Source: a virus (lineage: Duplodnaviria > Caudoviricetes). From it: DNA of 52,224 nucleotides. Shown here one piece after another: positions 1 through 52,224 of this stretch. The notes beneath the pieces are model-generated. The model saw only the letters and a list, made by a program, of their open reading frames with translations, did no database searches and had not been told where the DNA came from. Each line of letters starts with the position of its first letter. Within the stretch, counting starts at the first letter, position 1. The DNA lies in IMG/VR virus record IMGVR_UViG_3300032242_000862, positions 1 to 52,224 of that record. One strand, written 5' to 3'. The translations under genes and the position numbers were made by a program.

Positions 1-123
1 GTACTACGAGCGGATTGCACCGCTGAGTTCAACCAACCAAACCAACTGGCTGACACAAAACGCACCGAACGCCATGTTGTTCGGAACCTTGTTGCAGGCG
101 ATGCCGTTCCTGAAAAATGACCA
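1..123. repeat. Terminal direct repeat, copy 1 (circular assembly overlap)
   Basis: 1-123 is identical to 52102-52224 and lies within a gene that reads across the junction. Confidence 0.97.
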
Positions 124-226
124 GCGCACCATTTTCCAACAGAAGTACGCCGAGGCGCTCAAATCCTTGAAAGAGGAAGATGTGTCGCGCATTGGTGATC
201 GTCAAGCCGTTGCTGTGGACTCCTAA
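1..226 (+). CDS. 3' end of the head-tail adaptor-like protein that starts at 51689 and wraps the junction
   Basis: The frame continues ...YYERIAPLSSTNQTNWLTQNAPNAMLFGTLLQAMPFLKNDQR...AVAVDS to TAA at 224-226; the next ATG is at 229. Confidence 0.8.
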   Translation, partial: YYERIAPLSSTNQTNWLTQNAPNAMLFGTLLQAMPFLKNDQRTIFQQKYAEALKSLKEEDVSRIGDRQAVAVDS

Positions 227-228
227 TC

Positions 229-1449
229 ATGACTACATACACCAATCCCTACACGGGTTCCACCATCAGCCCATCGCAAGTGGGCTATGAAAACCTGACC
301 ATCACTGGCGATACCCTCTTGCAGTGGCCGATCAACGGAAACACTGACAGCGTTGTGGCCAACATCATTGAGGTCACGGCAACTGCCAACACCAACTTTA
401 AACTGATCATGCCGCCTGCGACATCCGTGTCCACAGGCCAGAGCGCATTGATTCGCAACATTGGCTCGTACAGGTTCACCGTAGTGGATTACGATGGCCA
501 TACGATTGTTGCAGTTGATTCAGGCATCGCTCAGTACATCTATGTAACCAGCAACGTTACAGTCGATGGAACATGGGGTACGGTCCAGTTTGGAGCAGGT
601 ACATCTGCCGCCAATGCGGCGACACTGGCTGGATACGGCCTGACAGCCTTAAGCACCACGCTCAACACCTCAACAGCGGTCAGCACGTTCTCGTCGACCT
701 ACACGTTCTTGCCTTCTGATCGATCATCCATGTATGTATGGACTGGCGGTGCTGGCACTGTGACGATGCCTTCGGCGGTTGACGTCGGTGCGGGTTGGTT
801 TGTTGTCATCAAGAATGATGGAACAGGCATCCTGAACATTGCCCTGACTGGTACCAACACCATTGACGGCAACGTAAGCGCACAGTTGCAGCTTGCAGAG
901 TCGTTTGTGGTTGTGAGCAACGGCACAAACTACTTCAGCTATGCATACGGTCGGTCTGCAACATTCTTCTTTACCCAACTGGTAAAGAACGTGACTGGCG
1001 GCACAGTGACGCTGACATCGGCTGAAGCATCTGCGACCATCCAAGAGTATCAGGGCACACTGACCTCAAACTGCATTGTGATCTTGCCTCCAACCGTTCA
1101 GTTGTACTCGTTCCAAAACAAGACAACAGGCTCGTTCTCGTTAACCTTTAAAACAAGTTCAGTTGGGGCCTCAACAGTTGTCTTGCCGCAAGGTCAAACC
1201 ATCATTGCAATTTGTGATGGCACAAACGTTTACAACGCCCAGACATCAACATCGTCCACCATCAATGCCCTGACGATTGGCAACGGATCTGCGGCGTCAC
1301 CATCGTTGTCATTTTCGGGTGACGCAACAACGGGCTTGTACTTGGCCGCAAGTCACCAGCTTGGCTTTGCGGTGAACGGGGTCAACGGCGCAACCTTGAC
1401 GCAAACAGGTCTTCTGGTGCCCGTTGGCATCAATGCTGGGGCATTTTGA
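229..1449 (+). CDS. Virion tail structural protein (406 aa, Thr/Ser/Gly-rich beta repeats)
   Basis: Long ORF in the structural operon with three repeats of a TxTxP...G...xIxN type module, an AASPSLSFSGDATTGLY fibre-like motif and C-terminal GINAGAF. Confidence 0.7.
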   Translation: MTTYTNPYTGSTISPSQVGYENLTITGDTLLQWPINGNTDSVVANIIEVTATANTNFKLIMPPATSVSTGQSALIRNIGSYRFTVVDYDGHTIVAVDSGIAQYIYVTSNVTVDGTWGTVQFGAGTSAANAATLAGYGLTALSTTLNTSTAVSTFSSTYTFLPSDRSSMYVWTGGAGTVTMPSAVDVGAGWFVVIKNDGTGILNIALTGTNTIDGNVSAQLQLAESFVVVSNGTNYFSYAYGRSATFFFTQLVKNVTGGTVTLTSAEASATIQEYQGTLTSNCIVILPPTVQLYSFQNKTTGSFSLTFKTSSVGASTVVLPQGQTIIAICDGTNVYNAQTSTSSTINALTIGNGSAASPSLSFSGDATTGLYLAASHQLGFAVNGVNGATLTQTGLLVPVGINAGAF

Positions 1450-3467
1450 TGACGGCAAAAGTTATCGCACTACAGGTTGGAGCAGGCATCCAGCGGGATG
1501 GGACTCAGTTCGCATCTGGCACCTATGTAGACGGTAGATGGGTTCGCTTTCAGTATGGCCGTCCACGCAAGATTGGCGGGTACAACGGTGCGTTCTTGAA
1601 TGCTGCAGGCGCAAGTCGCGGCATGATCATGAGCGCACAGGACAACATCAACTACGTGATCTCTGGTTACAGCGATGGTCTCCAGCAGTGGACCACTGAC
1701 AGTGATGATGCAGTCGGTTTTGGACCAACCTCAATTGAGCCAGTTGGCTCTGTGTCGTCCATCACGACGACAGTTCAGGGCTCCGGATACACCAATGGAA
1801 CCTACACCAGCGTGCCGATCAATTCGGCAGCAGGATCTGGTTGCTTGGCCACTGTCATTGTTACGAGCAACCTTGTTTCCAGCGTTGCAATCACTGCTGG
1901 CGGTAGCGGTTACATCCACAATGCGGCAGTGACGATCAGTTCGGCCAGCATCGGTGGAACTGGCTCAGGCTTTGCCGGGTATGTTGCATCCCTGACAACA
2001 TTCAATCCCAACCCCAATACTTTGTGGCAGTTTGACATTGGTTACGACGCTTTGGGAAATGGCCAGAACAACCTGATTGCACACCCCGGCCAAAACCTAA
2101 ACGACATTTCCTCTACGGTTAACACACGGCCTCTGTTTGGCCCCTTTACAGGCCTTTCCTTGAGCCCTGTAGGCGTGTTTACGGCCACTGGTACCACCAC
2201 CAGCGGATCACCCACTGTGACCTTTGCGGCGACCAACGTTGCAATGGGTGCTGGCGTGAGCGTGAGCGGCCCCGGCATCCCAGCCAACACCACGATTGTG
2301 TCGGCTTTGATCGTTGCTGGTGTGTGGACCGTAACCCTGAGCAACAATGCAACAGCATCGGCCACTGTTTCATTGGTCTTTGACAACAACATCTCCGTGT
2401 CTGGCGGTGTTGTGATGCTGTTCCCGTACCTGTTTGTGTACGGCAACAACGGCTTGATTCAGAACTGCTCTGCTGGTGACTTCAGCAACTGGACATCGGC
2501 TGACTCAAACGCCAACAACGTGTCGTCCACCAAGGTGGTGAAGGGCCTGCCAGTTCGTGGCGGAACGACATCGCCTGCTGGCATTTTCTGGACACTGGAC
2601 TCGGTGGTGCGTGTGACGTACTCACCAACCACTGTGGGGAATCAGACCTTCTACTGGAAGTATGACCTGATCTCCCAGCAGTCATCCATCATGTCCAGCC
2701 AGTGCGTCATTGAGTATGACGGTATCTTCTATTGGGTGGGTACGGATCGATTCCTAAGCTACAACGGTGTCGTTCAGGAAGTCCCGAACACTCAGAACAA
2801 CAACTACTTCTTCGACAACTTGAACTATGCCCAGCGTCAAAAGGTCTGGGTGAGTAAGGTGCCACGTTGGGGTGAGATCTGGTGGTTCTTCCCTTCAGGC
2901 GACAGCACTGAGTGCAACGATGCCATCATTTACAACGTGCGTGAAAAGAACTGGTACGACGCAGGCAAGGCAATGGGTGCCCGTCGCTCTGCAGGTGTGT
3001 TCTCTGAAGTGTTCCAACGCCCGATCTGGGGCGGCAATGAGCAGAACACCACGGGAAGCTACACTTTGTGGCAGCATGAGAAGGGCAACAACTCGGTCTA
3101 CACCAACTACGTCAATGCCATTGAGTCCTACTTTGAAACCAACGTGATCGGCAGTCAGGCTGGCTTGATTGGATCAACTCAGCAAAGTGCCCAAAACCTC
3201 TGGACCCGCATCGAACGTATTGAGCCTGACTTCATTCAAAACGGTGACATGCAAGTCGTGATCACGGGCAAGTCCTATGCTGAAGACGTGGACGATCCTT
3301 CAGACCCTTACACGTTTGATGGAACCACACTCAAGATTGACATGAAAGAGCAGCGTCGTGAGATGCGTTTGCGTTTCATCAGCAACACCCAGAACGGTGA
3401 CTACTTCATGGGACGAATCCTGTTGAGTCTTGACACTGGCGACGTTCGCGGGACAGGGAATCCGTAA
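1449..3467 (+). CDS. Tail nozzle / DNA-stabilisation-like protein (P22 gp10 / tubular protein B-like) with inserted beta domains
   Basis: 672 aa; N-terminal DGRWVRFQYGRPRKIGG; beta-propeller-like region (GIFYWVG...FLSYNG, WGEIWWFFPS, IIYNVREKNWY); lies upstream of the ejected proteins. Confidence 0.65.
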   Translation: MTAKVIALQVGAGIQRDGTQFASGTYVDGRWVRFQYGRPRKIGGYNGAFLNAAGASRGMIMSAQDNINYVISGYSDGLQQWTTDSDDAVGFGPTSIEPVGSVSSITTTVQGSGYTNGTYTSVPINSAAGSGCLATVIVTSNLVSSVAITAGGSGYIHNAAVTISSASIGGTGSGFAGYVASLTTFNPNPNTLWQFDIGYDALGNGQNNLIAHPGQNLNDISSTVNTRPLFGPFTGLSLSPVGVFTATGTTTSGSPTVTFAATNVAMGAGVSVSGPGIPANTTIVSALIVAGVWTVTLSNNATASATVSLVFDNNISVSGGVVMLFPYLFVYGNNGLIQNCSAGDFSNWTSADSNANNVSSTKVVKGLPVRGGTTSPAGIFWTLDSVVRVTYSPTTVGNQTFYWKYDLISQQSSIMSSQCVIEYDGIFYWVGTDRFLSYNGVVQEVPNTQNNNYFFDNLNYAQRQKVWVSKVPRWGEIWWFFPSGDSTECNDAIIYNVREKNWYDAGKAMGARRSAGVFSEVFQRPIWGGNEQNTTGSYTLWQHEKGNNSVYTNYVNAIESYFETNVIGSQAGLIGSTQQSAQNLWTRIERIEPDFIQNGDMQVVITGKSYAEDVDDPSDPYTFDGTTLKIDMKEQRREMRLRFISNTQNGDYFMGRILLSLDTGDVRGTGNP

Positions 3468-3700
3468 TGGTCACCTACGATCCGCGCAACATGACTTGGG
3501 ACGAGTACGTCAAGCTGATGGCCGAACTTTTTGCAGGCAATCAGCTTGGGTATGTTCCAGAAGAAAGATGGAGAGACTGGGTGGCTGGCATGAACGGTAT
3601 CGGTTATTTTGTCCAATCAGGTGTGCCTGATCACCGTGGCTTTGACAACTGGCAAGATTGGGCACAGCAATTGACTGGGATCATGTCGCTTGCGACGTAA
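3467..3700 (+). CDS. Small Trp-rich virion-associated protein (77 aa)
   Basis: Coupled to the upstream stop (TAATG); WDEY/WRDW/WQDW repeats. Confidence 0.65.
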   Translation: MVTYDPRNMTWDEYVKLMAELFAGNQLGYVPEERWRDWVAGMNGIGYFVQSGVPDHRGFDNWQDWAQQLTGIMSLAT

Positions 3701-3709
3701 GGAATACAT

Positions 3710-6328
3710 ATGCCAATGATACCGGGTCGTTATGAACATGACCAACAAACAAACGAGTCTGTATGGGTGCCTGCTCATTGGGAGCAAGGCAATACTTCGT
3801 ATGGCTCTCAAGAAGAAGAACAAAAAGCCTCGGAAAAATTGAAATCCGAGCAAGAAGCTGCCGCACTGAAAAACTTCAAGCCTGATGAAAGCAGTTGGTC
3901 AAGCAAGTACATTGACCCAAAATCTGTGTACATCAATGGCTATGAGCAGAAAGCCACAGGAACGTATCGCACTGACCAAAACGGTGAGCCAGAGGCTGTA
4001 ACCGAAGACGACTTGAGCCGTCCAATTTATGCGGGTACGTTGAACATCAATGGCCAAAAATTTATTGGTACTTTCAATGCTGATGGCAAATTTGCTGGTG
4101 CCACTGGCGAACGGATCGACAATAATTTTCAACAGTGGCTCACGCCTGAAGGCAATTTAACAGCGTTAAAAATCAGCGATCCGGGCATGAGTATTGGCGA
4201 CTTCGCCAAGATGATTGCACCTTTGGCGATCAACCTTGCGTTCCCCGGCGCTGGCGCTGCAATTGGCGGTGCTTTAGGTGCTGGTGCTACATGGGCACCC
4301 GTTGTGGGCGGTGCTGTGATGGGCGGCGGTTTGGCTGGCCTGACTGGCGGCAACATCCTTCAAGGCGCAGTAATGGGCGGTCTTGGCGGTGCAAACAACG
4401 TTGGGATCGGAAGCACAGGTATCACTGTTGGCGATGCTCTGAAAGGCGTCAGGGCTGCTCAAGCATTGGGCAGTGGAAACATCCTTGGTGCATTGTCTTC
4501 AATTGCCAGTATGTCTGGTGTTGGAAACATCAAGATTGGCGACACTGGCTTCACGATCAATGAAGCGGCAAAAGACATCAACATTGCCAATGCGTTGATC
4601 AAAGGAAACTTGCCTGCCTTTTTGAATACGATGTCTGCGATTGCTAAGGCATCAAACAACACAGCAACATCTGTGTTGAATTCAGACAAGCCATTGAGCA
4701 AAGATGATCTTGAGAGTCTTGACCCTGATCAACGTGCTGCATACGATGCCAAGGGAACTGCTGGCCTGAAGGCGTACAACGAACAACAAAAAGCAAATTC
4801 TTGGGTTGACGAAAATACCAGCCAGAATGAAATAGATCGTCTGATTGCGCTGCACCCAGCACAGCAAACTGAGCAACCAACTGTTGAGCAGCCACCTTCT
4901 GGTGGTTTGCCACCTGTTGAGACGGTGCATGTTGGCTCTAACGTTCCCAACCAAAACGTTGATTTGAGCAATGCAACACCATCACCTACTGGTGGTCTTC
5001 CTACAAGCTCAACACCAGCCATTGAAACGGTGAATGTCACAGCGCCGTCAGACAAACTTGTTGATCTGACTGATCAGACTCCTCCGACACGCAGCCTCAC
5101 TCCTTCTACTCAAACACCACCTTTGGGTACGATCAGAGTGACTGCTCCTAAGTGTGAGCCGGGTTATCATTTTGATGAGGAAGTTGGGGCTTGCGTTCCT
5201 GATGAGGCCGCGCTTCCACCCGTACAAACAACAACACAACCTACACCTACAAACCCCAAAGACCCCGTAGTTCCTGACGAAATTGTCATCACGGCAACAA
5301 AAAACCCGATTGACTTGAGCACCGTCAATGACGCAACAGTCACGACAACGCCATTGACGCCACCAGCTATTACACAAACTCCTGTCGCAACGACAAAAAC
5401 ACCAACGACAAGCAGTTCAAAAAGCTCCAGCGGCTCAGGTTCTTCGTATGCTGACATGAAGCTGAACGAATATGAGAAGTTCTTGAAGGGTATTTACAGC
5501 CCTGAAAAGCTGGCTCACTTGGCATCATTGCATCAGCTATTCAAGTCTTTGACGCCAGACATGCAAGAGGTTTTGGCTGCAAAGAACATTGTTCCACCAT
5601 CGATGCTGGATTCAGGATCATCACCACAAGAAAATTCGACTATGAACGAAAAAGACTATGCGACTGTTTTTTCAGCGTCTGGTGGATCAATTGCCAGTGA
5701 CATGGCCAAAATGATCAACGACATGAACCCAAAGTACGAACGAGCACCCACCATGCTGGCAGCAGCGCCTGTGAATCAGAGCCCATCGCCACTTGGTACG
5801 CTCAAACACATTCGCCAAGGCCCTCTGAAGGGCGCAGGACTGTCTGGAGGGCTGGCCCATGGGGGTCTGCCCCATAAGTACGCTGAAGCGGCTCCAAAGG
5901 GCCATAATCCCGAATTCATCACTGGGGTGACTGGTTACTACGCCCAAGGCGGTGGAACTGGCCAGTCGGACGACATCCCCGCCATGTTGCACGATGGCGA
6001 CTTCGTGATGGATGCCGACACTGTAGCGGCTTTGGGCGACGGCTCCAGCAAGGCAGGTGCTGAGGTGCTCGAGAAGATGCGCACCAGCCTGCCTCACCAC
6101 AACACCCCCGGCACTGGTCACCCCGTGCCTGCCCAGATTGCTGATGGTGAATATGTGTTCCCAGCGGCCTTTGTCACGGCCATCGGTGGTGGCTCAAACA
6201 AGCTGGGGGCCAAGCGCTTGAATGAAATGCGTGAGAAAATCAGGGCACACAAGCGGTCAGCACCCGACTCGAAAATTCCACCCAAGGCTAAGAGCCCCTT
6301 GGATTATCTGAAAATGGCGAAAGGTTAA
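3710..6328 (+). CDS. Internal virion / ejection protein (872 aa): Gly-rich membrane segment, P/T-rich linker, duplicated C-terminal SDDIPAML-DG-[DE]FV-type motif
   Basis: AAGGA RBS; Gly-zipper hydrophobic stretch; GTGQSDDIPAMLHDGDFV and VPAQIADGEYV resemble the motif found at the C-terminus of tape-measure and ejection proteins. Confidence 0.65.
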   Translation: MPMIPGRYEHDQQTNESVWVPAHWEQGNTSYGSQEEEQKASEKLKSEQEAAALKNFKPDESSWSSKYIDPKSVYINGYEQKATGTYRTDQNGEPEAVTEDDLSRPIYAGTLNINGQKFIGTFNADGKFAGATGERIDNNFQQWLTPEGNLTALKISDPGMSIGDFAKMIAPLAINLAFPGAGAAIGGALGAGATWAPVVGGAVMGGGLAGLTGGNILQGAVMGGLGGANNVGIGSTGITVGDALKGVRAAQALGSGNILGALSSIASMSGVGNIKIGDTGFTINEAAKDINIANALIKGNLPAFLNTMSAIAKASNNTATSVLNSDKPLSKDDLESLDPDQRAAYDAKGTAGLKAYNEQQKANSWVDENTSQNEIDRLIALHPAQQTEQPTVEQPPSGGLPPVETVHVGSNVPNQNVDLSNATPSPTGGLPTSSTPAIETVNVTAPSDKLVDLTDQTPPTRSLTPSTQTPPLGTIRVTAPKCEPGYHFDEEVGACVPDEAALPPVQTTTQPTPTNPKDPVVPDEIVITATKNPIDLSTVNDATVTTTPLTPPAITQTPVATTKTPTTSSSKSSSGSGSSYADMKLNEYEKFLKGIYSPEKLAHLASLHQLFKSLTPDMQEVLAAKNIVPPSMLDSGSSPQENSTMNEKDYATVFSASGGSIASDMAKMINDMNPKYERAPTMLAAAPVNQSPSPLGTLKHIRQGPLKGAGLSGGLAHGGLPHKYAEAAPKGHNPEFITGVTGYYAQGGGTGQSDDIPAMLHDGDFVMDADTVAALGDGSSKAGAEVLEKMRTSLPHHNTPGTGHPVPAQIADGEYVFPAAFVTAIGGGSNKLGAKRLNEMREKIRAHKRSAPDSKIPPKAKSPLDYLKMAKG

Positions 6329-6330
6329 CC

Positions 6331-7629
6331 ATGGCAAACTTGCTTCAGTCATCACAAACGCAAGCCACCACGGCACCGGATTACTACAACAATTACCTGA
6401 GTAATCTGGCGACCGCAGGAACAAAAGCGGCAGAGAACGCCCAGTACGTTGGAGCCCAGCCTCTGCAGCAGCAAGCGTTCGACATGACCAAACAGAATGT
6501 CGGTCAGTTCCAAACGCCTGTTAATCAAGCCATCGGTTTGGCCAATCAAGCAGGGCAAACGAATGTTTTGGGCGCTGCGAACCCATATCTACAAGGTGCT
6601 TCGGCAAGCGGCGGTCTGAATGCGGCTGCACCTTACATTCAAGCTGGCTCTCAGTACAACGCAGCGACTGCAGCACAGCCTTACCTCAACCAAGCGGCAA
6701 CAAGCGGCGGTCTGAGTCAAGCCAACCCATACCTGCAACAGGCCACACAAAGCCCTGCAGAGATGGCGCAGCAGTACATGAACCCGTACATCAAGAATGC
6801 GGCTCAGAGCGTATCGGACATTGCCCAGCGCAACATCCAGCAAAACTTGACGCCAGCGGCCACAGCAGCCGCTGTTGGTTCTGGTCAGTTTGGCTCACAG
6901 CGCGGTGCTCAGGTGCAAGGCCAGATCCAAGCCCAAGCAAACCAAGACCTGAACAATACTTTGTCTCAGATGTTGTCGACTGGTTACGGTCAAGCACTGA
7001 CTGCTGCAGGAAATCAAAACCAGTTGCTGGGTCAATTGGGTAACACTGCAGGCACCTTGGGCCAACAGCAAGCATCGTTGCTTGGCCAACTGGGATCGAC
7101 GGCAGGTCAGATGTCTTCTCAGCAGGCTCAAAACCTCATCAATGCTGGCAACGTCAGCGGCACGCTGGGTCAACAGCAAGCCAACTTGCTCGGCCAATTG
7201 GGATCGACCGCAGGCAACTTGGCCACTCAACAAGGCCAGTTGCAAAACACTGCAGCGCAGAATCTGGGCACGTTGGGTCAGACTGGTCAGAACATGAGCC
7301 TTGCGGACATCAATGCTCTGTCCACCATGGGTGGCCAACAGCAGACGATTGCTCAGAACGCACAAAACTATCCTCTGAGCAACCTGTCAACACTGTCTGG
7401 CCTGATCAGGGGTTACAACATCCCAACATCAACAAAGACAACTGCCGAAGGTTCTCCACTGTCTGCACTGGCTGGCTTGACCACTGGTGCTGCTGGTTTG
7501 TTCACGCCGGGAGCAAATGGTGTTACACCATGGGCAGGCTTGAGCGATGCATTGAGCAATCTGAAAGGCACTGTGTCTAATTGGTTTGCCCCAAACCCTT
7601 CAGATTCAACCAATGATGGCGTCTTCTAA
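6331..7629 (+). CDS. DNA-transfer / pilot-like ejection protein (432 aa, Q/A/G-rich repeats)
   Basis: YMNPY and GQFGSQR motifs typical of podovirus pilot proteins; tandem LLGQLG[SN]TAG and A[ANQ]PYL repeats. Confidence 0.65.
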   Translation: MANLLQSSQTQATTAPDYYNNYLSNLATAGTKAAENAQYVGAQPLQQQAFDMTKQNVGQFQTPVNQAIGLANQAGQTNVLGAANPYLQGASASGGLNAAAPYIQAGSQYNAATAAQPYLNQAATSGGLSQANPYLQQATQSPAEMAQQYMNPYIKNAAQSVSDIAQRNIQQNLTPAATAAAVGSGQFGSQRGAQVQGQIQAQANQDLNNTLSQMLSTGYGQALTAAGNQNQLLGQLGNTAGTLGQQQASLLGQLGSTAGQMSSQQAQNLINAGNVSGTLGQQQANLLGQLGSTAGNLATQQGQLQNTAAQNLGTLGQTGQNMSLADINALSTMGGQQQTIAQNAQNYPLSNLSTLSGLIRGYNIPTSTKTTAEGSPLSALAGLTTGAAGLFTPGANGVTPWAGLSDALSNLKGTVSNWFAPNPSDSTNDGVF

Positions 7630-7639
7630 GGAATAAATC

Positions 7640-9265
7640 ATGGCAGAACAAACTACAGGTGGCTTGCAGTCAATTCTTGATCCCAAGAACTATCCTATCT
7701 ATGACCGTCCAGAAGGTGGCACACCTACCTATGAGCAAGCTGGTCAGGACATCCTGAAGTCGCTCGAGCAACGCTATGCCCAACCAAACTGGTTTAAGGT
7801 CGCTGCAGGCTTTCTGAAGCCCCAACTTGGCGGTTTTGCTGCGTCCCTTGGATCGGCGTCAGAAGCATTGGCTGAGAACATCGAGCAACAGCGTGCCATG
7901 GCTTTGCCAATCGCAGAGGTACGTGCCAAACTGGCCCAAGGCCAAGCCATCATGGCTCAACACGTCCCTGTGGCTGATGAGATCAAAAAATGGCACACAG
8001 AGCATCCAAATGAGATGCCCACCCCCGGATTGGTTGCACACTGGGCATCCAAGGCACCTGACCTGCCTGCAGTGAAGCAGTTGCTTACCCAGCAAGAACT
8101 GGCTCAAAAGAATCAATCTTTGTTGGCCACACAGCAAGCAACAGAAATGAAGTTGTTGGCCGAACAACGAGCCAATGGTGACATCAGCGCAGAACAATAC
8201 AGAAGTGCCTTGGCAGCATTGCAAAATCGTTTGGGCGGCATGGCGTCTTCGCCAAAAGGTCCAACTCAAACAGAGGCTCAAGTTACTGCACCTGCTGCAC
8301 CCACAACAATGACTGCGCCTGCCATCCAAACGGCATCAGTCGAAAAGTTCGACTTGAGCGGTCCCGGTCGAGTAGATGCGGTCAAACAAGCCATCAACAA
8401 TCTCAAAGATCCAATTCAACGTGACTTGGCTATGAGGGCTTTGGAAGCACAGTTAAATCCCAATAATGTAAAAACTGAAACGGCAAAGCTCCCGGTTGAA
8501 CCAGCACCTGCAAAGAAAGCTGCTGAACCAGTGTTTGATACATCAAAATTTGAGATCAAGCCATCGTTCCATGCCGATCAACTTAACCCACGAGCAGTGA
8601 CTGAAGTAGAGAAGGCCAACAACGCACGTATTCTTGCGGGTGCCGATCTTCTTGAAGGTGTGAAGAAAAAACAATTTGAAAACCTGCAAATCGTTAATGA
8701 ACCAGTTGCGTTCAATACCGCAAAGGATGCAAACACTGCGGTTTTGGATGCGTTGGACAAATACCCAGAAAAAGCAGTGGCTACAACCAACATGCTTCGT
8801 CGAGCAGGTCCATTGGCATCTGCGTTGGCAAAAGGATTCGGTATCAATTTTGGCCCCTACGGTGTCCATGTTCGTGCTGAGGGCTTGGTGCCTGCTTTGT
8901 ATGCCAATCTCAAACCAGATGAGCAAGCATACCAAGATGCATTGTTGAACAACATTGCTCGAAGTGTGTACTACGATTTGAAAAGCCGTGGCATTGATCC
9001 TGAAAAAGAAGGCGCTGAAAAATTTGGTCAGCGCATGATGCAAGAAACTCATATTGAGCAAGGGCCTGCCGCTATTCATCGTGCAATTGCTCAAAACAAC
9101 ATTCGTTTGCAACACAATGCAAAGGTCTTTTCAACTTTGAGTAATTTATATCCAAAAGCAATTGCTGCTGGTTCATTGACTCCATTGCACGACATTCAAA
9201 TGCAACACCCTGAAATCAAGGTTTTGAATGGATTGCTTCAAAAACAGCTAAAAGAAGCCAACTAA
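7640..9265 (+). CDS. Probable ejection (internal virion) protein (541 aa)
   Basis: TAAGGA RBS; amphipathic NWFKVAAGFLKP..GGFAASLG segment followed by a helical region; operon position. Confidence 0.6.
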   Translation: MAEQTTGGLQSILDPKNYPIYDRPEGGTPTYEQAGQDILKSLEQRYAQPNWFKVAAGFLKPQLGGFAASLGSASEALAENIEQQRAMALPIAEVRAKLAQGQAIMAQHVPVADEIKKWHTEHPNEMPTPGLVAHWASKAPDLPAVKQLLTQQELAQKNQSLLATQQATEMKLLAEQRANGDISAEQYRSALAALQNRLGGMASSPKGPTQTEAQVTAPAAPTTMTAPAIQTASVEKFDLSGPGRVDAVKQAINNLKDPIQRDLAMRALEAQLNPNNVKTETAKLPVEPAPAKKAAEPVFDTSKFEIKPSFHADQLNPRAVTEVEKANNARILAGADLLEGVKKKQFENLQIVNEPVAFNTAKDANTAVLDALDKYPEKAVATTNMLRRAGPLASALAKGFGINFGPYGVHVRAEGLVPALYANLKPDEQAYQDALLNNIARSVYYDLKSRGIDPEKEGAEKFGQRMMQETHIEQGPAAIHRAIAQNNIRLQHNAKVFSTLSNLYPKAIAAGSLTPLHDIQMQHPEIKVLNGLLQKQLKEAN

Positions 9266-9275
9266 GGAGAATCGC

Positions 9276-10670
9276 ATGAGTGATCCAACAGAAGCCCAAA
9301 TTGAAGCTGAAATCAATCGAAGACTTGCCGAGGAATCAAAGCAAGGTGATGCAGAAGCAATGCCTGCGATAGATTACAAGTCAACTCAGGCAAAGTTACT
9401 TGAAGCTGAAAAAGCATTGCGTGATGCAGAGCAACAAAACAAGTCTGCTATACCCGGTGTAGACATTGCAAAAAGCATTTACAACGATTTGCCTCAAGAT
9501 ATACAGCCATATGCCCTTGGAACTGCTGGTTATCTTGGCGGTAAAGTCTTGCGTTCTGCATTGCCACAAGAAAAAGTGATGGGGACAAATGAATTTATCA
9601 ATGAGCAAAACAAACGGGAAGCATTGCTGCAAAGCAAAGAACCTGCACACCGGGCCTATGTTGAGGCCAACAACACTGCATTTGAAACTCAAGAAAATCA
9701 TCAAGCCAGAGCAAACATGTTGGCTCAACAACATGCATTGGCGCAACAGCAACATGAAGCAGCACTTGAAGAGCTACGACGTGCTCAAATGCAGCATGCC
9801 CATGCTCAGACATTGAGTGTTGACGAAGAAATGGCACGCAGAGCCCCTGCAATGGGCATTACAGGCCCTTCTGCATTACCAGCGCGGCTTACCCCTCAAC
9901 CAATTGGTGGAGAGGGCACAGCCTCGTATGCAATGAAATTTGGTGCCACGCCTGAAGAAGCTGCACGTGTTGCCAGCATGTCCAACATGCAACAGCAGAA
10001 CATCCCCGCGCAGGCTCAGGCATGGCAAAAAATCAATCAGATTGCACCGGGTTTCCAACAAGTGTCTGAGTCACCAATTTTGCTTGGTCCTGAAGGCCAA
10101 AAGTCTGTTGCTGAACGAGTTGGCAACATGACTGCAGAAGAGCGTCACAGGATTGATCTTGAGGCGCAACACAAAAAGCATTTGGCTGAACAATTGGCTA
10201 AACACAAGGCAACAGTTCAATTTGAATTAGACAGAGCACAAAAAGAAGCAAGCGCAAGAGCACAAGCTGCTGCTGATGCATTGAAGGCTCACCACAAGCA
10301 TGTGAACATTCCAGCCGTCACGCCTGAGCAATTGGCCAAGAGAGACACATCGCAACATGAGTACGCTGACATTTTGAAGCGTATTGAACAAACCAACCCA
10401 AGCATGTTGGCAAGACTTGGTCGTGTGGCTGGTCGGTTTGTGCCCGGCGCAGGTGCTGCATTTGCACCGATTGAGGCGTCAGCAGCCAAAAAGGCTTTTG
10501 ATGAGCAACAGTATCTTCGGGCTGCAACTCATGGCCTTGGTGCTTTGGGCGGTGTTTTGCAGTCAACAGCCATCCCACCGCTTGTTGGTGCTGGTGACTT
10601 GATGCAGATCCCGGCTGCTGGCCTGTCAATCTATGACTTGGCTAACGCAAAAAAATCAGGTCAACAATAA
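9276..10670 (+). CDS. Probable ejection protein (464 aa, coiled coil, hydrophobic C-terminus)
   Basis: AAGGAG RBS; last gene before the terminator; Gly/Ala-rich C-terminal hydrophobic helices. Confidence 0.6.
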   Translation: MSDPTEAQIEAEINRRLAEESKQGDAEAMPAIDYKSTQAKLLEAEKALRDAEQQNKSAIPGVDIAKSIYNDLPQDIQPYALGTAGYLGGKVLRSALPQEKVMGTNEFINEQNKREALLQSKEPAHRAYVEANNTAFETQENHQARANMLAQQHALAQQQHEAALEELRRAQMQHAHAQTLSVDEEMARRAPAMGITGPSALPARLTPQPIGGEGTASYAMKFGATPEEAARVASMSNMQQQNIPAQAQAWQKINQIAPGFQQVSESPILLGPEGQKSVAERVGNMTAEERHRIDLEAQHKKHLAEQLAKHKATVQFELDRAQKEASARAQAAADALKAHHKHVNIPAVTPEQLAKRDTSQHEYADILKRIEQTNPSMLARLGRVAGRFVPGAGAAFAPIEASAAKKAFDEQQYLRAATHGLGALGGVLQSTAIPPLVGAGDLMQIPAAGLSIYDLANAKKSGQQ

Positions 10671-10731
10671 TTGCGCCAATGAACCAGATCACTATGGACA
10701 TTCCCAATCCGGGGTATTTAAAGTATTTCAT
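10642..10731 (-). CDS. Putative 29-aa single-pass membrane peptide (MKYFKYPGLGMSIVIWFIGAIIVDLIFLR)
   Basis: Translated by hand (below the ORF-track cutoff); AGAGGA RBS a few nt upstream; overlaps the 3' end of the convergent gene. Confidence 0.45.
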   Translation of the reverse strand: MKYFKYPGLGMSIVIWFIGAIIVDLIFLR

Positions 10732-10789
10732 GGTGTTCCTCTGATCACGTCGGCTGTCTCCCCGCCGTGAGGGCTGCAGTTGCCCTTTC

Positions 10790-10819
10790 AACCCCCACTG
10801 TAACGGTGGGGGTTTTTTT
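10790..10819 (+). terminator. Rho-independent terminator of the structural operon
   Basis: AACCCCCACTG-TAA-CGGTGGGGG stem followed by T7, located between convergent operons. Confidence 0.85.
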
Positions 10820-10820
10820 G

Positions 10821-11039
10821 TTACAGACTGCCTCGTTTCTCCTGCAACTTGTCGGCCACAAGATGGTTCAGGCTACGGACAAAGTCCACGCATTCAGCAC
10901 GCTCTGCCTTGGCGATTTTGGGGGTGGCGGCTGCAATGAAAGCGTTTGCCAGTTTCACCAGATCGTCCTCAAGAAAGTTGTAGTCCTCCTCGAGCATGGT
11001 GTTGATGAATGTGTCTTTGATTTCGGTTTTCGTTAGCAT
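10821..11039 (-). CDS. Hypothetical protein (72 aa)
   Basis: ORF with a GGAG RBS before the ATG at 11039. Confidence 0.7.
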   Translation of the reverse strand: MLTKTEIKDTFINTMLEEDYNFLEDDLVKLANAFIAAATPKIAKAERAECVDFVRSLNHLVADKLQEKRGSL

Positions 11040-11040
11040 G

Positions 11041-11829
11041 TCAAACTCCAAATGAATTTTTCAGTTTCCAATAGGTCAATAGGCACTGGAACATCTCCCA
11101 GCCCTTGACCAGTTCTTCTTCGGGCCACTCGATGACCTTCACAAGGCCGGGGTGGGTGCGTGAGCAGAACACGTTTGCACAGCGTGCATGGGGCAATCCA
11201 AGCCCATGACGGTACGCTGCCAATTGCAGCAGGTTCTCGTCGTAAGCCTCCACCTTGTCGTCGGGACCGAAGTCCTTTGTCTTGGCGTCCAAAACGATCC
11301 CCACGGGCGCAGCCTCGTCAGCCTCGCAATACAGGTCGACCTTACCGCCGTACCCCATGGGGCTGGCAAAGGACCGCTCTGTGAGCCACGGCTGAAACGG
11401 ATGGGTTTTGAAGTGATCAAAGATTGACTCTTCAAACGCCTGAGCGATGTCTTGGTGCTCCACAGGGCGCACACCAGCAAACCATCCCTCGATGGACTCG
11501 TGGATGCGTGTGCCCTTCTCAGCGGCCTGTTTGCCCGTTTCCTTGGAGTCGGCCACGATCCGTGCGATGTAAGCCTTCTCGGGCTCGTCAGGGGCCTTGG
11601 GAAGGGTCATAGCGGCCAAGAGCATCTGCTCCAGCTTCCACTGCTCTAAACCGGGCTTTGCAGCGACTTTCAGGACGGTGGTGACCGAGGGCACCAGATC
11701 CATCTTTCGTGCGTCCCTGAGCGTTGTAGGGCGGTCTGAGCCGTCCTTTGCAGGCACGGTGTACTGTGGCCCACCGTCCTGACGGTACCAGTGGACGTTC
11801 TCAGCAGATCGGGCAATGATGGTGGTCAT
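11041..11829 (-). CDS. PD-(D/E)XK exonuclease (RecB/Cas4-like phage recombination nuclease)
   Basis: PSVTT, GTRIH, E..., GKVD, VLDAKT and QLAAY motifs. Confidence 0.85.
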   Translation of the reverse strand: MTTIIARSAENVHWYRQDGGPQYTVPAKDGSDRPTTLRDARKMDLVPSVTTVLKVAAKPGLEQWKLEQMLLAAMTLPKAPDEPEKAYIARIVADSKETGKQAAEKGTRIHESIEGWFAGVRPVEHQDIAQAFEESIFDHFKTHPFQPWLTERSFASPMGYGGKVDLYCEADEAAPVGIVLDAKTKDFGPDDKVEAYDENLLQLAAYRHGLGLPHARCANVFCSRTHPGLVKVIEWPEEELVKGWEMFQCLLTYWKLKNSFGV

Positions 11830-12077
11830 GCCTGCACCTTTGCGGCTTCTTTTCGGGCCTTCACTTTTGCCTTGTAGGCTCGGTTGTATTCACGCTGGCG
11901 CTCTTTCTGATGTGCCAACTTCTTGGCCCTGATCTCCAAATCAATTTTGTCTTTTTTGGTCAGTTCGTTTGAAGTTGCTTCCAAAACCCTGAGCCGTTCG
12001 GTCATGCCCTTTACGATCTCTTCCAACAAATGCAAGCGTGCAGAGATTCTGCTTTTTTCCAAATTTGAGATAAACAT
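11826..12077 (-). CDS. Hypothetical basic coiled-coil protein (83 aa)
   Basis: AAGGA RBS; overlaps the next start (ATGA). Confidence 0.65.
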   Translation of the reverse strand: MFISNLEKSRISARLHLLEEIVKGMTERLRVLEATSNELTKKDKIDLEIRAKKLAHQKERQREYNRAYKAKVKARKEAAKVQA

Positions 12078-12086
12078 ACGAGTCCT

Positions 12087-12254
12087 TTAAAAAATGCCAA
12101 GCCAAATGCCCGTGCCGTGAATCCATGCGATGGGGAAAACAATGGCCCCCGCGATAAGAAAGCCCCATGTGCCTGACTGCAGGCAGACCACGATGTGGGT
12201 CATCCATGCAGACACAATCCAGCCAATGATGATGATGGGAAAAAAATCTTCCAT
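12087..12254 (-). CDS. 55-aa two-TM membrane protein (MEDFFPIIIIGWIVSAWMTHIVVCLQSGTWGFLIAGAIVFPIAWIHGTGIWLGIF)
   Basis: Translated by hand; GAGGAG RBS; fills the gap between neighbouring genes. Confidence 0.7.
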   Translation of the reverse strand: MEDFFPIIIIGWIVSAWMTHIVVCLQSGTWGFLIAGAIVFPIAWIHGTGIWLGIF

Positions 12255-12264
12255 GATGTGCTCC

Positions 12265-12906
12265 TCAGAAGGGAATGTCGTCGTCTTCAGAGAAAGACGG
12301 GGTTTCCATCACAGCCTTGGGTGTTGGCTTGCTCTGCAGTTTTTCCCACTCGGGTGACGACATGATTTTTTTCTTCAGGTGGTCGCTGAAACCGTTGAAC
12401 ATCTCCATGTCAGGATCTGTCAGATTGAAGATCTCGTTCTTGTTGATCGCGGCAGGCATGCCGTTTTGCTTGATCATTGCAGGCACTGGGGACACGCCAG
12501 CCACGTTTGTGTAGCTCTTGCCGTCTTGACCAGCACGCTCGATGATGTTGAGCATGCAGAACGCACCCAGCACAGTCTTGAGGTCGAATCGGCGCATCTC
12601 CTCTTGGGTGAACGCCTTACCACGCCATGACTGCAGATCGAGCCGCAGGTTGGCTTTTTCGGACCAACTGAGTGTGTAGTTCTTGAAGATGGCAAACGGA
12701 CGGCCATCCTTCATCTTGATCGGCTGGCCTTGATCGTCAACACCGTGGATTTCCCAACCCAACATGATCTTGTGCAGATACTTGACCTGACCCATGTACT
12801 CGGACTTCTGGGTGCCCAGATCAACGATACGGTAGCACCGACCAAGGTGCATACCCTCTGGGCAGCGCTCAAAACTGCCGCCTGTGTCTTCTACAATGAA
12901 ACTCAT
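12265..12906 (-). CDS. Single-stranded DNA-binding / replication protein (213 aa)
   Basis: C-terminal EDDDIPF SSB tail; RCYRIVDLGTQ and YTLSWSEKANLR motifs; AGGAG RBS supports the ATG at 12906. Confidence 0.7.
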   Translation of the reverse strand: MSFIVEDTGGSFERCPEGMHLGRCYRIVDLGTQKSEYMGQVKYLHKIMLGWEIHGVDDQGQPIKMKDGRPFAIFKNYTLSWSEKANLRLDLQSWRGKAFTQEEMRRFDLKTVLGAFCMLNIIERAGQDGKSYTNVAGVSPVPAMIKQNGMPAAINKNEIFNLTDPDMEMFNGFSDHLKKKIMSSPEWEKLQSKPTPKAVMETPSFSEDDDIPF

Positions 12907-12963
12907 AGTTACTCCTGATAAACGTCCAACTGGACACACTCCGGTCAATCCGACCGTAGGAGA

Positions 12964-12995
12964 ACTATAACACAAAATTAGATATGTGGTAACAT
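12964..12995. promoter_or_regulatory. Divergent promoters with a 17-bp operator-like box
   Basis: Minus strand reads TCTAATTTTGTGTTATAGT (extended -10 TGnTATAGT); plus strand has TGGTAACAT (extended -10) upstream of the cro-like gene. Confidence 0.6.
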
Positions 12996-13016
12996 CACAA
13001 TCGGAAAGGAGAAAAG

Positions 13017-13217
13017 ATGGACCTAAAACAATATTTCAAAGATGAACCGTATGGTGCAAAAAAGGAGATGGCAGACTACTTGGGGATCACCCAAACATGG
13101 CTTGGACTGTTGATGCGAAAAGCCAAGAGGCCGTCACCCGAACTGGCCAAGAAAATTGAGAAGGCCACGCAAGGCCTCGTGACTGCAAAAGAACTGCGAC
13201 CCGATATTTTTAACTGA
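13017..13217 (+). CDS. Cro/YdaS-like HTH regulator (66 aa)
   Basis: KKEMADYLGITQTWL HTH, PSPELAKKIEKAT and C-terminal ELRPDIF, typical of Cro/YdaS-like proteins; first gene of the divergent operon. Confidence 0.85.
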   Translation: MDLKQYFKDEPYGAKKEMADYLGITQTWLGLLMRKAKRPSPELAKKIEKATQGLVTAKELRPDIFN

Positions 13218-13246
13218 CCCGATTTTGGGTTTTTATAGGAGATGAA

Positions 13247-14062
13247 ATGAGAAATGTAAAACTGAACGACATCAGGATCGACGGCGGCACCCAATGCCGT
13301 GTTGAGATCGACCAAGCGCTGATCTATCACTACGTAGATTGCATGAAAAAAGGAGACGTGTTTCCATTGATGGAGACTACATTTGATGGATCAACATATT
13401 GGTTAAACGAAGGCTTTCACCGTTATCACGCTTACAAATTGTTGGGTCTCAAAACCGTTGAAATTTTTTACAAGCCGGGCACCCTACAAGATGCAATCCT
13501 TGCGGCTTTGAAAGCAAACAGCAAGCACGGCAAAAACTTGACCATCGCTGACAAAGAAAACAAGGTCAAGATGGCTTTGGCCATCGAGGGCTACGACCAA
13601 AAGTCGGACTACGAAATTGCCAAGATCTGTGACTTGTCGCAGTCATTCGTGGCTGGTGTTCGCAGCCCTGAAAAGAAGGAAAAACAGCGTCAAGCCAAAG
13701 AGAAAAACATCCAGAAACAGGCCGAAAAGCTCAAGGCCGAGAAGCAGGCAAATACTAGTCAGACTAGTAGTGAAAATACAACACCAAGGGAAAACACTGA
13801 TAAAAATGTAGGTTTTGAGCCGTCCAAAGAAGAGTTGGCAGCGAACGAACTGGCCATGCAGGCTGACATGGAGATGCTTTACAAACTGCTGGAAACCGAC
13901 GAGCCACTGAAGTTGGCGCATGAAGAGATAACTCGTTTGAATCTGCGTGTGGCGCAACTTGAGACACGGTTGTCTTCATTGATGACTGAGAAAAACGAAG
14001 CAGTCAAAGATGCCAAACGTGCGCAAGCACAACTGGACAAAATCAAGAAAGCCAAAAAATGA
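13247..14062 (+). CDS. ParB/Srx-domain protein with HTH and C-terminal coiled coil (271 aa)
   Basis: GFHRYHA fits the ParB GxxRxxA motif; N..HG; HTH-like SDYEIAKICDLSQSFVAGVR; C-terminal heptads. Confidence 0.8.
   Translation: MRNVKLNDIRIDGGTQCRVEIDQALIYHYVDCMKKGDVFPLMETTFDGSTYWLNEGFHRYHAYKLLGLKTVEIFYKPGTLQDAILAALKANSKHGKNLTIADKENKVKMALAIEGYDQKSDYEIAKICDLSQSFVAGVRSPEKKEKQRQAKEKNIQKQAEKLKAEKQANTSQTSSENTTPRENTDKNVGFEPSKEELAANELAMQADMEMLYKLLETDEPLKLAHEEITRLNLRVAQLETRLSSLMTEKNEAVKDAKRAQAQLDKIKKAKK
13753..13769. repeat. 17-bp perfect palindrome TACTAGTCAGACTAGTA, copy 1 (inside the parB-like gene)
   Basis: 8-1-8 inverted repeat; recurs at 26557 and 34177. Confidence 0.9.
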
Positions 14063-15582
14063 ACAAAGACCTAGCGCCAAGTGAGCGTGATGATGGATTC
14101 CCTGCCCCACGACCTTTTCAAATTACCGCTCACAATTCCCTTCGCCAAGGGTTTCGTGACGGCCACAAGAACCAACTGATCATGGCCCCCACGGGGGCTG
14201 GGAAGACTTACCTTGGCCTGCGCATCTGCCGCGAGGCCATGCAAAAGGGCAAGCGTGCGGTGTTTCTGTGTGACCGCACCACTTTGATCAACCAGACCTC
14301 TGAAGCTGCCGACGGTTATGGCTTGAACAATCATGGTGTGATCCAAGCCAATCATCAGCGACGCAGGCCAGATGAGTTGCTGCAGATTGCATCGGCCCAA
14401 ACCATAGCCAAACGTGGCTACTGGCCCAAGCTCGACGTTCTTGTGGTCGACGAAGCCCACACACAGATGAAGGTATGGACTGAATACGCAATGAACAGTG
14501 GTGCGGCTGTAATTGGTTTATCAGCTACGCCATTCAGCGTTGGCCTTGGCAAGATCTTCAGCAACCTGATCAACGCCACCACCATGCACGATTTGACTCA
14601 GTCAGGCGTGTTGGTGCCCATGCGGATCTTTTCTTGTACCAAGCCCGACATGCGCGGAGCCGCTACCTCTGGTGGTGAGTGGACAGAAAAGGCCGCAGAA
14701 GAGCGTGGCTTGGAAATCATTGGTGACGTTGTCAATGAGTGGTTGAAATTCGGCGACAACCGCAAAACCATTGTCTTCGGAGCCACCATCAAGCATTGCG
14801 AGGAAATCGCCAAGCAGTTCATCAATCAAGGCGTGATGGCCGCTGTGTTTACCTCCGAAACCACTCCCAAAGAACGTCAGAACCTATTGGACGAGTACCG
14901 CAAACCCAATGGATACTTGAAGGTCCTGATCAGTGTCGAGGCCCTTGCCAAGGGCTTTGATGTGCCTGACGTGGGCTGTATCTGCGATGCACGGCCACTG
15001 CGCAAGTCATTGAGCACGGCCATCCAGATGTGGGGGCGTGGCCTACGGTCGTCGCCTGACACGGGTAAAAAAGATTGTTACCTGCTGGACTTCAGCGGCA
15101 ACATCGTTCGGTTTGCAGAGGACTTCACTGAGGTGTTTTTCAACGGCCTTGACTCGCTGGATGCGGGGGACAAGCTGGACAAAAACATTCGCAAGGATGA
15201 AGACTACGAAGTGCGTGGATGCCCTAAATGTGGGTTCAAGCCATTTGTGAAGCGATGCATGGCTTGTGGTCACGAAAAGATGGCTGCGCCCCGTGTTGAG
15301 GCATTGCCCGGCCACATGCAGGAGATCTTTATTGGTGAGGGCAAAAATAAGAAGAAGCTGGCCGACAACTCTGAGCACCTGTGGCATCAGTTGGTCACCT
15401 ACGCTCGGATTCACTCCAAGCCTGAGACCCAGCAGGGCCGGGCGTATCACCTGTTCAAGAAGATCACGGGCCAAGACCCAATGTGGCGATTCACCACCGC
15501 ACCCACTGTTGAGATTAACCGCGCAGTTTTGGGCAAAATCACACAGATGAACATGGCTTGGAAGAAGGGGACACAGCGATGA
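14059..15582 (+). CDS. SF2 DEAH-box helicase with Zn ribbon
   Basis: APTGAGKT, DEAH, SAT, GFDVP and QMWGRGLR motifs plus CPKC...CMAC. Confidence 0.93.
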   Translation: MNKDLAPSERDDGFPAPRPFQITAHNSLRQGFRDGHKNQLIMAPTGAGKTYLGLRICREAMQKGKRAVFLCDRTTLINQTSEAADGYGLNNHGVIQANHQRRRPDELLQIASAQTIAKRGYWPKLDVLVVDEAHTQMKVWTEYAMNSGAAVIGLSATPFSVGLGKIFSNLINATTMHDLTQSGVLVPMRIFSCTKPDMRGAATSGGEWTEKAAEERGLEIIGDVVNEWLKFGDNRKTIVFGATIKHCEEIAKQFINQGVMAAVFTSETTPKERQNLLDEYRKPNGYLKVLISVEALAKGFDVPDVGCICDARPLRKSLSTAIQMWGRGLRSSPDTGKKDCYLLDFSGNIVRFAEDFTEVFFNGLDSLDAGDKLDKNIRKDEDYEVRGCPKCGFKPFVKRCMACGHEKMAAPRVEALPGHMQEIFIGEGKNKKKLADNSEHLWHQLVTYARIHSKPETQQGRAYHLFKKITGQDPMWRFTTAPTVEINRAVLGKITQMNMAWKKGTQR

Positions 15583-16454
15583 ACTTCATTGACTTTGCAA
15601 GGGTCCATGGTGTGGCCATCGATCCCAACCGCCTGTATGCGTCTGAACGGATCAAGCGGTGCGGTACGGTCGAGAAGCCAAACTCAGGCAACGGGGCCTA
15701 CTTCTGGGACGGTTCCCGTGGCTGGGTCATGGATTGGTCAGGAGAGGCCAGAGTCATCTGGTTTGAAGATCCCCATGCAAAACCATGGACTGACGAAGAA
15801 AAGCGTTTGTGGGCCGCAAAAAGGGCTTCTGCGGCCACTGAACAGCAACGCCAGTACGAACAGGCAGCACTGCAGGCCGACATCACCCTGCGGTCGGCAA
15901 CGCTGGACAACCATGCCTACCTCGAGATCAAAGGGTTTCCCGAGACCCGTGGGCTGGTGCTGGAGGACAAATTGTTGATCCCCATGCGCAACGTGGTGAG
16001 CAACAAGCTGCAGGGCTACCAGTTGATCTGGTGGAACATGCCAGAGCGCAAGTACGAGAAGAAAATGCTGCACGGCATGCGTGCCAAAAATGCAGTGTTG
16101 TTTTTAGGCTCTAGGGATTTACCCGAATGCTGGCTTGTGGAGGGTTTTGCAACGGGTTTGTCGGTGCGTGACGCCCTGCGCAGTGTGGGTTTGCCTGCAT
16201 CTGTGGTGGTGTGTTTCTCGGCGTCGAACCTTGCGGCAGTGGCCGATCAGATCAAAGGCAAACGGTACATTTTTGCGGACAACGACGAGTCGAAGACGGG
16301 AGAAAAGACTGCGATGCAAACTGGTTTGCCTTGGACGATGGCCGACACTGTGGGCTGGGATGCGAACGACCTGCACCTGAAGGACAGTTTATTTGCAGTG
16401 GTTGAAAAGATCATGCAATTGCGCAAGCGAGAGTTAATTTACACAGAAACTTAG
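15579..16454 (+). CDS. Toprim-domain primase-like protein
   Basis: VEGFATG, ADND and DAND Toprim motifs; YL..KG and LLIPM precede them; adjacent to the helicase. Confidence 0.85.
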   Translation: MNFIDFARVHGVAIDPNRLYASERIKRCGTVEKPNSGNGAYFWDGSRGWVMDWSGEARVIWFEDPHAKPWTDEEKRLWAAKRASAATEQQRQYEQAALQADITLRSATLDNHAYLEIKGFPETRGLVLEDKLLIPMRNVVSNKLQGYQLIWWNMPERKYEKKMLHGMRAKNAVLFLGSRDLPECWLVEGFATGLSVRDALRSVGLPASVVVCFSASNLAAVADQIKGKRYIFADNDESKTGEKTAMQTGLPWTMADTVGWDANDLHLKDSLFAVVEKIMQLRKRELIYTET

Positions 16455-16459
16455 GGGTA

Positions 16460-16489
16460 TTGACGCCCCTTGATATGTCTTGATAAAAT
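16460..16489 (+). promoter_or_regulatory. Sigma70-type promoter
   Basis: TTGACG-18 nt-TAAAAT with an extended -10 TG. Confidence 0.65.
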
Positions 16490-16495
16490 TTGCGC

Positions 16496-16610
16496 AACAC
16501 CGGGCTTGGAACATCCGGTGGTAAAGCTGTTAAGTCAGACCCTGACCCCGCATGGGGTAGTCACCCTTTTTGGGTGGTGTTCCACGGGGTCTGTCTTAAC
16601 AGCTTTTTTG
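16496..16610 (+). ncRNA. Candidate structured RNA (multi-stem, possible pseudoknot)
   Basis: Stems CACCGG/CCGGTG, AAAGCTGTTAAG/CTTAACAGCTTT, CAGACCC/GGGTCTG, ACCCC/GGGGT and CACCC/GGGTG; loop TGGAACA is complementary to TGTTCCA. Confidence 0.6.
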
Positions 16611-16856
16611 CTTTCTGTTCCCGTACTCCGCACGATAGCAAGCACCCCAGTCGTGGTGGCGCGGAAGGAAAGCGTAGCTGGTATGACTTCGGTCTAGGGG
16701 GCAGTTCCCGAATAATCCAGTCGGCTGGTCGAATCATCAAGCCGAGGGGTAGAACGTAAAACCGTTCACATGATGATCCCGTTCGCGGGGGTGAAGCACC
16801 TTCCCTCTCTACCTCTTCAGTGGGGTAGGGGGGTCTTTGGGTGAAAATTATTAAGA

Positions 16857-16882
16857 GGGGGAAAGGCCCCCCAACTTTTTTT
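16857..16882 (+). terminator. Possible intrinsic terminator
   Basis: GGGGG-AAAGG-CCCCC stem, then a T7 run after 4 nt. Confidence 0.45.
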
Positions 16883-16909
16883 GCTCAGACTCTAATTTCG
16901 TGTTATAGT
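16881..16909 (+). promoter_or_regulatory. Promoter with operator-like box
   Basis: TTGCTC-17 nt-TATAGT, containing TCTAATTTCGTGTTATA. Confidence 0.65.
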
Positions 16910-16944
16910 GTCTCCACCACAATGAGTGGGTTACAGGAGAAACG

Positions 16945-17328
16945 ATGACCACGTACACACATTGGGATGTGATGTTGGCAAGCCCGACAGATCCCCTGCC
17001 TGAGAAGAAACGCCAGTACCAAATGAACCTGATGCGCAATGCATTGGAGAACTGCAAGACCAAGCCTGAAGTGATGGACATTGCAGCCTTGGCGACCGCT
17101 GTCGACCTGATGGACACTCTGCGCGAGATGGGGCATCTGGAAGACGCTGACAACGCCTTGGAGGACGCAATGACCGCCTTGATGCATGACACCTTCAACG
17201 ACCTCGAGATACGCCTGTTTGAGGGCATCCTCGAGGACTATGAGATGGCTATGAACAACATCCCAGCACGGATCATGATCATGGCCCACCGAGCCACCGA
17301 AAAACGCATTGAAAGGATAGCAGCATGA
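16945..17328 (+). CDS. Hypothetical protein (127 aa)
   Basis: AGGAG RBS; first gene after the promoter. Confidence 0.7.
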   Translation: MTTYTHWDVMLASPTDPLPEKKRQYQMNLMRNALENCKTKPEVMDIAALATAVDLMDTLREMGHLEDADNALEDAMTALMHDTFNDLEIRLFEGILEDYEMAMNNIPARIMIMAHRATEKRIERIAA

Positions 17329-17546
17329 AACAAGAACCTAGAGCATTCCCAAGCAAATATAACGACCCAATTGATGGCGATGAAGTTGTTCATTACGGCA
17401 TGACCTTGCGCGATTACTTTGCGGCTAGAGCAATGTCTCTGTATTTTCAGGGTCCTGACGCAAATGAAATAGTTGGTCATCCCGATGCAATCGCAGAATG
17501 GTGCTACATCATGGCTGACTCTATGCTGAAAGCGAGGAATCGATGA
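17325..17546 (+). CDS. Small phage protein with GMTLRDYFAA motif
   Basis: AFP...GMTLRDYFAA...ADSML is a recurrent phage accessory protein pattern. Confidence 0.75.
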   Translation: MKQEPRAFPSKYNDPIDGDEVVHYGMTLRDYFAARAMSLYFQGPDANEIVGHPDAIAEWCYIMADSMLKARNR

Positions 17547-17881
17547 CCGAAGAACAATTGGAGAAAGCAATTGCCACGCATGCACGCAGGCGCAAGGTGT
17601 TCATGGACAACGGACTGAACGAAAGCGACGCATGGGACTTAGCCGAGCGGATGTTTACGCGAGACAAAGAGAAGCTAGACGACCGCCGAGTGTGCTTTGA
17701 ATGCGTACACCTCAAAGGCCGCGAATGCCATGGCATCACAGACCGATTCGGCAAACCCACTACACAGATGCGATTCATCCTGCAGCGGTGCCCATCATTC
17801 AAGTTGAAGGGCAAGCCATTGACAGACGAAGAGCGCAACCAAATCGATGCATCACTACAACATCAGGAGCGAGACCAATGA
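17543..17881 (+). CDS. Hypothetical Cys-cluster protein (112 aa)
   Basis: DDRRVCFECVHL...C...LQRC motif; ATGA coupling. Confidence 0.7.
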   Translation: MTEEQLEKAIATHARRRKVFMDNGLNESDAWDLAERMFTRDKEKLDDRRVCFECVHLKGRECHGITDRFGKPTTQMRFILQRCPSFKLKGKPLTDEERNQIDASLQHQERDQ

Positions 17882-18099
17882 AAGTCAAAGAATTGATCGA
17901 GCAGTTGCAAGCCCTTGACCCAGACATGGAAACCATGCGCCATGGGTATGAGGGCGGGGTTGAAAACGTCTCCTCGCTGAACATTGAAAAAGTCGCGCTG
18001 AAAGTCCACCCAGAGTGGTATTACGGGTCGCACGAGACGATTGACGAAGACAACGAGTATCCCGGACATGAACATATCACCGCAGTAATCATCTCGTAA
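17878..18099 (+). CDS. Hypothetical protein (MKVKELIEQLQ family)
   Basis: ATGA coupling; common phage N-terminal motif. Confidence 0.7.
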   Translation: MKVKELIEQLQALDPDMETMRHGYEGGVENVSSLNIEKVALKVHPEWYYGSHETIDEDNEYPGHEHITAVIIS

Positions 18100-18108
18100 G
18101 GAGCACCC

Positions 18109-18564
18109 ATGAGAACACTTGGAATTGACCCCGGCGCAACAGGCGCAATTGTTTTGCTGGAAGACGGCCAACCCATCGAGTGGACGGCCATGCCTACGCT
18201 CAAGGTCGGCACGGCCACAAGAGTCAATGCACCAGCCCTTGCTGACTGGATCGCATCAACATGCTGCACGCAGGTCTATGTTGAACAGGTTCACGCCATG
18301 CCCGGCCAAGGCGTGACATCGATGTTCAACTTCGGCCACTCATGCGGTACGGTGATCGGTGTTCTAGGTGCAATGAACATCCCCTACGCACTGGTGACGC
18401 CGCAAGCATGGAAGAAGGCTGCAGGCCTGATCGGCACTGACAAAGACGCCGCACGCTCACGAGCCATTCAGATGTGGCCCAAGTGGCGTGACCTCGACAA
18501 GAAGGGCAAAGGCCAAGCACTGGCAGACGCCGCACTGATCGCGGCATATGGAGAACAGACATGA
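18109..18564 (+). CDS. RuvC-like Holliday junction resolvase
   Basis: LGIDPG..GA, VYVE, FNFG...G, P..WKK and ADAALIA motifs. Confidence 0.85.
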   Translation: MRTLGIDPGATGAIVLLEDGQPIEWTAMPTLKVGTATRVNAPALADWIASTCCTQVYVEQVHAMPGQGVTSMFNFGHSCGTVIGVLGAMNIPYALVTPQAWKKAAGLIGTDKDAARSRAIQMWPKWRDLDKKGKGQALADAALIAAYGEQT

Positions 18565-18902
18565 ACCAGAAGGACATCAACGACGCCGTGGACTATCTGT
18601 ACACCCATGGCCGCAAGTACGCAGAAGCCAAGGCCCACCGCACGTACCTTGAGGAATACCGCAAAAGCCAGAAGGCAATCCTGATGAAGAAGGCATTGTC
18701 TGATGGCCGCGCCAAATCGGCTGCAGTGGCCGAAATCGAGGCATATGCAGACCCAACCTACATCGAGGTGCTCAAAGGGCTGGAAGAGGCCGTAGAGGCC
18801 GAAGAAACGCTTCGGTGGGGGTTGGTATCGGCTCAGGCTCGAATCGACTGCTGGCGATCAACTGAGGCCTCCAACAGGGTCATGGACAGAGCAGTATCAT
18901 GA
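18561..18902 (+). CDS. Helical protein, possibly a recombination mediator (113 aa)
   Basis: AEAKA...LEEYRKS...EAYAD..Y...WRS.EAS pattern; lies between two nucleases. Confidence 0.55.
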   Translation: MNQKDINDAVDYLYTHGRKYAEAKAHRTYLEEYRKSQKAILMKKALSDGRAKSAAVAEIEAYADPTYIEVLKGLEEAVEAEETLRWGLVSAQARIDCWRSTEASNRVMDRAVS

Positions 18903-19171
18903 ACAGCAGCTTCACCAAGGCCGAACGCGAATGGGTGGGGCTTGTCAAGGAGCAACCCTGCTCAGTCTGCGAAGCGCCCGGCCCCTCTGCAGCCCACCAC
19001 ATCAAGCAGGGGAGCCACTACACCTGCGTGGCCCTGTGCTACTCATGCCACCAAGGCTCGACCATGGGCTGGCACGGGCAGAAGCGTGCATGGGCCATTG
19101 CAAAGATGGACGAGCACGACGCCCTGAACGTCACCATCCGCAATATCTACAAGCAACTCACAAAGATGTAA
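18899..19171 (+). CDS. Ref-like HNH / Zn-finger nuclease (90 aa)
   Basis: CSVC...AHH...LC..CH...GWHG motif. Confidence 0.7.
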   Translation: MNSSFTKAEREWVGLVKEQPCSVCEAPGPSAAHHIKQGSHYTCVALCYSCHQGSTMGWHGQKRAWAIAKMDEHDALNVTIRNIYKQLTKM

Positions 19172-19209
19172 CAATTTGTAACAGACAGCAAAATAATGTT
19201 CCACAACAC

Positions 19210-19229
19210 TTCTAACTGTGTGTTAGAAT
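19210..19229 (+). promoter_or_regulatory. Palindromic operator-like box overlapping a -10 element
   Basis: TTCTAAC-TGTGT-GTTAGAA (7-5-7 palindrome) containing TGnTAGAAT, upstream of a gene with a strong RBS. Confidence 0.6.
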
Positions 19230-19271
19230 TCTTCTACCGCAACGTTAGCGGGTTTAACTAAGGAAATCATC

Positions 19272-19589
19272 ATGACAGCAGTCGCTACCCTGATCCAGAC
19301 CGAAGCTCTGATCTCCACCATCACTTCCGACATCGACGCACTGTATGTGCTCGACCAACAAGCCAAGGCCCTCGAGGCCAAAATCAAAGCCATGAAGGCT
19401 GACCTCGCCAACAAGTACGGCGAAGGCGAGTTCCGTGGCGAACTGCACAGCGTGACCATCAAGCTGGTGCAAGTCAAGGGCACCGTTGATTACGGCAAGC
19501 TGTGCGTCGAGTACGGCATCACAGACGATGTGCTCGACACATTCCGCAAAGCAAACCGTGGCGACATTCGCGTCACTCCAGTCAAGTAA
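19272..19589 (+). CDS. Hypothetical protein (105 aa)
   Basis: TAAGGA RBS; coiled-coil N-terminus. Confidence 0.75.
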   Translation: MTAVATLIQTEALISTITSDIDALYVLDQQAKALEAKIKAMKADLANKYGEGEFRGELHSVTIKLVQVKGTVDYGKLCVEYGITDDVLDTFRKANRGDIRVTPVK

Positions 19590-19596
19590 ACCAAAC

Positions 19597-19610
19597 GGGG
19601 CTTCGGCCCC
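19597..19610 (+). other. cUUCGg tetraloop hairpin (mRNA stability or processing element)
   Basis: Intergenic GGGGC-TTCG-GCCCC with no U-tract. Confidence 0.6.
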
Positions 19611-19624
19611 ATCAGGAGAACACC

Positions 19625-20002
19625 ATGACACCCATGACACAACGCGAAAAAGAACTGACAGCCAAGAACGTATTGGCCGCTTGCAAGGACATCAACAAGC
19701 TGAACAAGCGTGGCTACGACTTCTTGTACTTGGCAAGTGGCTTTATTGCTCACTACAGCATCAACGGCTTCAAGGCCTACTACTCTGAGCACAACCTGCA
19801 AGCTGACATCGAGCGCAACGCCAAAGCAAACCAGTGGCACAACTTCCGCAAGGGCGAACGCGATGCCGACTACTACCATGCCAAGCGTGACTGCTACAAC
19901 ATGATCCTTGGTGGCTTTGTGGCCCAACAAGCATTCGACGAGAAATTTGACAACCCAATTCAGTTTCTGCGCGATCACTTCACCATCATTCACATCGGCT
20001 AA
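19625..20002 (+). CDS. Hypothetical protein (125 aa)
   Basis: AGGAG RBS before the ATG at 19625; GFIAHY motif. Confidence 0.7.
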   Translation: MTPMTQREKELTAKNVLAACKDINKLNKRGYDFLYLASGFIAHYSINGFKAYYSEHNLQADIERNAKANQWHNFRKGERDADYYHAKRDCYNMILGGFVAQQAFDEKFDNPIQFLRDHFTIIHIG

Positions 20003-20012
20003 GGAGAACGCC

Positions 20013-20198
20013 ATGACAGACATCGAAACAATCATCCACTGCCAAGAAGGCGTTCGCGTATCAGTCTCTGACTTTGACGAAGGCGTATGGCTGCACCTGA
20101 GCATGCGCCACGGCACTTCCCACGCTGTGCTCACCCGCGAAGAAGCAGAGCGCTTGCTGGAGGGCTTGCAGGCCATCTTGGAGAAAGAAACAGCATGA
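20013..20198 (+). CDS. Hypothetical protein (61 aa)
   Basis: AAGGAG RBS before the ATG at 20013. Confidence 0.65.
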   Translation: MTDIETIIHCQEGVRVSVSDFDEGVWLHLSMRHGTSHAVLTREEAERLLEGLQAILEKETA

Positions 20199-20272
20199 AC
20201 CTGCACCCCACAATCAAATTCTGGGGCATCATCATTCTGGTGTGCCTCGCCTATTACCTCGTAAAGGATTGA
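20195..20272 (+). CDS. 25-aa membrane peptide (MNLHPTIKFWGIIILVCLAYYLVKD)
   Basis: ATGA coupling; fills the gap; one hydrophobic helix. Confidence 0.5.
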   Translation: MNLHPTIKFWGIIILVCLAYYLVKD

Positions 20273-20273
20273 C

Positions 20274-20501
20274 ATGAATCCTATTACACCAATGGAAGCC
20301 TACGCAACCACAGATGGTCAACTGCACATGGACAAGTTGGAAGCACAGGCCCACCAGCACGGCATCGACATCACCCCAGAGGTCGAAGCCTTTTTGGGAA
20401 ACTACCGTGGCTTTATTGATGGCGTCACAAGAAAACACGCGATCATCAATTGGGAAGTGTCAAAGAAACTCAAAGAACTGAAAGGACAAAACAATGGCTA
20501 A
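20274..20501 (+). CDS. Hypothetical protein (75 aa)
   Basis: AAGGA RBS; tightly packed with neighbours. Confidence 0.65.
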   Translation: MNPITPMEAYATTDGQLHMDKLEAQAHQHGIDITPEVEAFLGNYRGFIDGVTRKHAIINWEVSKKLKELKGQNNG

Positions 20502-20718
20502 ATTACCGTACACATGGACAATCTGTCCAGATCAAGAAGCACCAACAAATTTCACTGCAAGCTGTGCTGAGATGGGTCGCTTGTTGAAGGATAGTCCTGA
20601 TGGCAATTTGACCATCAATCAAAAACGACTTGGTATGTGGGATTCATGGAGTGGTGGTGGAGTGGGTATTCCCATCGAAGATATGTTGCAAGCAATGACC
20701 AAACTGGAGCGAACATGA
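20494..20718 (+). CDS. Hypothetical protein (74 aa)
   Basis: AAGGA RBS; overlaps the upstream stop. Confidence 0.65.
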   Translation: MAKLPYTWTICPDQEAPTNFTASCAEMGRLLKDSPDGNLTINQKRLGMWDSWSGGGVGIPIEDMLQAMTKLERT

Positions 20719-20999
20719 CTGAAAAAAAAGAAATGAGCCAACTGGCTCGACAACTGATGGGCAACGCTGGCGTGACATTTTTTACCCAAGCTGAGTTCGA
20801 CGAGGCCTTGGCACTTGCAAAGGGCGAGATCATGGCCGTGGCCATCGAAGCCAGCAGGCACGCCGTCATGATGGAGCGCCAAGCCTGCGCAAAGATGGTC
20901 CACGACCTTGCGACACAGGAAGATGAGGGAACGGTCTCTACGGCCCTTCAGAACGCCGCACAGGCCATCCTGCACCGCATACCGAGCCAGATGCAATGA
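20715..20999 (+). CDS. Hypothetical protein (94 aa)
   Basis: GGAG RBS, ATGA coupling; ERQACA motif. Confidence 0.65.
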   Translation: MTEKKEMSQLARQLMGNAGVTFFTQAEFDEALALAKGEIMAVAIEASRHAVMMERQACAKMVHDLATQEDEGTVSTALQNAAQAILHRIPSQMQ

Positions 21000-21121
21000 A
21001 GCACGATCCATTCGACATCACCGCAGTGGACATGACACCCGGCCAACGGATCTGGCGGGTGTTGTTTTTGCTGTCAATCATCGGCACTGTTCTGATGGAC
21101 ATGATCTACTGGCGACCATAG
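20996..21121 (+). CDS. 41-aa membrane peptide ending in YWRP
   Basis: Translated by hand: MKHDPFDITAVDMTPGQRIWRVLFLLSIIGTVLMDMIYWRP; ATGA coupling. Confidence 0.55.
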   Translation: MKHDPFDITAVDMTPGQRIWRVLFLLSIIGTVLMDMIYWRP

Positions 21122-21134
21122 GGAAAACACCTAG

Positions 21135-21165
21135 TTGTCATGAGACTCTAATTTTGTGTTATAAT
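21135..21165 (+). promoter_or_regulatory. Promoter with operator-like box
   Basis: TTGTCA...TGtTATAAT, containing TCTAATTTTGTGTTATA (21147-21163). Confidence 0.7.
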
Positions 21166-21205
21166 TCTTTCACTGCAACAGAGCAGGTTTATTTAGGAGA
21201 TCGAC

Positions 21206-21844
21206 ATGACAGCTACTACTCAAAACCGCACGTTCCGCTCAAACCCAATCGAGCACCCAGATGCATACGCTGCGGCCACCAAGCGCCACATCATCGCCAA
21301 CGCACGCAAGACTTGGCTTGCGAACACACCTCGTGCTCACGAGATCCTTGACGCCGCTGATGCTGGCCGTGAGTACGACAACCATGGCCGTGAGTCTTAT
21401 AAAGATGGTTTCATGGGCTCCATGGCTTATGCGTTGGACACCTTCGGCAAGCTCTCACCTAAGCAGTGCGAAGCCATCCTCAAGGGTGTTGACGCCCGTG
21501 CTGCAAAGAAGGCTGAGTGGGCCAATGAACGTGCTGCTTTGGACGCCAAGCGCCAGCACGTGGGCACTGTGAACCAGAAGATCACCCTCACCCTCACCAT
21601 TTGCCACATCGTCGTTCTGGACGGCATGTATGGCACCAACTACATCTACATCATGGAAGACGCCGACAAAAACGTGGTGATCTACAAAGGCACCTCAGAT
21701 GCCGTGGCATGGACACCAGAAGGCACTGTGCGCGTTAAGGGCGACACCCTCACCATCACCGCCACAGTCAAAGAGCACGGCGTGCGCGATGGTGTCAAGC
21801 AAACAATCATTCAGCGTCCAAAAGCTGTTGTTACTACAATTTAA
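21206..21844 (+). CDS. Hypothetical protein with probable C-terminal OB fold (212 aa)
   Basis: AGGAG RBS; GKLSPKQ and ITATVKEH...GVKQT.IQRPK patterns. Confidence 0.65.
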   Translation: MTATTQNRTFRSNPIEHPDAYAAATKRHIIANARKTWLANTPRAHEILDAADAGREYDNHGRESYKDGFMGSMAYALDTFGKLSPKQCEAILKGVDARAAKKAEWANERAALDAKRQHVGTVNQKITLTLTICHIVVLDGMYGTNYIYIMEDADKNVVIYKGTSDAVAWTPEGTVRVKGDTLTITATVKEHGVRDGVKQTIIQRPKAVVTTI

Positions 21845-21854
21845 GGAGTTCAAA

Positions 21855-22106
21855 ATGAAACGCAACTACCGCAACGCATTCAACGCGCTCAAGAAGCTGG
21901 GCGTGCCTGTGTATGAGCGCGACGACATGAATGGTCGTTTCCAGATCAGCGCAGAAGATCCTGAATCGTACAAGTGGTGCGATTACTACAGCAGCCCTTC
22001 AAGCTGGATCTTCGGCGTCAATCCCAAACTCGACAGCACGCTGTCAAAGTACAAGTTGTTTCCCGAGTGGATCAACCCCGGCGAACTTGGCGTCTACGAA
22101 CTTTAA
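21855..22106 (+). CDS. Hypothetical protein (83 aa)
   Basis: TAAGGAG RBS before the ATG at 21855; EWINPG motif. Confidence 0.7.
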   Translation: MKRNYRNAFNALKKLGVPVYERDDMNGRFQISAEDPESYKWCDYYSSPSSWIFGVNPKLDSTLSKYKLFPEWINPGELGVYEL

Positions 22107-22114
22107 GGACTAAC

Positions 22115-22336
22115 ATGAACGATTTCAAACCTATGCTCAAGATGGCTACAGAGGCCATCAAAGAAGCGCAAACGCTGAGTGTGTACTGTGACTACATCGC
22201 AGAGACAATCAAATTCTCCCTGCCCACCACTGGCGTCAAGACCAGCCTTGTGCAGTCAGATCTGTTGAGCACCACCAAGACCATTCAAGCAGAGTATCTG
22301 GGCAGGTTCTACAAGATCACCGTGGAGGAAGCATGA
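22115..22336 (+). CDS. Hypothetical protein (73 aa)
   Basis: TAAGGA RBS before the ATG at 22115. Confidence 0.65.
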   Translation: MNDFKPMLKMATEAIKEAQTLSVYCDYIAETIKFSLPTTGVKTSLVQSDLLSTTKTIQAEYLGRFYKITVEEA

Positions 22337-22566
22337 CTGGATGGCGTAAACGACTCATAGTTGAGATGGCGCGGGAAGCTGGGTTTGAACAAGTGGGTCA
22401 CGATTCTTTCCAAGAATTGACCGCCCGTATGGAAGCCTTTGCCAAGCTGGTGCGTGAAGATGAGCGTAAGGCATTGTGCAAATTGATGGAAGACCAAAAC
22501 ACATGGGACTTTTATGACCCTAACCGTACCGCAATTGAAATTATCCGAGCAAGGGGACAAGCATGA
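22333..22566 (+). CDS. Hypothetical protein (MAREAG...FAKLV...IRARG type)
   Basis: ATGA coupling; recurrent accessory-gene motifs. Confidence 0.65.
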   Translation: MTGWRKRLIVEMAREAGFEQVGHDSFQELTARMEAFAKLVREDERKALCKLMEDQNTWDFYDPNRTAIEIIRARGQA

Positions 22567-23030
22567 TTCCAGCAAAAGAAATTGATGGCGAATTGTGGAT
22601 AAAAGCCTCAGACCATCATCAAGCTATCAAAGAAGCCTTGGCACAGCCAGCACCTGTGCAGGAGCCTGTGGCGTGGAATGTGATTGACCCTTTTGGGAAT
22701 ATTGTCGCCACCGAAAAAAATGCAATTCGCGGTTGGGCGCGTGTAGAAGGATACAAACCAACAGTGGAGGGGTTACTTGGTTTTCATGAGAAAGGTTGGC
22801 GTGTTTTACCCGCAGCACAGCCAGCACCTGTGCAGGGGCCTGACTGGAAAGAAGAATACCAAAAGGCTGTAGATTTGCACTGCTTAACACTTGACGAACT
22901 GCGTGAGGCTAACGTGGAAATTAAGCGATTAAAAGCAATGGTTGAGTCGCAAGATATGGTGCTTGTTCGCAGTGCCGAGCGAATTGTTGACTTGCAGACA
23001 CACATTGAAAACCTTGAGGGGGAAACATGA
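22563..23030 (+). CDS. Modular hypothetical protein with two AQPAPVQ boundary motifs
   Basis: 28-bp repeat at 22641-22668 and 22815-22842 (1 mismatch). Confidence 0.65.
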   Translation: MIPAKEIDGELWIKASDHHQAIKEALAQPAPVQEPVAWNVIDPFGNIVATEKNAIRGWARVEGYKPTVEGLLGFHEKGWRVLPAAQPAPVQGPDWKEEYQKAVDLHCLTLDELREANVEIKRLKAMVESQDMVLVRSAERIVDLQTHIENLEGET

Positions 23031-23245
23031 CAATCAGAATTTCGTTTTCCAATACAACGGTGAGGGTTGCGGTTGAAGTCAACGGCGCGATTGAATCAAA
23101 AGTAGTTGAACTGCCACAGCGCACATGGGTAGGGCTGACGGATGATGAAAAACAAAAATTCCTAGGCGGTGATGCTTACGGCGCAACTTTGCATGACATA
23201 AACGCCATAGAAGCCAAACTCAAGGATAAGAACAATGCCGCTTAA
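23027..23245 (+). CDS. Hypothetical protein with LPQRTWVGLTD module
   Basis: ATGA coupling; shares a 23-bp repeat with the next gene. Confidence 0.65.
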   Translation: MTIRISFSNTTVRVAVEVNGAIESKVVELPQRTWVGLTDDEKQKFLGGDAYGATLHDINAIEAKLKDKNNAA

Positions 23246-23420
23246 ACCACACCCAACAGACCCAGACAAGATGGTCTACTACAGCCGCCAGTACGACCTG
23301 CCACAGCGCACATGGGTAGGTCTGACAGACAAAGAACTGGAAGAATTTTCAGAGGCAAAACTTGGATCGTATGACTTGTGTCTCGAAGTCGAAGTCAGAT
23401 TAAAGGAACGCAACACATGA
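23235..23420 (+). CDS. Hypothetical protein with LPQRTWVGLTD module
   Basis: C-terminal half is paralogous to that of the upstream gene. Confidence 0.65.
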   Translation: MPLKPHPTDPDKMVYYSRQYDLPQRTWVGLTDKELEEFSEAKLGSYDLCLEVEVRLKERNT

Positions 23421-23572
23421 AGCAAGTCAAACTTTTTGTTGGCGTTGATGACTACGAAGTTGGTTTGGTGTTTACATGGAATGAATCTGAAAGCGCATGG
23501 GTTTGCAAGATGGATGATGACTTTATGCAAGAAATTGGCGCATTGCCATTTGATGAGGAGAAGAACGCATGA
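23417..23572 (+). CDS. Hypothetical protein (51 aa)
   Basis: AAGGA RBS, ATGA coupling. Confidence 0.55.
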   Translation: MKQVKLFVGVDDYEVGLVFTWNESESAWVCKMDDDFMQEIGALPFDEEKNA

Positions 23573-23751
23573 CAGACCCGTTGTCCCCATTCCTATGGGC
23601 CAAGCGCAAAGAGCCCAGCATCTTTGCCAAGGACAGAGCATTCACTGGACGCTACACAATCCCACAAAATCCAGTGTCGATCACAATCAGGAAAATCACC
23701 GCAAACCAGCCGCTCCCGGCATATTCGAAAGCACATCATGGCAACAGCTAA
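23569..23751 (+). CDS. Hypothetical protein (60 aa)
   Basis: GAGGAG RBS, ATGA coupling. Confidence 0.5.
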   Translation: MTDPLSPFLWAKRKEPSIFAKDRAFTGRYTIPQNPVSITIRKITANQPLPAYSKAHHGNS

Positions 23752-24004
23752 AAAAGTCCCCGCAAAGAAGACACCAGCCAAGACGGCCACAAAGCGTGTC
23801 TTGGTCAGTCAACGCACATTGGCAAGCGCAAAGGCAGATGAAATGTTTGCAATGCCCCAAGAGGTCAAAGAATGGATTGACAGGGCATCGAGCACGATGA
23901 AGCACCAAGCCAACACCATTGCAGAACTCAAGACAGAGGTCGCACAACTGAAGGCGTACAAGAAGTTCGCCGCGCAAAAGATACAGGGCATGAGTTATGA
24001 GTGA
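23738..24004 (+). CDS. Basic coiled-coil protein (MATAKKVPAKKTPAK..., 88 aa)
   Basis: Histone-like PAKK N-terminus and a C-terminal coiled coil. Confidence 0.6.
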   Translation: MATAKKVPAKKTPAKTATKRVLVSQRTLASAKADEMFAMPQEVKEWIDRASSTMKHQANTIAELKTEVAQLKAYKKFAAQKIQGMSYE

Positions 24005-24299
24005 GCCCGATTACAAGATCAATTGGAGTGACGTCGTAGTCCCCAACAAACTGCTGTCAGTTGGAACCATAAAGCCCAACTACAACATGATGTTCCATAA
24101 CGCTGATGGCGAACAGGTGGGCACACTAGACTTCAACGGCTCAGGCTTGGCCTTTGAGGGCAACGCAGAACTGAGCGCCATCGTATTTATTGACTGGCTG
24201 GCAAAAATGTTTGACCAACGCCTGAAGGACGAATACGACAAAGGATTCGCCGCAGGAAAACAATCCACAGGAGAAACAAACCATGATGAAACCAATTGA
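23997..24299 (+). CDS. Hypothetical protein (100 aa)
   Basis: Overlaps both neighbours in operon fashion. Confidence 0.6.
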   Translation: MSEPDYKINWSDVVVPNKLLSVGTIKPNYNMMFHNADGEQVGTLDFNGSGLAFEGNAELSAIVFIDWLAKMFDQRLKDEYDKGFAAGKQSTGETNHDETN

Positions 24300-24624
24300 A
24301 TTCGTAGTAGAAGAAATACCAACAACCGAATCAGTCAATGACCAAGGCGAATATGTCTTTGGCATTTACACAAGTGATGGATGCGATGAAGAACTGGAAG
24401 AAACGATAGCAACAATCGCAGAACTGTGGAAAACAGAGTCCATCACATCAGAAATCACTTTGACGATCAATGTGCGTCTCCGCAGTGTGTACGAGAATCT
24501 GTACGACATGTACAACGCGCAAGGAAAAATCGACGCCGACGACAAACCTCTGTTCGATGCCCTACGCAATGACTGCCAATGGATCGTAGACCAGATCAAC
24601 AATCTAAAAGTTGCATCGTATTGA
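24283..24624 (+). CDS. Hypothetical acidic protein (113 aa)
   Basis: AGGAG RBS. Confidence 0.65.
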   Translation: MMKPIEFVVEEIPTTESVNDQGEYVFGIYTSDGCDEELEETIATIAELWKTESITSEITLTINVRLRSVYENLYDMYNAQGKIDADDKPLFDALRNDCQWIVDQINNLKVASY

Positions 24625-24639
24625 GATTACAAAGTAAAC

Positions 24640-24680
24640 TTCAGTCCTCAATGCGCTGAGATAAGCGCGAAAGGACTGAA
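24640..24680 (+). promoter_or_regulatory. Leader hairpin upstream of terS
   Basis: TTCAGTCCT/AGGACTGAA 9-bp stem enclosing GCGCT-GAGATA-AGCGC. Confidence 0.55.
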
Positions 24681-24752
24681 ATATGACCGACAAGACAATG
24701 TTAGTGACTGCTCACATAGAAAATAAACAATTCAAATTTATTGGAGGTGAGT

Positions 24753-25118
24753 ATGGCAACAGGTAATAAGGGGGCAGGAAGGCCTGCAGGAAGCCCAAAT
24801 AAGGCCACAACAGAGGCAAGGCAGGCCATAGCCTCATTTGTCAATGGAAACGCTCACAGGCTCACTGAGTGGCTCGATCAGGTAGCAGGTGGTGTGAAGG
24901 CCATCGATGAGGAGACGGGCGAAGAGCGGTACGTGGTCCCACCGAACCCAGCCAAGGCCTTTGACATGTTCCAGTCGGTGGTGGAGTACCACGTGCCCAA
25001 GCTGGCACGCATGGAGCACACGGGCAGTGACAACCAACCGTTGGTGATCGAGCATAACGTCAATGTGTTCGGGGAACTGCTCAAGAACATCAAGATGAAG
25101 CGGCAGACAGAGGGATGA
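24753..25118 (+). CDS. terS: Terminase small subunit
   Basis: GRPAGSPNKAT motif, EY..PKL..MEHTG; directly upstream of and coupled to terL; GGAGG RBS. Confidence 0.75.
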   Translation: MATGNKGAGRPAGSPNKATTEARQAIASFVNGNAHRLTEWLDQVAGGVKAIDEETGEERYVVPPNPAKAFDMFQSVVEYHVPKLARMEHTGSDNQPLVIEHNVNVFGELLKNIKMKRQTEG

Positions 25119-26551
25119 GCGTAGCAGCGGCCATCCTCGAGGACGATGAACTCCTGCAGGCCGAGTTTGCCAAGCTGTCTCCCGTCGATCAGGCTGTCAC
25201 CAACTGGCAATTGAGTTGGCTGCAGATACAGGCCCATAAGCACCAGATTGAGCCGCCGGGCAACTGGTGGAACATTTGGCTCATGCTGGCTGGCCGTGGA
25301 GCAGGCAAGACTCGAGCGGCATCTGAGACGCTGGCCGCATGGGCATGGGAGCAGCCGGGCACCAGATGGCTCGTCAGCGCCCCAACGAGCGGTGACTTGA
25401 AAGGCACATGCTTTGAGGGTGACTCAGGGCTGCTAAAGGTCATTCCGTCCATCCTGATCGAGAAGTACAACTCGAGCCTGCATGAGATACACCTGATCAA
25501 TGGCTCATTCATCAAGGGCATCCCCGCCAGTGAGCCTGAGCGGTTCCGGGGGCCACAGTTCCACGGTGGGTGGCTGGATGAGTTGGCCGCATGGGAATAC
25601 CTGCGCGACTCGTGGGACATGATTCAGTTCGGCATCCGTCTTGGCCAACGGACCAAGCTGATCTGCTCGACGACACCCAAGCCCAAAGAAGTGATCATGG
25701 AGTTGATCGAGCGTGAGGGGGACGACGTGGCCATCACCCGCGCCAGCACGTACTCCAACATCAAAAACTTGGCCCCATCGTTCCAAAAGCAGATCCTGCA
25801 GTACGAGGGCACCAACCTTGGCCGTCAGGAGATCCATGCGGAGATCATTGACCCAGAAGAGGGCGGCATCGTCAAGCGCGACTGGTTCAGGCTCTGGCCC
25901 GACGGCAAGGCATTCCCTAAGCTGGAGTACATCATCCAGTCCTACGACTGCGCCACCAGCGACAAGACCGTCAACGACCCCACAGGATGCATCACGCTGG
26001 GCGTGTTCAAGCCTATGGACGGCGGCATGTGCGTCATGGTGCTGGACTGCTGGCAGGAGCACCTGCAGTACCCTGACTTGCGCCCCAAGGTGATCGACGA
26101 GTTCGAGACGGTCTACGGTGAGGGCCGGGCCAAGAAGCTGGTGGACCTGATCCTCGTGGAGGACAAGAGCGCAGGCATATCCCTCATTCAGGACTTGCAA
26201 CGTGCCCACCTGCCCGTGCATGCGTACAACCCCGGCAGGGCCGACAAGATCCAACGCCTGTCCATCGTGGCCAACATCATCAAGGCTGGCCGGGTGTGGG
26301 TGCCTGAGAGCAGCAAGCGCAAAGGCTTTGTACGTGATTGGGCCGAGGGCATGGTCAGCCAGATCTGCTCATTCCCTGAAGGGACCGCACACGATGAGTT
26401 TGTCGACTGCATCAGTCAGGGCCTGCGGTATCTGCGTGATGCAGGCTGGATCAGCATCGATGCCCCACCAAGGGACGACATCGAGCCCGAAGACATCAGC
26501 GACGCTGAGATCTTCAACATGAAGCACCGTGTCAATCCATATGGAGCATAA
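25115..26551 (+). CDS. terL: Terminase large subunit
   Basis: Walker A GRGAGKT, RFRG, Walker B WLDE, STTP; nuclease motifs SYDCA, VEDK and HDEFVD. Confidence 0.95.
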   Translation: MSVAAAILEDDELLQAEFAKLSPVDQAVTNWQLSWLQIQAHKHQIEPPGNWWNIWLMLAGRGAGKTRAASETLAAWAWEQPGTRWLVSAPTSGDLKGTCFEGDSGLLKVIPSILIEKYNSSLHEIHLINGSFIKGIPASEPERFRGPQFHGGWLDELAAWEYLRDSWDMIQFGIRLGQRTKLICSTTPKPKEVIMELIEREGDDVAITRASTYSNIKNLAPSFQKQILQYEGTNLGRQEIHAEIIDPEEGGIVKRDWFRLWPDGKAFPKLEYIIQSYDCATSDKTVNDPTGCITLGVFKPMDGGMCVMVLDCWQEHLQYPDLRPKVIDEFETVYGEGRAKKLVDLILVEDKSAGISLIQDLQRAHLPVHAYNPGRADKIQRLSIVANIIKAGRVWVPESSKRKGFVRDWAEGMVSQICSFPEGTAHDEFVDCISQGLRYLRDAGWISIDAPPRDDIEPEDISDAEIFNMKHRVNPYGA

Positions 26552-26555
26552 AGGA

Positions 26556-26574
26556 TTACTAGTCTGACTAGTAA
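26556..26574. repeat. Palindrome copy 2, TTACTAGTCTGACTAGTAA (intergenic after terL)
   Basis: 9-1-9 inverted repeat; the core is the reverse complement of copies 1 and 3. Confidence 0.9.
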
Positions 26575-26602
26575 GTAGAAACCCTAACATGAAGGAAATG
26601 AG

Positions 26603-26797
26603 ATGAAGCATGATGACTATCTTGAGATCCAAACTGGCGAGAACTACCGCAAAGTTGTTCACATGGCTGGAGTCCGCACGACGATCTGTGCGAATCGGTT
26701 TGAGATACTCACCGACCCCAACAACGAAATCAACGAGCAGCAGGCCGTTCAATCGCTTCGAGAATGGATACAAAAGCGCCGGGAAGAGAACGTGTGA
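26603..26797 (+). CDS. Hypothetical protein (64 aa)
   Basis: AAGGA RBS; fills the gap after terL. Confidence 0.55.
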   Translation: MKHDDYLEIQTGENYRKVVHMAGVRTTICANRFEILTDPNNEINEQQAVQSLREWIQKRREENV

Positions 26798-26836
26798 CGC
26801 CCTTGGGGTGTGTCAGACATATGGAGACTGCCCTGA

Positions 26837-26865
26837 TTGCCCAAGGCGTCGACCGAAGGCATAAT
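26837..26865 (+). promoter_or_regulatory. Sigma70-type promoter for the large protein and head genes
   Basis: TTGCCC-17 nt-CATAAT, 22 nt before the ATG at 26888. Confidence 0.55.
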
Positions 26866-26887
26866 TGGGCATTCACTGAGGGCAACC

Positions 26888-29800
26888 ATGGCAAAGAAAC
26901 CTTACCGCGACCCCACGACCACAAAGATCGAAGACTGGAAATGGCGCGACCTGCCTGAAGTGCAAAAGGCTGTGCCACTGAAAGCAGTTCCAGACTACAT
27001 TCAAAAGGGTTACGGCGAGTTCATGAACCAACAATTGGCACGTGCCAATGCTGGAGCACTGACGCCACGGGATCTGCTCAAGGCTTACACCATCACCCAG
27101 TCAAGCATTGGCCGTGGTGGTCTACCGCATTCAACGGCCACCAAGACTGGCATGCGACTGCCCAACACGGGCGGCGAGGTCAGGCCTGAAGGCGCATTTG
27201 CTGAGTGGCTGGGATCGCGTGAAGGCCAGATGTACCTTGACGCAGCCGAGCGCGGTGAGTTGCACCATGGCGCACTGAAGGACATCCAAGAGAAATTCGC
27301 CCCGTTCGGCAAGCAGAATCAATTGGCCGAGCAAATGATGTATGCGGCCAACACTGTGCCGGGCATGGCCAAGTCATTGAACAAAGCGATTGCAGGCCCG
27401 ACCGAGAATTACCGCAACTGGGCAGAGCAACTGAAGGGCATTGCAGGGGCCAAATCGGGCTTTATAGGCTCTATGCTGGGCAGGGGTGACCTACCTACCT
27501 TGGACGCCCGGCAATTGAACCTGCATGCCTTGCCTGCCAACGTAGGCGTATCTTCGATCATGAACCGTGGCAAGGGCAAAGGTGCCCGTGAAGCAGTTGA
27601 CCGCCTGATTGCCCGTCAGCGTGCCATGGGGCTTGAAGTTGACCCATCGATGCAGCCACACTACCAGCACCTGACCCATCATGCAGTGTGGGATGCAGTG
27701 GGCAAAAATCAGACAACCCATGACGACATCATCAAGGCCATGCGTGGTTATGAGGATGGCGGCTCGATCAATATGGCCCAAGGAGGCAACGTGAATCCAA
27801 AATATCCGTCCATTCAAGAGATGATTCAGAAACTGCAGGCGGCAGGCCGCACTCCTATCATCCCCATGCCCAACCGTTGGTTTGCTGACCCAGTGAAACA
27901 TCCCCATCAGCAAAAGATGATTGAGCGCGTGCTGGCAAAGACTGGATACGGACGCGAAGGTTTCCCATCAGGGGCATACATCAATCCGCAGACTGGTGAG
28001 CCCATGGACTTTGACATCATGCACGACTTGGGTGTGGCCATTGATCCAGTCACTGGTCGGCCCATGATGTCGGGCATCAAGTCTGGCCTGACTGAAATAG
28101 ATCCAAAATATGGATCGATCACAAAAAGCAATCTGGTGCGCAAAGGATTGTTCAAGCATGAAGGCGGCGACGAACTGCTCAAGAATCTTGCATTCCTTGC
28201 AACCATCGAGAAAAGCGGCAAGGGCCATCATTACGGCTTGGCAACGCAGTACGAATCTCCTGCCGAGCTTGTCAACACAATGACTGGTCAAAACCCAACG
28301 CTCAGGCCACACAGCCGTGGTGACATCTTCGGTGTTGGCGATGAAGTTGGTCGCATATCCATTCAGGGCAAGCACCATCCGGTCTACGAAAAGCTGGTGG
28401 TTGCGCCTGCTGGCTCTGACGTACAGGGCAAGAAGCTACATAAAGCCCAAGGAGGCGACGTGAAACCATTTGACTATGAGAATCCAGAGCATGTGCATGG
28501 CGTCGCGCACCACATGGCCAAGCACAAGGACTTCAGTCCGATCCCCAATGCGGCCAAGCATTTGGGTGAAATGCTGTCCGAGGGCAGCTACAAGCACATT
28601 GAAGACCCACGGTTCCAGCAAGCCATCCGCAAGATGGGTCATGGTGCATATTTCCTGCGTGGCAAAGAAGGCAAGACCCTGCATCACATGAAGTCAGGCG
28701 GCACACCGTCACTGGCTCAGATGAAGGTTCATTTGGCTGAAGGTGGCCAACCTGACTACAGCGAAGAACAACTCAAAAGCATTGCAACGTACTTGGCCAC
28801 CAACCCATCGGCTGAAGATCTGGCAAGTGCTCAACAACAATTTGGTGTGAGCAATGAAGGCTTGCAAGAAGCCAAGGATTACGCAGCAGCACATCAAGCA
28901 GCCGCTGAAACATCGCCTACTGCCAAAGCGCAAAGCGCAAGCCCCACTGGAAATGTGACCACTGGCCCCGGCAATGACAACTTTGTCCCTGCTGGTGGAA
29001 GCACGAAGGAAGGTTACTCACGAGATTACAGCGCGGCAGAACTTGCGGCCATTCGAAGCAGTTTTGACCAATATCAGACCGACCCCAAGAAATTGGTTGA
29101 ATTGATGAACCAATATGGCGTCAATGAAAAAGATTTGGCATTAGCAAGAACTGGAAACGCTAGAAACGAAACCTTGATGGGTTACGACAACTTGTTGCTG
29201 CAAGGCGGCGCAAAGGCTGGTTTTGGTGGCATGACACAAGCGTCTGACATGACCGCGCAAGACAAGGCATACCTTGACTGGATGCTGACTCAACCCAGCA
29301 TTGCTGGTGGCGGCACAAGGGCAGACGATTACAAAAAGCAAGGCATTGATCCATACACCGATCCGCGCATCCTCAACATGGCCAAAGCGCAAAATGCTCG
29401 CGTGGTAGACCGTGCAACTTTGTTGGACAACACTGCCAGAGATGCGGCAGCAAAGGCTGGAACTCCTTTTACCAGCACAAAACTGTACGACAACTCAGGC
29501 CAGCCCAATGATCAGATTGCCCCATGGCTGAACCCCAACGCGATTGCCAATGAAAAGGCATTCAAGGATGCAATTGCTGCCCGAAATGCAGCAGCCACAG
29601 CCGCAAGCCCAAAGGTGGTGATTGGTGGTGGCAACGCAACCCCAGCAGGCACAACAGGCACCACAACGCCTACAACAGATCCAGCGGTTCAAGAGGCTCG
29701 CAGTGCGCTTGATGCAATCAACAAAATGACTGGCAGCTATACCCAGATCAATGCAGCACGTGACAACTTTTACAACACAACAAAGTACACGCCAGAACAA

Positions 29801-31609
29801 ATATCTGCAGCCATGAATGGTGTTTTGTCGCCTGCGTACATCAAACAATTGATGGCCAAAAACCCACAGTTTGCAACAGGTCACGCTCAAGGCGGCATGG
29901 TTGGATATGCAGGTGGTGGCAATGTCAAGCCCAGCATTGCCCAAATGCGTCTGGCATTGAATTCAAAGAACCCAGTGGACTTCCAAGGCATTGGGATTGA
30001 AGAAGCACCCAACATGTCGCCCAAGGTGTACATGCCACCGTCCAAAGACGAGTCTGGACTTCCAGCCGTTGGCGGCGTGGACTTAAATCCACAACAACCC
30101 GGCCTGCAATTGACATCGCCTCCACCACAGCCTCCACAAGGCGCTCAACCACCACAGGGTGGCCAACCCCCTCAAGGCGGTCCAATGGGCGCTCCTATGG
30201 CCCCTCCTGCTGGTCCTACGCCACCCATGGGCAACATGCTGTCGTTGACACCACAAGGCCAAGCCATGCAGGCCATGCAACCACAACAGCAAAAACCACC
30301 GGGCATGAAAAGCGGTGGTGACGTGCAAGGAATGAGTGATGGCGAACAGCCAAAATTAACCAAAGAACAACGCAAAGAAGTTGCCAAAAAATGGGCTGGT
30401 CAACTGCATTACGAACCAGCACCTGCAATGTCAAAACGTGATATTGAACAACATGCTGAAAGAATGACATCTCAAATGATGGGCATTGACAACCCACATA
30501 AAAAAACAAAGCAACAACTTGACAGAGAAAAAAACCTCATGGCTGACATTCGGTACAAACGAATGAAAAACATCCCTAACGTTGACTATGCACAACTGAA
30601 AAATGCTTTTATGGTTGGCATTCCGGGCGACCCTACGCTTGGTGGTGTGATTCCAGTCTCCAAAATGAAAAAGCGTTATGGATTGCAAATGCCAACAGCA
30701 GGGGCTACGTTGCGCTCCATTGACAACAAGCCATTGGAAAGTTCGGTTCCACTATATGGCGGCACCAGATATGGAGCCTATGGTAGCCCCAATGCTTGGG
30801 CAAGCGATCTGGGAGCAAGTAGAGGGTTGTTCAACGTTGTCCAGAAACTGCACGAAGAAGATCCTTCGCGTGAAATCTATGGCAACACCCACCGCATGTC
30901 GAACGAATCAATCAACCATGCGATACACATGTTGGATGCGGCAATTTCGCATATGCGTCCGCATGCACAACCAAAAGAACACATTGATTATCTGAACAAT
31001 TTGATTCGCAATGTGCAGACGTCCACCAATGACATTGGGGACGTAAAGCCCCATTTTGCTGGTTTTGAAAACCCCGAAGATTTGATGTTGCAAGGGTCGT
31101 TGGATGCCAAGCTGCGCAAGAAAATCTTGGGTGTTTTGGCAACCAACAAGCATTTTCCCGGCGGCAAGCAAATGATTGACGACATCTATTTTGCAATCAG
31201 TCACCCTGAATTGCGCAATTTAGAAGTTGGCACTGCTGGACACGGTGTTCTGAAGTTTGATCCCACCCGAAAACTGGAAGATGAAATTTCACAGCATCCA
31301 ACCTATGGTCATGACATCCCTTCAACGCTTATTGGCAAGTCGCGTTACCCGATCCCACTGGCAATTGCAGCCCCAAGATCGATGCAACGAACCATGAGAA
31401 AGGCAAAGGAGATGGGTTTGACACCTGCTCAACCATTCAACGATATGTCTCGCAGCATTATTCGTGAGCCAATAGATGAGCAGTACATCAACCAATTGGG
31501 TGAATACGAAATGGCAATGCGCAAGCGCCTTGGGTACAAAAAGGGCGGTAAGGTTAAACTCAAACCCAATCAAGACACCATGCGTCTTGAACTGTCAAGG
31601 AAGAAATAA
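26888..31609 (+). CDS. Large modular (polyvalent-like) protein, 1573 aa; N-terminal HhH-GPD-like domain; modules separated by xAxGG/xKxGG motifs
   Basis: GAGG RBS before the ATG at 26888; nine GG motifs at domain boundaries; coupled to the portal gene (TAATG). Confidence 0.7.
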   Translation: MAKKPYRDPTTTKIEDWKWRDLPEVQKAVPLKAVPDYIQKGYGEFMNQQLARANAGALTPRDLLKAYTITQSSIGRGGLPHSTATKTGMRLPNTGGEVRPEGAFAEWLGSREGQMYLDAAERGELHHGALKDIQEKFAPFGKQNQLAEQMMYAANTVPGMAKSLNKAIAGPTENYRNWAEQLKGIAGAKSGFIGSMLGRGDLPTLDARQLNLHALPANVGVSSIMNRGKGKGAREAVDRLIARQRAMGLEVDPSMQPHYQHLTHHAVWDAVGKNQTTHDDIIKAMRGYEDGGSINMAQGGNVNPKYPSIQEMIQKLQAAGRTPIIPMPNRWFADPVKHPHQQKMIERVLAKTGYGREGFPSGAYINPQTGEPMDFDIMHDLGVAIDPVTGRPMMSGIKSGLTEIDPKYGSITKSNLVRKGLFKHEGGDELLKNLAFLATIEKSGKGHHYGLATQYESPAELVNTMTGQNPTLRPHSRGDIFGVGDEVGRISIQGKHHPVYEKLVVAPAGSDVQGKKLHKAQGGDVKPFDYENPEHVHGVAHHMAKHKDFSPIPNAAKHLGEMLSEGSYKHIEDPRFQQAIRKMGHGAYFLRGKEGKTLHHMKSGGTPSLAQMKVHLAEGGQPDYSEEQLKSIATYLATNPSAEDLASAQQQFGVSNEGLQEAKDYAAAHQAAAETSPTAKAQSASPTGNVTTGPGNDNFVPAGGSTKEGYSRDYSAAELAAIRSSFDQYQTDPKKLVELMNQYGVNEKDLALARTGNARNETLMGYDNLLLQGGAKAGFGGMTQASDMTAQDKAYLDWMLTQPSIAGGGTRADDYKKQGIDPYTDPRILNMAKAQNARVVDRATLLDNTARDAAAKAGTPFTSTKLYDNSGQPNDQIAPWLNPNAIANEKAFKDAIAARNAAATAASPKVVIGGGNATPAGTTGTTTPTTDPAVQEARSALDAINKMTGSYTQINAARDNFYNTTKYTPEQISAAMNGVLSPAYIKQLMAKNPQFATGHAQGGMVGYAGGGNVKPSIAQMRLALNSKNPVDFQGIGIEEAPNMSPKVYMPPSKDESGLPAVGGVDLNPQQPGLQLTSPPPQPPQGAQPPQGGQPPQGGPMGAPMAPPAGPTPPMGNMLSLTPQGQAMQAMQPQQQKPPGMKSGGDVQGMSDGEQPKLTKEQRKEVAKKWAGQLHYEPAPAMSKRDIEQHAERMTSQMMGIDNPHKKTKQQLDREKNLMADIRYKRMKNIPNVDYAQLKNAFMVGIPGDPTLGGVIPVSKMKKRYGLQMPTAGATLRSIDNKPLESSVPLYGGTRYGAYGSPNAWASDLGASRGLFNVVQKLHEEDPSREIYGNTHRMSNESINHAIHMLDAAISHMRPHAQPKEHIDYLNNLIRNVQTSTNDIGDVKPHFAGFENPEDLMLQGSLDAKLRKKILGVLATNKHFPGGKQMIDDIYFAISHPELRNLEVGTAGHGVLKFDPTRKLEDEISQHPTYGHDIPSTLIGKSRYPIPLAIAAPRSMQRTMRKAKEMGLTPAQPFNDMSRSIIREPIDEQYINQLGEYEMAMRKRLGYKKGGKVKLKPNQDTMRLELSRKK

Positions 31610-34086
31610 TGGCTGAACAAGACGATTTTCCGATTGAAGAGCAGGACGACGGCAGTGCTGTCGTTGATCTGCCAGACATGACGACTGAAGAACAGCCAGA
31701 CGGCTCTGCCATCATTGAACTTGATGATGGGCCTGAGTTCAACCCAGAGTTTTACGACAACCTGTGCGATTCTGTTGAATTCAGCACGTTAGGTTCGTTG
31801 GCCATGCGCTACCTTGACTTGCTCGAGACTGACAAGCAAGCCCGTGAAATGCGGGACAAGCAGTACGAAGAAGGCATCAAGCGTACTGGTATGGGCAACG
31901 ATGCCCCCGGTGGTGCCACTTTCATGGGTGCCAGCAAAGTTGTTCACCCTGCCATGGCCGAAGGTTGCGTGGACTTTGCGGCCCGTGCAATCAAAGAACT
32001 GTATCCACCAGATGGCCCCGTCAAGACCAAGATCATTGGCAAGATGGACGACATGAAGTCCGAAAAGTCAGAGCGCAAGCGTGACTTTTTGAATTGGCAG
32101 ATCACTGAGCAGATCGAAGAATTCCGCGACGAGCAAGAGCAGTTGCTGACCCAGTTGCCATTGGGCGGCTCACAGTACTTCAAACTGTGGTTTGACGAGC
32201 AAAAAAAGCGTCCCGTTGTGGAGTTTCTGCCAATTGACCGTGTGATCTTGCCGTTTGCGGCCACCAACTTCTATACCGCAGAGCGTGCGGCAGAAGTCCA
32301 CGAGATCACCGAGTTTGAGTTTGATCGCCGCATCCGCACTGGCATGTACCGCGACATCAATGCCAGCTTTGCTTCTGGCACTTTGGATCAAAACAAAGTC
32401 GAGCAGGCCAACAACAAGGTTGAAGGCAAACAGTTCCAAGAAAACAAGGACGGTATCCGCAAGGTTTACCACATCTACACGTATCTTGAACTGGACGAAG
32501 ACAAGAAGACCAAAGGCGAATACGCTCCGTACATCTTGATGATCGATGAGTTGAGCAACTCCGTTGTTGGTTTGTATCGCAACTGGGAAGAGAACGATCA
32601 AACCATGACCAAGCTGGACTGGGTCGTGGAGTTCAAATTCATTCCGTGGAGGGGCGCATACGCCATCGGGCTACCCCAACTCATCGGAGGCCTTTCAGCA
32701 GCCTTGACGGGCGCTCTGAGGGCCTTGCTGGACACCGCACACATCAACAACTCGGCCACCATGCTGAAGTTGAAAGGTGCCAAAATCAGCGGCCAGTCAC
32801 AGCAGGTTGACGTGACCCAGATTGTGGAGATCGAAGGCGCACCGGGCGTGCAAGACATCCGTCAGATTGCCATGCCCATGCCGTTCAACCCGCCAAGCGA
32901 CGTGTTGTTCAAGTTGTTGGGCTGGCTCGATACCGCAGCCAAAGGCGTGGTTACCACCAGCGAAGAGAAAATTGCTGACGTCAATGCTCAGGCACCAGTT
33001 GGCACAACTCAAGCCCTGATCGAACAAGGTGCGGCTGTGTTCTCGGCCATCCATGCACGTTTGCATGACTCGCAAGCCCGTGTGCTCAAAGTGCTGTGCC
33101 GTCTGAACCGCTGGCATTTTGATGAGATGAAGAAAAGTGATGTCGTCACTGACTTGGACATCACCCGCGAAGACTTCAACAAGAACACCGACGTGGTGCC
33201 CGTCTCCGACCCGCACATCTTCTCTGAGACCCAGCGTATGGCTCAGAGTCAGGCTGTGTTGGCATTGGCTGACAAGCACCCTCAGCAGTTCAACATCAAT
33301 GCTGTTCTTGGCCGTGTCCTGAAGCAGATGAAGGTGCCCAACATCAATGAACTGTTGCGGGACACACCAGCCCCAGAACAGCGCACATCGGCAGACGAAA
33401 ATGCGGCAATGCTCATTGGCCAACCAGCTTATGCGTACTTGCAACAGGATCACATCGCGCACATTCAGGACCACCTGCAGTTTGCAATGAACCCATTCTT
33501 GGGCCAGTCGCCATTTGCAGATCCAAACTACCTGAATCACGTGACAGAGCACATCAAGCAGCACATGACGCTGTGGTATTTGAACCGCTCAAATGGCTAC
33601 GTGGAAAAGTCCATGGGCAAGCCTGTGGACGACTACGACGATCCACGACTTACATCGACAATCGACAAGGTCTACACGACCGTTGGTGCGCACGTCATGC
33701 TCGACACGCAAGAAGTATTTGGCCAGTTCCAACAGGCGCTGCAAATGCTTATGCAAATGGTCCAGCAGAAGAAAAGCGCACCACCACCATTGCCGCCAGA
33801 TGCGCAAGTGGTCAAGGACACCAGCATGGCCGAGACCCAACGCAAGACACAAGCGGATCAGGCTGGCATCCAGTTGGACATGCAACGTCTGCAGGCCGAC
33901 ATCCAGAAGCACCAGATGGACAATCAAACAAAGATTGCCATCGAAAATGCAAAATTGACGCACGAGACAATCCAAGGAATGGCTCAGGCTCAACCACCCG
34001 TGGCACCACCAGCACCACCTGCTGCGCCTGCCGCACCTACAATGCCACAACCACCTCAAGGAGTTCCAAATGGCAACCTCGGATAA
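31609..34086 (+). CDS. Portal protein (825 aa)
   Basis: Size and position; VVHPAMAEGCVDF, GPVK, LPLGGS.YFK.WFD, PVGTT.ALIEQ, HARL and VPVSDP motifs; Q/P-rich helical barrel. Confidence 0.85.
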   Translation: MAEQDDFPIEEQDDGSAVVDLPDMTTEEQPDGSAIIELDDGPEFNPEFYDNLCDSVEFSTLGSLAMRYLDLLETDKQAREMRDKQYEEGIKRTGMGNDAPGGATFMGASKVVHPAMAEGCVDFAARAIKELYPPDGPVKTKIIGKMDDMKSEKSERKRDFLNWQITEQIEEFRDEQEQLLTQLPLGGSQYFKLWFDEQKKRPVVEFLPIDRVILPFAATNFYTAERAAEVHEITEFEFDRRIRTGMYRDINASFASGTLDQNKVEQANNKVEGKQFQENKDGIRKVYHIYTYLELDEDKKTKGEYAPYILMIDELSNSVVGLYRNWEENDQTMTKLDWVVEFKFIPWRGAYAIGLPQLIGGLSAALTGALRALLDTAHINNSATMLKLKGAKISGQSQQVDVTQIVEIEGAPGVQDIRQIAMPMPFNPPSDVLFKLLGWLDTAAKGVVTTSEEKIADVNAQAPVGTTQALIEQGAAVFSAIHARLHDSQARVLKVLCRLNRWHFDEMKKSDVVTDLDITREDFNKNTDVVPVSDPHIFSETQRMAQSQAVLALADKHPQQFNINAVLGRVLKQMKVPNINELLRDTPAPEQRTSADENAAMLIGQPAYAYLQQDHIAHIQDHLQFAMNPFLGQSPFADPNYLNHVTEHIKQHMTLWYLNRSNGYVEKSMGKPVDDYDDPRLTSTIDKVYTTVGAHVMLDTQEVFGQFQQALQMLMQMVQQKKSAPPPLPPDAQVVKDTSMAETQRKTQADQAGIQLDMQRLQADIQKHQMDNQTKIAIENAKLTHETIQGMAQAQPPVAPPAPPAAPAAPTMPQPPQGVPNGNLG

Positions 34087-34237
34087 AGAACAAATGGGCG
34101 TAAACGTGCGCCAACACAAACGCATGGCCATGGGCGAAAAGCTGACAGGCCAAACCCTCCAACCCAAAGGCGGGAATACTAGTCAGACTAGTAAAACTAA
34201 AGGTGGCCTTTCTGGAATGAAGAAGCGCAATGATTGA
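34070..34237 (+). CDS. 55-aa basic protein (MATSDKEQ...KGGNTSQTSKTKGG...)
   Basis: Translated by hand; AAGGAG RBS; contains palindrome copy 3. Confidence 0.6.
   Translation: MATSDKEQMGVNVRQHKRMAMGEKLTGQTLQPKGGNTSQTSKTKGGLSGMKKRND
34177..34193. repeat. Palindrome copy 3, TACTAGTCAGACTAGTA
   Basis: Identical to copy 1 over 19 bp including the upstream AA. Confidence 0.9.
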
Positions 34238-34409
34238 GCAACTGATCCACAGGATCAAGGTACGTCAAGCCGAATTGCAGGTGTCTCTCGCCCACGGGAA
34301 CGCACCCAATTGGGAGACGTACCAACGCATAGTTGGGACATACCAAGGGTTGCAAGACACCATGGACATGATCGACAACATGCTGGATGAAGAAAAAAAT
34401 CAAGATTGA
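34230..34409 (+). CDS. 59-aa helical protein (MIEQLIHRIK...WETYQRIVGTYQGL...)
   Basis: Translated by hand; the Y...VG...GL pattern is typical of small genes between portal and GroES. Confidence 0.65.
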   Translation: MIEQLIHRIKVRQAELQVSLAHGNAPNWETYQRIVGTYQGLQDTMDMIDNMLDEEKNQD

Positions 34410-34485
34410 TAGCCCCACTCCGGGGTGAGACCGCGCTGCAAAGCGCATAACGATGTACCTGAGATATGGTGTCTAGGAGAGAGCA

Positions 34486-34941
34486 GTGAGTGAGAAGCAG
34501 AAAATCGTGGCCTTTGAGGCCTCTGATGACGTGCCAGACCCGCAAGAGTTGGCGTGGGCGTTCCCTGATGCAAATCCGGGAATGAGACCGTTTGGTGGCC
34601 GAGTAATCGTGCAACTGCGACGGATCAAAAAGAAAACTGGACGCATTGTTCTGGTCGAAGAGACCAAAGAGAACGAAAAGTGGAACAACATGATCGGTAA
34701 GGTCGTGGCTGTGGGCCCACTGGCGTACAAAAACCGAGACACTATGCAAGCGTGGCCCGAAGGCTCGTGGGCAGGTGTTGGCGATTTCGTTCGAGTCCCC
34801 AAATGGGGCGGTGATCGCTGGGAAATCAAAGTCTTAAGTGATGATCCGGACGATGATCCAGTGTTGTTTATGACTTTGAACGATCACGAACTGATCGCGG
34901 CGGTCACAGGCAACCCACTTTCTTTCAAAGCCTACGTTTAA
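34486..34941 (+). CDS. groES: GroES-like co-chaperonin (Cpn10)
   Basis: MRPFGGRVIV, mobile loop KKTGRIVL, GKVVAVGP, VGDFV..PKWGG and LNDHELIA motifs; GTG start after AGGAG. Confidence 0.88.
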   Translation: MSEKQKIVAFEASDDVPDPQELAWAFPDANPGMRPFGGRVIVQLRRIKKKTGRIVLVEETKENEKWNNMIGKVVAVGPLAYKNRDTMQAWPEGSWAGVGDFVRVPKWGGDRWEIKVLSDDPDDDPVLFMTLNDHELIAAVTGNPLSFKAYV

Positions 34942-34950
34942 GGGGTAAAA

Positions 34951-35943
34951 ATGGCTGATTCAAAGGACAAACAGGACGAAATCGCTGTGTCGGAGTCGCA
35001 AGACGGCTCTGCAGTGGTTGATTTGCCTGAAAACATGTTGCAAGGCATGGAAGGGGACGACAATGACGCCCCCAAAGACGAAAAATCTGATGGTGGAAGC
35101 GTCAATGACGAGGACAATGACCATCCAGATGACGACGAAGAACTGCGTGCAGCAAAACGCAACCGTCGCCGGGCCAAAAAGGACCTGATTCGCAAGACCA
35201 ATCAGGAAAAAGACGCTCGTTTGACCCAATTGCAACGTGAAAACGAGCAATTCAAGCAGCGTTTGAACCAGTTGGAGCGCAATACCAAGTCTGAGCAGTT
35301 GGTGCGCATCGACAAGCATCTGGAAGACACCCAAGTACGCTTGGAATACGCCAAGATGAAGCTGGCAGAAGCCACACAAACTGGTGACGGCCAAGCCATG
35401 GTCGAAGCCCAGACAATGTGGCAACAAGCGCAAGAAGAGGCACGCAATTTATCCATCATGCGCCAGCGTGCAGACCAAGAATTGCAGCAGCCAAACCAAC
35501 AGGTCAACGTGCCAGATCCAGAGGTGCAGCGCCTTGCCGCCCAATGGATGCGCAAAAACAGTTGGTACAACCCAGACGCAACAGATGTGGACAGTCGGAT
35601 CGCTAAAAAGATCGACGAGGTGATGTCAACTCAAGGCTGGAACCCCACCGATCCCGATTATTGGGAGGAACTGGACAGCCGTTTGCAAAGAGAGTTGCCT
35701 CACCGTTACAATGTTTCCAATGACGACGATTCTCGTAGTGTCAGACGACCAAGGAATGTTGTGGGAAGTGCAGGACGCGAGGCTTCAGCCGCTTATGGTG
35801 GTTCCAATCGCACCCAATTTGTTTTGTCACCTGACCGAGTCAAGGCGATGAAAGAAGTGGGTGCTTGGGACAATCCTGAGCGCAAGGCTCGAATGGTCAA
35901 GCAGTTTATTGAATTCGACCGTCAAAACGGTCGCCGCAACTAA
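34951..35943 (+). CDS. Probable capsid scaffolding protein (330 aa)
   Basis: Acidic N-terminus, long coiled coil, W..KN.WY, Y.EELD.RL and C-terminal LS.....AM...G helix; between portal and capsid. Confidence 0.7.
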   Translation: MADSKDKQDEIAVSESQDGSAVVDLPENMLQGMEGDDNDAPKDEKSDGGSVNDEDNDHPDDDEELRAAKRNRRRAKKDLIRKTNQEKDARLTQLQRENEQFKQRLNQLERNTKSEQLVRIDKHLEDTQVRLEYAKMKLAEATQTGDGQAMVEAQTMWQQAQEEARNLSIMRQRADQELQQPNQQVNVPDPEVQRLAAQWMRKNSWYNPDATDVDSRIAKKIDEVMSTQGWNPTDPDYWEELDSRLQRELPHRYNVSNDDDSRSVRRPRNVVGSAGREASAAYGGSNRTQFVLSPDRVKAMKEVGAWDNPERKARMVKQFIEFDRQNGRRN

Positions 35944-35960
35944 TTTCTGGGGAATACATC

Positions 35961-36509
35961 ATGTCTGAATCTCGTCTTAAAAAATCTCTGAGTGCTGGTG
36001 GCCGCAATGATCGCGCAAGCGAGGACGCAAGCCGTCGAGCACCCGAAGAAAAGTTCATTTCAAATCAGGAACGTCGCAAGATGTGGAGTGAGGAATGGAC
36101 GCAATCAGCATTGCCAAAACTGCCCGAAATTGACGGGTGGCACCTTTGCTGGCTTTCAACAACCAACAGCTATGACAGCATCGATAAGCGGATTCGCTTA
36201 GGGTACGTTCCAGTTAAGTCTGAAGAGATACCCGGCTATGAAGATTACCGAGTGAAGTCAGGTGAACATGTTGGACATATTTCGTGCAACGAGATGTTGT
36301 TGTTCAAACTGCCAATGGACATTTATCAAGAGATCATGATTTATCAGCACCACGAGAAACCTCGTGAAGAGGCTGAGAAGATCCGTGTTCAAGTGGAAAA
36401 TCTCCAAGGTCAGCGTGACAGCAATGGTCGGTCGCTCGTAAATGTTGAAGGCGAAGGTATTGGCTCTATTGAACAGCAACCAAATCGCAACCCCGTTTTT
36501 GCGGGATAA
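35961..36509 (+). CDS. Head-module protein of unknown function (182 aa)
   Basis: GWHLCWL...GYVPV motif; lies in the head operon. Confidence 0.6.
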   Translation: MSESRLKKSLSAGGRNDRASEDASRRAPEEKFISNQERRKMWSEEWTQSALPKLPEIDGWHLCWLSTTNSYDSIDKRIRLGYVPVKSEEIPGYEDYRVKSGEHVGHISCNEMLLFKLPMDIYQEIMIYQHHEKPREEAEKIRVQVENLQGQRDSNGRSLVNVEGEGIGSIEQQPNRNPVFAG

Positions 36510-36526
36510 CATAAAGGAGCTTGACT

Positions 36527-37117
36527 ATGTCAGCAACAAATGCTCCGTTTGGCTTGCGCCCTGCGTTCCATCCTTCTGGTTTGGACCGCGCTCAGGCGCT
36601 GGCTGGCGGTATCACTTCGGGCTACAGCACCCAAATTCTCAAGGGTCAACCTGTAGCTTATTCACCATCTAACGGCGTCATCGTCGCTATCACCGCAAAC
36701 AGCACCAACGCCGCATGGTCTGGCGCTTTCGCTGGTGTTCAGTGGACTGACACCACAGGTCGTGCCCGTGTGTCCAACTATTGGCCTGCAAGCACTGCGT
36801 ACACCGCAGGCACTTGCGTTGCTTACTTCTACAACGACCAAAACATCGTTTATGAAATCCAAGCTGACGGCGCAATGGCTCAGACTACCATTGGCAACGA
36901 GTACCTGTTTACCAACGTGACTGCTGGTTCCAGCACCACTGGTTTGTCGCAAGCCACCTTGGGTGCTTCGACTGCTGTTGGTAATGCAACACAAGGTCAA
37001 ATGCGTGTCGTGGACTTGGCTCCATATGTTGACAACGCTTGGGGCGATTCGTACACCATCGTACGTGTCGTGAACGCTAACTCGCAATTCTTCGGTGCTG
37101 TCACCGCGATTGCTTAA
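36527..37117 (+). CDS. Capsid decoration / minor capsid protein (196 aa)
   Basis: NAPFGLRP, GAFAGV.W and YEIQAD motifs; AAGGAG RBS; directly upstream of the major capsid gene. Confidence 0.65.
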   Translation: MSATNAPFGLRPAFHPSGLDRAQALAGGITSGYSTQILKGQPVAYSPSNGVIVAITANSTNAAWSGAFAGVQWTDTTGRARVSNYWPASTAYTAGTCVAYFYNDQNIVYEIQADGAMAQTTIGNEYLFTNVTAGSSTTGLSQATLGASTAVGNATQGQMRVVDLAPYVDNAWGDSYTIVRVVNANSQFFGAVTAIA

Positions 37118-37136
37118 TTTAAAGGGAGCATAGATT

Positions 37137-38051
37137 ATGGCCGCCCCAATGCGCAGTACGGACTTCCGTTCGATTGTTGAACCCATTCTGAATGAGTGCT
37201 TCGACGGAGTCTATGACCAACGTGCCGACGAGTGGAGCCGTGTGTTCCGTGAAGAAGACGGCATCCCACGTAACTACCACGAAGAGCCCGTGTTGTACGG
37301 TTTCGGCGCTGCCCCGCAGTTGCCTGACGGTACACCAGTGACCTACCAACAAGGTGGTGTCCTCTTCTTGAAACGCTACCTGTACAAAGTGTACGGTCTG
37401 GCTTTTGCCTTGACTAAGGTCTTGGTGGAAGACGGCGACCACATCCGTATCGGTCAAGTGTATGCACGCCATCTGGCTCAGTCTCTGGTGGAAACCAAAG
37501 AACTGTTGGCCGCAAACGTGTTGAACACTGCTTTCAACAGCGCCTATCCCGGCGGCGACGGTGTGTCTTTGACCAACACCGCTCACCCCATCGTGAACGG
37601 CACTTTCAGCAACCAACTGGCTACCGCCGCCAACCTGTCCCAGACTTCTCTGGAGCAGATGTTGATTCAAGTGCGTCAAGCAGTTGACAACAATGGCAAG
37701 AAGATCCGTTTGGTGCCCCGTCAATTGATCGTGGCTCCCGGCAACATCTTCCAAGCTGAAGTTCTGTTGAAGAGCGTTCTGCGTGCTGGTAACGCAAACA
37801 ACGACATCAACCCAGTTAAGTCTATTGGCTTGCTGGACGAAGGTGCCGCTGTGATCTCTCGTTTGACTTCCCCAACCGCTTGGTGGGTCCAGACCGATGC
37901 TCCAGAGGGCTTCAAGCTCTTGATGCGTCGTCGTTTGGAGAAGACCATGGAAGGTGACTTCGAGACTGACACAATGCGCTACAAGGCGACCGAGCGTTAT
38001 GACCTCGGATTCACCGATCCACGTTGCGCTTACGGTACTCCCGGCGTCTAA
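37137..38051 (+). CDS. Major capsid protein (304 aa, Mu gpT-like HK97 fold)
   Basis: GGDGVSL...AHP, PRQLIVAP, LTSPTAWW, GDFETD..RYKATERY..G..DPR..YG motifs; followed by a terminator. Confidence 0.88.
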   Translation: MAAPMRSTDFRSIVEPILNECFDGVYDQRADEWSRVFREEDGIPRNYHEEPVLYGFGAAPQLPDGTPVTYQQGGVLFLKRYLYKVYGLAFALTKVLVEDGDHIRIGQVYARHLAQSLVETKELLAANVLNTAFNSAYPGGDGVSLTNTAHPIVNGTFSNQLATAANLSQTSLEQMLIQVRQAVDNNGKKIRLVPRQLIVAPGNIFQAEVLLKSVLRAGNANNDINPVKSIGLLDEGAAVISRLTSPTAWWVQTDAPEGFKLLMRRRLEKTMEGDFETDTMRYKATERYDLGFTDPRCAYGTPGV

Positions 38052-38059
38052 AGTGACAG

Positions 38060-38088
38060 GGGCTGGCGTAAAAACCCAGCCCTTTTTT
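38060..38088 (+). terminator. Rho-independent terminator after the major capsid gene
   Basis: GGGCTGG-N9-CCAGCCC-T6. Confidence 0.85.
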
Positions 38089-38122
38089 CAAACCTGATCA
38101 TGCTTTTCAAGGAGAAGATCAA

Positions 38123-39115
38123 ATGCCTCAATTTTCCGACGACCTCTTTTTAGGCCCAGCCCAAACGTACATGGGCACTGGCCCTACTAACGTAGAAGCC
38201 GTGTTCGCAGGTTCCGTTTCTGGAACCACTTTGACAATTACTGCACAACTTTCTGGCGATGCTTTGGTTTTGGGCCAATACATCGGCGGTACTGGCGTGA
38301 CTGCTGGTTCATACGTGACCGCATTCGTGACTGGTAGTGGTGCTGCTGGTACATACACTTTGAGCGCTTCTTCAAGCGCCACTGGTGCAATCAACGTGTT
38401 TGCTTCTGGCAACGCACTGTTGGGTGATCCAGCCCCTATGGATCTGGGTGTTGGCCCTATGGGTCGTACATTCATGTGGGATGTGGTACCTCAAGCTCTG
38501 AACACGAGCAACATTGCTGCTTCTCAAACTCCAGCCGCTTCAGGTAATCTGACATTGACTGCTGGTACTTCGGTGAAGTCTGTTACCAATGCTTCTGGTT
38601 CAACCGTGTTGCAACTGGATTGCGCTCGTGCAGTTCAATTGACTACCGCTTCTGGCACAATCTCTACCAGCCGCACTATTACTGTATCTGGTTACGACTA
38701 CTACGGTCAGCCAATGAGTGAAGCCATTGCAACTGGTACAACTTCTTCTGCTGTGGCTAACGTTGCTGGCAAAAAAGCGTTCTATCAGATCACCAGTATT
38801 GCAATCAGCGGCGCATTGCCTGTGGCAATTACTGTTGGTACAACTGACGTTCTGGGCATCCCAGTTCGCGTGGTTGACGCTGGCTACATCGTGAGTGTGA
38901 ACTGGGCCAACACATTGGCTCGTGATGCAGGCACTTTTGTGCAAGCAGACGCTGCAACCGCAACCACTACCACTGGTGACGTTCGTGGAACCTATGTTCC
39001 TTCAACCTCCGCAACCAACGGCATCCGTCGTTTGGTTATGACAATTGGTTGTAACGCAATCATGGTCGGCCCCAACGCAACTCGCGTGGGTGCTCTCGGT
39101 GTGACCCAAGCCTAA
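38123..39115 (+). CDS. Virion structural protein (330 aa, beta-rich)
   Basis: AAGGAG RBS; [20 protein letters not shown] and [14 protein letters not shown] motifs. Confidence 0.65.
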
Positions 39116-39126
39116 AGGAGACTTAA

Positions 39127-40467
39127 ATGTCCAGCTTTAAACCAATGGTCAAAATGATGACCGATGAGCCTTCAGTCATTCTGAAGCTCAAAAAAGGCGG
39201 TCAAGTACACCACAAAATGCATCATGAGATGCGTGATGAGCATGGCCACAAGCCAATGCATCATGAGGCTTTTGAGGCAGAAGAAGGTCATTCTCCTAAG
39301 AAGCCTTCCATGGCCGAACGCCGTCGCTCCATGAACCCCACCATGATGAAAAAGGGTGGCAAGGCCAAGCACGAAGACGCTGCACAAGATCGTGCAATGA
39401 TCAAGAAAGCATTGGCTGGCAAGAAGTTCGCTTCTGGCGGTGCAATTGATCGTGATGAGACCCGCACAACCATTGAGTCTGGTGCAAACAAATTTGCCAA
39501 GACCAAAGTTGTTGATGGTAGTCGTCATGACAAACACCACGGCACTGGCGGCATCCGTGAAGGCGTGCCTGCTGGCTACAAGCATGGCGGCAAGGTTCAC
39601 CGTGTTTCTGGCCATCCAGAGGGCTCCCATGAGCATCACAAGCACATGGCCAAACACCATGCCAAGATGCACAAAGAAGGCGGTTCTGCTCACCACAAAA
39701 AAATGGCCGAGCACCACAAAGCCATGTGCGGCGGCGGCATGATGCACAAAGCCACTGGCGGCGCAATCCCTGCCGACACCAATGAGAAGCTCAACAAGGG
39801 CCGTATCGTGATGGGCGGCACCATTGAGGGCAACGAACGCGACTACGTGAACACTCAGATGCACCAAGCCAAGCGTGATCGCGCTCATGGCACTGGTGGC
39901 ATCAAAGAGCAGAACGCAGGCGGCTTCAAACGTGGTGGCAAGGTTCCCGGCATCGGTCGTGCAATCGAGCATGATGGTGACTGGGAAAACCGTCCCGCTG
40001 ACACCGCCCACAAAGGCGAAGTGAACGGCACCACTGGTGGCGTTCGCATGGCCAACGCTGGCGGCTACAAGCATGGGGGTCATGCCTCAAAAAAGCACTA
40101 CGCCACGGGCGGTAACGTCGTAGATGATGGCAAGGCAGTCAAGATGCCCCATCACTTCGTCAGCCGTCCCGTGGCCAACAGCTTGCAATCTGGTACCTTT
40201 AAAAAAGGTGGCAAGGTAAAGCACTTTGAAGGAGGCGGCGACGCATCCAAGGGTGCTTACGACCGATCCATCGGCCCAAGCGAAGAAGACATGGACATGG
40301 CTCGATCAATTCGCAGCATTCCAAGTCGCTTGTTTGAAGGCGCAAAATCAATGATGGGCATGGGCAGAGAAGCTGGTGCAGGTCGTGGTTTTGTGAATCC
40401 AAAGAGCGTTACCAAGACTGAGAAATCAGTCACGGTAGAACCACGCAAGCGTGGCGGCAGAGCGTAA
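39127..40467 (+). CDS. His/Lys/Gly-rich low-complexity protein with 13 GG motifs (446 aa)
   Basis: AAGGAG RBS; tandem KKGG/KHGG/AxGG motifs and His clusters. Confidence 0.7.
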   Translation: MSSFKPMVKMMTDEPSVILKLKKGGQVHHKMHHEMRDEHGHKPMHHEAFEAEEGHSPKKPSMAERRRSMNPTMMKKGGKAKHEDAAQDRAMIKKALAGKKFASGGAIDRDETRTTIESGANKFAKTKVVDGSRHDKHHGTGGIREGVPAGYKHGGKVHRVSGHPEGSHEHHKHMAKHHAKMHKEGGSAHHKKMAEHHKAMCGGGMMHKATGGAIPADTNEKLNKGRIVMGGTIEGNERDYVNTQMHQAKRDRAHGTGGIKEQNAGGFKRGGKVPGIGRAIEHDGDWENRPADTAHKGEVNGTTGGVRMANAGGYKHGGHASKKHYATGGNVVDDGKAVKMPHHFVSRPVANSLQSGTFKKGGKVKHFEGGGDASKGAYDRSIGPSEEDMDMARSIRSIPSRLFEGAKSMMGMGREAGAGRGFVNPKSVTKTEKSVTVEPRKRGGRA

Positions 40468-40471
40468 ATAA

Positions 40472-40496
40472 GGTAGGGGCTACGGCCCCTGCTTTT
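40472..40496 (+). terminator. Probable terminator
   Basis: AGGGGC-TACG-GCCCCT followed by GCTTTT. Confidence 0.65.
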
Positions 40497-40510
40497 AATT
40501 GGAGAAAATT

Positions 40511-41263
40511 ATGGGAACTTACTCTTCTGCAACCCGACAGGGCGCATACGAGCCGTTTGAATTACAAGTATCGCGTGGCCAAGTTGATGGGCACACGTCG
40601 ATCAACATTTTTGGGTTCAGCACTACTGTTGGCTCAACTGCACTTGGCCCTGTTTGGGAAGGCTTAACGCTTTCTGGTGGTGCATATGCATATCCATCTT
40701 CTGCCGCACCTTTGGTTCTGGTAAGTGATTCAGCATCAGACACATCTGCACTGAGCGTACAGATTCAAGGTTTAGACGCAAATTACGCACCATTGGTTGA
40801 AACCATTGCAATGAATGGCACAACCAACGTAACCACAACCAATTCGTTTTTGCGCATCAACTTGATGACAACAACCAATGGTTTGAACGTTGGCAACATC
40901 ACCGCCAAGATTAGTTCAACCACTTACGCAAAGATTGGCGCAGGCATTGGTCAAACACAGATGTCAATCTACACCGTGCCAAAGGGATACACCTTTTATT
41001 TGTCTTACATTCAAGCAGATGCAAGTATTGGATTCACATCCAGCAACTACATGAAGTACGCTGAATACAACAAAGACAACACGACTGGTGAAATCAATGT
41101 GTTGAACCAAACAACGTTTGTTCAAACCTTGAACATTCCATATACCTGCCCGATTTCTCACACTGAAAAAACTGACATTCAGTTTCAGATTGTTGCCAAC
41201 ACTGGAAGCCCATTCAGTTGCAACATCTATGCTGGCGGCATTTTGATCAAGAACCCCGATTAA
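40511..41263 (+). CDS. Virion structural protein (250 aa)
   Basis: GGAG RBS; IQGLDANY...ETI..NG, FLRIN, GQTQMSIYTVPKG and EKTDI motifs. Confidence 0.6.
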   Translation: MGTYSSATRQGAYEPFELQVSRGQVDGHTSINIFGFSTTVGSTALGPVWEGLTLSGGAYAYPSSAAPLVLVSDSASDTSALSVQIQGLDANYAPLVETIAMNGTTNVTTTNSFLRINLMTTTNGLNVGNITAKISSTTYAKIGAGIGQTQMSIYTVPKGYTFYLSYIQADASIGFTSSNYMKYAEYNKDNTTGEINVLNQTTFVQTLNIPYTCPISHTEKTDIQFQIVANTGSPFSCNIYAGGILIKNPD

Positions 41264-41272
41264 GGATTCACC

Positions 41273-41977
41273 ATGCCATTGGTCAAATCAAAATCTGACA
41301 AGGCTTTTTCAAAGAACGTGAAAGCTGAGATTGCTGCAGGCAAGCCCCAAAAGCAAGCCGTGGCAATCGCCTACAGCGTCAAGCGTGCGGCCAAAAAAGC
41401 CCATGGTGGCTCAATGAACCCCCACGATTACGACAGCGACTGGGACTATCAACGCGCCACTGGTCAATTGGGTAGTGATGAGAACGAGCCAGATTACCAG
41501 CCTCGTCGCTCTGTGATGGCCGAACAGAAGCGCAAAGAAACCGAAAAACGGAAAAACCGTGCTGGCAACGAAGCTGGTGAAATGTACCGTGCATCGGACA
41601 GAGAAGAGTCATTGCGTCAGTTTGGCAGGGTCAATCGTCGCAGTGAATCAGGCAGGCTCATGGAGGCTGCAAAGCGATTGAGCAAGAGTGATTCACCCAC
41701 AGGTGGCTTGATCGCAAACAAGTTGCGCAAAGACTGGTCTGAAAAAATTGGTGGCGGCAAGCCTGCCCCATTCAAATCTGGTGGTGATGTTCACCCCGGC
41801 CTGTATGCAAATATCAATGCAAAGAAGGAAAGGATCAAACATGAAAAAGCTGCTGGATTACCTGTTGAGCGCATGCGCAAAGTTGGTAGCAAAGGTGCGC
41901 CCACCGCAGACGCCTTCAGACAATCAGCCAAAACCGCCAAATTGAAAACTGGTGGCCCTTCACGTTCATGCTGGTAA
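41273..41977 (+). CDS. Basic protein with GKPQKQAVAIA and GLYANI modules and GG motifs (234 aa)
   Basis: MPL.K.KS.KAFSKN...QAVAIAY N-terminus; GLYANINAK...GAPT..AF module; ends in RSCW. Confidence 0.65.
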   Translation: MPLVKSKSDKAFSKNVKAEIAAGKPQKQAVAIAYSVKRAAKKAHGGSMNPHDYDSDWDYQRATGQLGSDENEPDYQPRRSVMAEQKRKETEKRKNRAGNEAGEMYRASDREESLRQFGRVNRRSESGRLMEAAKRLSKSDSPTGGLIANKLRKDWSEKIGGGKPAPFKSGGDVHPGLYANINAKKERIKHEKAAGLPVERMRKVGSKGAPTADAFRQSAKTAKLKTGGPSRSCW

Positions 41978-41980
41978 ATC

Positions 41981-42232
41981 ATGGCAAAAAATCCATCATT
42001 GGCTGTTGGTCGCGGTGAAAAACTACCGACCAACAAGGGGGCTGGCCTTACAGCAAAAGGTCGGGCAAAATACAATCGAGAAACAGGATCGCACTTGAAA
42101 GCACCTCAGCCTGAAGGCGGTGCAAGAAAAGATGCTTTCTGTGCTCGAATGTCGGGAGTGGTCGAGCACTCAAAAGGCGATGCTGAAAGAGCAAAGGCAT
42201 CATTAAAACGGTGGAAATGTCCTAATTGGTAA
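41981..42232 (+). CDS. Small basic protein (GLTAKGRAKYN...FCARM type, DUF6321-like)
   Basis: GLTAKGR..YN..TGS.LKAP...FCARMSG...SL.RW.C motif. Confidence 0.65.
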   Translation: MAKNPSLAVGRGEKLPTNKGAGLTAKGRAKYNRETGSHLKAPQPEGGARKDAFCARMSGVVEHSKGDAERAKASLKRWKCPNW

Positions 42233-42243
42233 AGGAAAAAATC

Positions 42244-42804
42244 ATGGCAAAAGTTCGTAAAATGGCAAATGGTGGATTCATGCCACCGTACTATGGTAAT
42301 GATGACCAGAGCGCAACAGGCGGCTTGGGTAGGGTCAACGCAGGCGCGGGAACCATTGGTACTGCTCTTAAAACAGCAAAGTCTGCAATTGGTGGAGACA
42401 ATGGTAGCAATGTTATGTATCCCATCGACTTACCACAACAACCAGAAGTTGATTATGTAACTGGGCCATCCCGAAAAAAAGGTGGCTCAATCAAGAAAAC
42501 TAAACACATGGCTGGTGGCGGTGGTATGACTATTCGCGCTCCTGATTATCCATCTGACTATGGTGACAACAGTGCTTTTGGTGGCTTGAAGCAAGTCAAC
42601 AGTGGTGCAGGAACAGTTGGAACTGCATTGAAAACTGCATCTGGTGCTATTGGTAGTGATGGTAGCGATCAAGGGTTTCCAAACGGACCTATTGAGTACA
42701 AAAAAGGTGGATCTGCCAAGAAAGCTGATTCAGGCCGCATCCATATTGGTACCAGCAAAATTTCCACTGCCCAGAAAAACAAAAAGCATTCCAATTGCTG
42801 GTAA
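42244..42804 (+). CDS. GG-motif protein with two copies of an ~30-aa Gly/Ala-rich module
   Basis: AAGGA RBS before the ATG at 42244; internal duplication. Confidence 0.65.
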   Translation: MAKVRKMANGGFMPPYYGNDDQSATGGLGRVNAGAGTIGTALKTAKSAIGGDNGSNVMYPIDLPQQPEVDYVTGPSRKKGGSIKKTKHMAGGGGMTIRAPDYPSDYGDNSAFGGLKQVNSGAGTVGTALKTASGAIGSDGSDQGFPNGPIEYKKGGSAKKADSGRIHIGTSKISTAQKNKKHSNCW

Positions 42805-42813
42805 GGGTGCATC

Positions 42814-43134
42814 ATGCCTAAAGTCAAACGGATGGCCAGTGGTGGTATCACCAGCATTGGCGGCTTGATTTATGACGGCACTGGTGACGGTGGAGGCAAT
42901 GACGCCACCAGCGGTCTAAGGCAGGTAAATTCTGGCGCAGACACCATTGGTTCGGCATTGAAGATGGCTGCAAGTGCAATCGGTGGTGGGGACACTGGGA
43001 ATAGCATTCCCGGCACCCCCATTCCCGAGACATCTAGTCCCCTTTTATCAAAGAAAAAAGGTGGATCGGTTAAGCATGCCTATGCAGCCAAAATCAGAAC
43101 TGCTCAGAAAAACATTAAGCACCCAAATTGGTGA
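42814..43134 (+). CDS. Paralogue of the upstream gene with one module copy
   Basis: Shares KVxxMAxGG, the module, KKGGS and KIxTAQKNxKH..W. Confidence 0.65.
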   Translation: MPKVKRMASGGITSIGGLIYDGTGDGGGNDATSGLRQVNSGADTIGSALKMAASAIGGGDTGNSIPGTPIPETSSPLLSKKKGGSVKHAYAAKIRTAQKNIKHPNW

Positions 43135-43142
43135 GGTAACGC

Positions 43143-44213
43143 ATGGCTTACAGCGGAACGAGCGGAACTACAGTTGTCACGACTCAAAAATTCATTGACC
43201 AAGGTGCCCGTATGTCGGGTAAATTGGCCGAAGAATTGACCGTGGAGCAAGTGCAGTCTGCAAAACAGTCGCTGTTTTTCATTCTGTCCAATCTGATCAA
43301 TCAGGGCATCAACTACTGGGCCATCGAGAAGAAGGTCTACGGCCTCAATGCTGACCAGTACGAGTATTTGCTGCCCGTAGGTGGTAATGACGTTTTAAAC
43401 GCCTTGTATCGCCGTTTAAACCGTCCTACACCTGCTGCTGGTGGTGCTTACTTCTCCTCAAGTGGCGTGACCGGATTGGCGTTCGACAACAACGTCTTAA
43501 CCTCTGATGCTCAAACGGCCCCCAACGGCTACATCGGCATCAACTATGGTACGAACAATCCGATTTACGCTGGTTCAATCGGTATCTTGCCTGCCACTTC
43601 GGGCTCATTTCACATTTTGCTGGAATGGTCTCAAGATGGAACAACATGGACCACGCTCCAAGATACTGGTGTGACCACATGGGTGAGTGGCCAATGGCTC
43701 TGGTACGACATCGACCCCGGTGTCACTGCGCAGTATTACCGCATGCGCGAGACTGGTGGCAACACATTGAATGTGGCCGAATTTTATGTGGGCAACAATT
43801 CCACCGAAGTCACCATGGCTCGTTTGAACCGTGACGACTACACCAACCTGCCCAACAAAAACTTTACCGCCAATCAGCCGTACCAGTATTGGCTCAACCG
43901 CACAATCCCACAAGCCAAGATCACACTGTGGCCAGCACCATCTGATCCATTCGTTCAGATGACGATCTGGTACTCACGTCAGATCATGGATGTGGGCGAT
44001 CTGTCTGGTGAATTGGAAATTCCTCAGTACGCCTATCAAGCGATCCAATGCATGCTGGCTCACCAGATGAGCCTGATCTTGCCGGGTGTTGACTTGGCCA
44101 GAGTTGAGTACCTTGAGAAACAAGCTGACAAGTACTTCATCATGATGGAGAACGAAAACCGGGACAAGTCCCCGATTTACTTCGCACCAAACATCAGCGT
44201 ATATACGAGGTAA
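43143..44213 (+). CDS. Head-tail adaptor-like protein with an inserted discoidin (F5/8 type C)-like domain
   Basis: Helical N- and C-termini, DY..LPNK...P.QYW and LWPAP; central AFDNN, EWSQDGTTWTT and YYRM jelly-roll motifs. Confidence 0.6.
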   Translation: MAYSGTSGTTVVTTQKFIDQGARMSGKLAEELTVEQVQSAKQSLFFILSNLINQGINYWAIEKKVYGLNADQYEYLLPVGGNDVLNALYRRLNRPTPAAGGAYFSSSGVTGLAFDNNVLTSDAQTAPNGYIGINYGTNNPIYAGSIGILPATSGSFHILLEWSQDGTTWTTLQDTGVTTWVSGQWLWYDIDPGVTAQYYRMRETGGNTLNVAEFYVGNNSTEVTMARLNRDDYTNLPNKNFTANQPYQYWLNRTIPQAKITLWPAPSDPFVQMTIWYSRQIMDVGDLSGELEIPQYAYQAIQCMLAHQMSLILPGVDLARVEYLEKQADKYFIMMENENRDKSPIYFAPNISVYTR

Positions 44214-44215
44214 TC

Positions 44216-44560
44216 ATGCCAAGATTCCTCGATACACTGGGCAACGCATCGATTGCAATCTTTATTTGCGACCGTTGTCGCATGAAGCGTGCAATCGTTG
44301 AAGCGATGCCTGACCCCAACTTTCCCGGACTCAAGGTGTGCCAACAAGGTTGTGCAGATCAAAAAGACCCGTACAGGTTGCCTGCACGCAAGACAGAACG
44401 CATCAACTTGCAGTACCCTCGACCAGATGTCAGTGTGGCCGTTGAACCTTACGATATTGTCACTCAGCCTTATGGCGGTGAGATCTTGAGTACGACGCAG
44501 GATTCAGACTCAACAAGTAACGGCAACATCAGCATCATCAAAACACAGCCGAGTCCTTGA
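44216..44560 (+). CDS. Small Cys-motif structural-region protein (114 aa)
   Basis: ICDRC...GLKVC..GC.D..DP...PRPD motif. Confidence 0.65.
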   Translation: MPRFLDTLGNASIAIFICDRCRMKRAIVEAMPDPNFPGLKVCQQGCADQKDPYRLPARKTERINLQYPRPDVSVAVEPYDIVTQPYGGEILSTTQDSDSTSNGNISIIKTQPSP

Positions 44561-47380
44561 ATGTCATCACAAGTATCGATCACGCAACTTCCAAATGCCC
44601 TGCCACTGACAGGCTCTGAGGCTGTACCGATTGTCCAAAATGGGGTGACGGTCCAGACCACCACGGGCGCAATGGCTGGTGCTGGGGCATTGAACTACCC
44701 ATTTTTGATGGTAGGCACGACTGCGGGATTGACTCAGGCTCGTTATTTGTCCACTGGAACTGGTCTTTCATTGACAGATGGCGGCGTCGGTAACCAGTTG
44801 CGCATCAATTTAACGGCTGCGGCTCAGTCATTGAATTCAAGTCCAGTTGGCTTGCAGGTCAAAACCGACGCAAATACCCTCACAGGGCGCTCTTTAGAGG
44901 TCAGCAGTGGTCTGGGTATCAACAACCCCGACGGAGTGGCTGGAAACCCCCTTATATCGCTTGGAACCAACCTTGCCAACCTTGCTGCCTTGAGCGGTAC
45001 TGGTTTGGTGACCACAAATTCAGGCAATTTTTCGCAAGTGACATTGGCCGGGGTGTCTGGCCAAATTATTGTGACCAATGGAAACGGCCAGTCTGGCGCA
45101 CCAACATTCGGTTTGGCGACCACTGCGGTGACCGCAGGCACGTATTCATCAGCAACTTTTACCGTGGACGCCTACGGTCGATTGACTGCGGCATCCAGCG
45201 GTACAGCAGGCGGCGTGACCTTCTTCAGTGGCGGCACAACAGGCTTTACCCCGAACACACCGACTGCAGGATCAATCACATTGGGCGGCATTTTGGTGCC
45301 TGCCAATGGTGGTACTGGTGTTGCAACGGCCACAGCCAACTACGTTTTTGCAGGACCATCGTCTGGATCTGCTGCAGCACCATCCTTCAGGGCTTTGGTT
45401 GCTGGCGACATCCCCGCACTACCTTATGGCACTGGCACTGTGACTTCGGTGAGTGGCACAGGCACAGTCAACGGATTGACCTTGACTGGCACTGTGACGA
45501 CCTCTGGCAGTTTGACATTGGGCGGCACACTGAGTGGGATTGCCAACAGTGCTTTGACGAATTCTTCAATCACGATCAACGGATCGTCAGTGAGTTTGGG
45601 TGGCTCGATTACCGTCACAGCCACGGCCTCCAATGCCTTGACCATAGGCACTGGCCTGACGGGCACGAGCTACAACGGTTCTGCCCCTGTCACCATTGCA
45701 ATCGACTCAACTGTGGCCACATTGACGGGCTCACAAACGCTGACCAACAAGACCATCAGCGGGTCCAGCAACACCCTGAGCAACATTGGCAATTCATCGC
45801 TGACCAATAGCACGATCTCTGGCGTTTCTTTGGGATCAAACCTCTTTGCCTTGACTATCGGTACAGGGTTGTCAGGTACGTCATACAACGGATCTGGCGC
45901 AATCACTGTTGCAATTGACTCAACTGTTGCAACGCTGACAGGGTCTCAGACACTGACAAACAAGTCAATGTCAGGGTCAAGCAACACGTTCACCAACATC
46001 CCAAATTCTGCGCTGACCAACAGTTCATTGACCATTGGTTCAACCGCAATATCGTTGGGCGGCACGTCAACCACTTTGGCTGGCCTGACTTCAGTCACGC
46101 TGACGCAAGATCCTGTAGCAGCTTTGCAGGCGGCAACCAAGCAGTACGTGGATGCCGTAGCTTCAGGCATCAACTTTCACAATGCTTGCTACTATGCCAC
46201 GACCGCCGATCTTGGGTCGGTGACGTACAACAACGGTGCTTCTGGTGTTGGCGCTACGATAACGAACGCTGGCACTCAGGCTACTTTGGTGATTGACGGC
46301 CACACATTCACATCCACAGATGCAACAAATGCAGTGCGGATTTTGGTCAAGAATGAATCCAACGGTGCATACAATGGCATCTACACACTGACCAACCAAG
46401 GCTCGGTGTCCACAAACTGGGTTTTGACTCGCGCCACCGACTACGATTCGACAGGTTCTGGGACCAATGAAATTGACGCTGGTGACTTGGTTTTGGTGCT
46501 TTATGGCACGGCCAACGCCAATACATCATGGGTTCAGCAGACACCGCTGCCCATCGTTATTGGCACCACAGCGATTGTTTTTGTCCAGTTCGCCGCACCG
46601 ATTACATATACCGCAGGCACTGGCCTGACCCTGACAGGCACGACCTTCAGCATCACCAACACAGCAGTGACTGCAGGTGCTTACGGTTCGGCCACTCAGG
46701 TGGGCACCTTCACAGTCAATGCACAGGGTCAATTGACCTTGGCAGGCAACACCACCGTGACTCCTGCGGTCGGTTCAATCACAGGTCTTGGCACTGGTGT
46801 GGCCACTGCTCTGGCCGTTGGTGTTGGCACTGCAGGCGCTTTTGTCGTCAACGGTGGCGCTCTGGGAACTCCATCTTCGGGAACCTTGACCAACGCAACA
46901 GGCCTTCCCGTCTCAACTGGTATCAGTGGACTGGGGACAGGTGTTGCAACGGCTTTGGCGGTCTCTGTGGGCTCTGCAGGGGCTTTCGTGGTCAACGGTG
47001 GGGCATTGGGTACACCGTCTTCTGGAACGCTGACAAACGCCACAGGGCTCCCATTGACCACTGGCGTGACAGGAACCTTGGGTGTCAGCAACGGTGGCAC
47101 TGGGGTAGCAACGCTGACAGGCTTGGCCTACGGTAACGGCACCAGCGCATTCACAGCGGCCACGGCGGCGCAAGTGGTTTCGGTGATCGGCTCGACTGCG
47201 GTCACAAATGCAACAAACGCAACGAACACGGCCATTTCTGCTGCGTCATCTGGGGCAACAAATTACCTGACGTTTGTGACGGCGACTTCCGGAAATCTTC
47301 CACAATTGGTAAACTCATCAATAACCGCAAACGCAGCAAACGGCACCATCACAAATGGTATTGCTGGAGGCGCATTCTAA
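44561..47380 (+). CDS. Tail fibre protein 1 (939 aa, repeat-rich)
   Basis: SITQLP...G.E.VPIVQNG.T, VTAGTY...TVD.YGRLT.A, QTLTNK, AATKQYVD and RILVKN...NGIY...LTRATD motifs; NGGTG repeats. Confidence 0.85.
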   Translation: MSSQVSITQLPNALPLTGSEAVPIVQNGVTVQTTTGAMAGAGALNYPFLMVGTTAGLTQARYLSTGTGLSLTDGGVGNQLRINLTAAAQSLNSSPVGLQVKTDANTLTGRSLEVSSGLGINNPDGVAGNPLISLGTNLANLAALSGTGLVTTNSGNFSQVTLAGVSGQIIVTNGNGQSGAPTFGLATTAVTAGTYSSATFTVDAYGRLTAASSGTAGGVTFFSGGTTGFTPNTPTAGSITLGGILVPANGGTGVATATANYVFAGPSSGSAAAPSFRALVAGDIPALPYGTGTVTSVSGTGTVNGLTLTGTVTTSGSLTLGGTLSGIANSALTNSSITINGSSVSLGGSITVTATASNALTIGTGLTGTSYNGSAPVTIAIDSTVATLTGSQTLTNKTISGSSNTLSNIGNSSLTNSTISGVSLGSNLFALTIGTGLSGTSYNGSGAITVAIDSTVATLTGSQTLTNKSMSGSSNTFTNIPNSALTNSSLTIGSTAISLGGTSTTLAGLTSVTLTQDPVAALQAATKQYVDAVASGINFHNACYYATTADLGSVTYNNGASGVGATITNAGTQATLVIDGHTFTSTDATNAVRILVKNESNGAYNGIYTLTNQGSVSTNWVLTRATDYDSTGSGTNEIDAGDLVLVLYGTANANTSWVQQTPLPIVIGTTAIVFVQFAAPITYTAGTGLTLTGTTFSITNTAVTAGAYGSATQVGTFTVNAQGQLTLAGNTTVTPAVGSITGLGTGVATALAVGVGTAGAFVVNGGALGTPSSGTLTNATGLPVSTGISGLGTGVATALAVSVGSAGAFVVNGGALGTPSSGTLTNATGLPLTTGVTGTLGVSNGGTGVATLTGLAYGNGTSAFTAATAAQVVSVIGSTAVTNATNATNTAISAASSGATNYLTFVTATSGNLPQLVNSSITANAANGTITNGIAGGAF

Positions 47381-47389
47381 GGAAACGAC

Positions 47390-49033
47390 ATGGCACAAAG
47401 TGGATATACCCCGATCCTGATCTACGCAAGCGGTACGGCGTCAAACGTGCCATTGGCAGCAAACCTGACCAGCAGTGCTTTGGGTGCTGAACTGGCGCTG
47501 AACTACGCTGATGGCAAGCTGTTTTATAAGGACGGCAGCGGTAATGTGCAGGTGCTTGCATCCAAAGCAGGTAACGTCAACGTTTCATCTTTCAGTGCAG
47601 GTACAACTGGACTTACGCCAAACACCGCAACCACTGGCGCAGTCACATTGGCAGGCACATTAAACGTAGCCAATGGAGGAACGGGTGTTACAACTTCAAC
47701 AGGCTCTGGCAACAACGTGTTGTCCACATCGCCCACGTTGGTCACACCTATTTTGGGAACACCCACATCGGTGACTTTGACCAATGCGACGGGTCTTCCT
47801 TTGTCCACAGGTGTGACGGGTACGCTGCCAACAACCAACGGTGGAACGGGTCTAACATCCTTCACCGCTAACGGTGTGGTCTACGCAAGCTCCACAAGTG
47901 CATTGGCTACTGGGTCTGCTTTTGTATTTGATGGCACTAACGTAGGTATTGGGACAAGTTCGCCTTCTCAGAAATTGGATGTGTATTCCGCATCGGCCGC
48001 AAACGTAGCTTTGTTTAGGGCTGGTTCTGGTCAAAACTCATTTCTTTCCGTTATTGGTAATGGTAATTCTTTCTTGTCAACATCGTTTGACATGATTCAA
48101 GATACGTTAAATCAAGCGCAATTGGTTCAACGTGCTAATGCCCCAATGTTGTTTTTTACAAACAACACAGAACGGATGCGTATTTCTGCCGCTGGCAACG
48201 TAGGAATTGGAACAAGTTCACCAAGCGGCCCGTTAGAAGTATCTGCTGCAAACAGCATTGTATATTCAACTGGTACGGCTGGATATGGCGCATATTATGC
48301 GCGGGGAAGCGGAACAAATAACTCATATATTTTTATGGGTAATGCCACCAGTGGAGAGCAAGGCCGCATTACTGTTGAAAATGGCGGGGGAATGGCGTTT
48401 AGTAATACTTCATCTGCTACTGAACGGATGCGTCTTGACTCCAGTGGAAATTTGCTGGTGGGGACTACAAGTGCCGGTGCAAAATTTGTTGCATCACGAT
48501 CAGACAACGATGTAACTCATCGTATTTGGAACACTTTATCAAGTGGGACAACATCTGACGTTTCCCAAGTTCTTAGCGCTCAAGCTACAAGCACTTTGTT
48601 TTATTTACATCGTGGGTATACTAGTTCTGGCTCTACTGCTGTTTATGGATTTCGGGCTGATGGTCTTATTTATTCAGCTTACATTCTAGGCGGTGCAACT
48701 ACATTATCTACTGACGCATTTGGAAATATTATTCGCACCCCTTCAGATGCTGCGTTAAAAACCAACGTCCAACCAATTCAATATGGTTTAGATACGGTAA
48801 TGAAACTTAAACCCATTAAACACGATTGGGTTAAACACATCAATATGGGCGATTCGTCTATCGGTTTTATTGCTCAAGACATGGAATTGGAAGTTCCTGA
48901 AATTGTAACTGGTGCGGAATACAAGAGTATTGATTACCCTAAATTAACCGCTGTTTTAACCAAAGCCATTCAAGAACAACAAGCCCTTATTGAATCACTC
49001 ACAACCCGCCTCACGGCACTGGAGCAAAAATGA
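47390..49033 (+). CDS. Tail fibre protein 2 with C-terminal intramolecular chaperone (peptidase S74) domain
   Basis: N-terminal ELALN..DGKLFYKD; NVGIGTSSP/ERMRI repeats; SD..LK.N...GFIAQ...IDY.KL..VL.KAIQE. Confidence 0.9.
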   Translation: MAQSGYTPILIYASGTASNVPLAANLTSSALGAELALNYADGKLFYKDGSGNVQVLASKAGNVNVSSFSAGTTGLTPNTATTGAVTLAGTLNVANGGTGVTTSTGSGNNVLSTSPTLVTPILGTPTSVTLTNATGLPLSTGVTGTLPTTNGGTGLTSFTANGVVYASSTSALATGSAFVFDGTNVGIGTSSPSQKLDVYSASAANVALFRAGSGQNSFLSVIGNGNSFLSTSFDMIQDTLNQAQLVQRANAPMLFFTNNTERMRISAAGNVGIGTSSPSGPLEVSAANSIVYSTGTAGYGAYYARGSGTNNSYIFMGNATSGEQGRITVENGGGMAFSNTSSATERMRLDSSGNLLVGTTSAGAKFVASRSDNDVTHRIWNTLSSGTTSDVSQVLSAQATSTLFYLHRGYTSSGSTAVYGFRADGLIYSAYILGGATTLSTDAFGNIIRTPSDAALKTNVQPIQYGLDTVMKLKPIKHDWVKHINMGDSSIGFIAQDMELEVPEIVTGAEYKSIDYPKLTAVLTKAIQEQQALIESLTTRLTALEQK

Positions 49034-49359
49034 CCACTATCACTTGGATCATTGAATGGATGAACGCATCCACTACGGAAATCAACGGGCACACTGAAGT
49101 TGTGTTGACCGCTGGTTGGCGCTGCAACGGCACAGATGGAACATATAGCGGGACTGCTTACGGTTCATGCTCATTCCCTCAACCCGAGACTGGCGGGTCA
49201 TTTACGCCCTACGCCCAACTTACGCAAGACCAAGTCCTTGGCTGGTGCTGGAGTAACGGCGTTGACAAAACAGCAACTGAAGAAAACGTTGACGCCCAGA
49301 TTCAAAACCAGATCAATCCCCCGGTTATTCAACCGCCACTGCCTTGGACCACGGCATAA
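49030..49359 (+). CDS. Tail-fibre-associated protein (109 aa)
   Basis: Coupled to fibre 2; FTPY..LT...VL.W and C-terminal PLPW. Confidence 0.7.
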   Translation: MTTITWIIEWMNASTTEINGHTEVVLTAGWRCNGTDGTYSGTAYGSCSFPQPETGGSFTPYAQLTQDQVLGWCWSNGVDKTATEENVDAQIQNQINPPVIQPPLPWTTA

Positions 49360-49370
49360 TAGAAAAGGGA

Positions 49371-49394
49371 TGCCGCCACCCTACTTTGGCGGCA
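49371..49394 (+). promoter_or_regulatory. Intergenic 8-bp hairpin
   Basis: TGCCGCCA-CCCTACTT-TGGCGGCA, no U-tract, just upstream of an RBS. Confidence 0.45.
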
Positions 49395-49413
49395 AATTTC
49401 ATGGAGATGAAAA

Positions 49414-49575
49414 ATGGATGAAATCAAACTGAGCACAAACTTGATCAACGGTATTCTGCAGTACCTCGGTGGACGGCCATTCGTGGAAGTCACTGGCCTG
49501 ATCAGTGAGATTCAAAAACAAGCCTCAGAGCAGGGCGCACAAGCTGCCCCAGCACCAGAACCAGCGGCTGAGTAA
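49414..49575 (+). CDS. 53-aa protein (MDEIKLSTNLINGILQYLGGRPFVEV...), possible fibre assembly factor
   Basis: Translated by hand; GGAG RBS; N.IL.YL..RP..EV..LI motif. Confidence 0.7.
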   Translation: MDEIKLSTNLINGILQYLGGRPFVEVTGLISEIQKQASEQGAQAAPAPEPAAE

Positions 49576-49599
49576 GCCCAGTTGAGCGGAGATTGACCG

Positions 49600-49815
49600 A
49601 TGGAAGCCATTCACGAACTTGCAAACGAAACCGACAAGCGGTTGAGTGTTCACGAGGCAATCTGCGCTCAACGGTATGAAAGCATTCAAAGCCGTTTTGA
49701 TGATGGCTCCAAGCGCATGACCAAGATCGAGTACCTTCTGTACGTGGTGATTGCGGCTGTGTTGCTTGGCCCCGGCGTGGCCGCTGAGTTTGTCAAGAAA
49801 ATGATCGGCATATGA
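49600..49815 (+). CDS. Hemolysin XhlA-like / holin-like membrane protein (71 aa)
   Basis: HEAICAQRY coiled coil plus one C-terminal TM helix; start of the lysis region. Confidence 0.6.
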   Translation: MEAIHELANETDKRLSVHEAICAQRYESIQSRFDDGSKRMTKIEYLLYVVIAAVLLGPGVAAEFVKKMIGI

Positions 49816-49902
49816 CCTGAGCGCCCCAGCGTGAAAAGGCGGTGCTGGCAGACCATCGTATCAGGTCAACGTCTGCCATGAATAACTGCGAGGGAGGAGA
49901 AA

Positions 49903-50379
49903 ATGATTGATCCATCAGAAGCACTTGACGCGATTAACTCAGCAGTTAACCTTGTCAAAAAGGCGGCAAACACCGCCCAAAACGTAGAAAGCCTCGGCCC
50001 ATTTTTGGGCCGTTACTTCGACGCCAAGGTCAACGGTCTTCAAGTTGTGCTTGATGCCAAGAATGGCAACTTCAAGGGTTCGGCCATGGGAAAAGCGTTT
50101 GAGATCGAGATGGCGATTGAGCGCAATCGTCAGTTCGAGGAAGACGTAAAAAATAAATTATTTTTTCCTAACCACATGGACTTGTGGAACAGGATCAAAG
50201 CCAGAGCAAATGCGATGGAGGCCGAGTTTGCAAAGGCGGCAAAGAAAGAAAAAGATGCCGCCGCCAGAAAAAAGAAGGAAGCACAGGAGGCTCTTGAGAT
50301 TGTGCTTGGGTCACTTGCTGGCGTATTATTGATCGGCATGGTGGGCTATGGAATCTACCAGTTGAGGAATCATGGATGA
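49903..50379 (+). CDS. Coiled-coil protein with C-terminal TM helix (158 aa)
   Basis: GGAGGAG RBS; MIDP N-terminus; lysis region. Confidence 0.65.
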   Translation: MIDPSEALDAINSAVNLVKKAANTAQNVESLGPFLGRYFDAKVNGLQVVLDAKNGNFKGSAMGKAFEIEMAIERNRQFEEDVKNKLFFPNHMDLWNRIKARANAMEAEFAKAAKKEKDAAARKKKEAQEALEIVLGSLAGVLLIGMVGYGIYQLRNHG

Positions 50380-50521
50380 GATCGTCGAGGGCTTTAAAAA
50401 ATGGTTTCGGCTATTTTGCAAAGTCGCTTGCGTTTGGTGGTTTTTGGATTTTGTCTACGTTTTGCCTGAGCCACTTGCCCAAAGGGCGATGGATAAGGCT
50501 TTGAGTTTTTTACCATTTTGA
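50372..50521 (+). CDS. 49-aa membrane-associated protein
   Basis: Translated by hand: MDEIVEGFKKWFRLFCKVACVWWFLDFVYVLPEPLAQRAMDKALSFLPF; GAGG RBS. Confidence 0.55.
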   Translation: MDEIVEGFKKWFRLFCKVACVWWFLDFVYVLPEPLAQRAMDKALSFLPF

Positions 50522-50529
50522 GGTGCAGT

Positions 50530-50742
50530 ATGAATTTAAAAGGTATCGTCACAGTGATTGCCGCCTTGTCTTTGATGGGCGTGGTCAGTTGCATGATTTA
50601 CATGTTCCTGTTGGCCATTTATGACCCAACTGTGGACGACAAAATTGTCTTTGACATTGTTGGCCCAGCCTTCCAAACAATCGTGGGTGGCTTCATTGGT
50701 CTGATCACGGGCATCCATATCTCAGACAAGAAGGACGAGTAA
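50530..50742 (+). CDS. Holin candidate (70 aa, 2 TM)
   Basis: Two hydrophobic helices and a charged C-terminus; GAGGT RBS; upstream of spanins and endolysin. Confidence 0.6.
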   Translation: MNLKGIVTVIAALSLMGVVSCMIYMFLLAIYDPTVDDKIVFDIVGPAFQTIVGGFIGLITGIHISDKKDE

Positions 50743-51209
50743 TGTCCATCTTCAACCCATACGTCATTTTAGGTTTTGTGCTGGCGCTCATTGGTGCGTT
50801 CTTCACAGGCCACCACAAGGGCTACGCCGAGGCTGAAGCAGAACAGCAAGCCGAGATTGCGCGACTCAATGCTGAGGCCCGTGAGGTCGAGCATGTTATG
50901 ACGTCCAAGGTAAATGACTTATCAAACAAACTACAGAAGGCCAACAATGATGCAAAAGTTGAAATTGTTAAGCGCAACATGTCTATCGCTGATGGCACTC
51001 TGCGCTTGTCAATCCCCACCAAAAGCCCCCTATGTGCCGCCACAGGCTCCACCCCTGCCAGCGGAGATAACGAAACAAGAGCCGAACTTGAGCCAGCGTT
51101 TGCTCAAGCTCTTGTCGCCATCACAGACGATGGAGACGCCGCCATCAGAAAGCTCAATGCCTGCATCGACGCCTACAACACCATCCAAACCATGAAAGTT
51201 GAACAATGA
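50742..51209 (+). CDS. Rz: Rz-like inner-membrane spanin
   Basis: N-terminal TM helix, coiled coil, G.LRLS and GD.AI..LNAC...Y motifs. Confidence 0.85.
   Translation: MSIFNPYVILGFVLALIGAFFTGHHKGYAEAEAEQQAEIARLNAEAREVEHVMTSKVNDLSNKLQKANNDAKVEIVKRNMSIADGTLRLSIPTKSPLCAATGSTPASGDNETRAELEPAFAQALVAITDDGDAAIRKLNACIDAYNTIQTMKVEQ
50947..51195 (+). CDS. Rz1: Rz1-like outer-membrane lipoprotein spanin embedded in Rz (+1 frame)
   Basis: MMQKLKLLSATCLSLMALCAC signal peptide and lipobox followed by a Pro-rich mature part, fully nested in Rz. Confidence 0.75.
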   Translation: MMQKLKLLSATCLSLMALCACQSPPKAPYVPPQAPPLPAEITKQEPNLSQRLLKLLSPSQTMETPPSESSMPASTPTTPSKP

Positions 51210-51634
51210 ACCTTTCTGAACACTTCACATTGGAAGAACTGACCCATACCGACCACAGGGAGTTCGACAACACCCCAAACGAGGCCGAGAAGGCCAATTT
51301 AGAGCGTTTGGCAGCGTTTTTGGAGAAGGTCAAGGGGGTACTAGGGGGTAAGCCCGTAATGATCAACAGCGCCTTCCGTTGCAAACAAGTCAATGACGCC
51401 GTGGGTTCCAAGGACACCAGCCAGCACCGGATCGGTTGCGCGGCTGATCTGCGCATTCCCGGCATGACCCCTGATGAGGTGGTCCGGGCTGTGATTGCAT
51501 CGGATCTGCAGTTTGACCAGATCATTCGTGAGTTTGACCGATGGACACACATCAGCGTGCCCAACACGCCAGATGCCAAACCCCGTCGTCAGGCGCTCAT
51601 CATTGACAAGGCTGGCACCCGTCTGTTTGCCTGA
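51206..51634 (+). CDS. Endolysin, peptidase M15A family (Zn D-Ala-D-Ala peptidase fold)
   Basis: HFTLEEL, INSAFR...N.AVG, SQH..G.AAD and WTHIS motifs. Confidence 0.88.
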   Translation: MNLSEHFTLEELTHTDHREFDNTPNEAEKANLERLAAFLEKVKGVLGGKPVMINSAFRCKQVNDAVGSKDTSQHRIGCAADLRIPGMTPDEVVRAVIASDLQFDQIIREFDRWTHISVPNTPDAKPRRQALIIDKAGTRLFA

Positions 51635-51688
51635 CGCCTTGCCTGAATACTGACTCAATGGGAAAATACAACAAAATGAAGGACTGAC

Positions 51689-52224
51689 ATGGCAAACATC
51701 CCATCATGGGTAATGACGTATGACGACTTGACCTCCACAGTGCTTCAATACTTGGAGCGCAAGGACGCTGCTGTCGTCAATGCCATCCCAACATTTATTT
51801 CCCTTGCTGAGTTTGAAATTGCCCAAGAGATCAAAACCTTGGGTCAGTTGCAGATCGTTGAGTCGACCATGACATCGGCAAACCCAGTCCTGCAAAAACC
51901 TGCCCGGTGGCGCAAGACAGTTTCCATGAACGTCTCGATCAACGGTGTGCGCCAGCCTGTTCTGTTGCGTAAGTACGAATATCTCAAAAACTATTGGCCA
52001 GACAGCAGCAAGACTGACATCCCACTGTTCTACGCTGACACCGATTGGGAGCACTGGTATCTGGCACCAACTCCAGCGACCAATTACTCGTTTGAGGTTC
52101 TGTACTACGAGCGGATTGCACCGCTGAGTTCAACCAACCAAACCAACTGGCTGACACAAAACGCACCGAACGCCATGTTGTTCGGAACCTTGTTGCAGGC
52201 GATGCCGTTCCTGAAAAATGACCA
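51689..52224 (+). CDS. Head-tail adaptor-like protein (5' part; continues through the junction to position 226)
   Basis: AAGGA RBS; MTYDDL...YLER...IPTFI.LAE, P.FYA, APTP...Y.FE.LYY and NWL..NAP motifs; no stop before the window end. Confidence 0.75.
   Translation, partial: MANIPSWVMTYDDLTSTVLQYLERKDAAVVNAIPTFISLAEFEIAQEIKTLGQLQIVESTMTSANPVLQKPARWRKTVSMNVSINGVRQPVLLRKYEYLKNYWPDSSKTDIPLFYADTDWEHWYLAPTPATNYSFEVLYYERIAPLSSTNQTNWLTQNAPNAMLFGTLLQAMPFLKND
52102..52224. repeat. Terminal direct repeat, copy 2
   Basis: Identical to 1-123. Confidence 0.97.

Follow-up and report, generated by a model that had tools for sequence, protein, structure and literature searches.

Results

P0001 is encoded in the structural module of a podovirus

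The window, by which we mean the whole stretch of DNA analyzed (52,224 nucleotides), is the complete 52-kb genome of an uncultured, short-tailed phage, a podovirus (Table 1). We focused on the gene for an 872-residue protein, P0001, an identical copy of which is present in a metagenome collection. This gene is located in the structural module for tail and internal proteins, beside the genes for an SU10-type adaptor and a tail nozzle protein and away from the early genes. The nozzle protein also matched a PHROG virion structural protein (E 1e-29), and a 77-residue ORF separates its gene from that of P0001. Together with the three genes downstream of it, the P0001 gene forms a four-gene block that closes the structural module. 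The three downstream proteins (432, 541, and 464 residues) had no family match in PHROG or Pfam. The four-gene block also follows the P0001 homolog at two other loci, L001 and L003, with the same gene order, and the fourth gene of the L001 block encodes an SLT domain (E 2e-16). No SLT domain was found in the 464-residue protein of the window, which has no detectable relation to the fourth protein of L001. The phage additionally encodes an Rz-type spanin, indicating an outer membrane and therefore a Gram-negative host.

Table 1 Features of the window and of P0001 (nucleotide positions in the window; residue numbers refer to P0001)
Feature	Position	Strand	Basis or score
Tail nozzle protein gene of podovirus type, 5′ of the P0001 gene	1446..3467	+	phmmer to PDB 8zkk/8zkm 'nozzle gp16', E 6e-6
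P0001 gene, 872 residues	3710..6328	+	ORF list and translation
Gly/Ala-rich, moderately hydrophobic segment, residues 160-276	4187..4537	+	Kyte-Doolittle, 19-residue windows, 1.2-1.5
Pro/Thr/Ser-rich linker, residues 382-587	4853..5470	+	Composition and AF2 full-length model
Motif 1 window, residues 403-413, with ETVHV (residue 404, nucleotide 4919)	4916..4948	+	1.0 bits, below real-box q10
Motif 2 window, residues 438-448, with ETVNVTA (residue 439, nucleotide 5024)	5021..5053	+	9.4 bits, at real-box lower quartile
Motif 3 window, residues 472-482, with GTIRVTA (residue 473, nucleotide 5126)	5123..5155	+	5.2 bits, above q10 and below q25
Two-Cys β-hairpin module (Cys-x13-Cys), residues 482-496	5153..5197	+	AF2: strands 486-489 and 494-497, pLDDT 55-57
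Motif 4 window, residues 522-532, with DEIVITA (residue 523, nucleotide 5276)	5273..5305	+	14.3 bits; real-box median 15.3
Conserved C-terminal domain, family-defining, residues 600-872	5507..6325	+	Covered in 117 of 120 homologs
Three genes 3′ of P0001 (432, 541, and 464 residues)	6331..10670	+	ORF list
Rz-type spanin gene	50742..51209	+	PF03245, E 1.2e-6, 29.3 bits; cut-off 25.4
SU10-type adaptor	51689-52222 and 2-226

Architecture of P0001

P0001 consists of a variable N-terminal part, a Gly/Ala-rich hydrophobic segment, a Pro/Thr-rich linker carrying the motifs described below, and a conserved C-terminal domain. A Gly-rich hydrophobic segment upstream of the linker had been reported in the preliminary description and is indeed present; Gly accounts for 18–34% of each 50-residue block, and the segment is common to about 12 of the first 120 homologs. 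We infer that it is possibly membrane-active. Pro, Thr, and Ser together make up 36–46% of the linker (residues 401–600), which is hypervariable across homologs. In the AF2 full-length model, built from a shallow alignment of 8 rows, the linker is coil (pLDDT 25–34) with the exception of a Cys hairpin directly after motif 3, the sole structured element predicted in it. There is no hydrophobic stretch in the first 150 residues and the protein is without a signal peptide; export of P0001 by the producing cell is therefore unlikely.

The C-terminal domain, whose last ~150 residues are nearly invariant, was found in 5,034 cluster representatives at E ≤ 0.001 and in 1 of 50,697 deposited phage records. 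Its AF2 model (pLDDT 71) comprises two similar hairpin-plus-helix units, with no fold match in PDB at E ≤ 0.001 and matches in BFVD solely to uncharacterized proteins from uncultured phages. The whole protein belongs to no Pfam family, had no match in PDB by phmmer, and had only weak PHROG matches, to tape-measure families (E 1.6e-4 to 6e-3). A 24-residue segment around motif 4, which is too short a query, returned nothing from PDB by phmmer at E ≤ 10. Homology to characterized ejection proteins was thus found in none of the PHROG, Pfam, PDB sequence, or C-terminal domain fold searches. A crAss cargo-protein domain, proposed by an atlas match (score 0.82), had no Pfam support even at E ≤ 10.

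The linker contains TonB-box-like motifs

For scoring, a TonB-box matrix was learned de novo from 47 transporter genes (Pfam Plug matches in genomes of Burkholderiales type). When the 45 residues preceding each Plug domain were searched for motifs without supervision, the TonB box emerged ~15 residues upstream, with the consensus hydrophobic, x, x, V/I, x, V/I, T/S, A/G, x, R/K. The matrix rests on 46 unique real boxes, whose leave-one-out scores had a q10 of 4.0, a q25 of 9.3, and a median of 15.3 bits. It was specific: of 27,320 windows taken from transporter bodies, just 3 scored at or above q25, and 3 matches occurred in 58,441 residues of the family C-terminal domains.

Translation confirmed that four motifs lie in the Pro/Thr-rich linker as previously described, and that three of them are followed by [VI]DL[ST] (VDLS after motif 1, VDLT after motif 2, and IDLS after motif 4). 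Likeness to a TonB box, which had been claimed for all four, held well for motifs 4 and 2 and weakly for motif 3, but not for motif 1 (ETVHVGS); by the matrix, the linker would thus have two good TonB-box copies, one weak copy, and one degenerate copy. Motifs 4, 2, and 3 are the three best windows of the whole of P0001, and motif 1 ranks seventh. Motif 4 is moreover the best match in the whole phage proteome (15,922 windows in 65 ORFs) and is conserved in the homolog P0007. The phage motifs match the flanks of the box too, with a hydrophobic residue at the third position ahead of the core and Lys or Arg two positions after T-A/G, and these flanks had played no part in the earlier motif definition.

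Two matches at or above q25 in a linker of 201 residues were rare both in 20,000 composition-preserving shuffles (P = 0.0008) and in 20-residue block shuffles (P = 0.0015). The sum of the top three windows gave P values of 0.00005 and 0.00025, respectively, and the reversed linker had no match. The box excess for P0001 alone is modest. At the phage's own background rate, ~0.23 matches would be expected in the whole of P0001, making two only moderately unlikely. Isolated matches of 9.5–13.4 bits were also present in four unrelated proteins among the other 64 ORFs of the phage, and a single match is therefore not diagnostic. Neither Tandem Repeats Finder nor a direct-repeat scan detected a repeat over the motif copies, the only repeat being one of 19 nucleotides at two GGLP sites; thus, the copies are not the product of a recent DNA duplication. 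A single complex prediction of the TonB C-terminal domain (alignment of 25 sequences headed by one from genome G002) with residues 505–548 of P0001 scored 0.23 against a mark of 0.32, a value that speaks neither for nor against binding.

Boxes recur across the protein family

We scanned the upstream regions of 233 proteins that share the conserved C-terminal domain. These regions contained 147 matches at or above q25, whereas 20-residue block shuffles gave 15.4 (maximum 25) and the reversed sequences 13. With the real-box median as the threshold there were 60, compared with 0.35 after block shuffling and none after reversal. Relative to shuffled, block-shuffled, and reversed controls, the excess thus amounts to 10-fold for matches at or above q25 and exceeds 100-fold for those reaching the real-box median, so that enrichment over composition-matched sequences is present across the family as well as in the P0001 linker. 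Recurrence in homologs was likewise borne out, with boxes in 69 of the 233 proteins including P0001, many of them as arrays. When P0001 was left out, 68 of 232 proteins had at least one box and 33 had at least two (0.5 expected). Arrays of two to six boxes, spaced 11 to 180 residues apart, were found in 34 proteins including P0001; P0153 is one relative with six. The other 164 of the 233 members had no box at q25, indicating that boxes are dispensable for the core function of the family. A five-residue TolB-box pattern had no match in the 233 upstream regions, and the boxless members thus show no hint of a Tol-type alternative.

Single-linkage clustering of whole upstream regions put 218 of the 233 into one cluster, and was replaced by the use of 50%-identity cluster representatives and by clustering at the level of arrays. 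Among 114 further representatives, one or more boxes were present in 24 (5.5 expected) and two or more in 9 (0.21 expected), while the 69 box-bearing proteins resolved into 41 distinct array clusters. Therefore, the enrichment is not due to redundancy. Box flanks were richer in Pro (13% vs 7%) and Thr (14% vs 10%), and close homologs retained the box while the linker around it diverged.

The linkers have other recurrent elements. In close homologs, a box is retained at the position aligned to motif 3, immediately ahead of the Cys hairpin, and the hairpin module is present up to five times, after boxes. Its pattern occurred 34 times in 17 of the 233 proteins and never in shuffles; boxes were found both with and without it. 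G[GA]LP was seen 213 times (15.9 expected) and [VI]DL[ST] 44 times (12.2 expected). We considered a structural β-repeat as the main reading of the linker and dropped it, because the box spacing is irregular and the linker is modeled as coil.

We also ran the comparison in reverse. A matrix made from 120 phage instances gave its top rank to the true TonB box in 37 of the 47 transporters; since these instances had been chosen by a TonB-box-inspired pattern, the flank-only version alone is independent. Once the pattern-constrained columns had been blanked, the flanks by themselves placed the box among the top 1% in 26 of the 47 transporters. The sub-flavor [ML]G.[IV]E[IV] occurred 11 times in 8 phage proteins (0.54 expected); among the transporters, it was present in 6 of the 47 N-termini and absent from the bodies. 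At the level of sequence, TonB-box mimicry is well supported.

Relatives on genome-bin contigs

A search of genome contigs with a single C-terminal domain sequence gave no match; with alignment A1 it gave 10 loci. None of the homologs from these 10 genome-bin loci had a box at q25. Four of the ten bin assignments are betaproteobacterial, mis-binning being possible, and the choice of Burkholderiales rests on these. All four betaproteobacterial genomes with binned relatives encode TonB and transporters. The host would be a Gram-negative bacterium, plausibly a freshwater betaproteobacterium.

Discussion

Gene order suggests that P0001 is probably an internal virion protein that is ejected. We infer, in addition to this virion location, its periplasmic exposure, TonB binding, and a pulling role. 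P0001 would exit the capsid via the tail nozzle, and its linker would enter the periplasm. There, the boxes would add a β-strand to the TonB C-terminal domain, in the manner of transporter and group B colicin boxes, and the ExbB-ExbD-TonB motor, driven by the proton-motive force, would hold or pull P0001 inward, with successive boxes serving as successive grips. We regard this reading, in which the disordered linker of an ejected podovirus protein mimics host TonB boxes and is held or pulled inward by the TonB motor, as having an even chance of being correct. The preliminary description had proposed that the ejected protein may engage TonB directly, with several boxes acting as a ratchet, and this interpretation is, overall, partly supported.

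The proposal has partial precedents. In TonB-dependent outer-membrane transporters, the box precedes the Plug domain (PF07715); the phage motifs share its consensus and flanks and likewise lie in a flexible segment. However, the P0001 boxes do not stand at the N-terminus of a Plug-plus-barrel protein, the family has two to six copies rather than one, the protein is phage-encoded and without a signal peptide, and its pairing with TonB is a prediction. TonB-box bacteriocins typically carry a single box close to the N-terminus and use the barrel of a transporter as their way in, whereas the boxes of P0001 are internal (residues 438–532) and multiple, their carrier is a putative virion protein, and the route would be the phage tail. 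The layout of a bacteriocin of this type, with receptor-binding and cytotoxic domains after the box-bearing disordered domain, was not seen in P0001, in which Pfam detected no bacteriocin domain and for which there was no PDB sequence match. Group B colicins, S-type pyocins, pesticin, and klebicin E carry a TonB box of their own within an unstructured translocation domain, and the Ton system pulls such bacteriocins into the periplasm by this box, as described in part in PMC3390615, PMC10994204, PMC10906532, and PMC8469651. This box-driven import is our working model for P0001.

Among phages, the filamentous phage protein g3p binds TolA, the periplasm-spanning arm of a Ton-related system coupled to the proton-motive force, during entry. 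That case differs in involving Tol and not Ton, a folded domain and not a linear motif, and a filamentous single-stranded DNA phage and not a tailed podovirus. Infection by T1 and phi80 depends on TonB and the proton-motive force; passages of PMC11658791 ascribe this dependence to the receptor FhuA and do not mention such a box on proteins of the phage. P0001 resembles the podovirus ejection proteins (T7 gp14-16, P22 gp7/gp20/gp16) in its large size and partial disorder, in having a hydrophobic, Gly-rich segment, in the position of its gene just 3′ of the tail nozzle gene, and, in the relative at L001, in having a block partner with a lytic transglycosylase domain. It differs in lacking detectable homology to any characterized ejection protein and is a putative virion protein. 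We found no published description of such boxes; about 1.7 million PMC articles and the subscription journals lay outside the search and may hold one.

The motif could be genuine and selected but bind a partner other than TonB. Candidates would include a further ejection protein, the channel of the portal or nozzle, and some other host protein of the periplasm, and the likeness to a TonB box would then reflect a general grammar of edge-strand peptides. The linkers are enriched in G[GA]LP and [VI]DL[ST] as well, the box stands directly before the Cys hairpin in the closest homologs as if part of a larger repeat, and the majority of the family is boxless, all of which would suit such a partner. 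Nevertheless, the match reaches into the flanks and extends to sub-flavors specific to transporter N-termini, the signal is lost in reversed sequences and local shuffles, and the occurrence of boxes with or without the Cys module, at spacings of 11–180 residues, argues against a fixed structural repeat; we consider a partner other than TonB improbable.

The boxes might instead bind TonB as a decoy, the linker occupying TonB, stopping uptake, and so excluding TonB-dependent phages and bacteriocins or perturbing the host. TonB-box peptides have been reported to inhibit TonB-dependent transport, and conjugates of such peptides that target TonB are described in the abstract of PMC9841981. Sequestration would also be favored by multivalency, with as many as six boxes in an array. 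On the other side, a virion brings few copies of an internal protein into a cell with hundreds of TonB molecules, and the gene belongs to the structural block and not to the early genes. Sequestration seems to us distinctly improbable. That the motifs have no function, and are by-products of Val/Thr-rich low-complexity linkers, repeat expansion, or captured fragments of transporter genes, would fit the modest excess in P0001 by itself (P ~0.001), the isolated matches in other proteins of the phage, and the hypervariability of the linkers. It is at odds with the 10-fold and, at the real-box median, more than 100-fold excess in the family, the independence of the 41 array clusters, the lack of DNA repeats over the P0001 copies, and the maintenance of the box amid a diverging linker; this explanation, already disfavored, is very improbable.

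The preferred reading, in which TonB holds or pulls P0001 inward, bears on how short-tailed phages bring their internal proteins and the leading part of their DNA across the periplasm, and on the source of the energy for this step. Phage dependence on TonB has so far been ascribed to the receptor. If true, a multi-copy box on an injected protein would tie entry directly to the proton-motive force of the host, and the import principle of colicins and pyocins would extend to viruses. It would predict new routes to resistance (tonB, exbBD) and new determinants of host range, because the flavor of the box must match the TonB of the host, and it would offer a sequence signature for ejected proteins, and perhaps for host lineage, in metagenomic phages. 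Rather unlikely, in our estimate, is the bolder generalization that throughout this podovirus family of more than 5,000 clusters the TonB motor grips arrays of two to six boxes and reels the ejection protein, together with the leading genome end, across the periplasm. Were this true, a virus would be using colicin-type import, hand over hand and powered by the proton-motive force, and hijacking of TonB through boxes borne on the virion would be a general entry strategy of phages so far studied as sequence only.

Results

Genomic position of P0001

The virus record is complete (52,224 bp), has direct terminal repeats and encodes a large terminase, portal, major head protein and tail fibres. Its nozzle-like protein, adaptor and spanin (see the table), together with other gene content, therefore indicate a short-tailed phage whose host has an outer membrane. 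The 872-aa protein P0001 is encoded where podoviruses encode internal, ejected proteins, and gene order suggests that it is one of them. The three genes 3′ of it (432, 541 and 464 aa) had no family match. A four-gene block beginning with a P0001 homologue also occurs in MW202545.1, the only deposited relative, and in one binned contig. The fourth gene of the block in MW202545.1 encodes an SLT lytic transglycosylase domain, and we found no relation between it and the fourth block gene of the window. The tail/internal-protein block of MW202545.1 also includes a gene annotated as '3-oxoacyl-(acyl-carrier-protein) synthase' (9135-10079).

Features of the window and of P0001, with scores of the four motifs under the transporter-derived matrix
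Feature	Window position	P0001 residues	Remark
SU10-type adaptor	split across record ends
Nozzle-like protein, podovirus			673 aa; matches 'nozzle gp16' of PDB 8zkk/8zkm, E 6e-6
Rz-type spanin			PF03245, 29.3 bits, above cut-off
P0001 gene	3710-6328 (+)		872 aa; downstream of nozzle gene, 77-aa ORF between
Variable N-terminal part
Gly/Ala-rich stretch		160-276	moderately hydrophobic
Linker		382-587	36-46% Pro+Thr+Ser
[TS]-G-[GA]-L-P-[TS], copy 1	4893-4911	396-401
Motif 1, ETVHV	4919 (start)		1.0 bits
[VI]DL[ST], copy 1	4955-4966
[TS]-G-[GA]-L-P-[TS], copy 2	4983-5001	426-431
Motif 2, ETVNVTA	5024 (start)		9.4 bits
[VI]DL[ST], copy 2	5060-5071
Motif 3, GTIRVTA	5126 (start)		5.2 bits
Two-Cys hairpin module	5153-5197	482-496	C-x-P-G-x-H-Y/F-D-E-x4-C; directly after a box
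Motif 4, DEIVITA	5276 (start)		14.3 bits
[VI]DL[ST], copy 3	5309-5320
C-terminal domain (C-domain)	5507-6325
1,590-aa ORF	26837-31609		between terminase and portal genes; no PHROG/Pfam match

Architecture of P0001

Translation placed all four motifs of the preliminary description where it had put them and bore out [VI]DL[ST] behind three of them. The linker is modelled by AF2 as coil (pLDDT 25-34, from a shallow alignment), except for one small two-Cys hairpin (486-497). Repeat scans gave no sign of recent DNA duplication among the motif copies; the two GGLP-type copies are the only DNA-level repeat within the linker. The C-domain is the sole part of P0001 common to 117 of the 120 best homologues. 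It had no Pfam family and no PDB fold match; a hairpin-plus-helix unit is duplicated within it, and its core opens with a nearly invariant (≥90%) GGLP.

A TonB-box matrix from transporter genes

We built the yardstick from real genomic boxes rather than from a remembered consensus. Relatives of the C-domain lie on contigs binned in 10 metagenome-assembled genomes, 4 of which are labelled Burkholderiales or Betaproteobacteria; those four contigs come from freshwater-type assemblies and are a weak hint at host lineage, or may be mis-binned. From these 4 genomes and 20 relatives of one of them, transporter genes were collected by Pfam Plug. Two loci with the Plug match at the contig start and no N-terminus (L029, L032) and one below the Pfam cut-off (L061) were left out, giving 47 genes with upstream sequence. 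We ran an unsupervised motif search (one site per sequence, width 11) over the 45 residues preceding each Plug match. It settled on the TonB box, roughly 15 residues before Plug, with the consensus L-[DG]-x-V-V-V-T-A-x-R. All 46 unique sites were retained uncurated, about 3 apparently mis-placed ones among them. Leave-one-out scores of these boxes were 4.0 bits at the 10% quantile, 9.3 at the 25% quantile (q25), 15.3 at the median and 25.5 at maximum, and transporter bodies gave 3 matches at or above q25 in 27,320 windows.

P0001 scored by the matrix

Motifs 4, 2 and 3 were the best three windows of the entire protein. The claim of four TonB-box-like motifs thus held for one good (motif 4) and one acceptable (motif 2) example, with motif 3 weak, and failed for motif 1, which is not a box. 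In the phage's 65 ORFs together (15,922 windows), q25 was reached six times: twice in P0001 and once each, as isolated matches of 9.5-13.4 bits, in four other proteins. The reversed linker gave 0 matches. At least two matches in the 201-aa linker were rare among composition-matched shuffles (P = 0.0008 for full and 0.0015 for 20-aa block shuffles), a modest enrichment, and the summed top three linker windows had P = 0.00005 and 0.00025, respectively. Taken by itself, the TonB-box case for P0001 is real but modest.

Box arrays in the C-domain family

The family is very large and almost wholly uncultured, with 5,034 representatives of 50%-identity clusters (E ≤ 0.001); among 50,697 deposited phage records, a single one has the C-domain. 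The C-domain makes up almost the whole of many viral proteins 120-190 aa long. The best 120 and best 150 matches from two overlapping searches gave 239 distinct proteins, and we scanned the 233 with at least 60 residues upstream of the C-domain. The predicted recurrence of the motif in homologues was found: 147 forward matches at or above q25, against 15.4 in 20-aa block shuffles (200 rounds, maximum 25) and 13 in reversed sequence, with 164 of the 233 lacking a box at q25. At or above the real-box median, the counts were 60, 0.35 (maximum 2) and 0. Excluding P0001, at least one box occurred in 68 of 232 proteins (13.0 expected) and at least two in 33 (0.5 expected). Arrays hold up to six boxes spaced 11-180 residues apart, many scoring 16-23 bits and exceeding the real-box median. 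The C-domains themselves gave 3 matches in 58,441 residues.

Redundancy was ruled out as the cause of this excess, since 24 of 114 new cluster representatives carried one box or more (5.5 expected) and 9 carried two or more (0.21 expected), and the 69 box-bearing proteins fell into 41 array clusters at 50% identity. The MW202545.1 homologue has a single box (18.3 bits) and is very Cys-rich around it; the 10 homologues encoded on binned contigs are all without a box at q25.

In close homologues the linker is rebuilt from modules, such as Pro-rich repeats and up to five Cys hairpins, and the box is kept. The Cys hairpin pattern occurs 34 times in 17 of 233 proteins (0 in shuffles), reaching five copies in close homologues of P0001 (P0003-P0008, P0015); it is curious that a disulfide-prone module should sit in a protein proposed to enter the oxidising periplasm. 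PF01607 matches are precomputed for some homologues. G[GA]LP, a second short linker motif, is present in 110 of the 233 upstream regions, with 213 copies in all (15.9 in shuffles), and [VI]DL[ST] 44 times (12.2 expected), with a box in only 8 of the 36 proteins carrying it.

Specificity of the likeness

Phage instances were chosen by a loose core pattern that left other positions free. These free positions were conserved, with Leu/Ile at the third residue ahead of the core and Lys/Arg at the second after T-A/G (54 of 78 instances), the same flank preferences as in transporter boxes. When a matrix was made from 120 phage instances, the top-ranking window was the true box for 37 of the 47 transporters. 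Blanking its four pattern-constrained columns left the true box among the best 1% of windows for 26 of the 47. Sub-flavours are shared too: eight phage proteins contain 11 copies of [ML]G.[IV]E[IV] (0.54 expected), for example, and it is present in the N-termini of 6 of the 47 transporters and in no transporter body. As judged from sequence, the TonB-box likeness is statistically strong for the family and moderate for P0001 itself.

Discussion

We found no hydrophobic N-terminus in P0001; it could therefore meet periplasmic TonB only if a virion brought it in from outside. On the best-supported reading, to which we give roughly even chances, mimics of the host TonB box in the linker, delivered by the virion, would engage TonB in the periplasm during entry. 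Such a mechanism is plausible. Pulling or ratcheting by TonB would be its natural extension, wholly inferred from the likeness to group B colicins and pyocins.

The same motifs might instead pair as a strand with a partner other than TonB, which we regard as unlikely, and still less probable is that the boxes act as a TonB decoy. That they are non-functional low-complexity sequence seems the most doubtful proposal of all, being disfavoured by the family-wide controls, in which shuffled and reversed upstream regions fell far short of the forward counts.

A 2024 review (PMC11658791) treats phage TonB dependence as acting through the receptor FhuA. Our full-text search covered the main texts of part of the PMC literature; 'TonB box' with 'ejection protein' and 'phage' returned nothing, none of the listed matches dealt with a TonB box borne by a phage virion protein, and the term was absent from the listed papers on crAss, cargo, tape-measure, internal-virion or pilot proteins. 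Foreign proteins imported with a TonB box of their own are a known kind; here the box would be present in multiple copies and on a putative phage virion protein, and the proposed engagement of TonB by the P0001 linker is a testable mechanism.

Follow-up and report, generated by a model that had tools for sequence, protein, structure and literature searches.

The three perfect 17-bp palindromes in this phage genome are very probably the cognate sites of the ParB-fold protein that the same genome encodes, P0001. Comparison across related sequences suggests that the protein would bind as a dimer held together by its C-terminal coiled coil, placing one recognition helix (beginning at Q132-S133) on each 8-bp arm, with residue 133 reading the G/A at position 6 and residue 132 the C/G at position 3. 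The palindrome changes together with these two helix residues in relatives of the phage, which is why the palindromes are most likely docking sites of P0001.

Palindromic sites in the phage genome

The window, meaning the whole stretch of DNA that was analysed (52,224 bp), is the entire virus record and represents a complete phage genome with an exact 123-bp terminal repeat, so that three is the full palindrome count for this genome. Copy 1, TACTAGTC-A-GACTAGTA (nt 13,753–13,769), lies inside the ParB-like gene (nt 13,247–14,062), where it covers codons 169–175 in DNA that codes for a disordered linker (N169–S174). Copy 2, TACTAGTC-T-GACTAGTA (nt 26,557–26,573), is intergenic and is marked by the 3' end of the large terminase gene terL (nt 25,115–26,551, plus strand), 5 nt 3' of its stop codon. 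Copy 3, TACTAGTC-A-GACTAGTA (nt 34,177–34,193), is inside a small ORF of 55 codons that follows the portal gene (nt 34,070–34,237, plus strand) and has a homologue in related genomes. The initial annotation had reported these three palindromes, as well as the peptide NTSQTS encoded by both coding copies (nt 13,753 and nt 34,177), and both statements are correct. It had also proposed a mismatch scan with expected-count statistics. Across the whole 52,224-bp genome this returned only the three exact copies, with no further copy of the 17-mer at up to two or up to three mismatches, and they are not expected by chance, as none of 100 dinucleotide-preserving shuffles gave any palindrome match. The half-site 8-mer GACTAGTA occurs six times, always within the three palindromes, against an expectation of 0.16.

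No sigma-70-like promoter was detected at the three sites, where the scans gave nothing beyond shuffles, and the host promoter type may differ. The window shows no enrichment of two further motifs, AACCCTAA and CCCTA..TAGGG hairpins, that other contigs have close to their sites. A gap of 36 nt between palindrome and downstream ATG is exact in the window but fails in relatives, and so was dismissed as a coincidence; among relatives the distance from site to next gene start varies from 9 to 311 nt. This variation, and the lack of a promoter at the sites, lend no direct support to a regulatory role. The genome carries no tRNA genes, and a 46-bp match to MW202484.1 (nt 22,641–22,686) proved to be ordinary coding sequence.

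Palindromes could in principle act without a protein, as RNA hairpins, terminators or small mobile palindromic insertions, and many copies do lie just 3' of stop codons. This explanation is extremely unlikely. A hairpin needs pairing only, yet one and the same 17-mer makes up every copy in a genome and changes with the protein helix, and scans for a T-run or terminator at the three sites returned no call and performed no better than on shuffles. The flanks of the palindromes are not conserved, so that no longer mobile element is being carried.

The ParB-like protein

P0001 (271 aa; nt 13,247–14,062, plus strand) was recognised as an orphan ParB-fold protein by profile match and predicted structure. 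The AF2 model (mean pLDDT 80.7, and about 90 over aa 1–140) has a ParB/Srx-like nucleotide-pocket domain (aa 1 to ~98), a helix-turn-helix (HTH; aa 121–139, with predicted helices 121–128 and 132–139), a charged helix (aa 141–169), a disordered linker (aa 170–189) and a coiled coil (aa 194–270, with long helices 194–216 and 219–270). Foldseek comparison of the model returned ParB, Noc and KorB (probability 1.00, E 1e-6 to 1e-5), with matches spanning both the N-domain and the HTH. Best among these was ParB 6sdk_B (E 9.9e-7), and others included the Myxococcus ParB structure 7bnk, 6t1f, KorB 8qa9_A (E 1.2e-5, RMSD 4.1 over 148 columns) and Noc 7nfu, whose RMSD was 4.2 over 138 columns, while sulfiredoxin was matched at E 5e-4. 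PHROG 1033 (‘ParB-like partition protein’) matches P0001 at E 1.4e-16. The ParB-like and HTH assignments of the initial annotation agree with these results, and the features it had listed, a GxxRxxA motif (GFHRYHA), an HTH and a C-terminal coiled coil, are all present in the sequence and the model.

At the sequence level the match to ParB is more distant. Pfam PF02195 (ParB_N) stays below its gathering score (14.5 vs 26.3 bits, model positions 2–90 of 95), hmmscan of P0001 gave no PF02195 hit, and a precomputed PF02195 hit is found in 8 of 120 close homologues among the matches listed. Of solved structures, sulfiredoxin is the best sequence match (E 3.3e-4) and ParB a weaker one (E 0.058). No initiator family matched P0001 in profile scans. 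Box II (G56-F-H-R59-Y-H-A62) and box I (Q16-C-R18) align to GERRWRA and QPR of Myxococcus ParB, and the GFHRYHA motif is closer to sulfiredoxin than to ParB. In box III (E-N-x-x-R) the catalytic Glu, with which ParB hydrolyses CTP, is replaced by Ala, the stretch reading K-A90-N91-S-K-H94-G95. These features, together with the low ParB_N score, do not favour the CTP dependence considered in the initial annotation. Conservation was assessed over 150 representatives with a median of 33% identity to P0001: GxxRxxA of box II and Q-x-R of box I are kept at 95–98%, the box III Asn at 98%, and the pocket residues Q16, R18, D47, G48, G56, H58, R59, G78, A83, N91, H94 and G95 at 95–99%, and helix positions 132–133 show 40 different dipeptides. 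The modelled fold places the N-domain in the ParB/Srx (ParB-CTPase) fold superfamily, for which passages of a recent survey state that nucleotide specificity is unpredictable from sequence or AlphaFold3 (PMC12704722). The ParA-binding motif as defined in those passages, [LFI]G[KR]G[LFI] (PMC12704722), is absent from P0001 by inspection, the protein starting directly with the fold.

The N-domain might instead be an enzyme that is aimed by the HTH, either a site-specific nickase or nuclease, or a factor that guides or activates a DNA-modifying enzyme. Sections of published work describe a thymine dioxygenase that is activated by a phage ParB homologue (PMC13229309) and ParB-methyltransferase fusions as common in phages (PMC12704722). 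Against this, the dioxygenase-associated ParBs are described in the same sections as having no DNA-binding domain (PMC13229309), a scan of 70 ORFs revealed neither a dioxygenase nor a methyltransferase, and a palindrome-cutting dimer would break the phage's own genome, all of which leaves an enzymatic role highly improbable.

The P0001 family comprises 2,718 clusters at 50% identity (E below 1e-30) and has members in prophages of cultured Variovorax, Glaciimonas (G. immobilis), Duganella (D. aquatilis) and Simplicispira (S. metamorpha DSM 1837). The only matches to GenBank phages were MW202545.1, which is 56.6% identical and carries the annotation ‘parB-like nuclease domain’, and one record without annotation, and no close relative was found in culture. 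The relatives considered below were gathered by alignment-based searches, a single-protein locus search having given only one distant relative. No paper describing a phage arrangement of this kind was found, and the supplements of the survey (PMC12704722) may list family members.

Covariation of the palindrome with the recognition helix

The initial annotation had suggested testing whether related phages carry their own palindrome inside the parB-like gene and whether it covaries with the HTH; both proved to be the case. Among 119 distinct homologues, 77 have a perfect 8-N-8 palindrome at +330 to +720 nt of the gene, the expectation being 0.006 per gene. Its type follows the two residues with which the recognition helix begins, Q132 and S133 in P0001 (codons at nt 13,640–13,645, plus strand, computed from the ORF start). 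In 36 of 36 cases Pro at helix position 2 (residue 133) is accompanied by TAAT arms, and in 43 of 45 Ser or Thr by TAGT arms; a Pro at 133 in P0001 would be expected to shift its preference to TACTAATC. In a tree of 81 rows, built without the helix and linker columns, helix residue and palindrome type each changed 19 times. Eight independent pairs on well-supported branches could be compared for helix position 2, and seven changed the same way, none the opposite way, with one tie (sign test p = 0.016). The signal at helix position 1 (residue 132) was weaker (sign test p = 0.06, 81 rows). An earlier test on a 40-row tree was underpowered (three pairs the same way, none opposite, one tie; p = 0.25).

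A mutual-information screen over 2,653 alignment columns from 14 proteins within 10 kb (37 loci) found that the A/G base is predicted perfectly by the S133 column and one palindrome-encoded codon and by no other, the runner-up scoring 0.71. This 37-locus screen replaced a test for perfect separation in 14 genomes, which was dropped because many proteins separate the types by chance. Sites of TAGT and TAAT type are never mixed within a record (38 records). The agreement extends beyond the gene itself, as distal sites were cognate to the helix in 51 cases and non-cognate in 6 (ten arm types tested; sites 7–30 kb away).

The helix codons are ~110 bp from the in-gene site, and part of the covariation could stem from co-inheritance by recombination. 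Such proximity is one point in favour of the idea that another factor, either a Cro-like protein or some other phage or host protein, binds the palindromes, the helix match being a by-product of linkage: helix codons and site could travel together. Perfect separation by chance in a set of 14 genomes is the second. The distal sites, 7–30 kb away, follow the helix type. In the set of 37 loci, S133 is matched by no column from the Cro-like protein or from 12 further neighbours, and none of the columns of the Cro/YdaS-like HTH gene upstream (nt 13,017–13,217, plus strand) tracks palindrome type. A host factor would not switch specificity between closely related phages. It is therefore very unlikely that the palindromes belong to a factor other than P0001.

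Positions of the sites in related genomes

Each of 14 related genomes carries its own palindrome type in 2–8 copies, at places that the genomes share. Among these places the one within the ParB-like gene varies least, being occupied in 14/14, and in distant relatives it often holds the sole copy within 10 kb. The position after terL is occupied in 8 of the 11 related genomes that have terL, and the position after the portal gene in 3 of 14. Sites after terL, after portal and inside a tail gene keep their position and switch type with the protein.

Replication module and the question of partition

The ParB-like gene comes first in a conserved ParB-like/SF2-helicase/primase module, which the initial annotation missed. 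An SF2 (ResIII/DEAD) helicase gene (nt 14,059–15,582, plus strand) is located directly 3', followed by a Toprim-type primase gene (nt 15,558–16,454, plus strand). Adjacency of the helicase is seen in all 14 close genomes and in 12 of 14 distant loci (30–40% identity), where a Toprim/PriCT primase then follows in 8 of 14. Conservation of this module makes a replication role a serious alternative. P0001 could be an initiator that recruits the adjacent helicase and primase, with the in-gene palindrome as primary origin and the other copies as secondary loading sites. The conserved partners, being replication genes, suit origin recognition better than a clamp. In four temperate loci the ParB-like gene lies just downstream of a divergent DicA/RstR-like repressor (matches below family cut-offs), none of 16 upstream ORFs in distant loci is a recognised initiator, and the in-gene site is both the most constant and often the solitary one. 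A site within its own gene, adjoining helicase functions, is also the arrangement of lambda O type initiators: ori-lambda is contained in gene O and oriL of SPP1 in gene 38, SPP1 has a second distant copy (G38P/oriL-oriR), and type-specific pairing of protein and site is shown by the lambdoid O/ori pairs. As in those systems, the site of P0001 is in the linker-coding stretch of its gene, pairing is type-specific and the gene is upstream of helicase functions.

The lambda and SPP1 initiators, however, have an unrelated fold and act at iteron arrays with an AT-rich region, neither of which is seen here: most of the phages have a single 17-bp site, and no AT-rich unwinding element adjoins the in-gene site (mean AT 0.44 in the next 40 bp). 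In addition, the lineage has a separate candidate for initiation. A divergent NGO0469-family gene (nt 12,265–12,975, minus strand), a ‘phage replication initiation protein’, matches NCBIfam NF046043 with 210 bits against a cut-off of 75 and is found in all 14 related genomes; the statement in the initial annotation that no Rep is encoded was wrong. The sites after terL and portal and in the tail gene, which switch type with the protein, are hard to explain as spare origins. To our knowledge no ParB-fold protein acts as an initiator, and literature searches found none either. Origin recognition is on balance unlikely, though it is the strongest of the alternatives considered. As a possible sign of an origin, cumulative GC skew was rejected, since its minimum, which in 5 of 9 genomes is found 138–305 bp upstream of the gene, reflects a coding-strand switch.

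The ParB fold also raises the question of partition, in which a plasmid-like phage would use P0001 bound at its sites to engage a host ParA or to load host SMC. A site in the own gene is typical of chromosomal parS, and the IR sites of the plasmid prophage N15 are dispersed centromere palindromes. SopB of N15 is, like P0001, a phage-borne ParB homologue with separate palindromic sites, of which N15 has four according to the portion of the literature consulted (PMC7205306). N15 has SopA and a plasmid life, whereas in this phage there is no sign of a plasmid state and ParA is absent, both from Pfam and PHROG scans of the ORFs and from a six-frame search (AAA_31, CbiA), as the initial annotation had held. 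P0001 is also without the ParA-binding motif. No integrase was found in the genome, again as first annotated. The loci of relatives lie within large chromosomal contigs, including a 7.4-Mb complete chromosome, which indicates integrated prophages that need no partition. A role in partition or in hijacking the host machinery is quite improbable.

Comparison with known systems

Parallels to P0001 are found among ParB-like proteins of mobile elements and of chromosomes. KorB of RK2 (IncP) shares with it a ParB fold plus HTH (8qa9_A, E 1.2e-5) and the use of one short palindrome, the OB operator, at dispersed places on a mobile genome of 50–60 kb. KorB has a ParA partner, IncC, and a co-repressor, KorA, and its operators are outside its own gene. 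In the present case no partner was recognised, the carrier is a phage, and the gene belongs to a helicase-primase operon. KorB is described in part of one study as a clamp plus repressor with a role beyond partition (PMC11790492). BisD of ICEclc, which also belongs to a mobile element, is another orphan ParB-like protein; it uses a few parS-like loading sites and does not serve in partition. Excerpts of the report on it describe a ParB-like CTP clamp, for which CTP binding was shown, that activates distant promoters (PMC12409273). BisD differs, on the evidence of those excerpts, in having an extra activator domain, a BisC partner and two sites, whereas P0001 has no extra domain and three sites, one of them in its own gene.

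Chromosomal ParB (Spo0J)-parS and Noc-NBS provide the best fold matches (6sdk, 7bnk, 7nfu, 6t1f) and have palindromes of similar length. In Bacillus spo0J a site is located within the parB gene itself. Unlike ParB and Noc, P0001 has no ParA, no ParA-binding N-terminal peptide and only a minimal three-helix DNA-binding part, its box III lacks the glutamate, and Pfam ParB_N remains below threshold. ParB and Noc specificity is set by few HTH residues, according to parts of a published analysis (PMC7383237). Lastly, phage orphan proteins of the ParB-CTPase fold (Kaljevic et al. 2025, PMC12704722) and HerB/YfjB (PMC13370423) are, as far as the passages available describe them, orphan, borne on mobile elements and early expressed, with a ParB fold of variable nucleotide preference. 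Cognate sites for the phage members are not described in the passages of Kaljevic et al. 2025 (PMC12704722), and HerB, according to the corresponding passages, differs from P0001 in binding the host chromosome and in lacking a simple palindromic site (PMC13370423).

Proposed mechanism and significance

The near-invariant nucleotide pocket of ParB/sulfiredoxin type leads us to consider P0001 nucleotide-gated, like KorB, BisD, VirB and Noc. Our first choice for its mode of action, drawn from fold and site layout only and held tentatively, is that P0001 is most likely a nucleotide-gated dimer of this kind, serving as a clamp or regulator. Such a dimer would dock at the palindromes and possibly close and slide away, so that a few fixed places of the phage genome are marked. 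Feedback on the ParB-like/helicase/primase operon might then come from the in-gene site, and the sites after terL and after portal might act on the late gene block. Of the roles that the initial annotation had inferred, long-range control of late genes, genome compaction and hijacking of host ParA or SMC, like sliding itself, are speculative. For the explanation as a whole, cognate sites and clamp mechanism together, the chances are judged to be just short of even. A broader and more doubtful proposal is that P0001 represents the first, sequence-specific part of a ParB-like/SF2-helicase/primase module in a very large undescribed phage family, with its loading site written in its own gene and at a few fixed positions, and with a specificity that would have been repeatedly re-set by a two-residue code (Q/E/K/R/A at 132, S/T/P at 133).

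Known roles of the ParB-type nucleotide switch are partition, nucleoid occlusion, plasmid silencing and activation of the integrative conjugative element ICEclc. Earlier work counted orphan phage members, in the passages of the survey available without a link to DNA sites or function (PMC12704722). Here, sequence comparison by itself appears to tie a phage member to its sites, to two reading residues and to a helicase-primase operon that is conserved. Matched pairs of protein and palindrome form a natural series, which provides data on how HTH specificity changes and from which many orthogonal ParB/parS pairs might be drawn for labelling DNA loci. If the proposal is true, the two-residue code would keep co-infecting relatives from cross-talk, much like immunity or incompatibility groups, and if the clamp recruits helicase and primase, phage replication would be started or organised in a new way, through a ParB-type nucleotide switch.

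Palindromes in the Genome

A 17-bp palindrome, TACTAGTC(A/T)GACTAGTA, occurs at nt 13753-13769 (centre A), inside the gene of the orphan ParB-fold protein P0001 (271 aa; nt 13247-14062, + strand), at nt 26557-26573 (centre T), beginning 5 nt past the terL stop, and at nt 34177-34193 (centre A), within a 55-codon ORF downstream of the portal gene. The three perfect copies described in the initial annotation are confirmed: no further copy was found in the whole window with up to 3 mismatches allowed, none of 100 shuffled sequences contained any match, and the half-site occurs six times (0.16 expected), always within the three copies. As the virus record is complete, with an exact 123-bp terminal repeat, this is the full genome count. 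Virion genes, among them one matching the SU10 adaptor family, run past the lysis genes and continue across the terminal repeat (nt 51689-52222 and 229-10670), so the record start is an assembly cut within the structural block. Both coding copies (the first and third) encode the peptide NTSQTS, as had been claimed. An ATG lies exactly 36 nt past the last base of each palindrome (nt 13806, 26610 and 34230); at two of them the next ORF begins, while the one inside the ParB-like gene is out of frame (ATG-TAG). Relatives do not keep this spacing, which in them varies between 9 and 311 nt. Between terL and the portal gene lies a 1,590-aa ORF (nt 26837-31609, + strand) with no Pfam or PHROG match, which is kept in at least 10 of 14 genomes (tBLASTn).

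Fold and Conserved Pocket of P0001

P0001 gave no match to Pfam at threshold; ParB_N scored 14.5 bits (cut-off 26.3), yet the whole model was spanned. PHROG 1033 ('ParB-like partition protein') matched aa 2-137 (E 1.4e-16), and a profile of six homologues compared with solved structures returned sulfiredoxin (E 3.3e-4) and Myxococcus ParB (E 0.058). In the profile alignment, Q16-x-R18 stands opposite QPR, GFHRYHA opposite GERRWRA, and the box III glutamate position is an alanine. In the AlphaFold2 model (mean pLDDT 80.7), a predicted N-domain is followed by a helix-turn-helix (helices 121-128 and 132-139) and a long charged helix, then by a disordered segment (170-189) that coincides exactly with the palindrome-encoded part, and by long C-terminal helices. 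The top Foldseek matches were ParB, Noc and KorB (~140 columns, E 1e-6 to 1e-5), and a ParB architecture is therefore assigned, in agreement with the motif, helix-turn-helix and C-terminal helices proposed initially. Its fold and motifs place P0001 in the ParB/Srx fold superfamily, though it scores below the Pfam threshold and lacks the box III glutamate. The nucleotide motif seems nearer to the sulfiredoxin side of this superfamily. That the N-domain is an enzyme aimed by the helix-turn-helix is very unlikely. A recent survey describes orphan phage ParB-fold proteins as common and their nucleotide as not predictable (PMC12704722).

The family comprises 17,864 representatives at E ≤1e-3 and 2,718 at E ≤1e-30. 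Among 150 representatives (median identity 33%), Q16, R18, D47, G48, G56, H58, R59, G78, A83, N91, H94 and G95 are 95-99% conserved, whereas helix positions 132-133 show 40 dipeptides. Judged from the alignment, the family combines a fixed pocket with a fast-changing DNA-reading tip.

Gene Neighbourhood

Neither ParA nor an integrase was found in the window by ORF scans and six-frame searches, as previously reported, but the accompanying claim that Rep is absent has to be withdrawn. The ORF at nt 12265-12975 (- strand) matches NCBIfam NF046043 ('phage replication initiation protein, NGO0469 family') with 210 bits against a cut-off of 75. It is divergent from the Cro-like/ParB-like operon, the start codons being 41 bp apart, and no member of this family was among 16 upstream ORFs tested in distant loci. 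The P0001 system does not belong to ParABS, and a role in partition or in hijacking a host system is very unlikely.

The ParB-like gene is preceded by a Cro/YdaS-like gene and followed by genes for an SF2 helicase and then a Toprim primase. The helicase comes directly after it in 14/14 close genomes and follows in 12/14 distant loci (in one with an insertion-sequence transposase between); a Toprim/PriCT primase follows in eight of the 14 distant loci. In the two distant loci lacking the helicase, its place is taken by a Dam methylase together with an AAA_25 or Prim-Pol protein. Four distant loci have a DicA/RstR-like repressor gene upstream, with matches below family cut-offs. Large chromosomal contigs of Variovorax, Glaciimonas, Duganella, Simplicispira and a planctomycete harbour relatives with 30-42% identity, and of the 21 bacterial-genome loci analysed, 9 have a palindrome (8-10-bp arms) within the gene. 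One complete planctomycete chromosome carries paralogous ParB-like genes ~32 kb apart (loci L258 and L265), each with its own 19-21-bp in-gene palindrome and each followed by a Dam methylase and AAA_25 or Prim-Pol gene rather than an SF2 helicase.

The conserved operon and the in-gene site would be accounted for if P0001 recognised the origin for the helicase-primase pair, an arrangement close to lambda O/ori by position and logic. This is the main rival explanation, with a probability not far below that of the mechanism proposed below; it poorly explains the single site without an AT-rich flank, the separate NGO0469 initiator-family gene, and the conserved late-gene positions of other copies.

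Covariation of Recognition Helix and Palindrome

An exact scan of IMG/VR detected the palindrome in 51 stretches on 36 contigs, several per contig and with unrelated flanks; readings of it as an RNA or mobile element have very little likelihood. A P0001 homologue (45-69% identity) is encoded on five of the 36 contigs, always with the palindrome where the gene specifies the linker; the remainder are mostly fragments. A complete 87.7-kb phage (L013, record G008) has one exact copy and no homologue. Since chance alone is estimated to yield a handful of exact matches in so large a collection, that copy may be a chance match, or may be an operator for something else; it abuts a consensus-like TTGACA-17-TATAAT promoter. 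Because exact matching is biased towards identical sites, relatives were also gathered by protein homology (120 listed proteins, 71 viral loci, 80 metagenome loci and 22 bacterial-genome loci).

The linker reads TS[QL]TS in only 29 of 121 close proteins; other linker peptides (e.g., TNQIS, SNLIT, CNPIT, SPTT) back-translate to different palindromes. A perfect 8-N-8 palindrome lies within the gene itself (+330 to +720 nt) in 77 of the 119 distinct homologues, where chance would give 0.006 per gene, and its arm tracks the first two recognition-helix residues (132-133): TACTAGTC with QS, TACTAATC with QP, GAGTAATT with KP, GTGTAATC with AP, (TA/GC)GTAGTC with RS, TACTAGT(C/T) with ES, GTCCAGTT with ET and TACGAATC with RP. 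Proline at the second position goes with A at arm position 6 (36/36), and serine or threonine with G (43/45). The exceptions are one distant relative and L070 (helix KS), whose linker holds two perfect palindromes, of TAGTAGTC and TACTAATC types, overlapping by 5 bp (L070:10496-10524), and which may represent a transitional stage in a change of specificity. The highest count seen, eight copies of a CCAGTT-N-AACTGG palindrome, is in record G063 (L153-L155, helix ET); three of these form a tandem array in the ParB-like gene, spaced 24 bp apart.

On a phylogeny from which the helix and linker columns were excluded, the helix and palindrome traits each change 19 times. Eight independent pairs on well-supported branches gave seven changes in the same direction for helix position 2, none opposite and one tie (p = 0.016); for position 1 there were five, none and two ties (p = 0.06). 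An earlier test on a smaller tree was underpowered. The two checks suggested initially, for a palindrome inside the relatives' own genes and for its covariation with the helix-turn-helix, thus gave positive results. Among 2,653 alignment columns from 14 proteins within 10 kb, the only perfect predictors of the A/G base were the S133 column and the palindrome-encoded codon. No column of the Cro-like protein tracked it, and binding of the palindromes by another factor is hardly probable.

Distant Copies

Since only ~110 bp separate the helix codons from the in-gene site, part of the in-gene covariation could reflect co-inheritance; that of the distant copies cannot be explained this way. Types with TAGT or TAAT in the arm never occur together in any of 38 records, which also contain no hybrid sites, and across ten types in loci and genomes 51 distal sites are of the genome's own type and six of another. 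Fourteen complete or nearly complete genomes carry 2-8 copies each at shared positions: in the protein's own linker (14/14, one imperfect), 12-43 bp after terL (8/11 genomes with terL, often a tandem pair), at the end of the homologue of ORF 18899-19171 (9/14), in a small ORF after the portal gene (3/14) and inside a 939-aa tail-region gene (4/14). The third of these is absent in the window, where nt 19172-19271 contain instead an intergenic inverted repeat, TTCTAAC-N5-GTTAGAA (nt ~19209-19227). At the same position, different phages have different palindromes, always matching the helix. Mainly for this reason, the covariation makes it very probable that the palindromes are the cognate binding sites of the ParB-like protein.

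Proposed Role

KorB/OB, BisD/bisS, chromosomal ParB/parS and Noc/NBS are the nearest described systems, together with SopB of N15 and its four IR sites. Our literature search brought up no account of a phage ParB-like protein that combines dispersed sites, an in-gene site and covariation with the helix. The data show that a helix-turn-helix protein of ParB fold, whose pocket is conserved, has co-evolved with its sites; binding of each palindrome by a dimer is inferred. Our first choice of mechanism, put forward tentatively and by analogy, is that P0001 is a nucleotide-gated regulator or organiser, which would account for both the architecture and the conserved late-region positions. A ParB-type dimer would dock at each palindrome, possibly sliding from it, and would act on transcription or genome organisation like KorB (PMC11790492), BisD (PMC12409273), VirB and HerB (PMC13370423). 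The in-gene site may then provide feedback on the replication operon.
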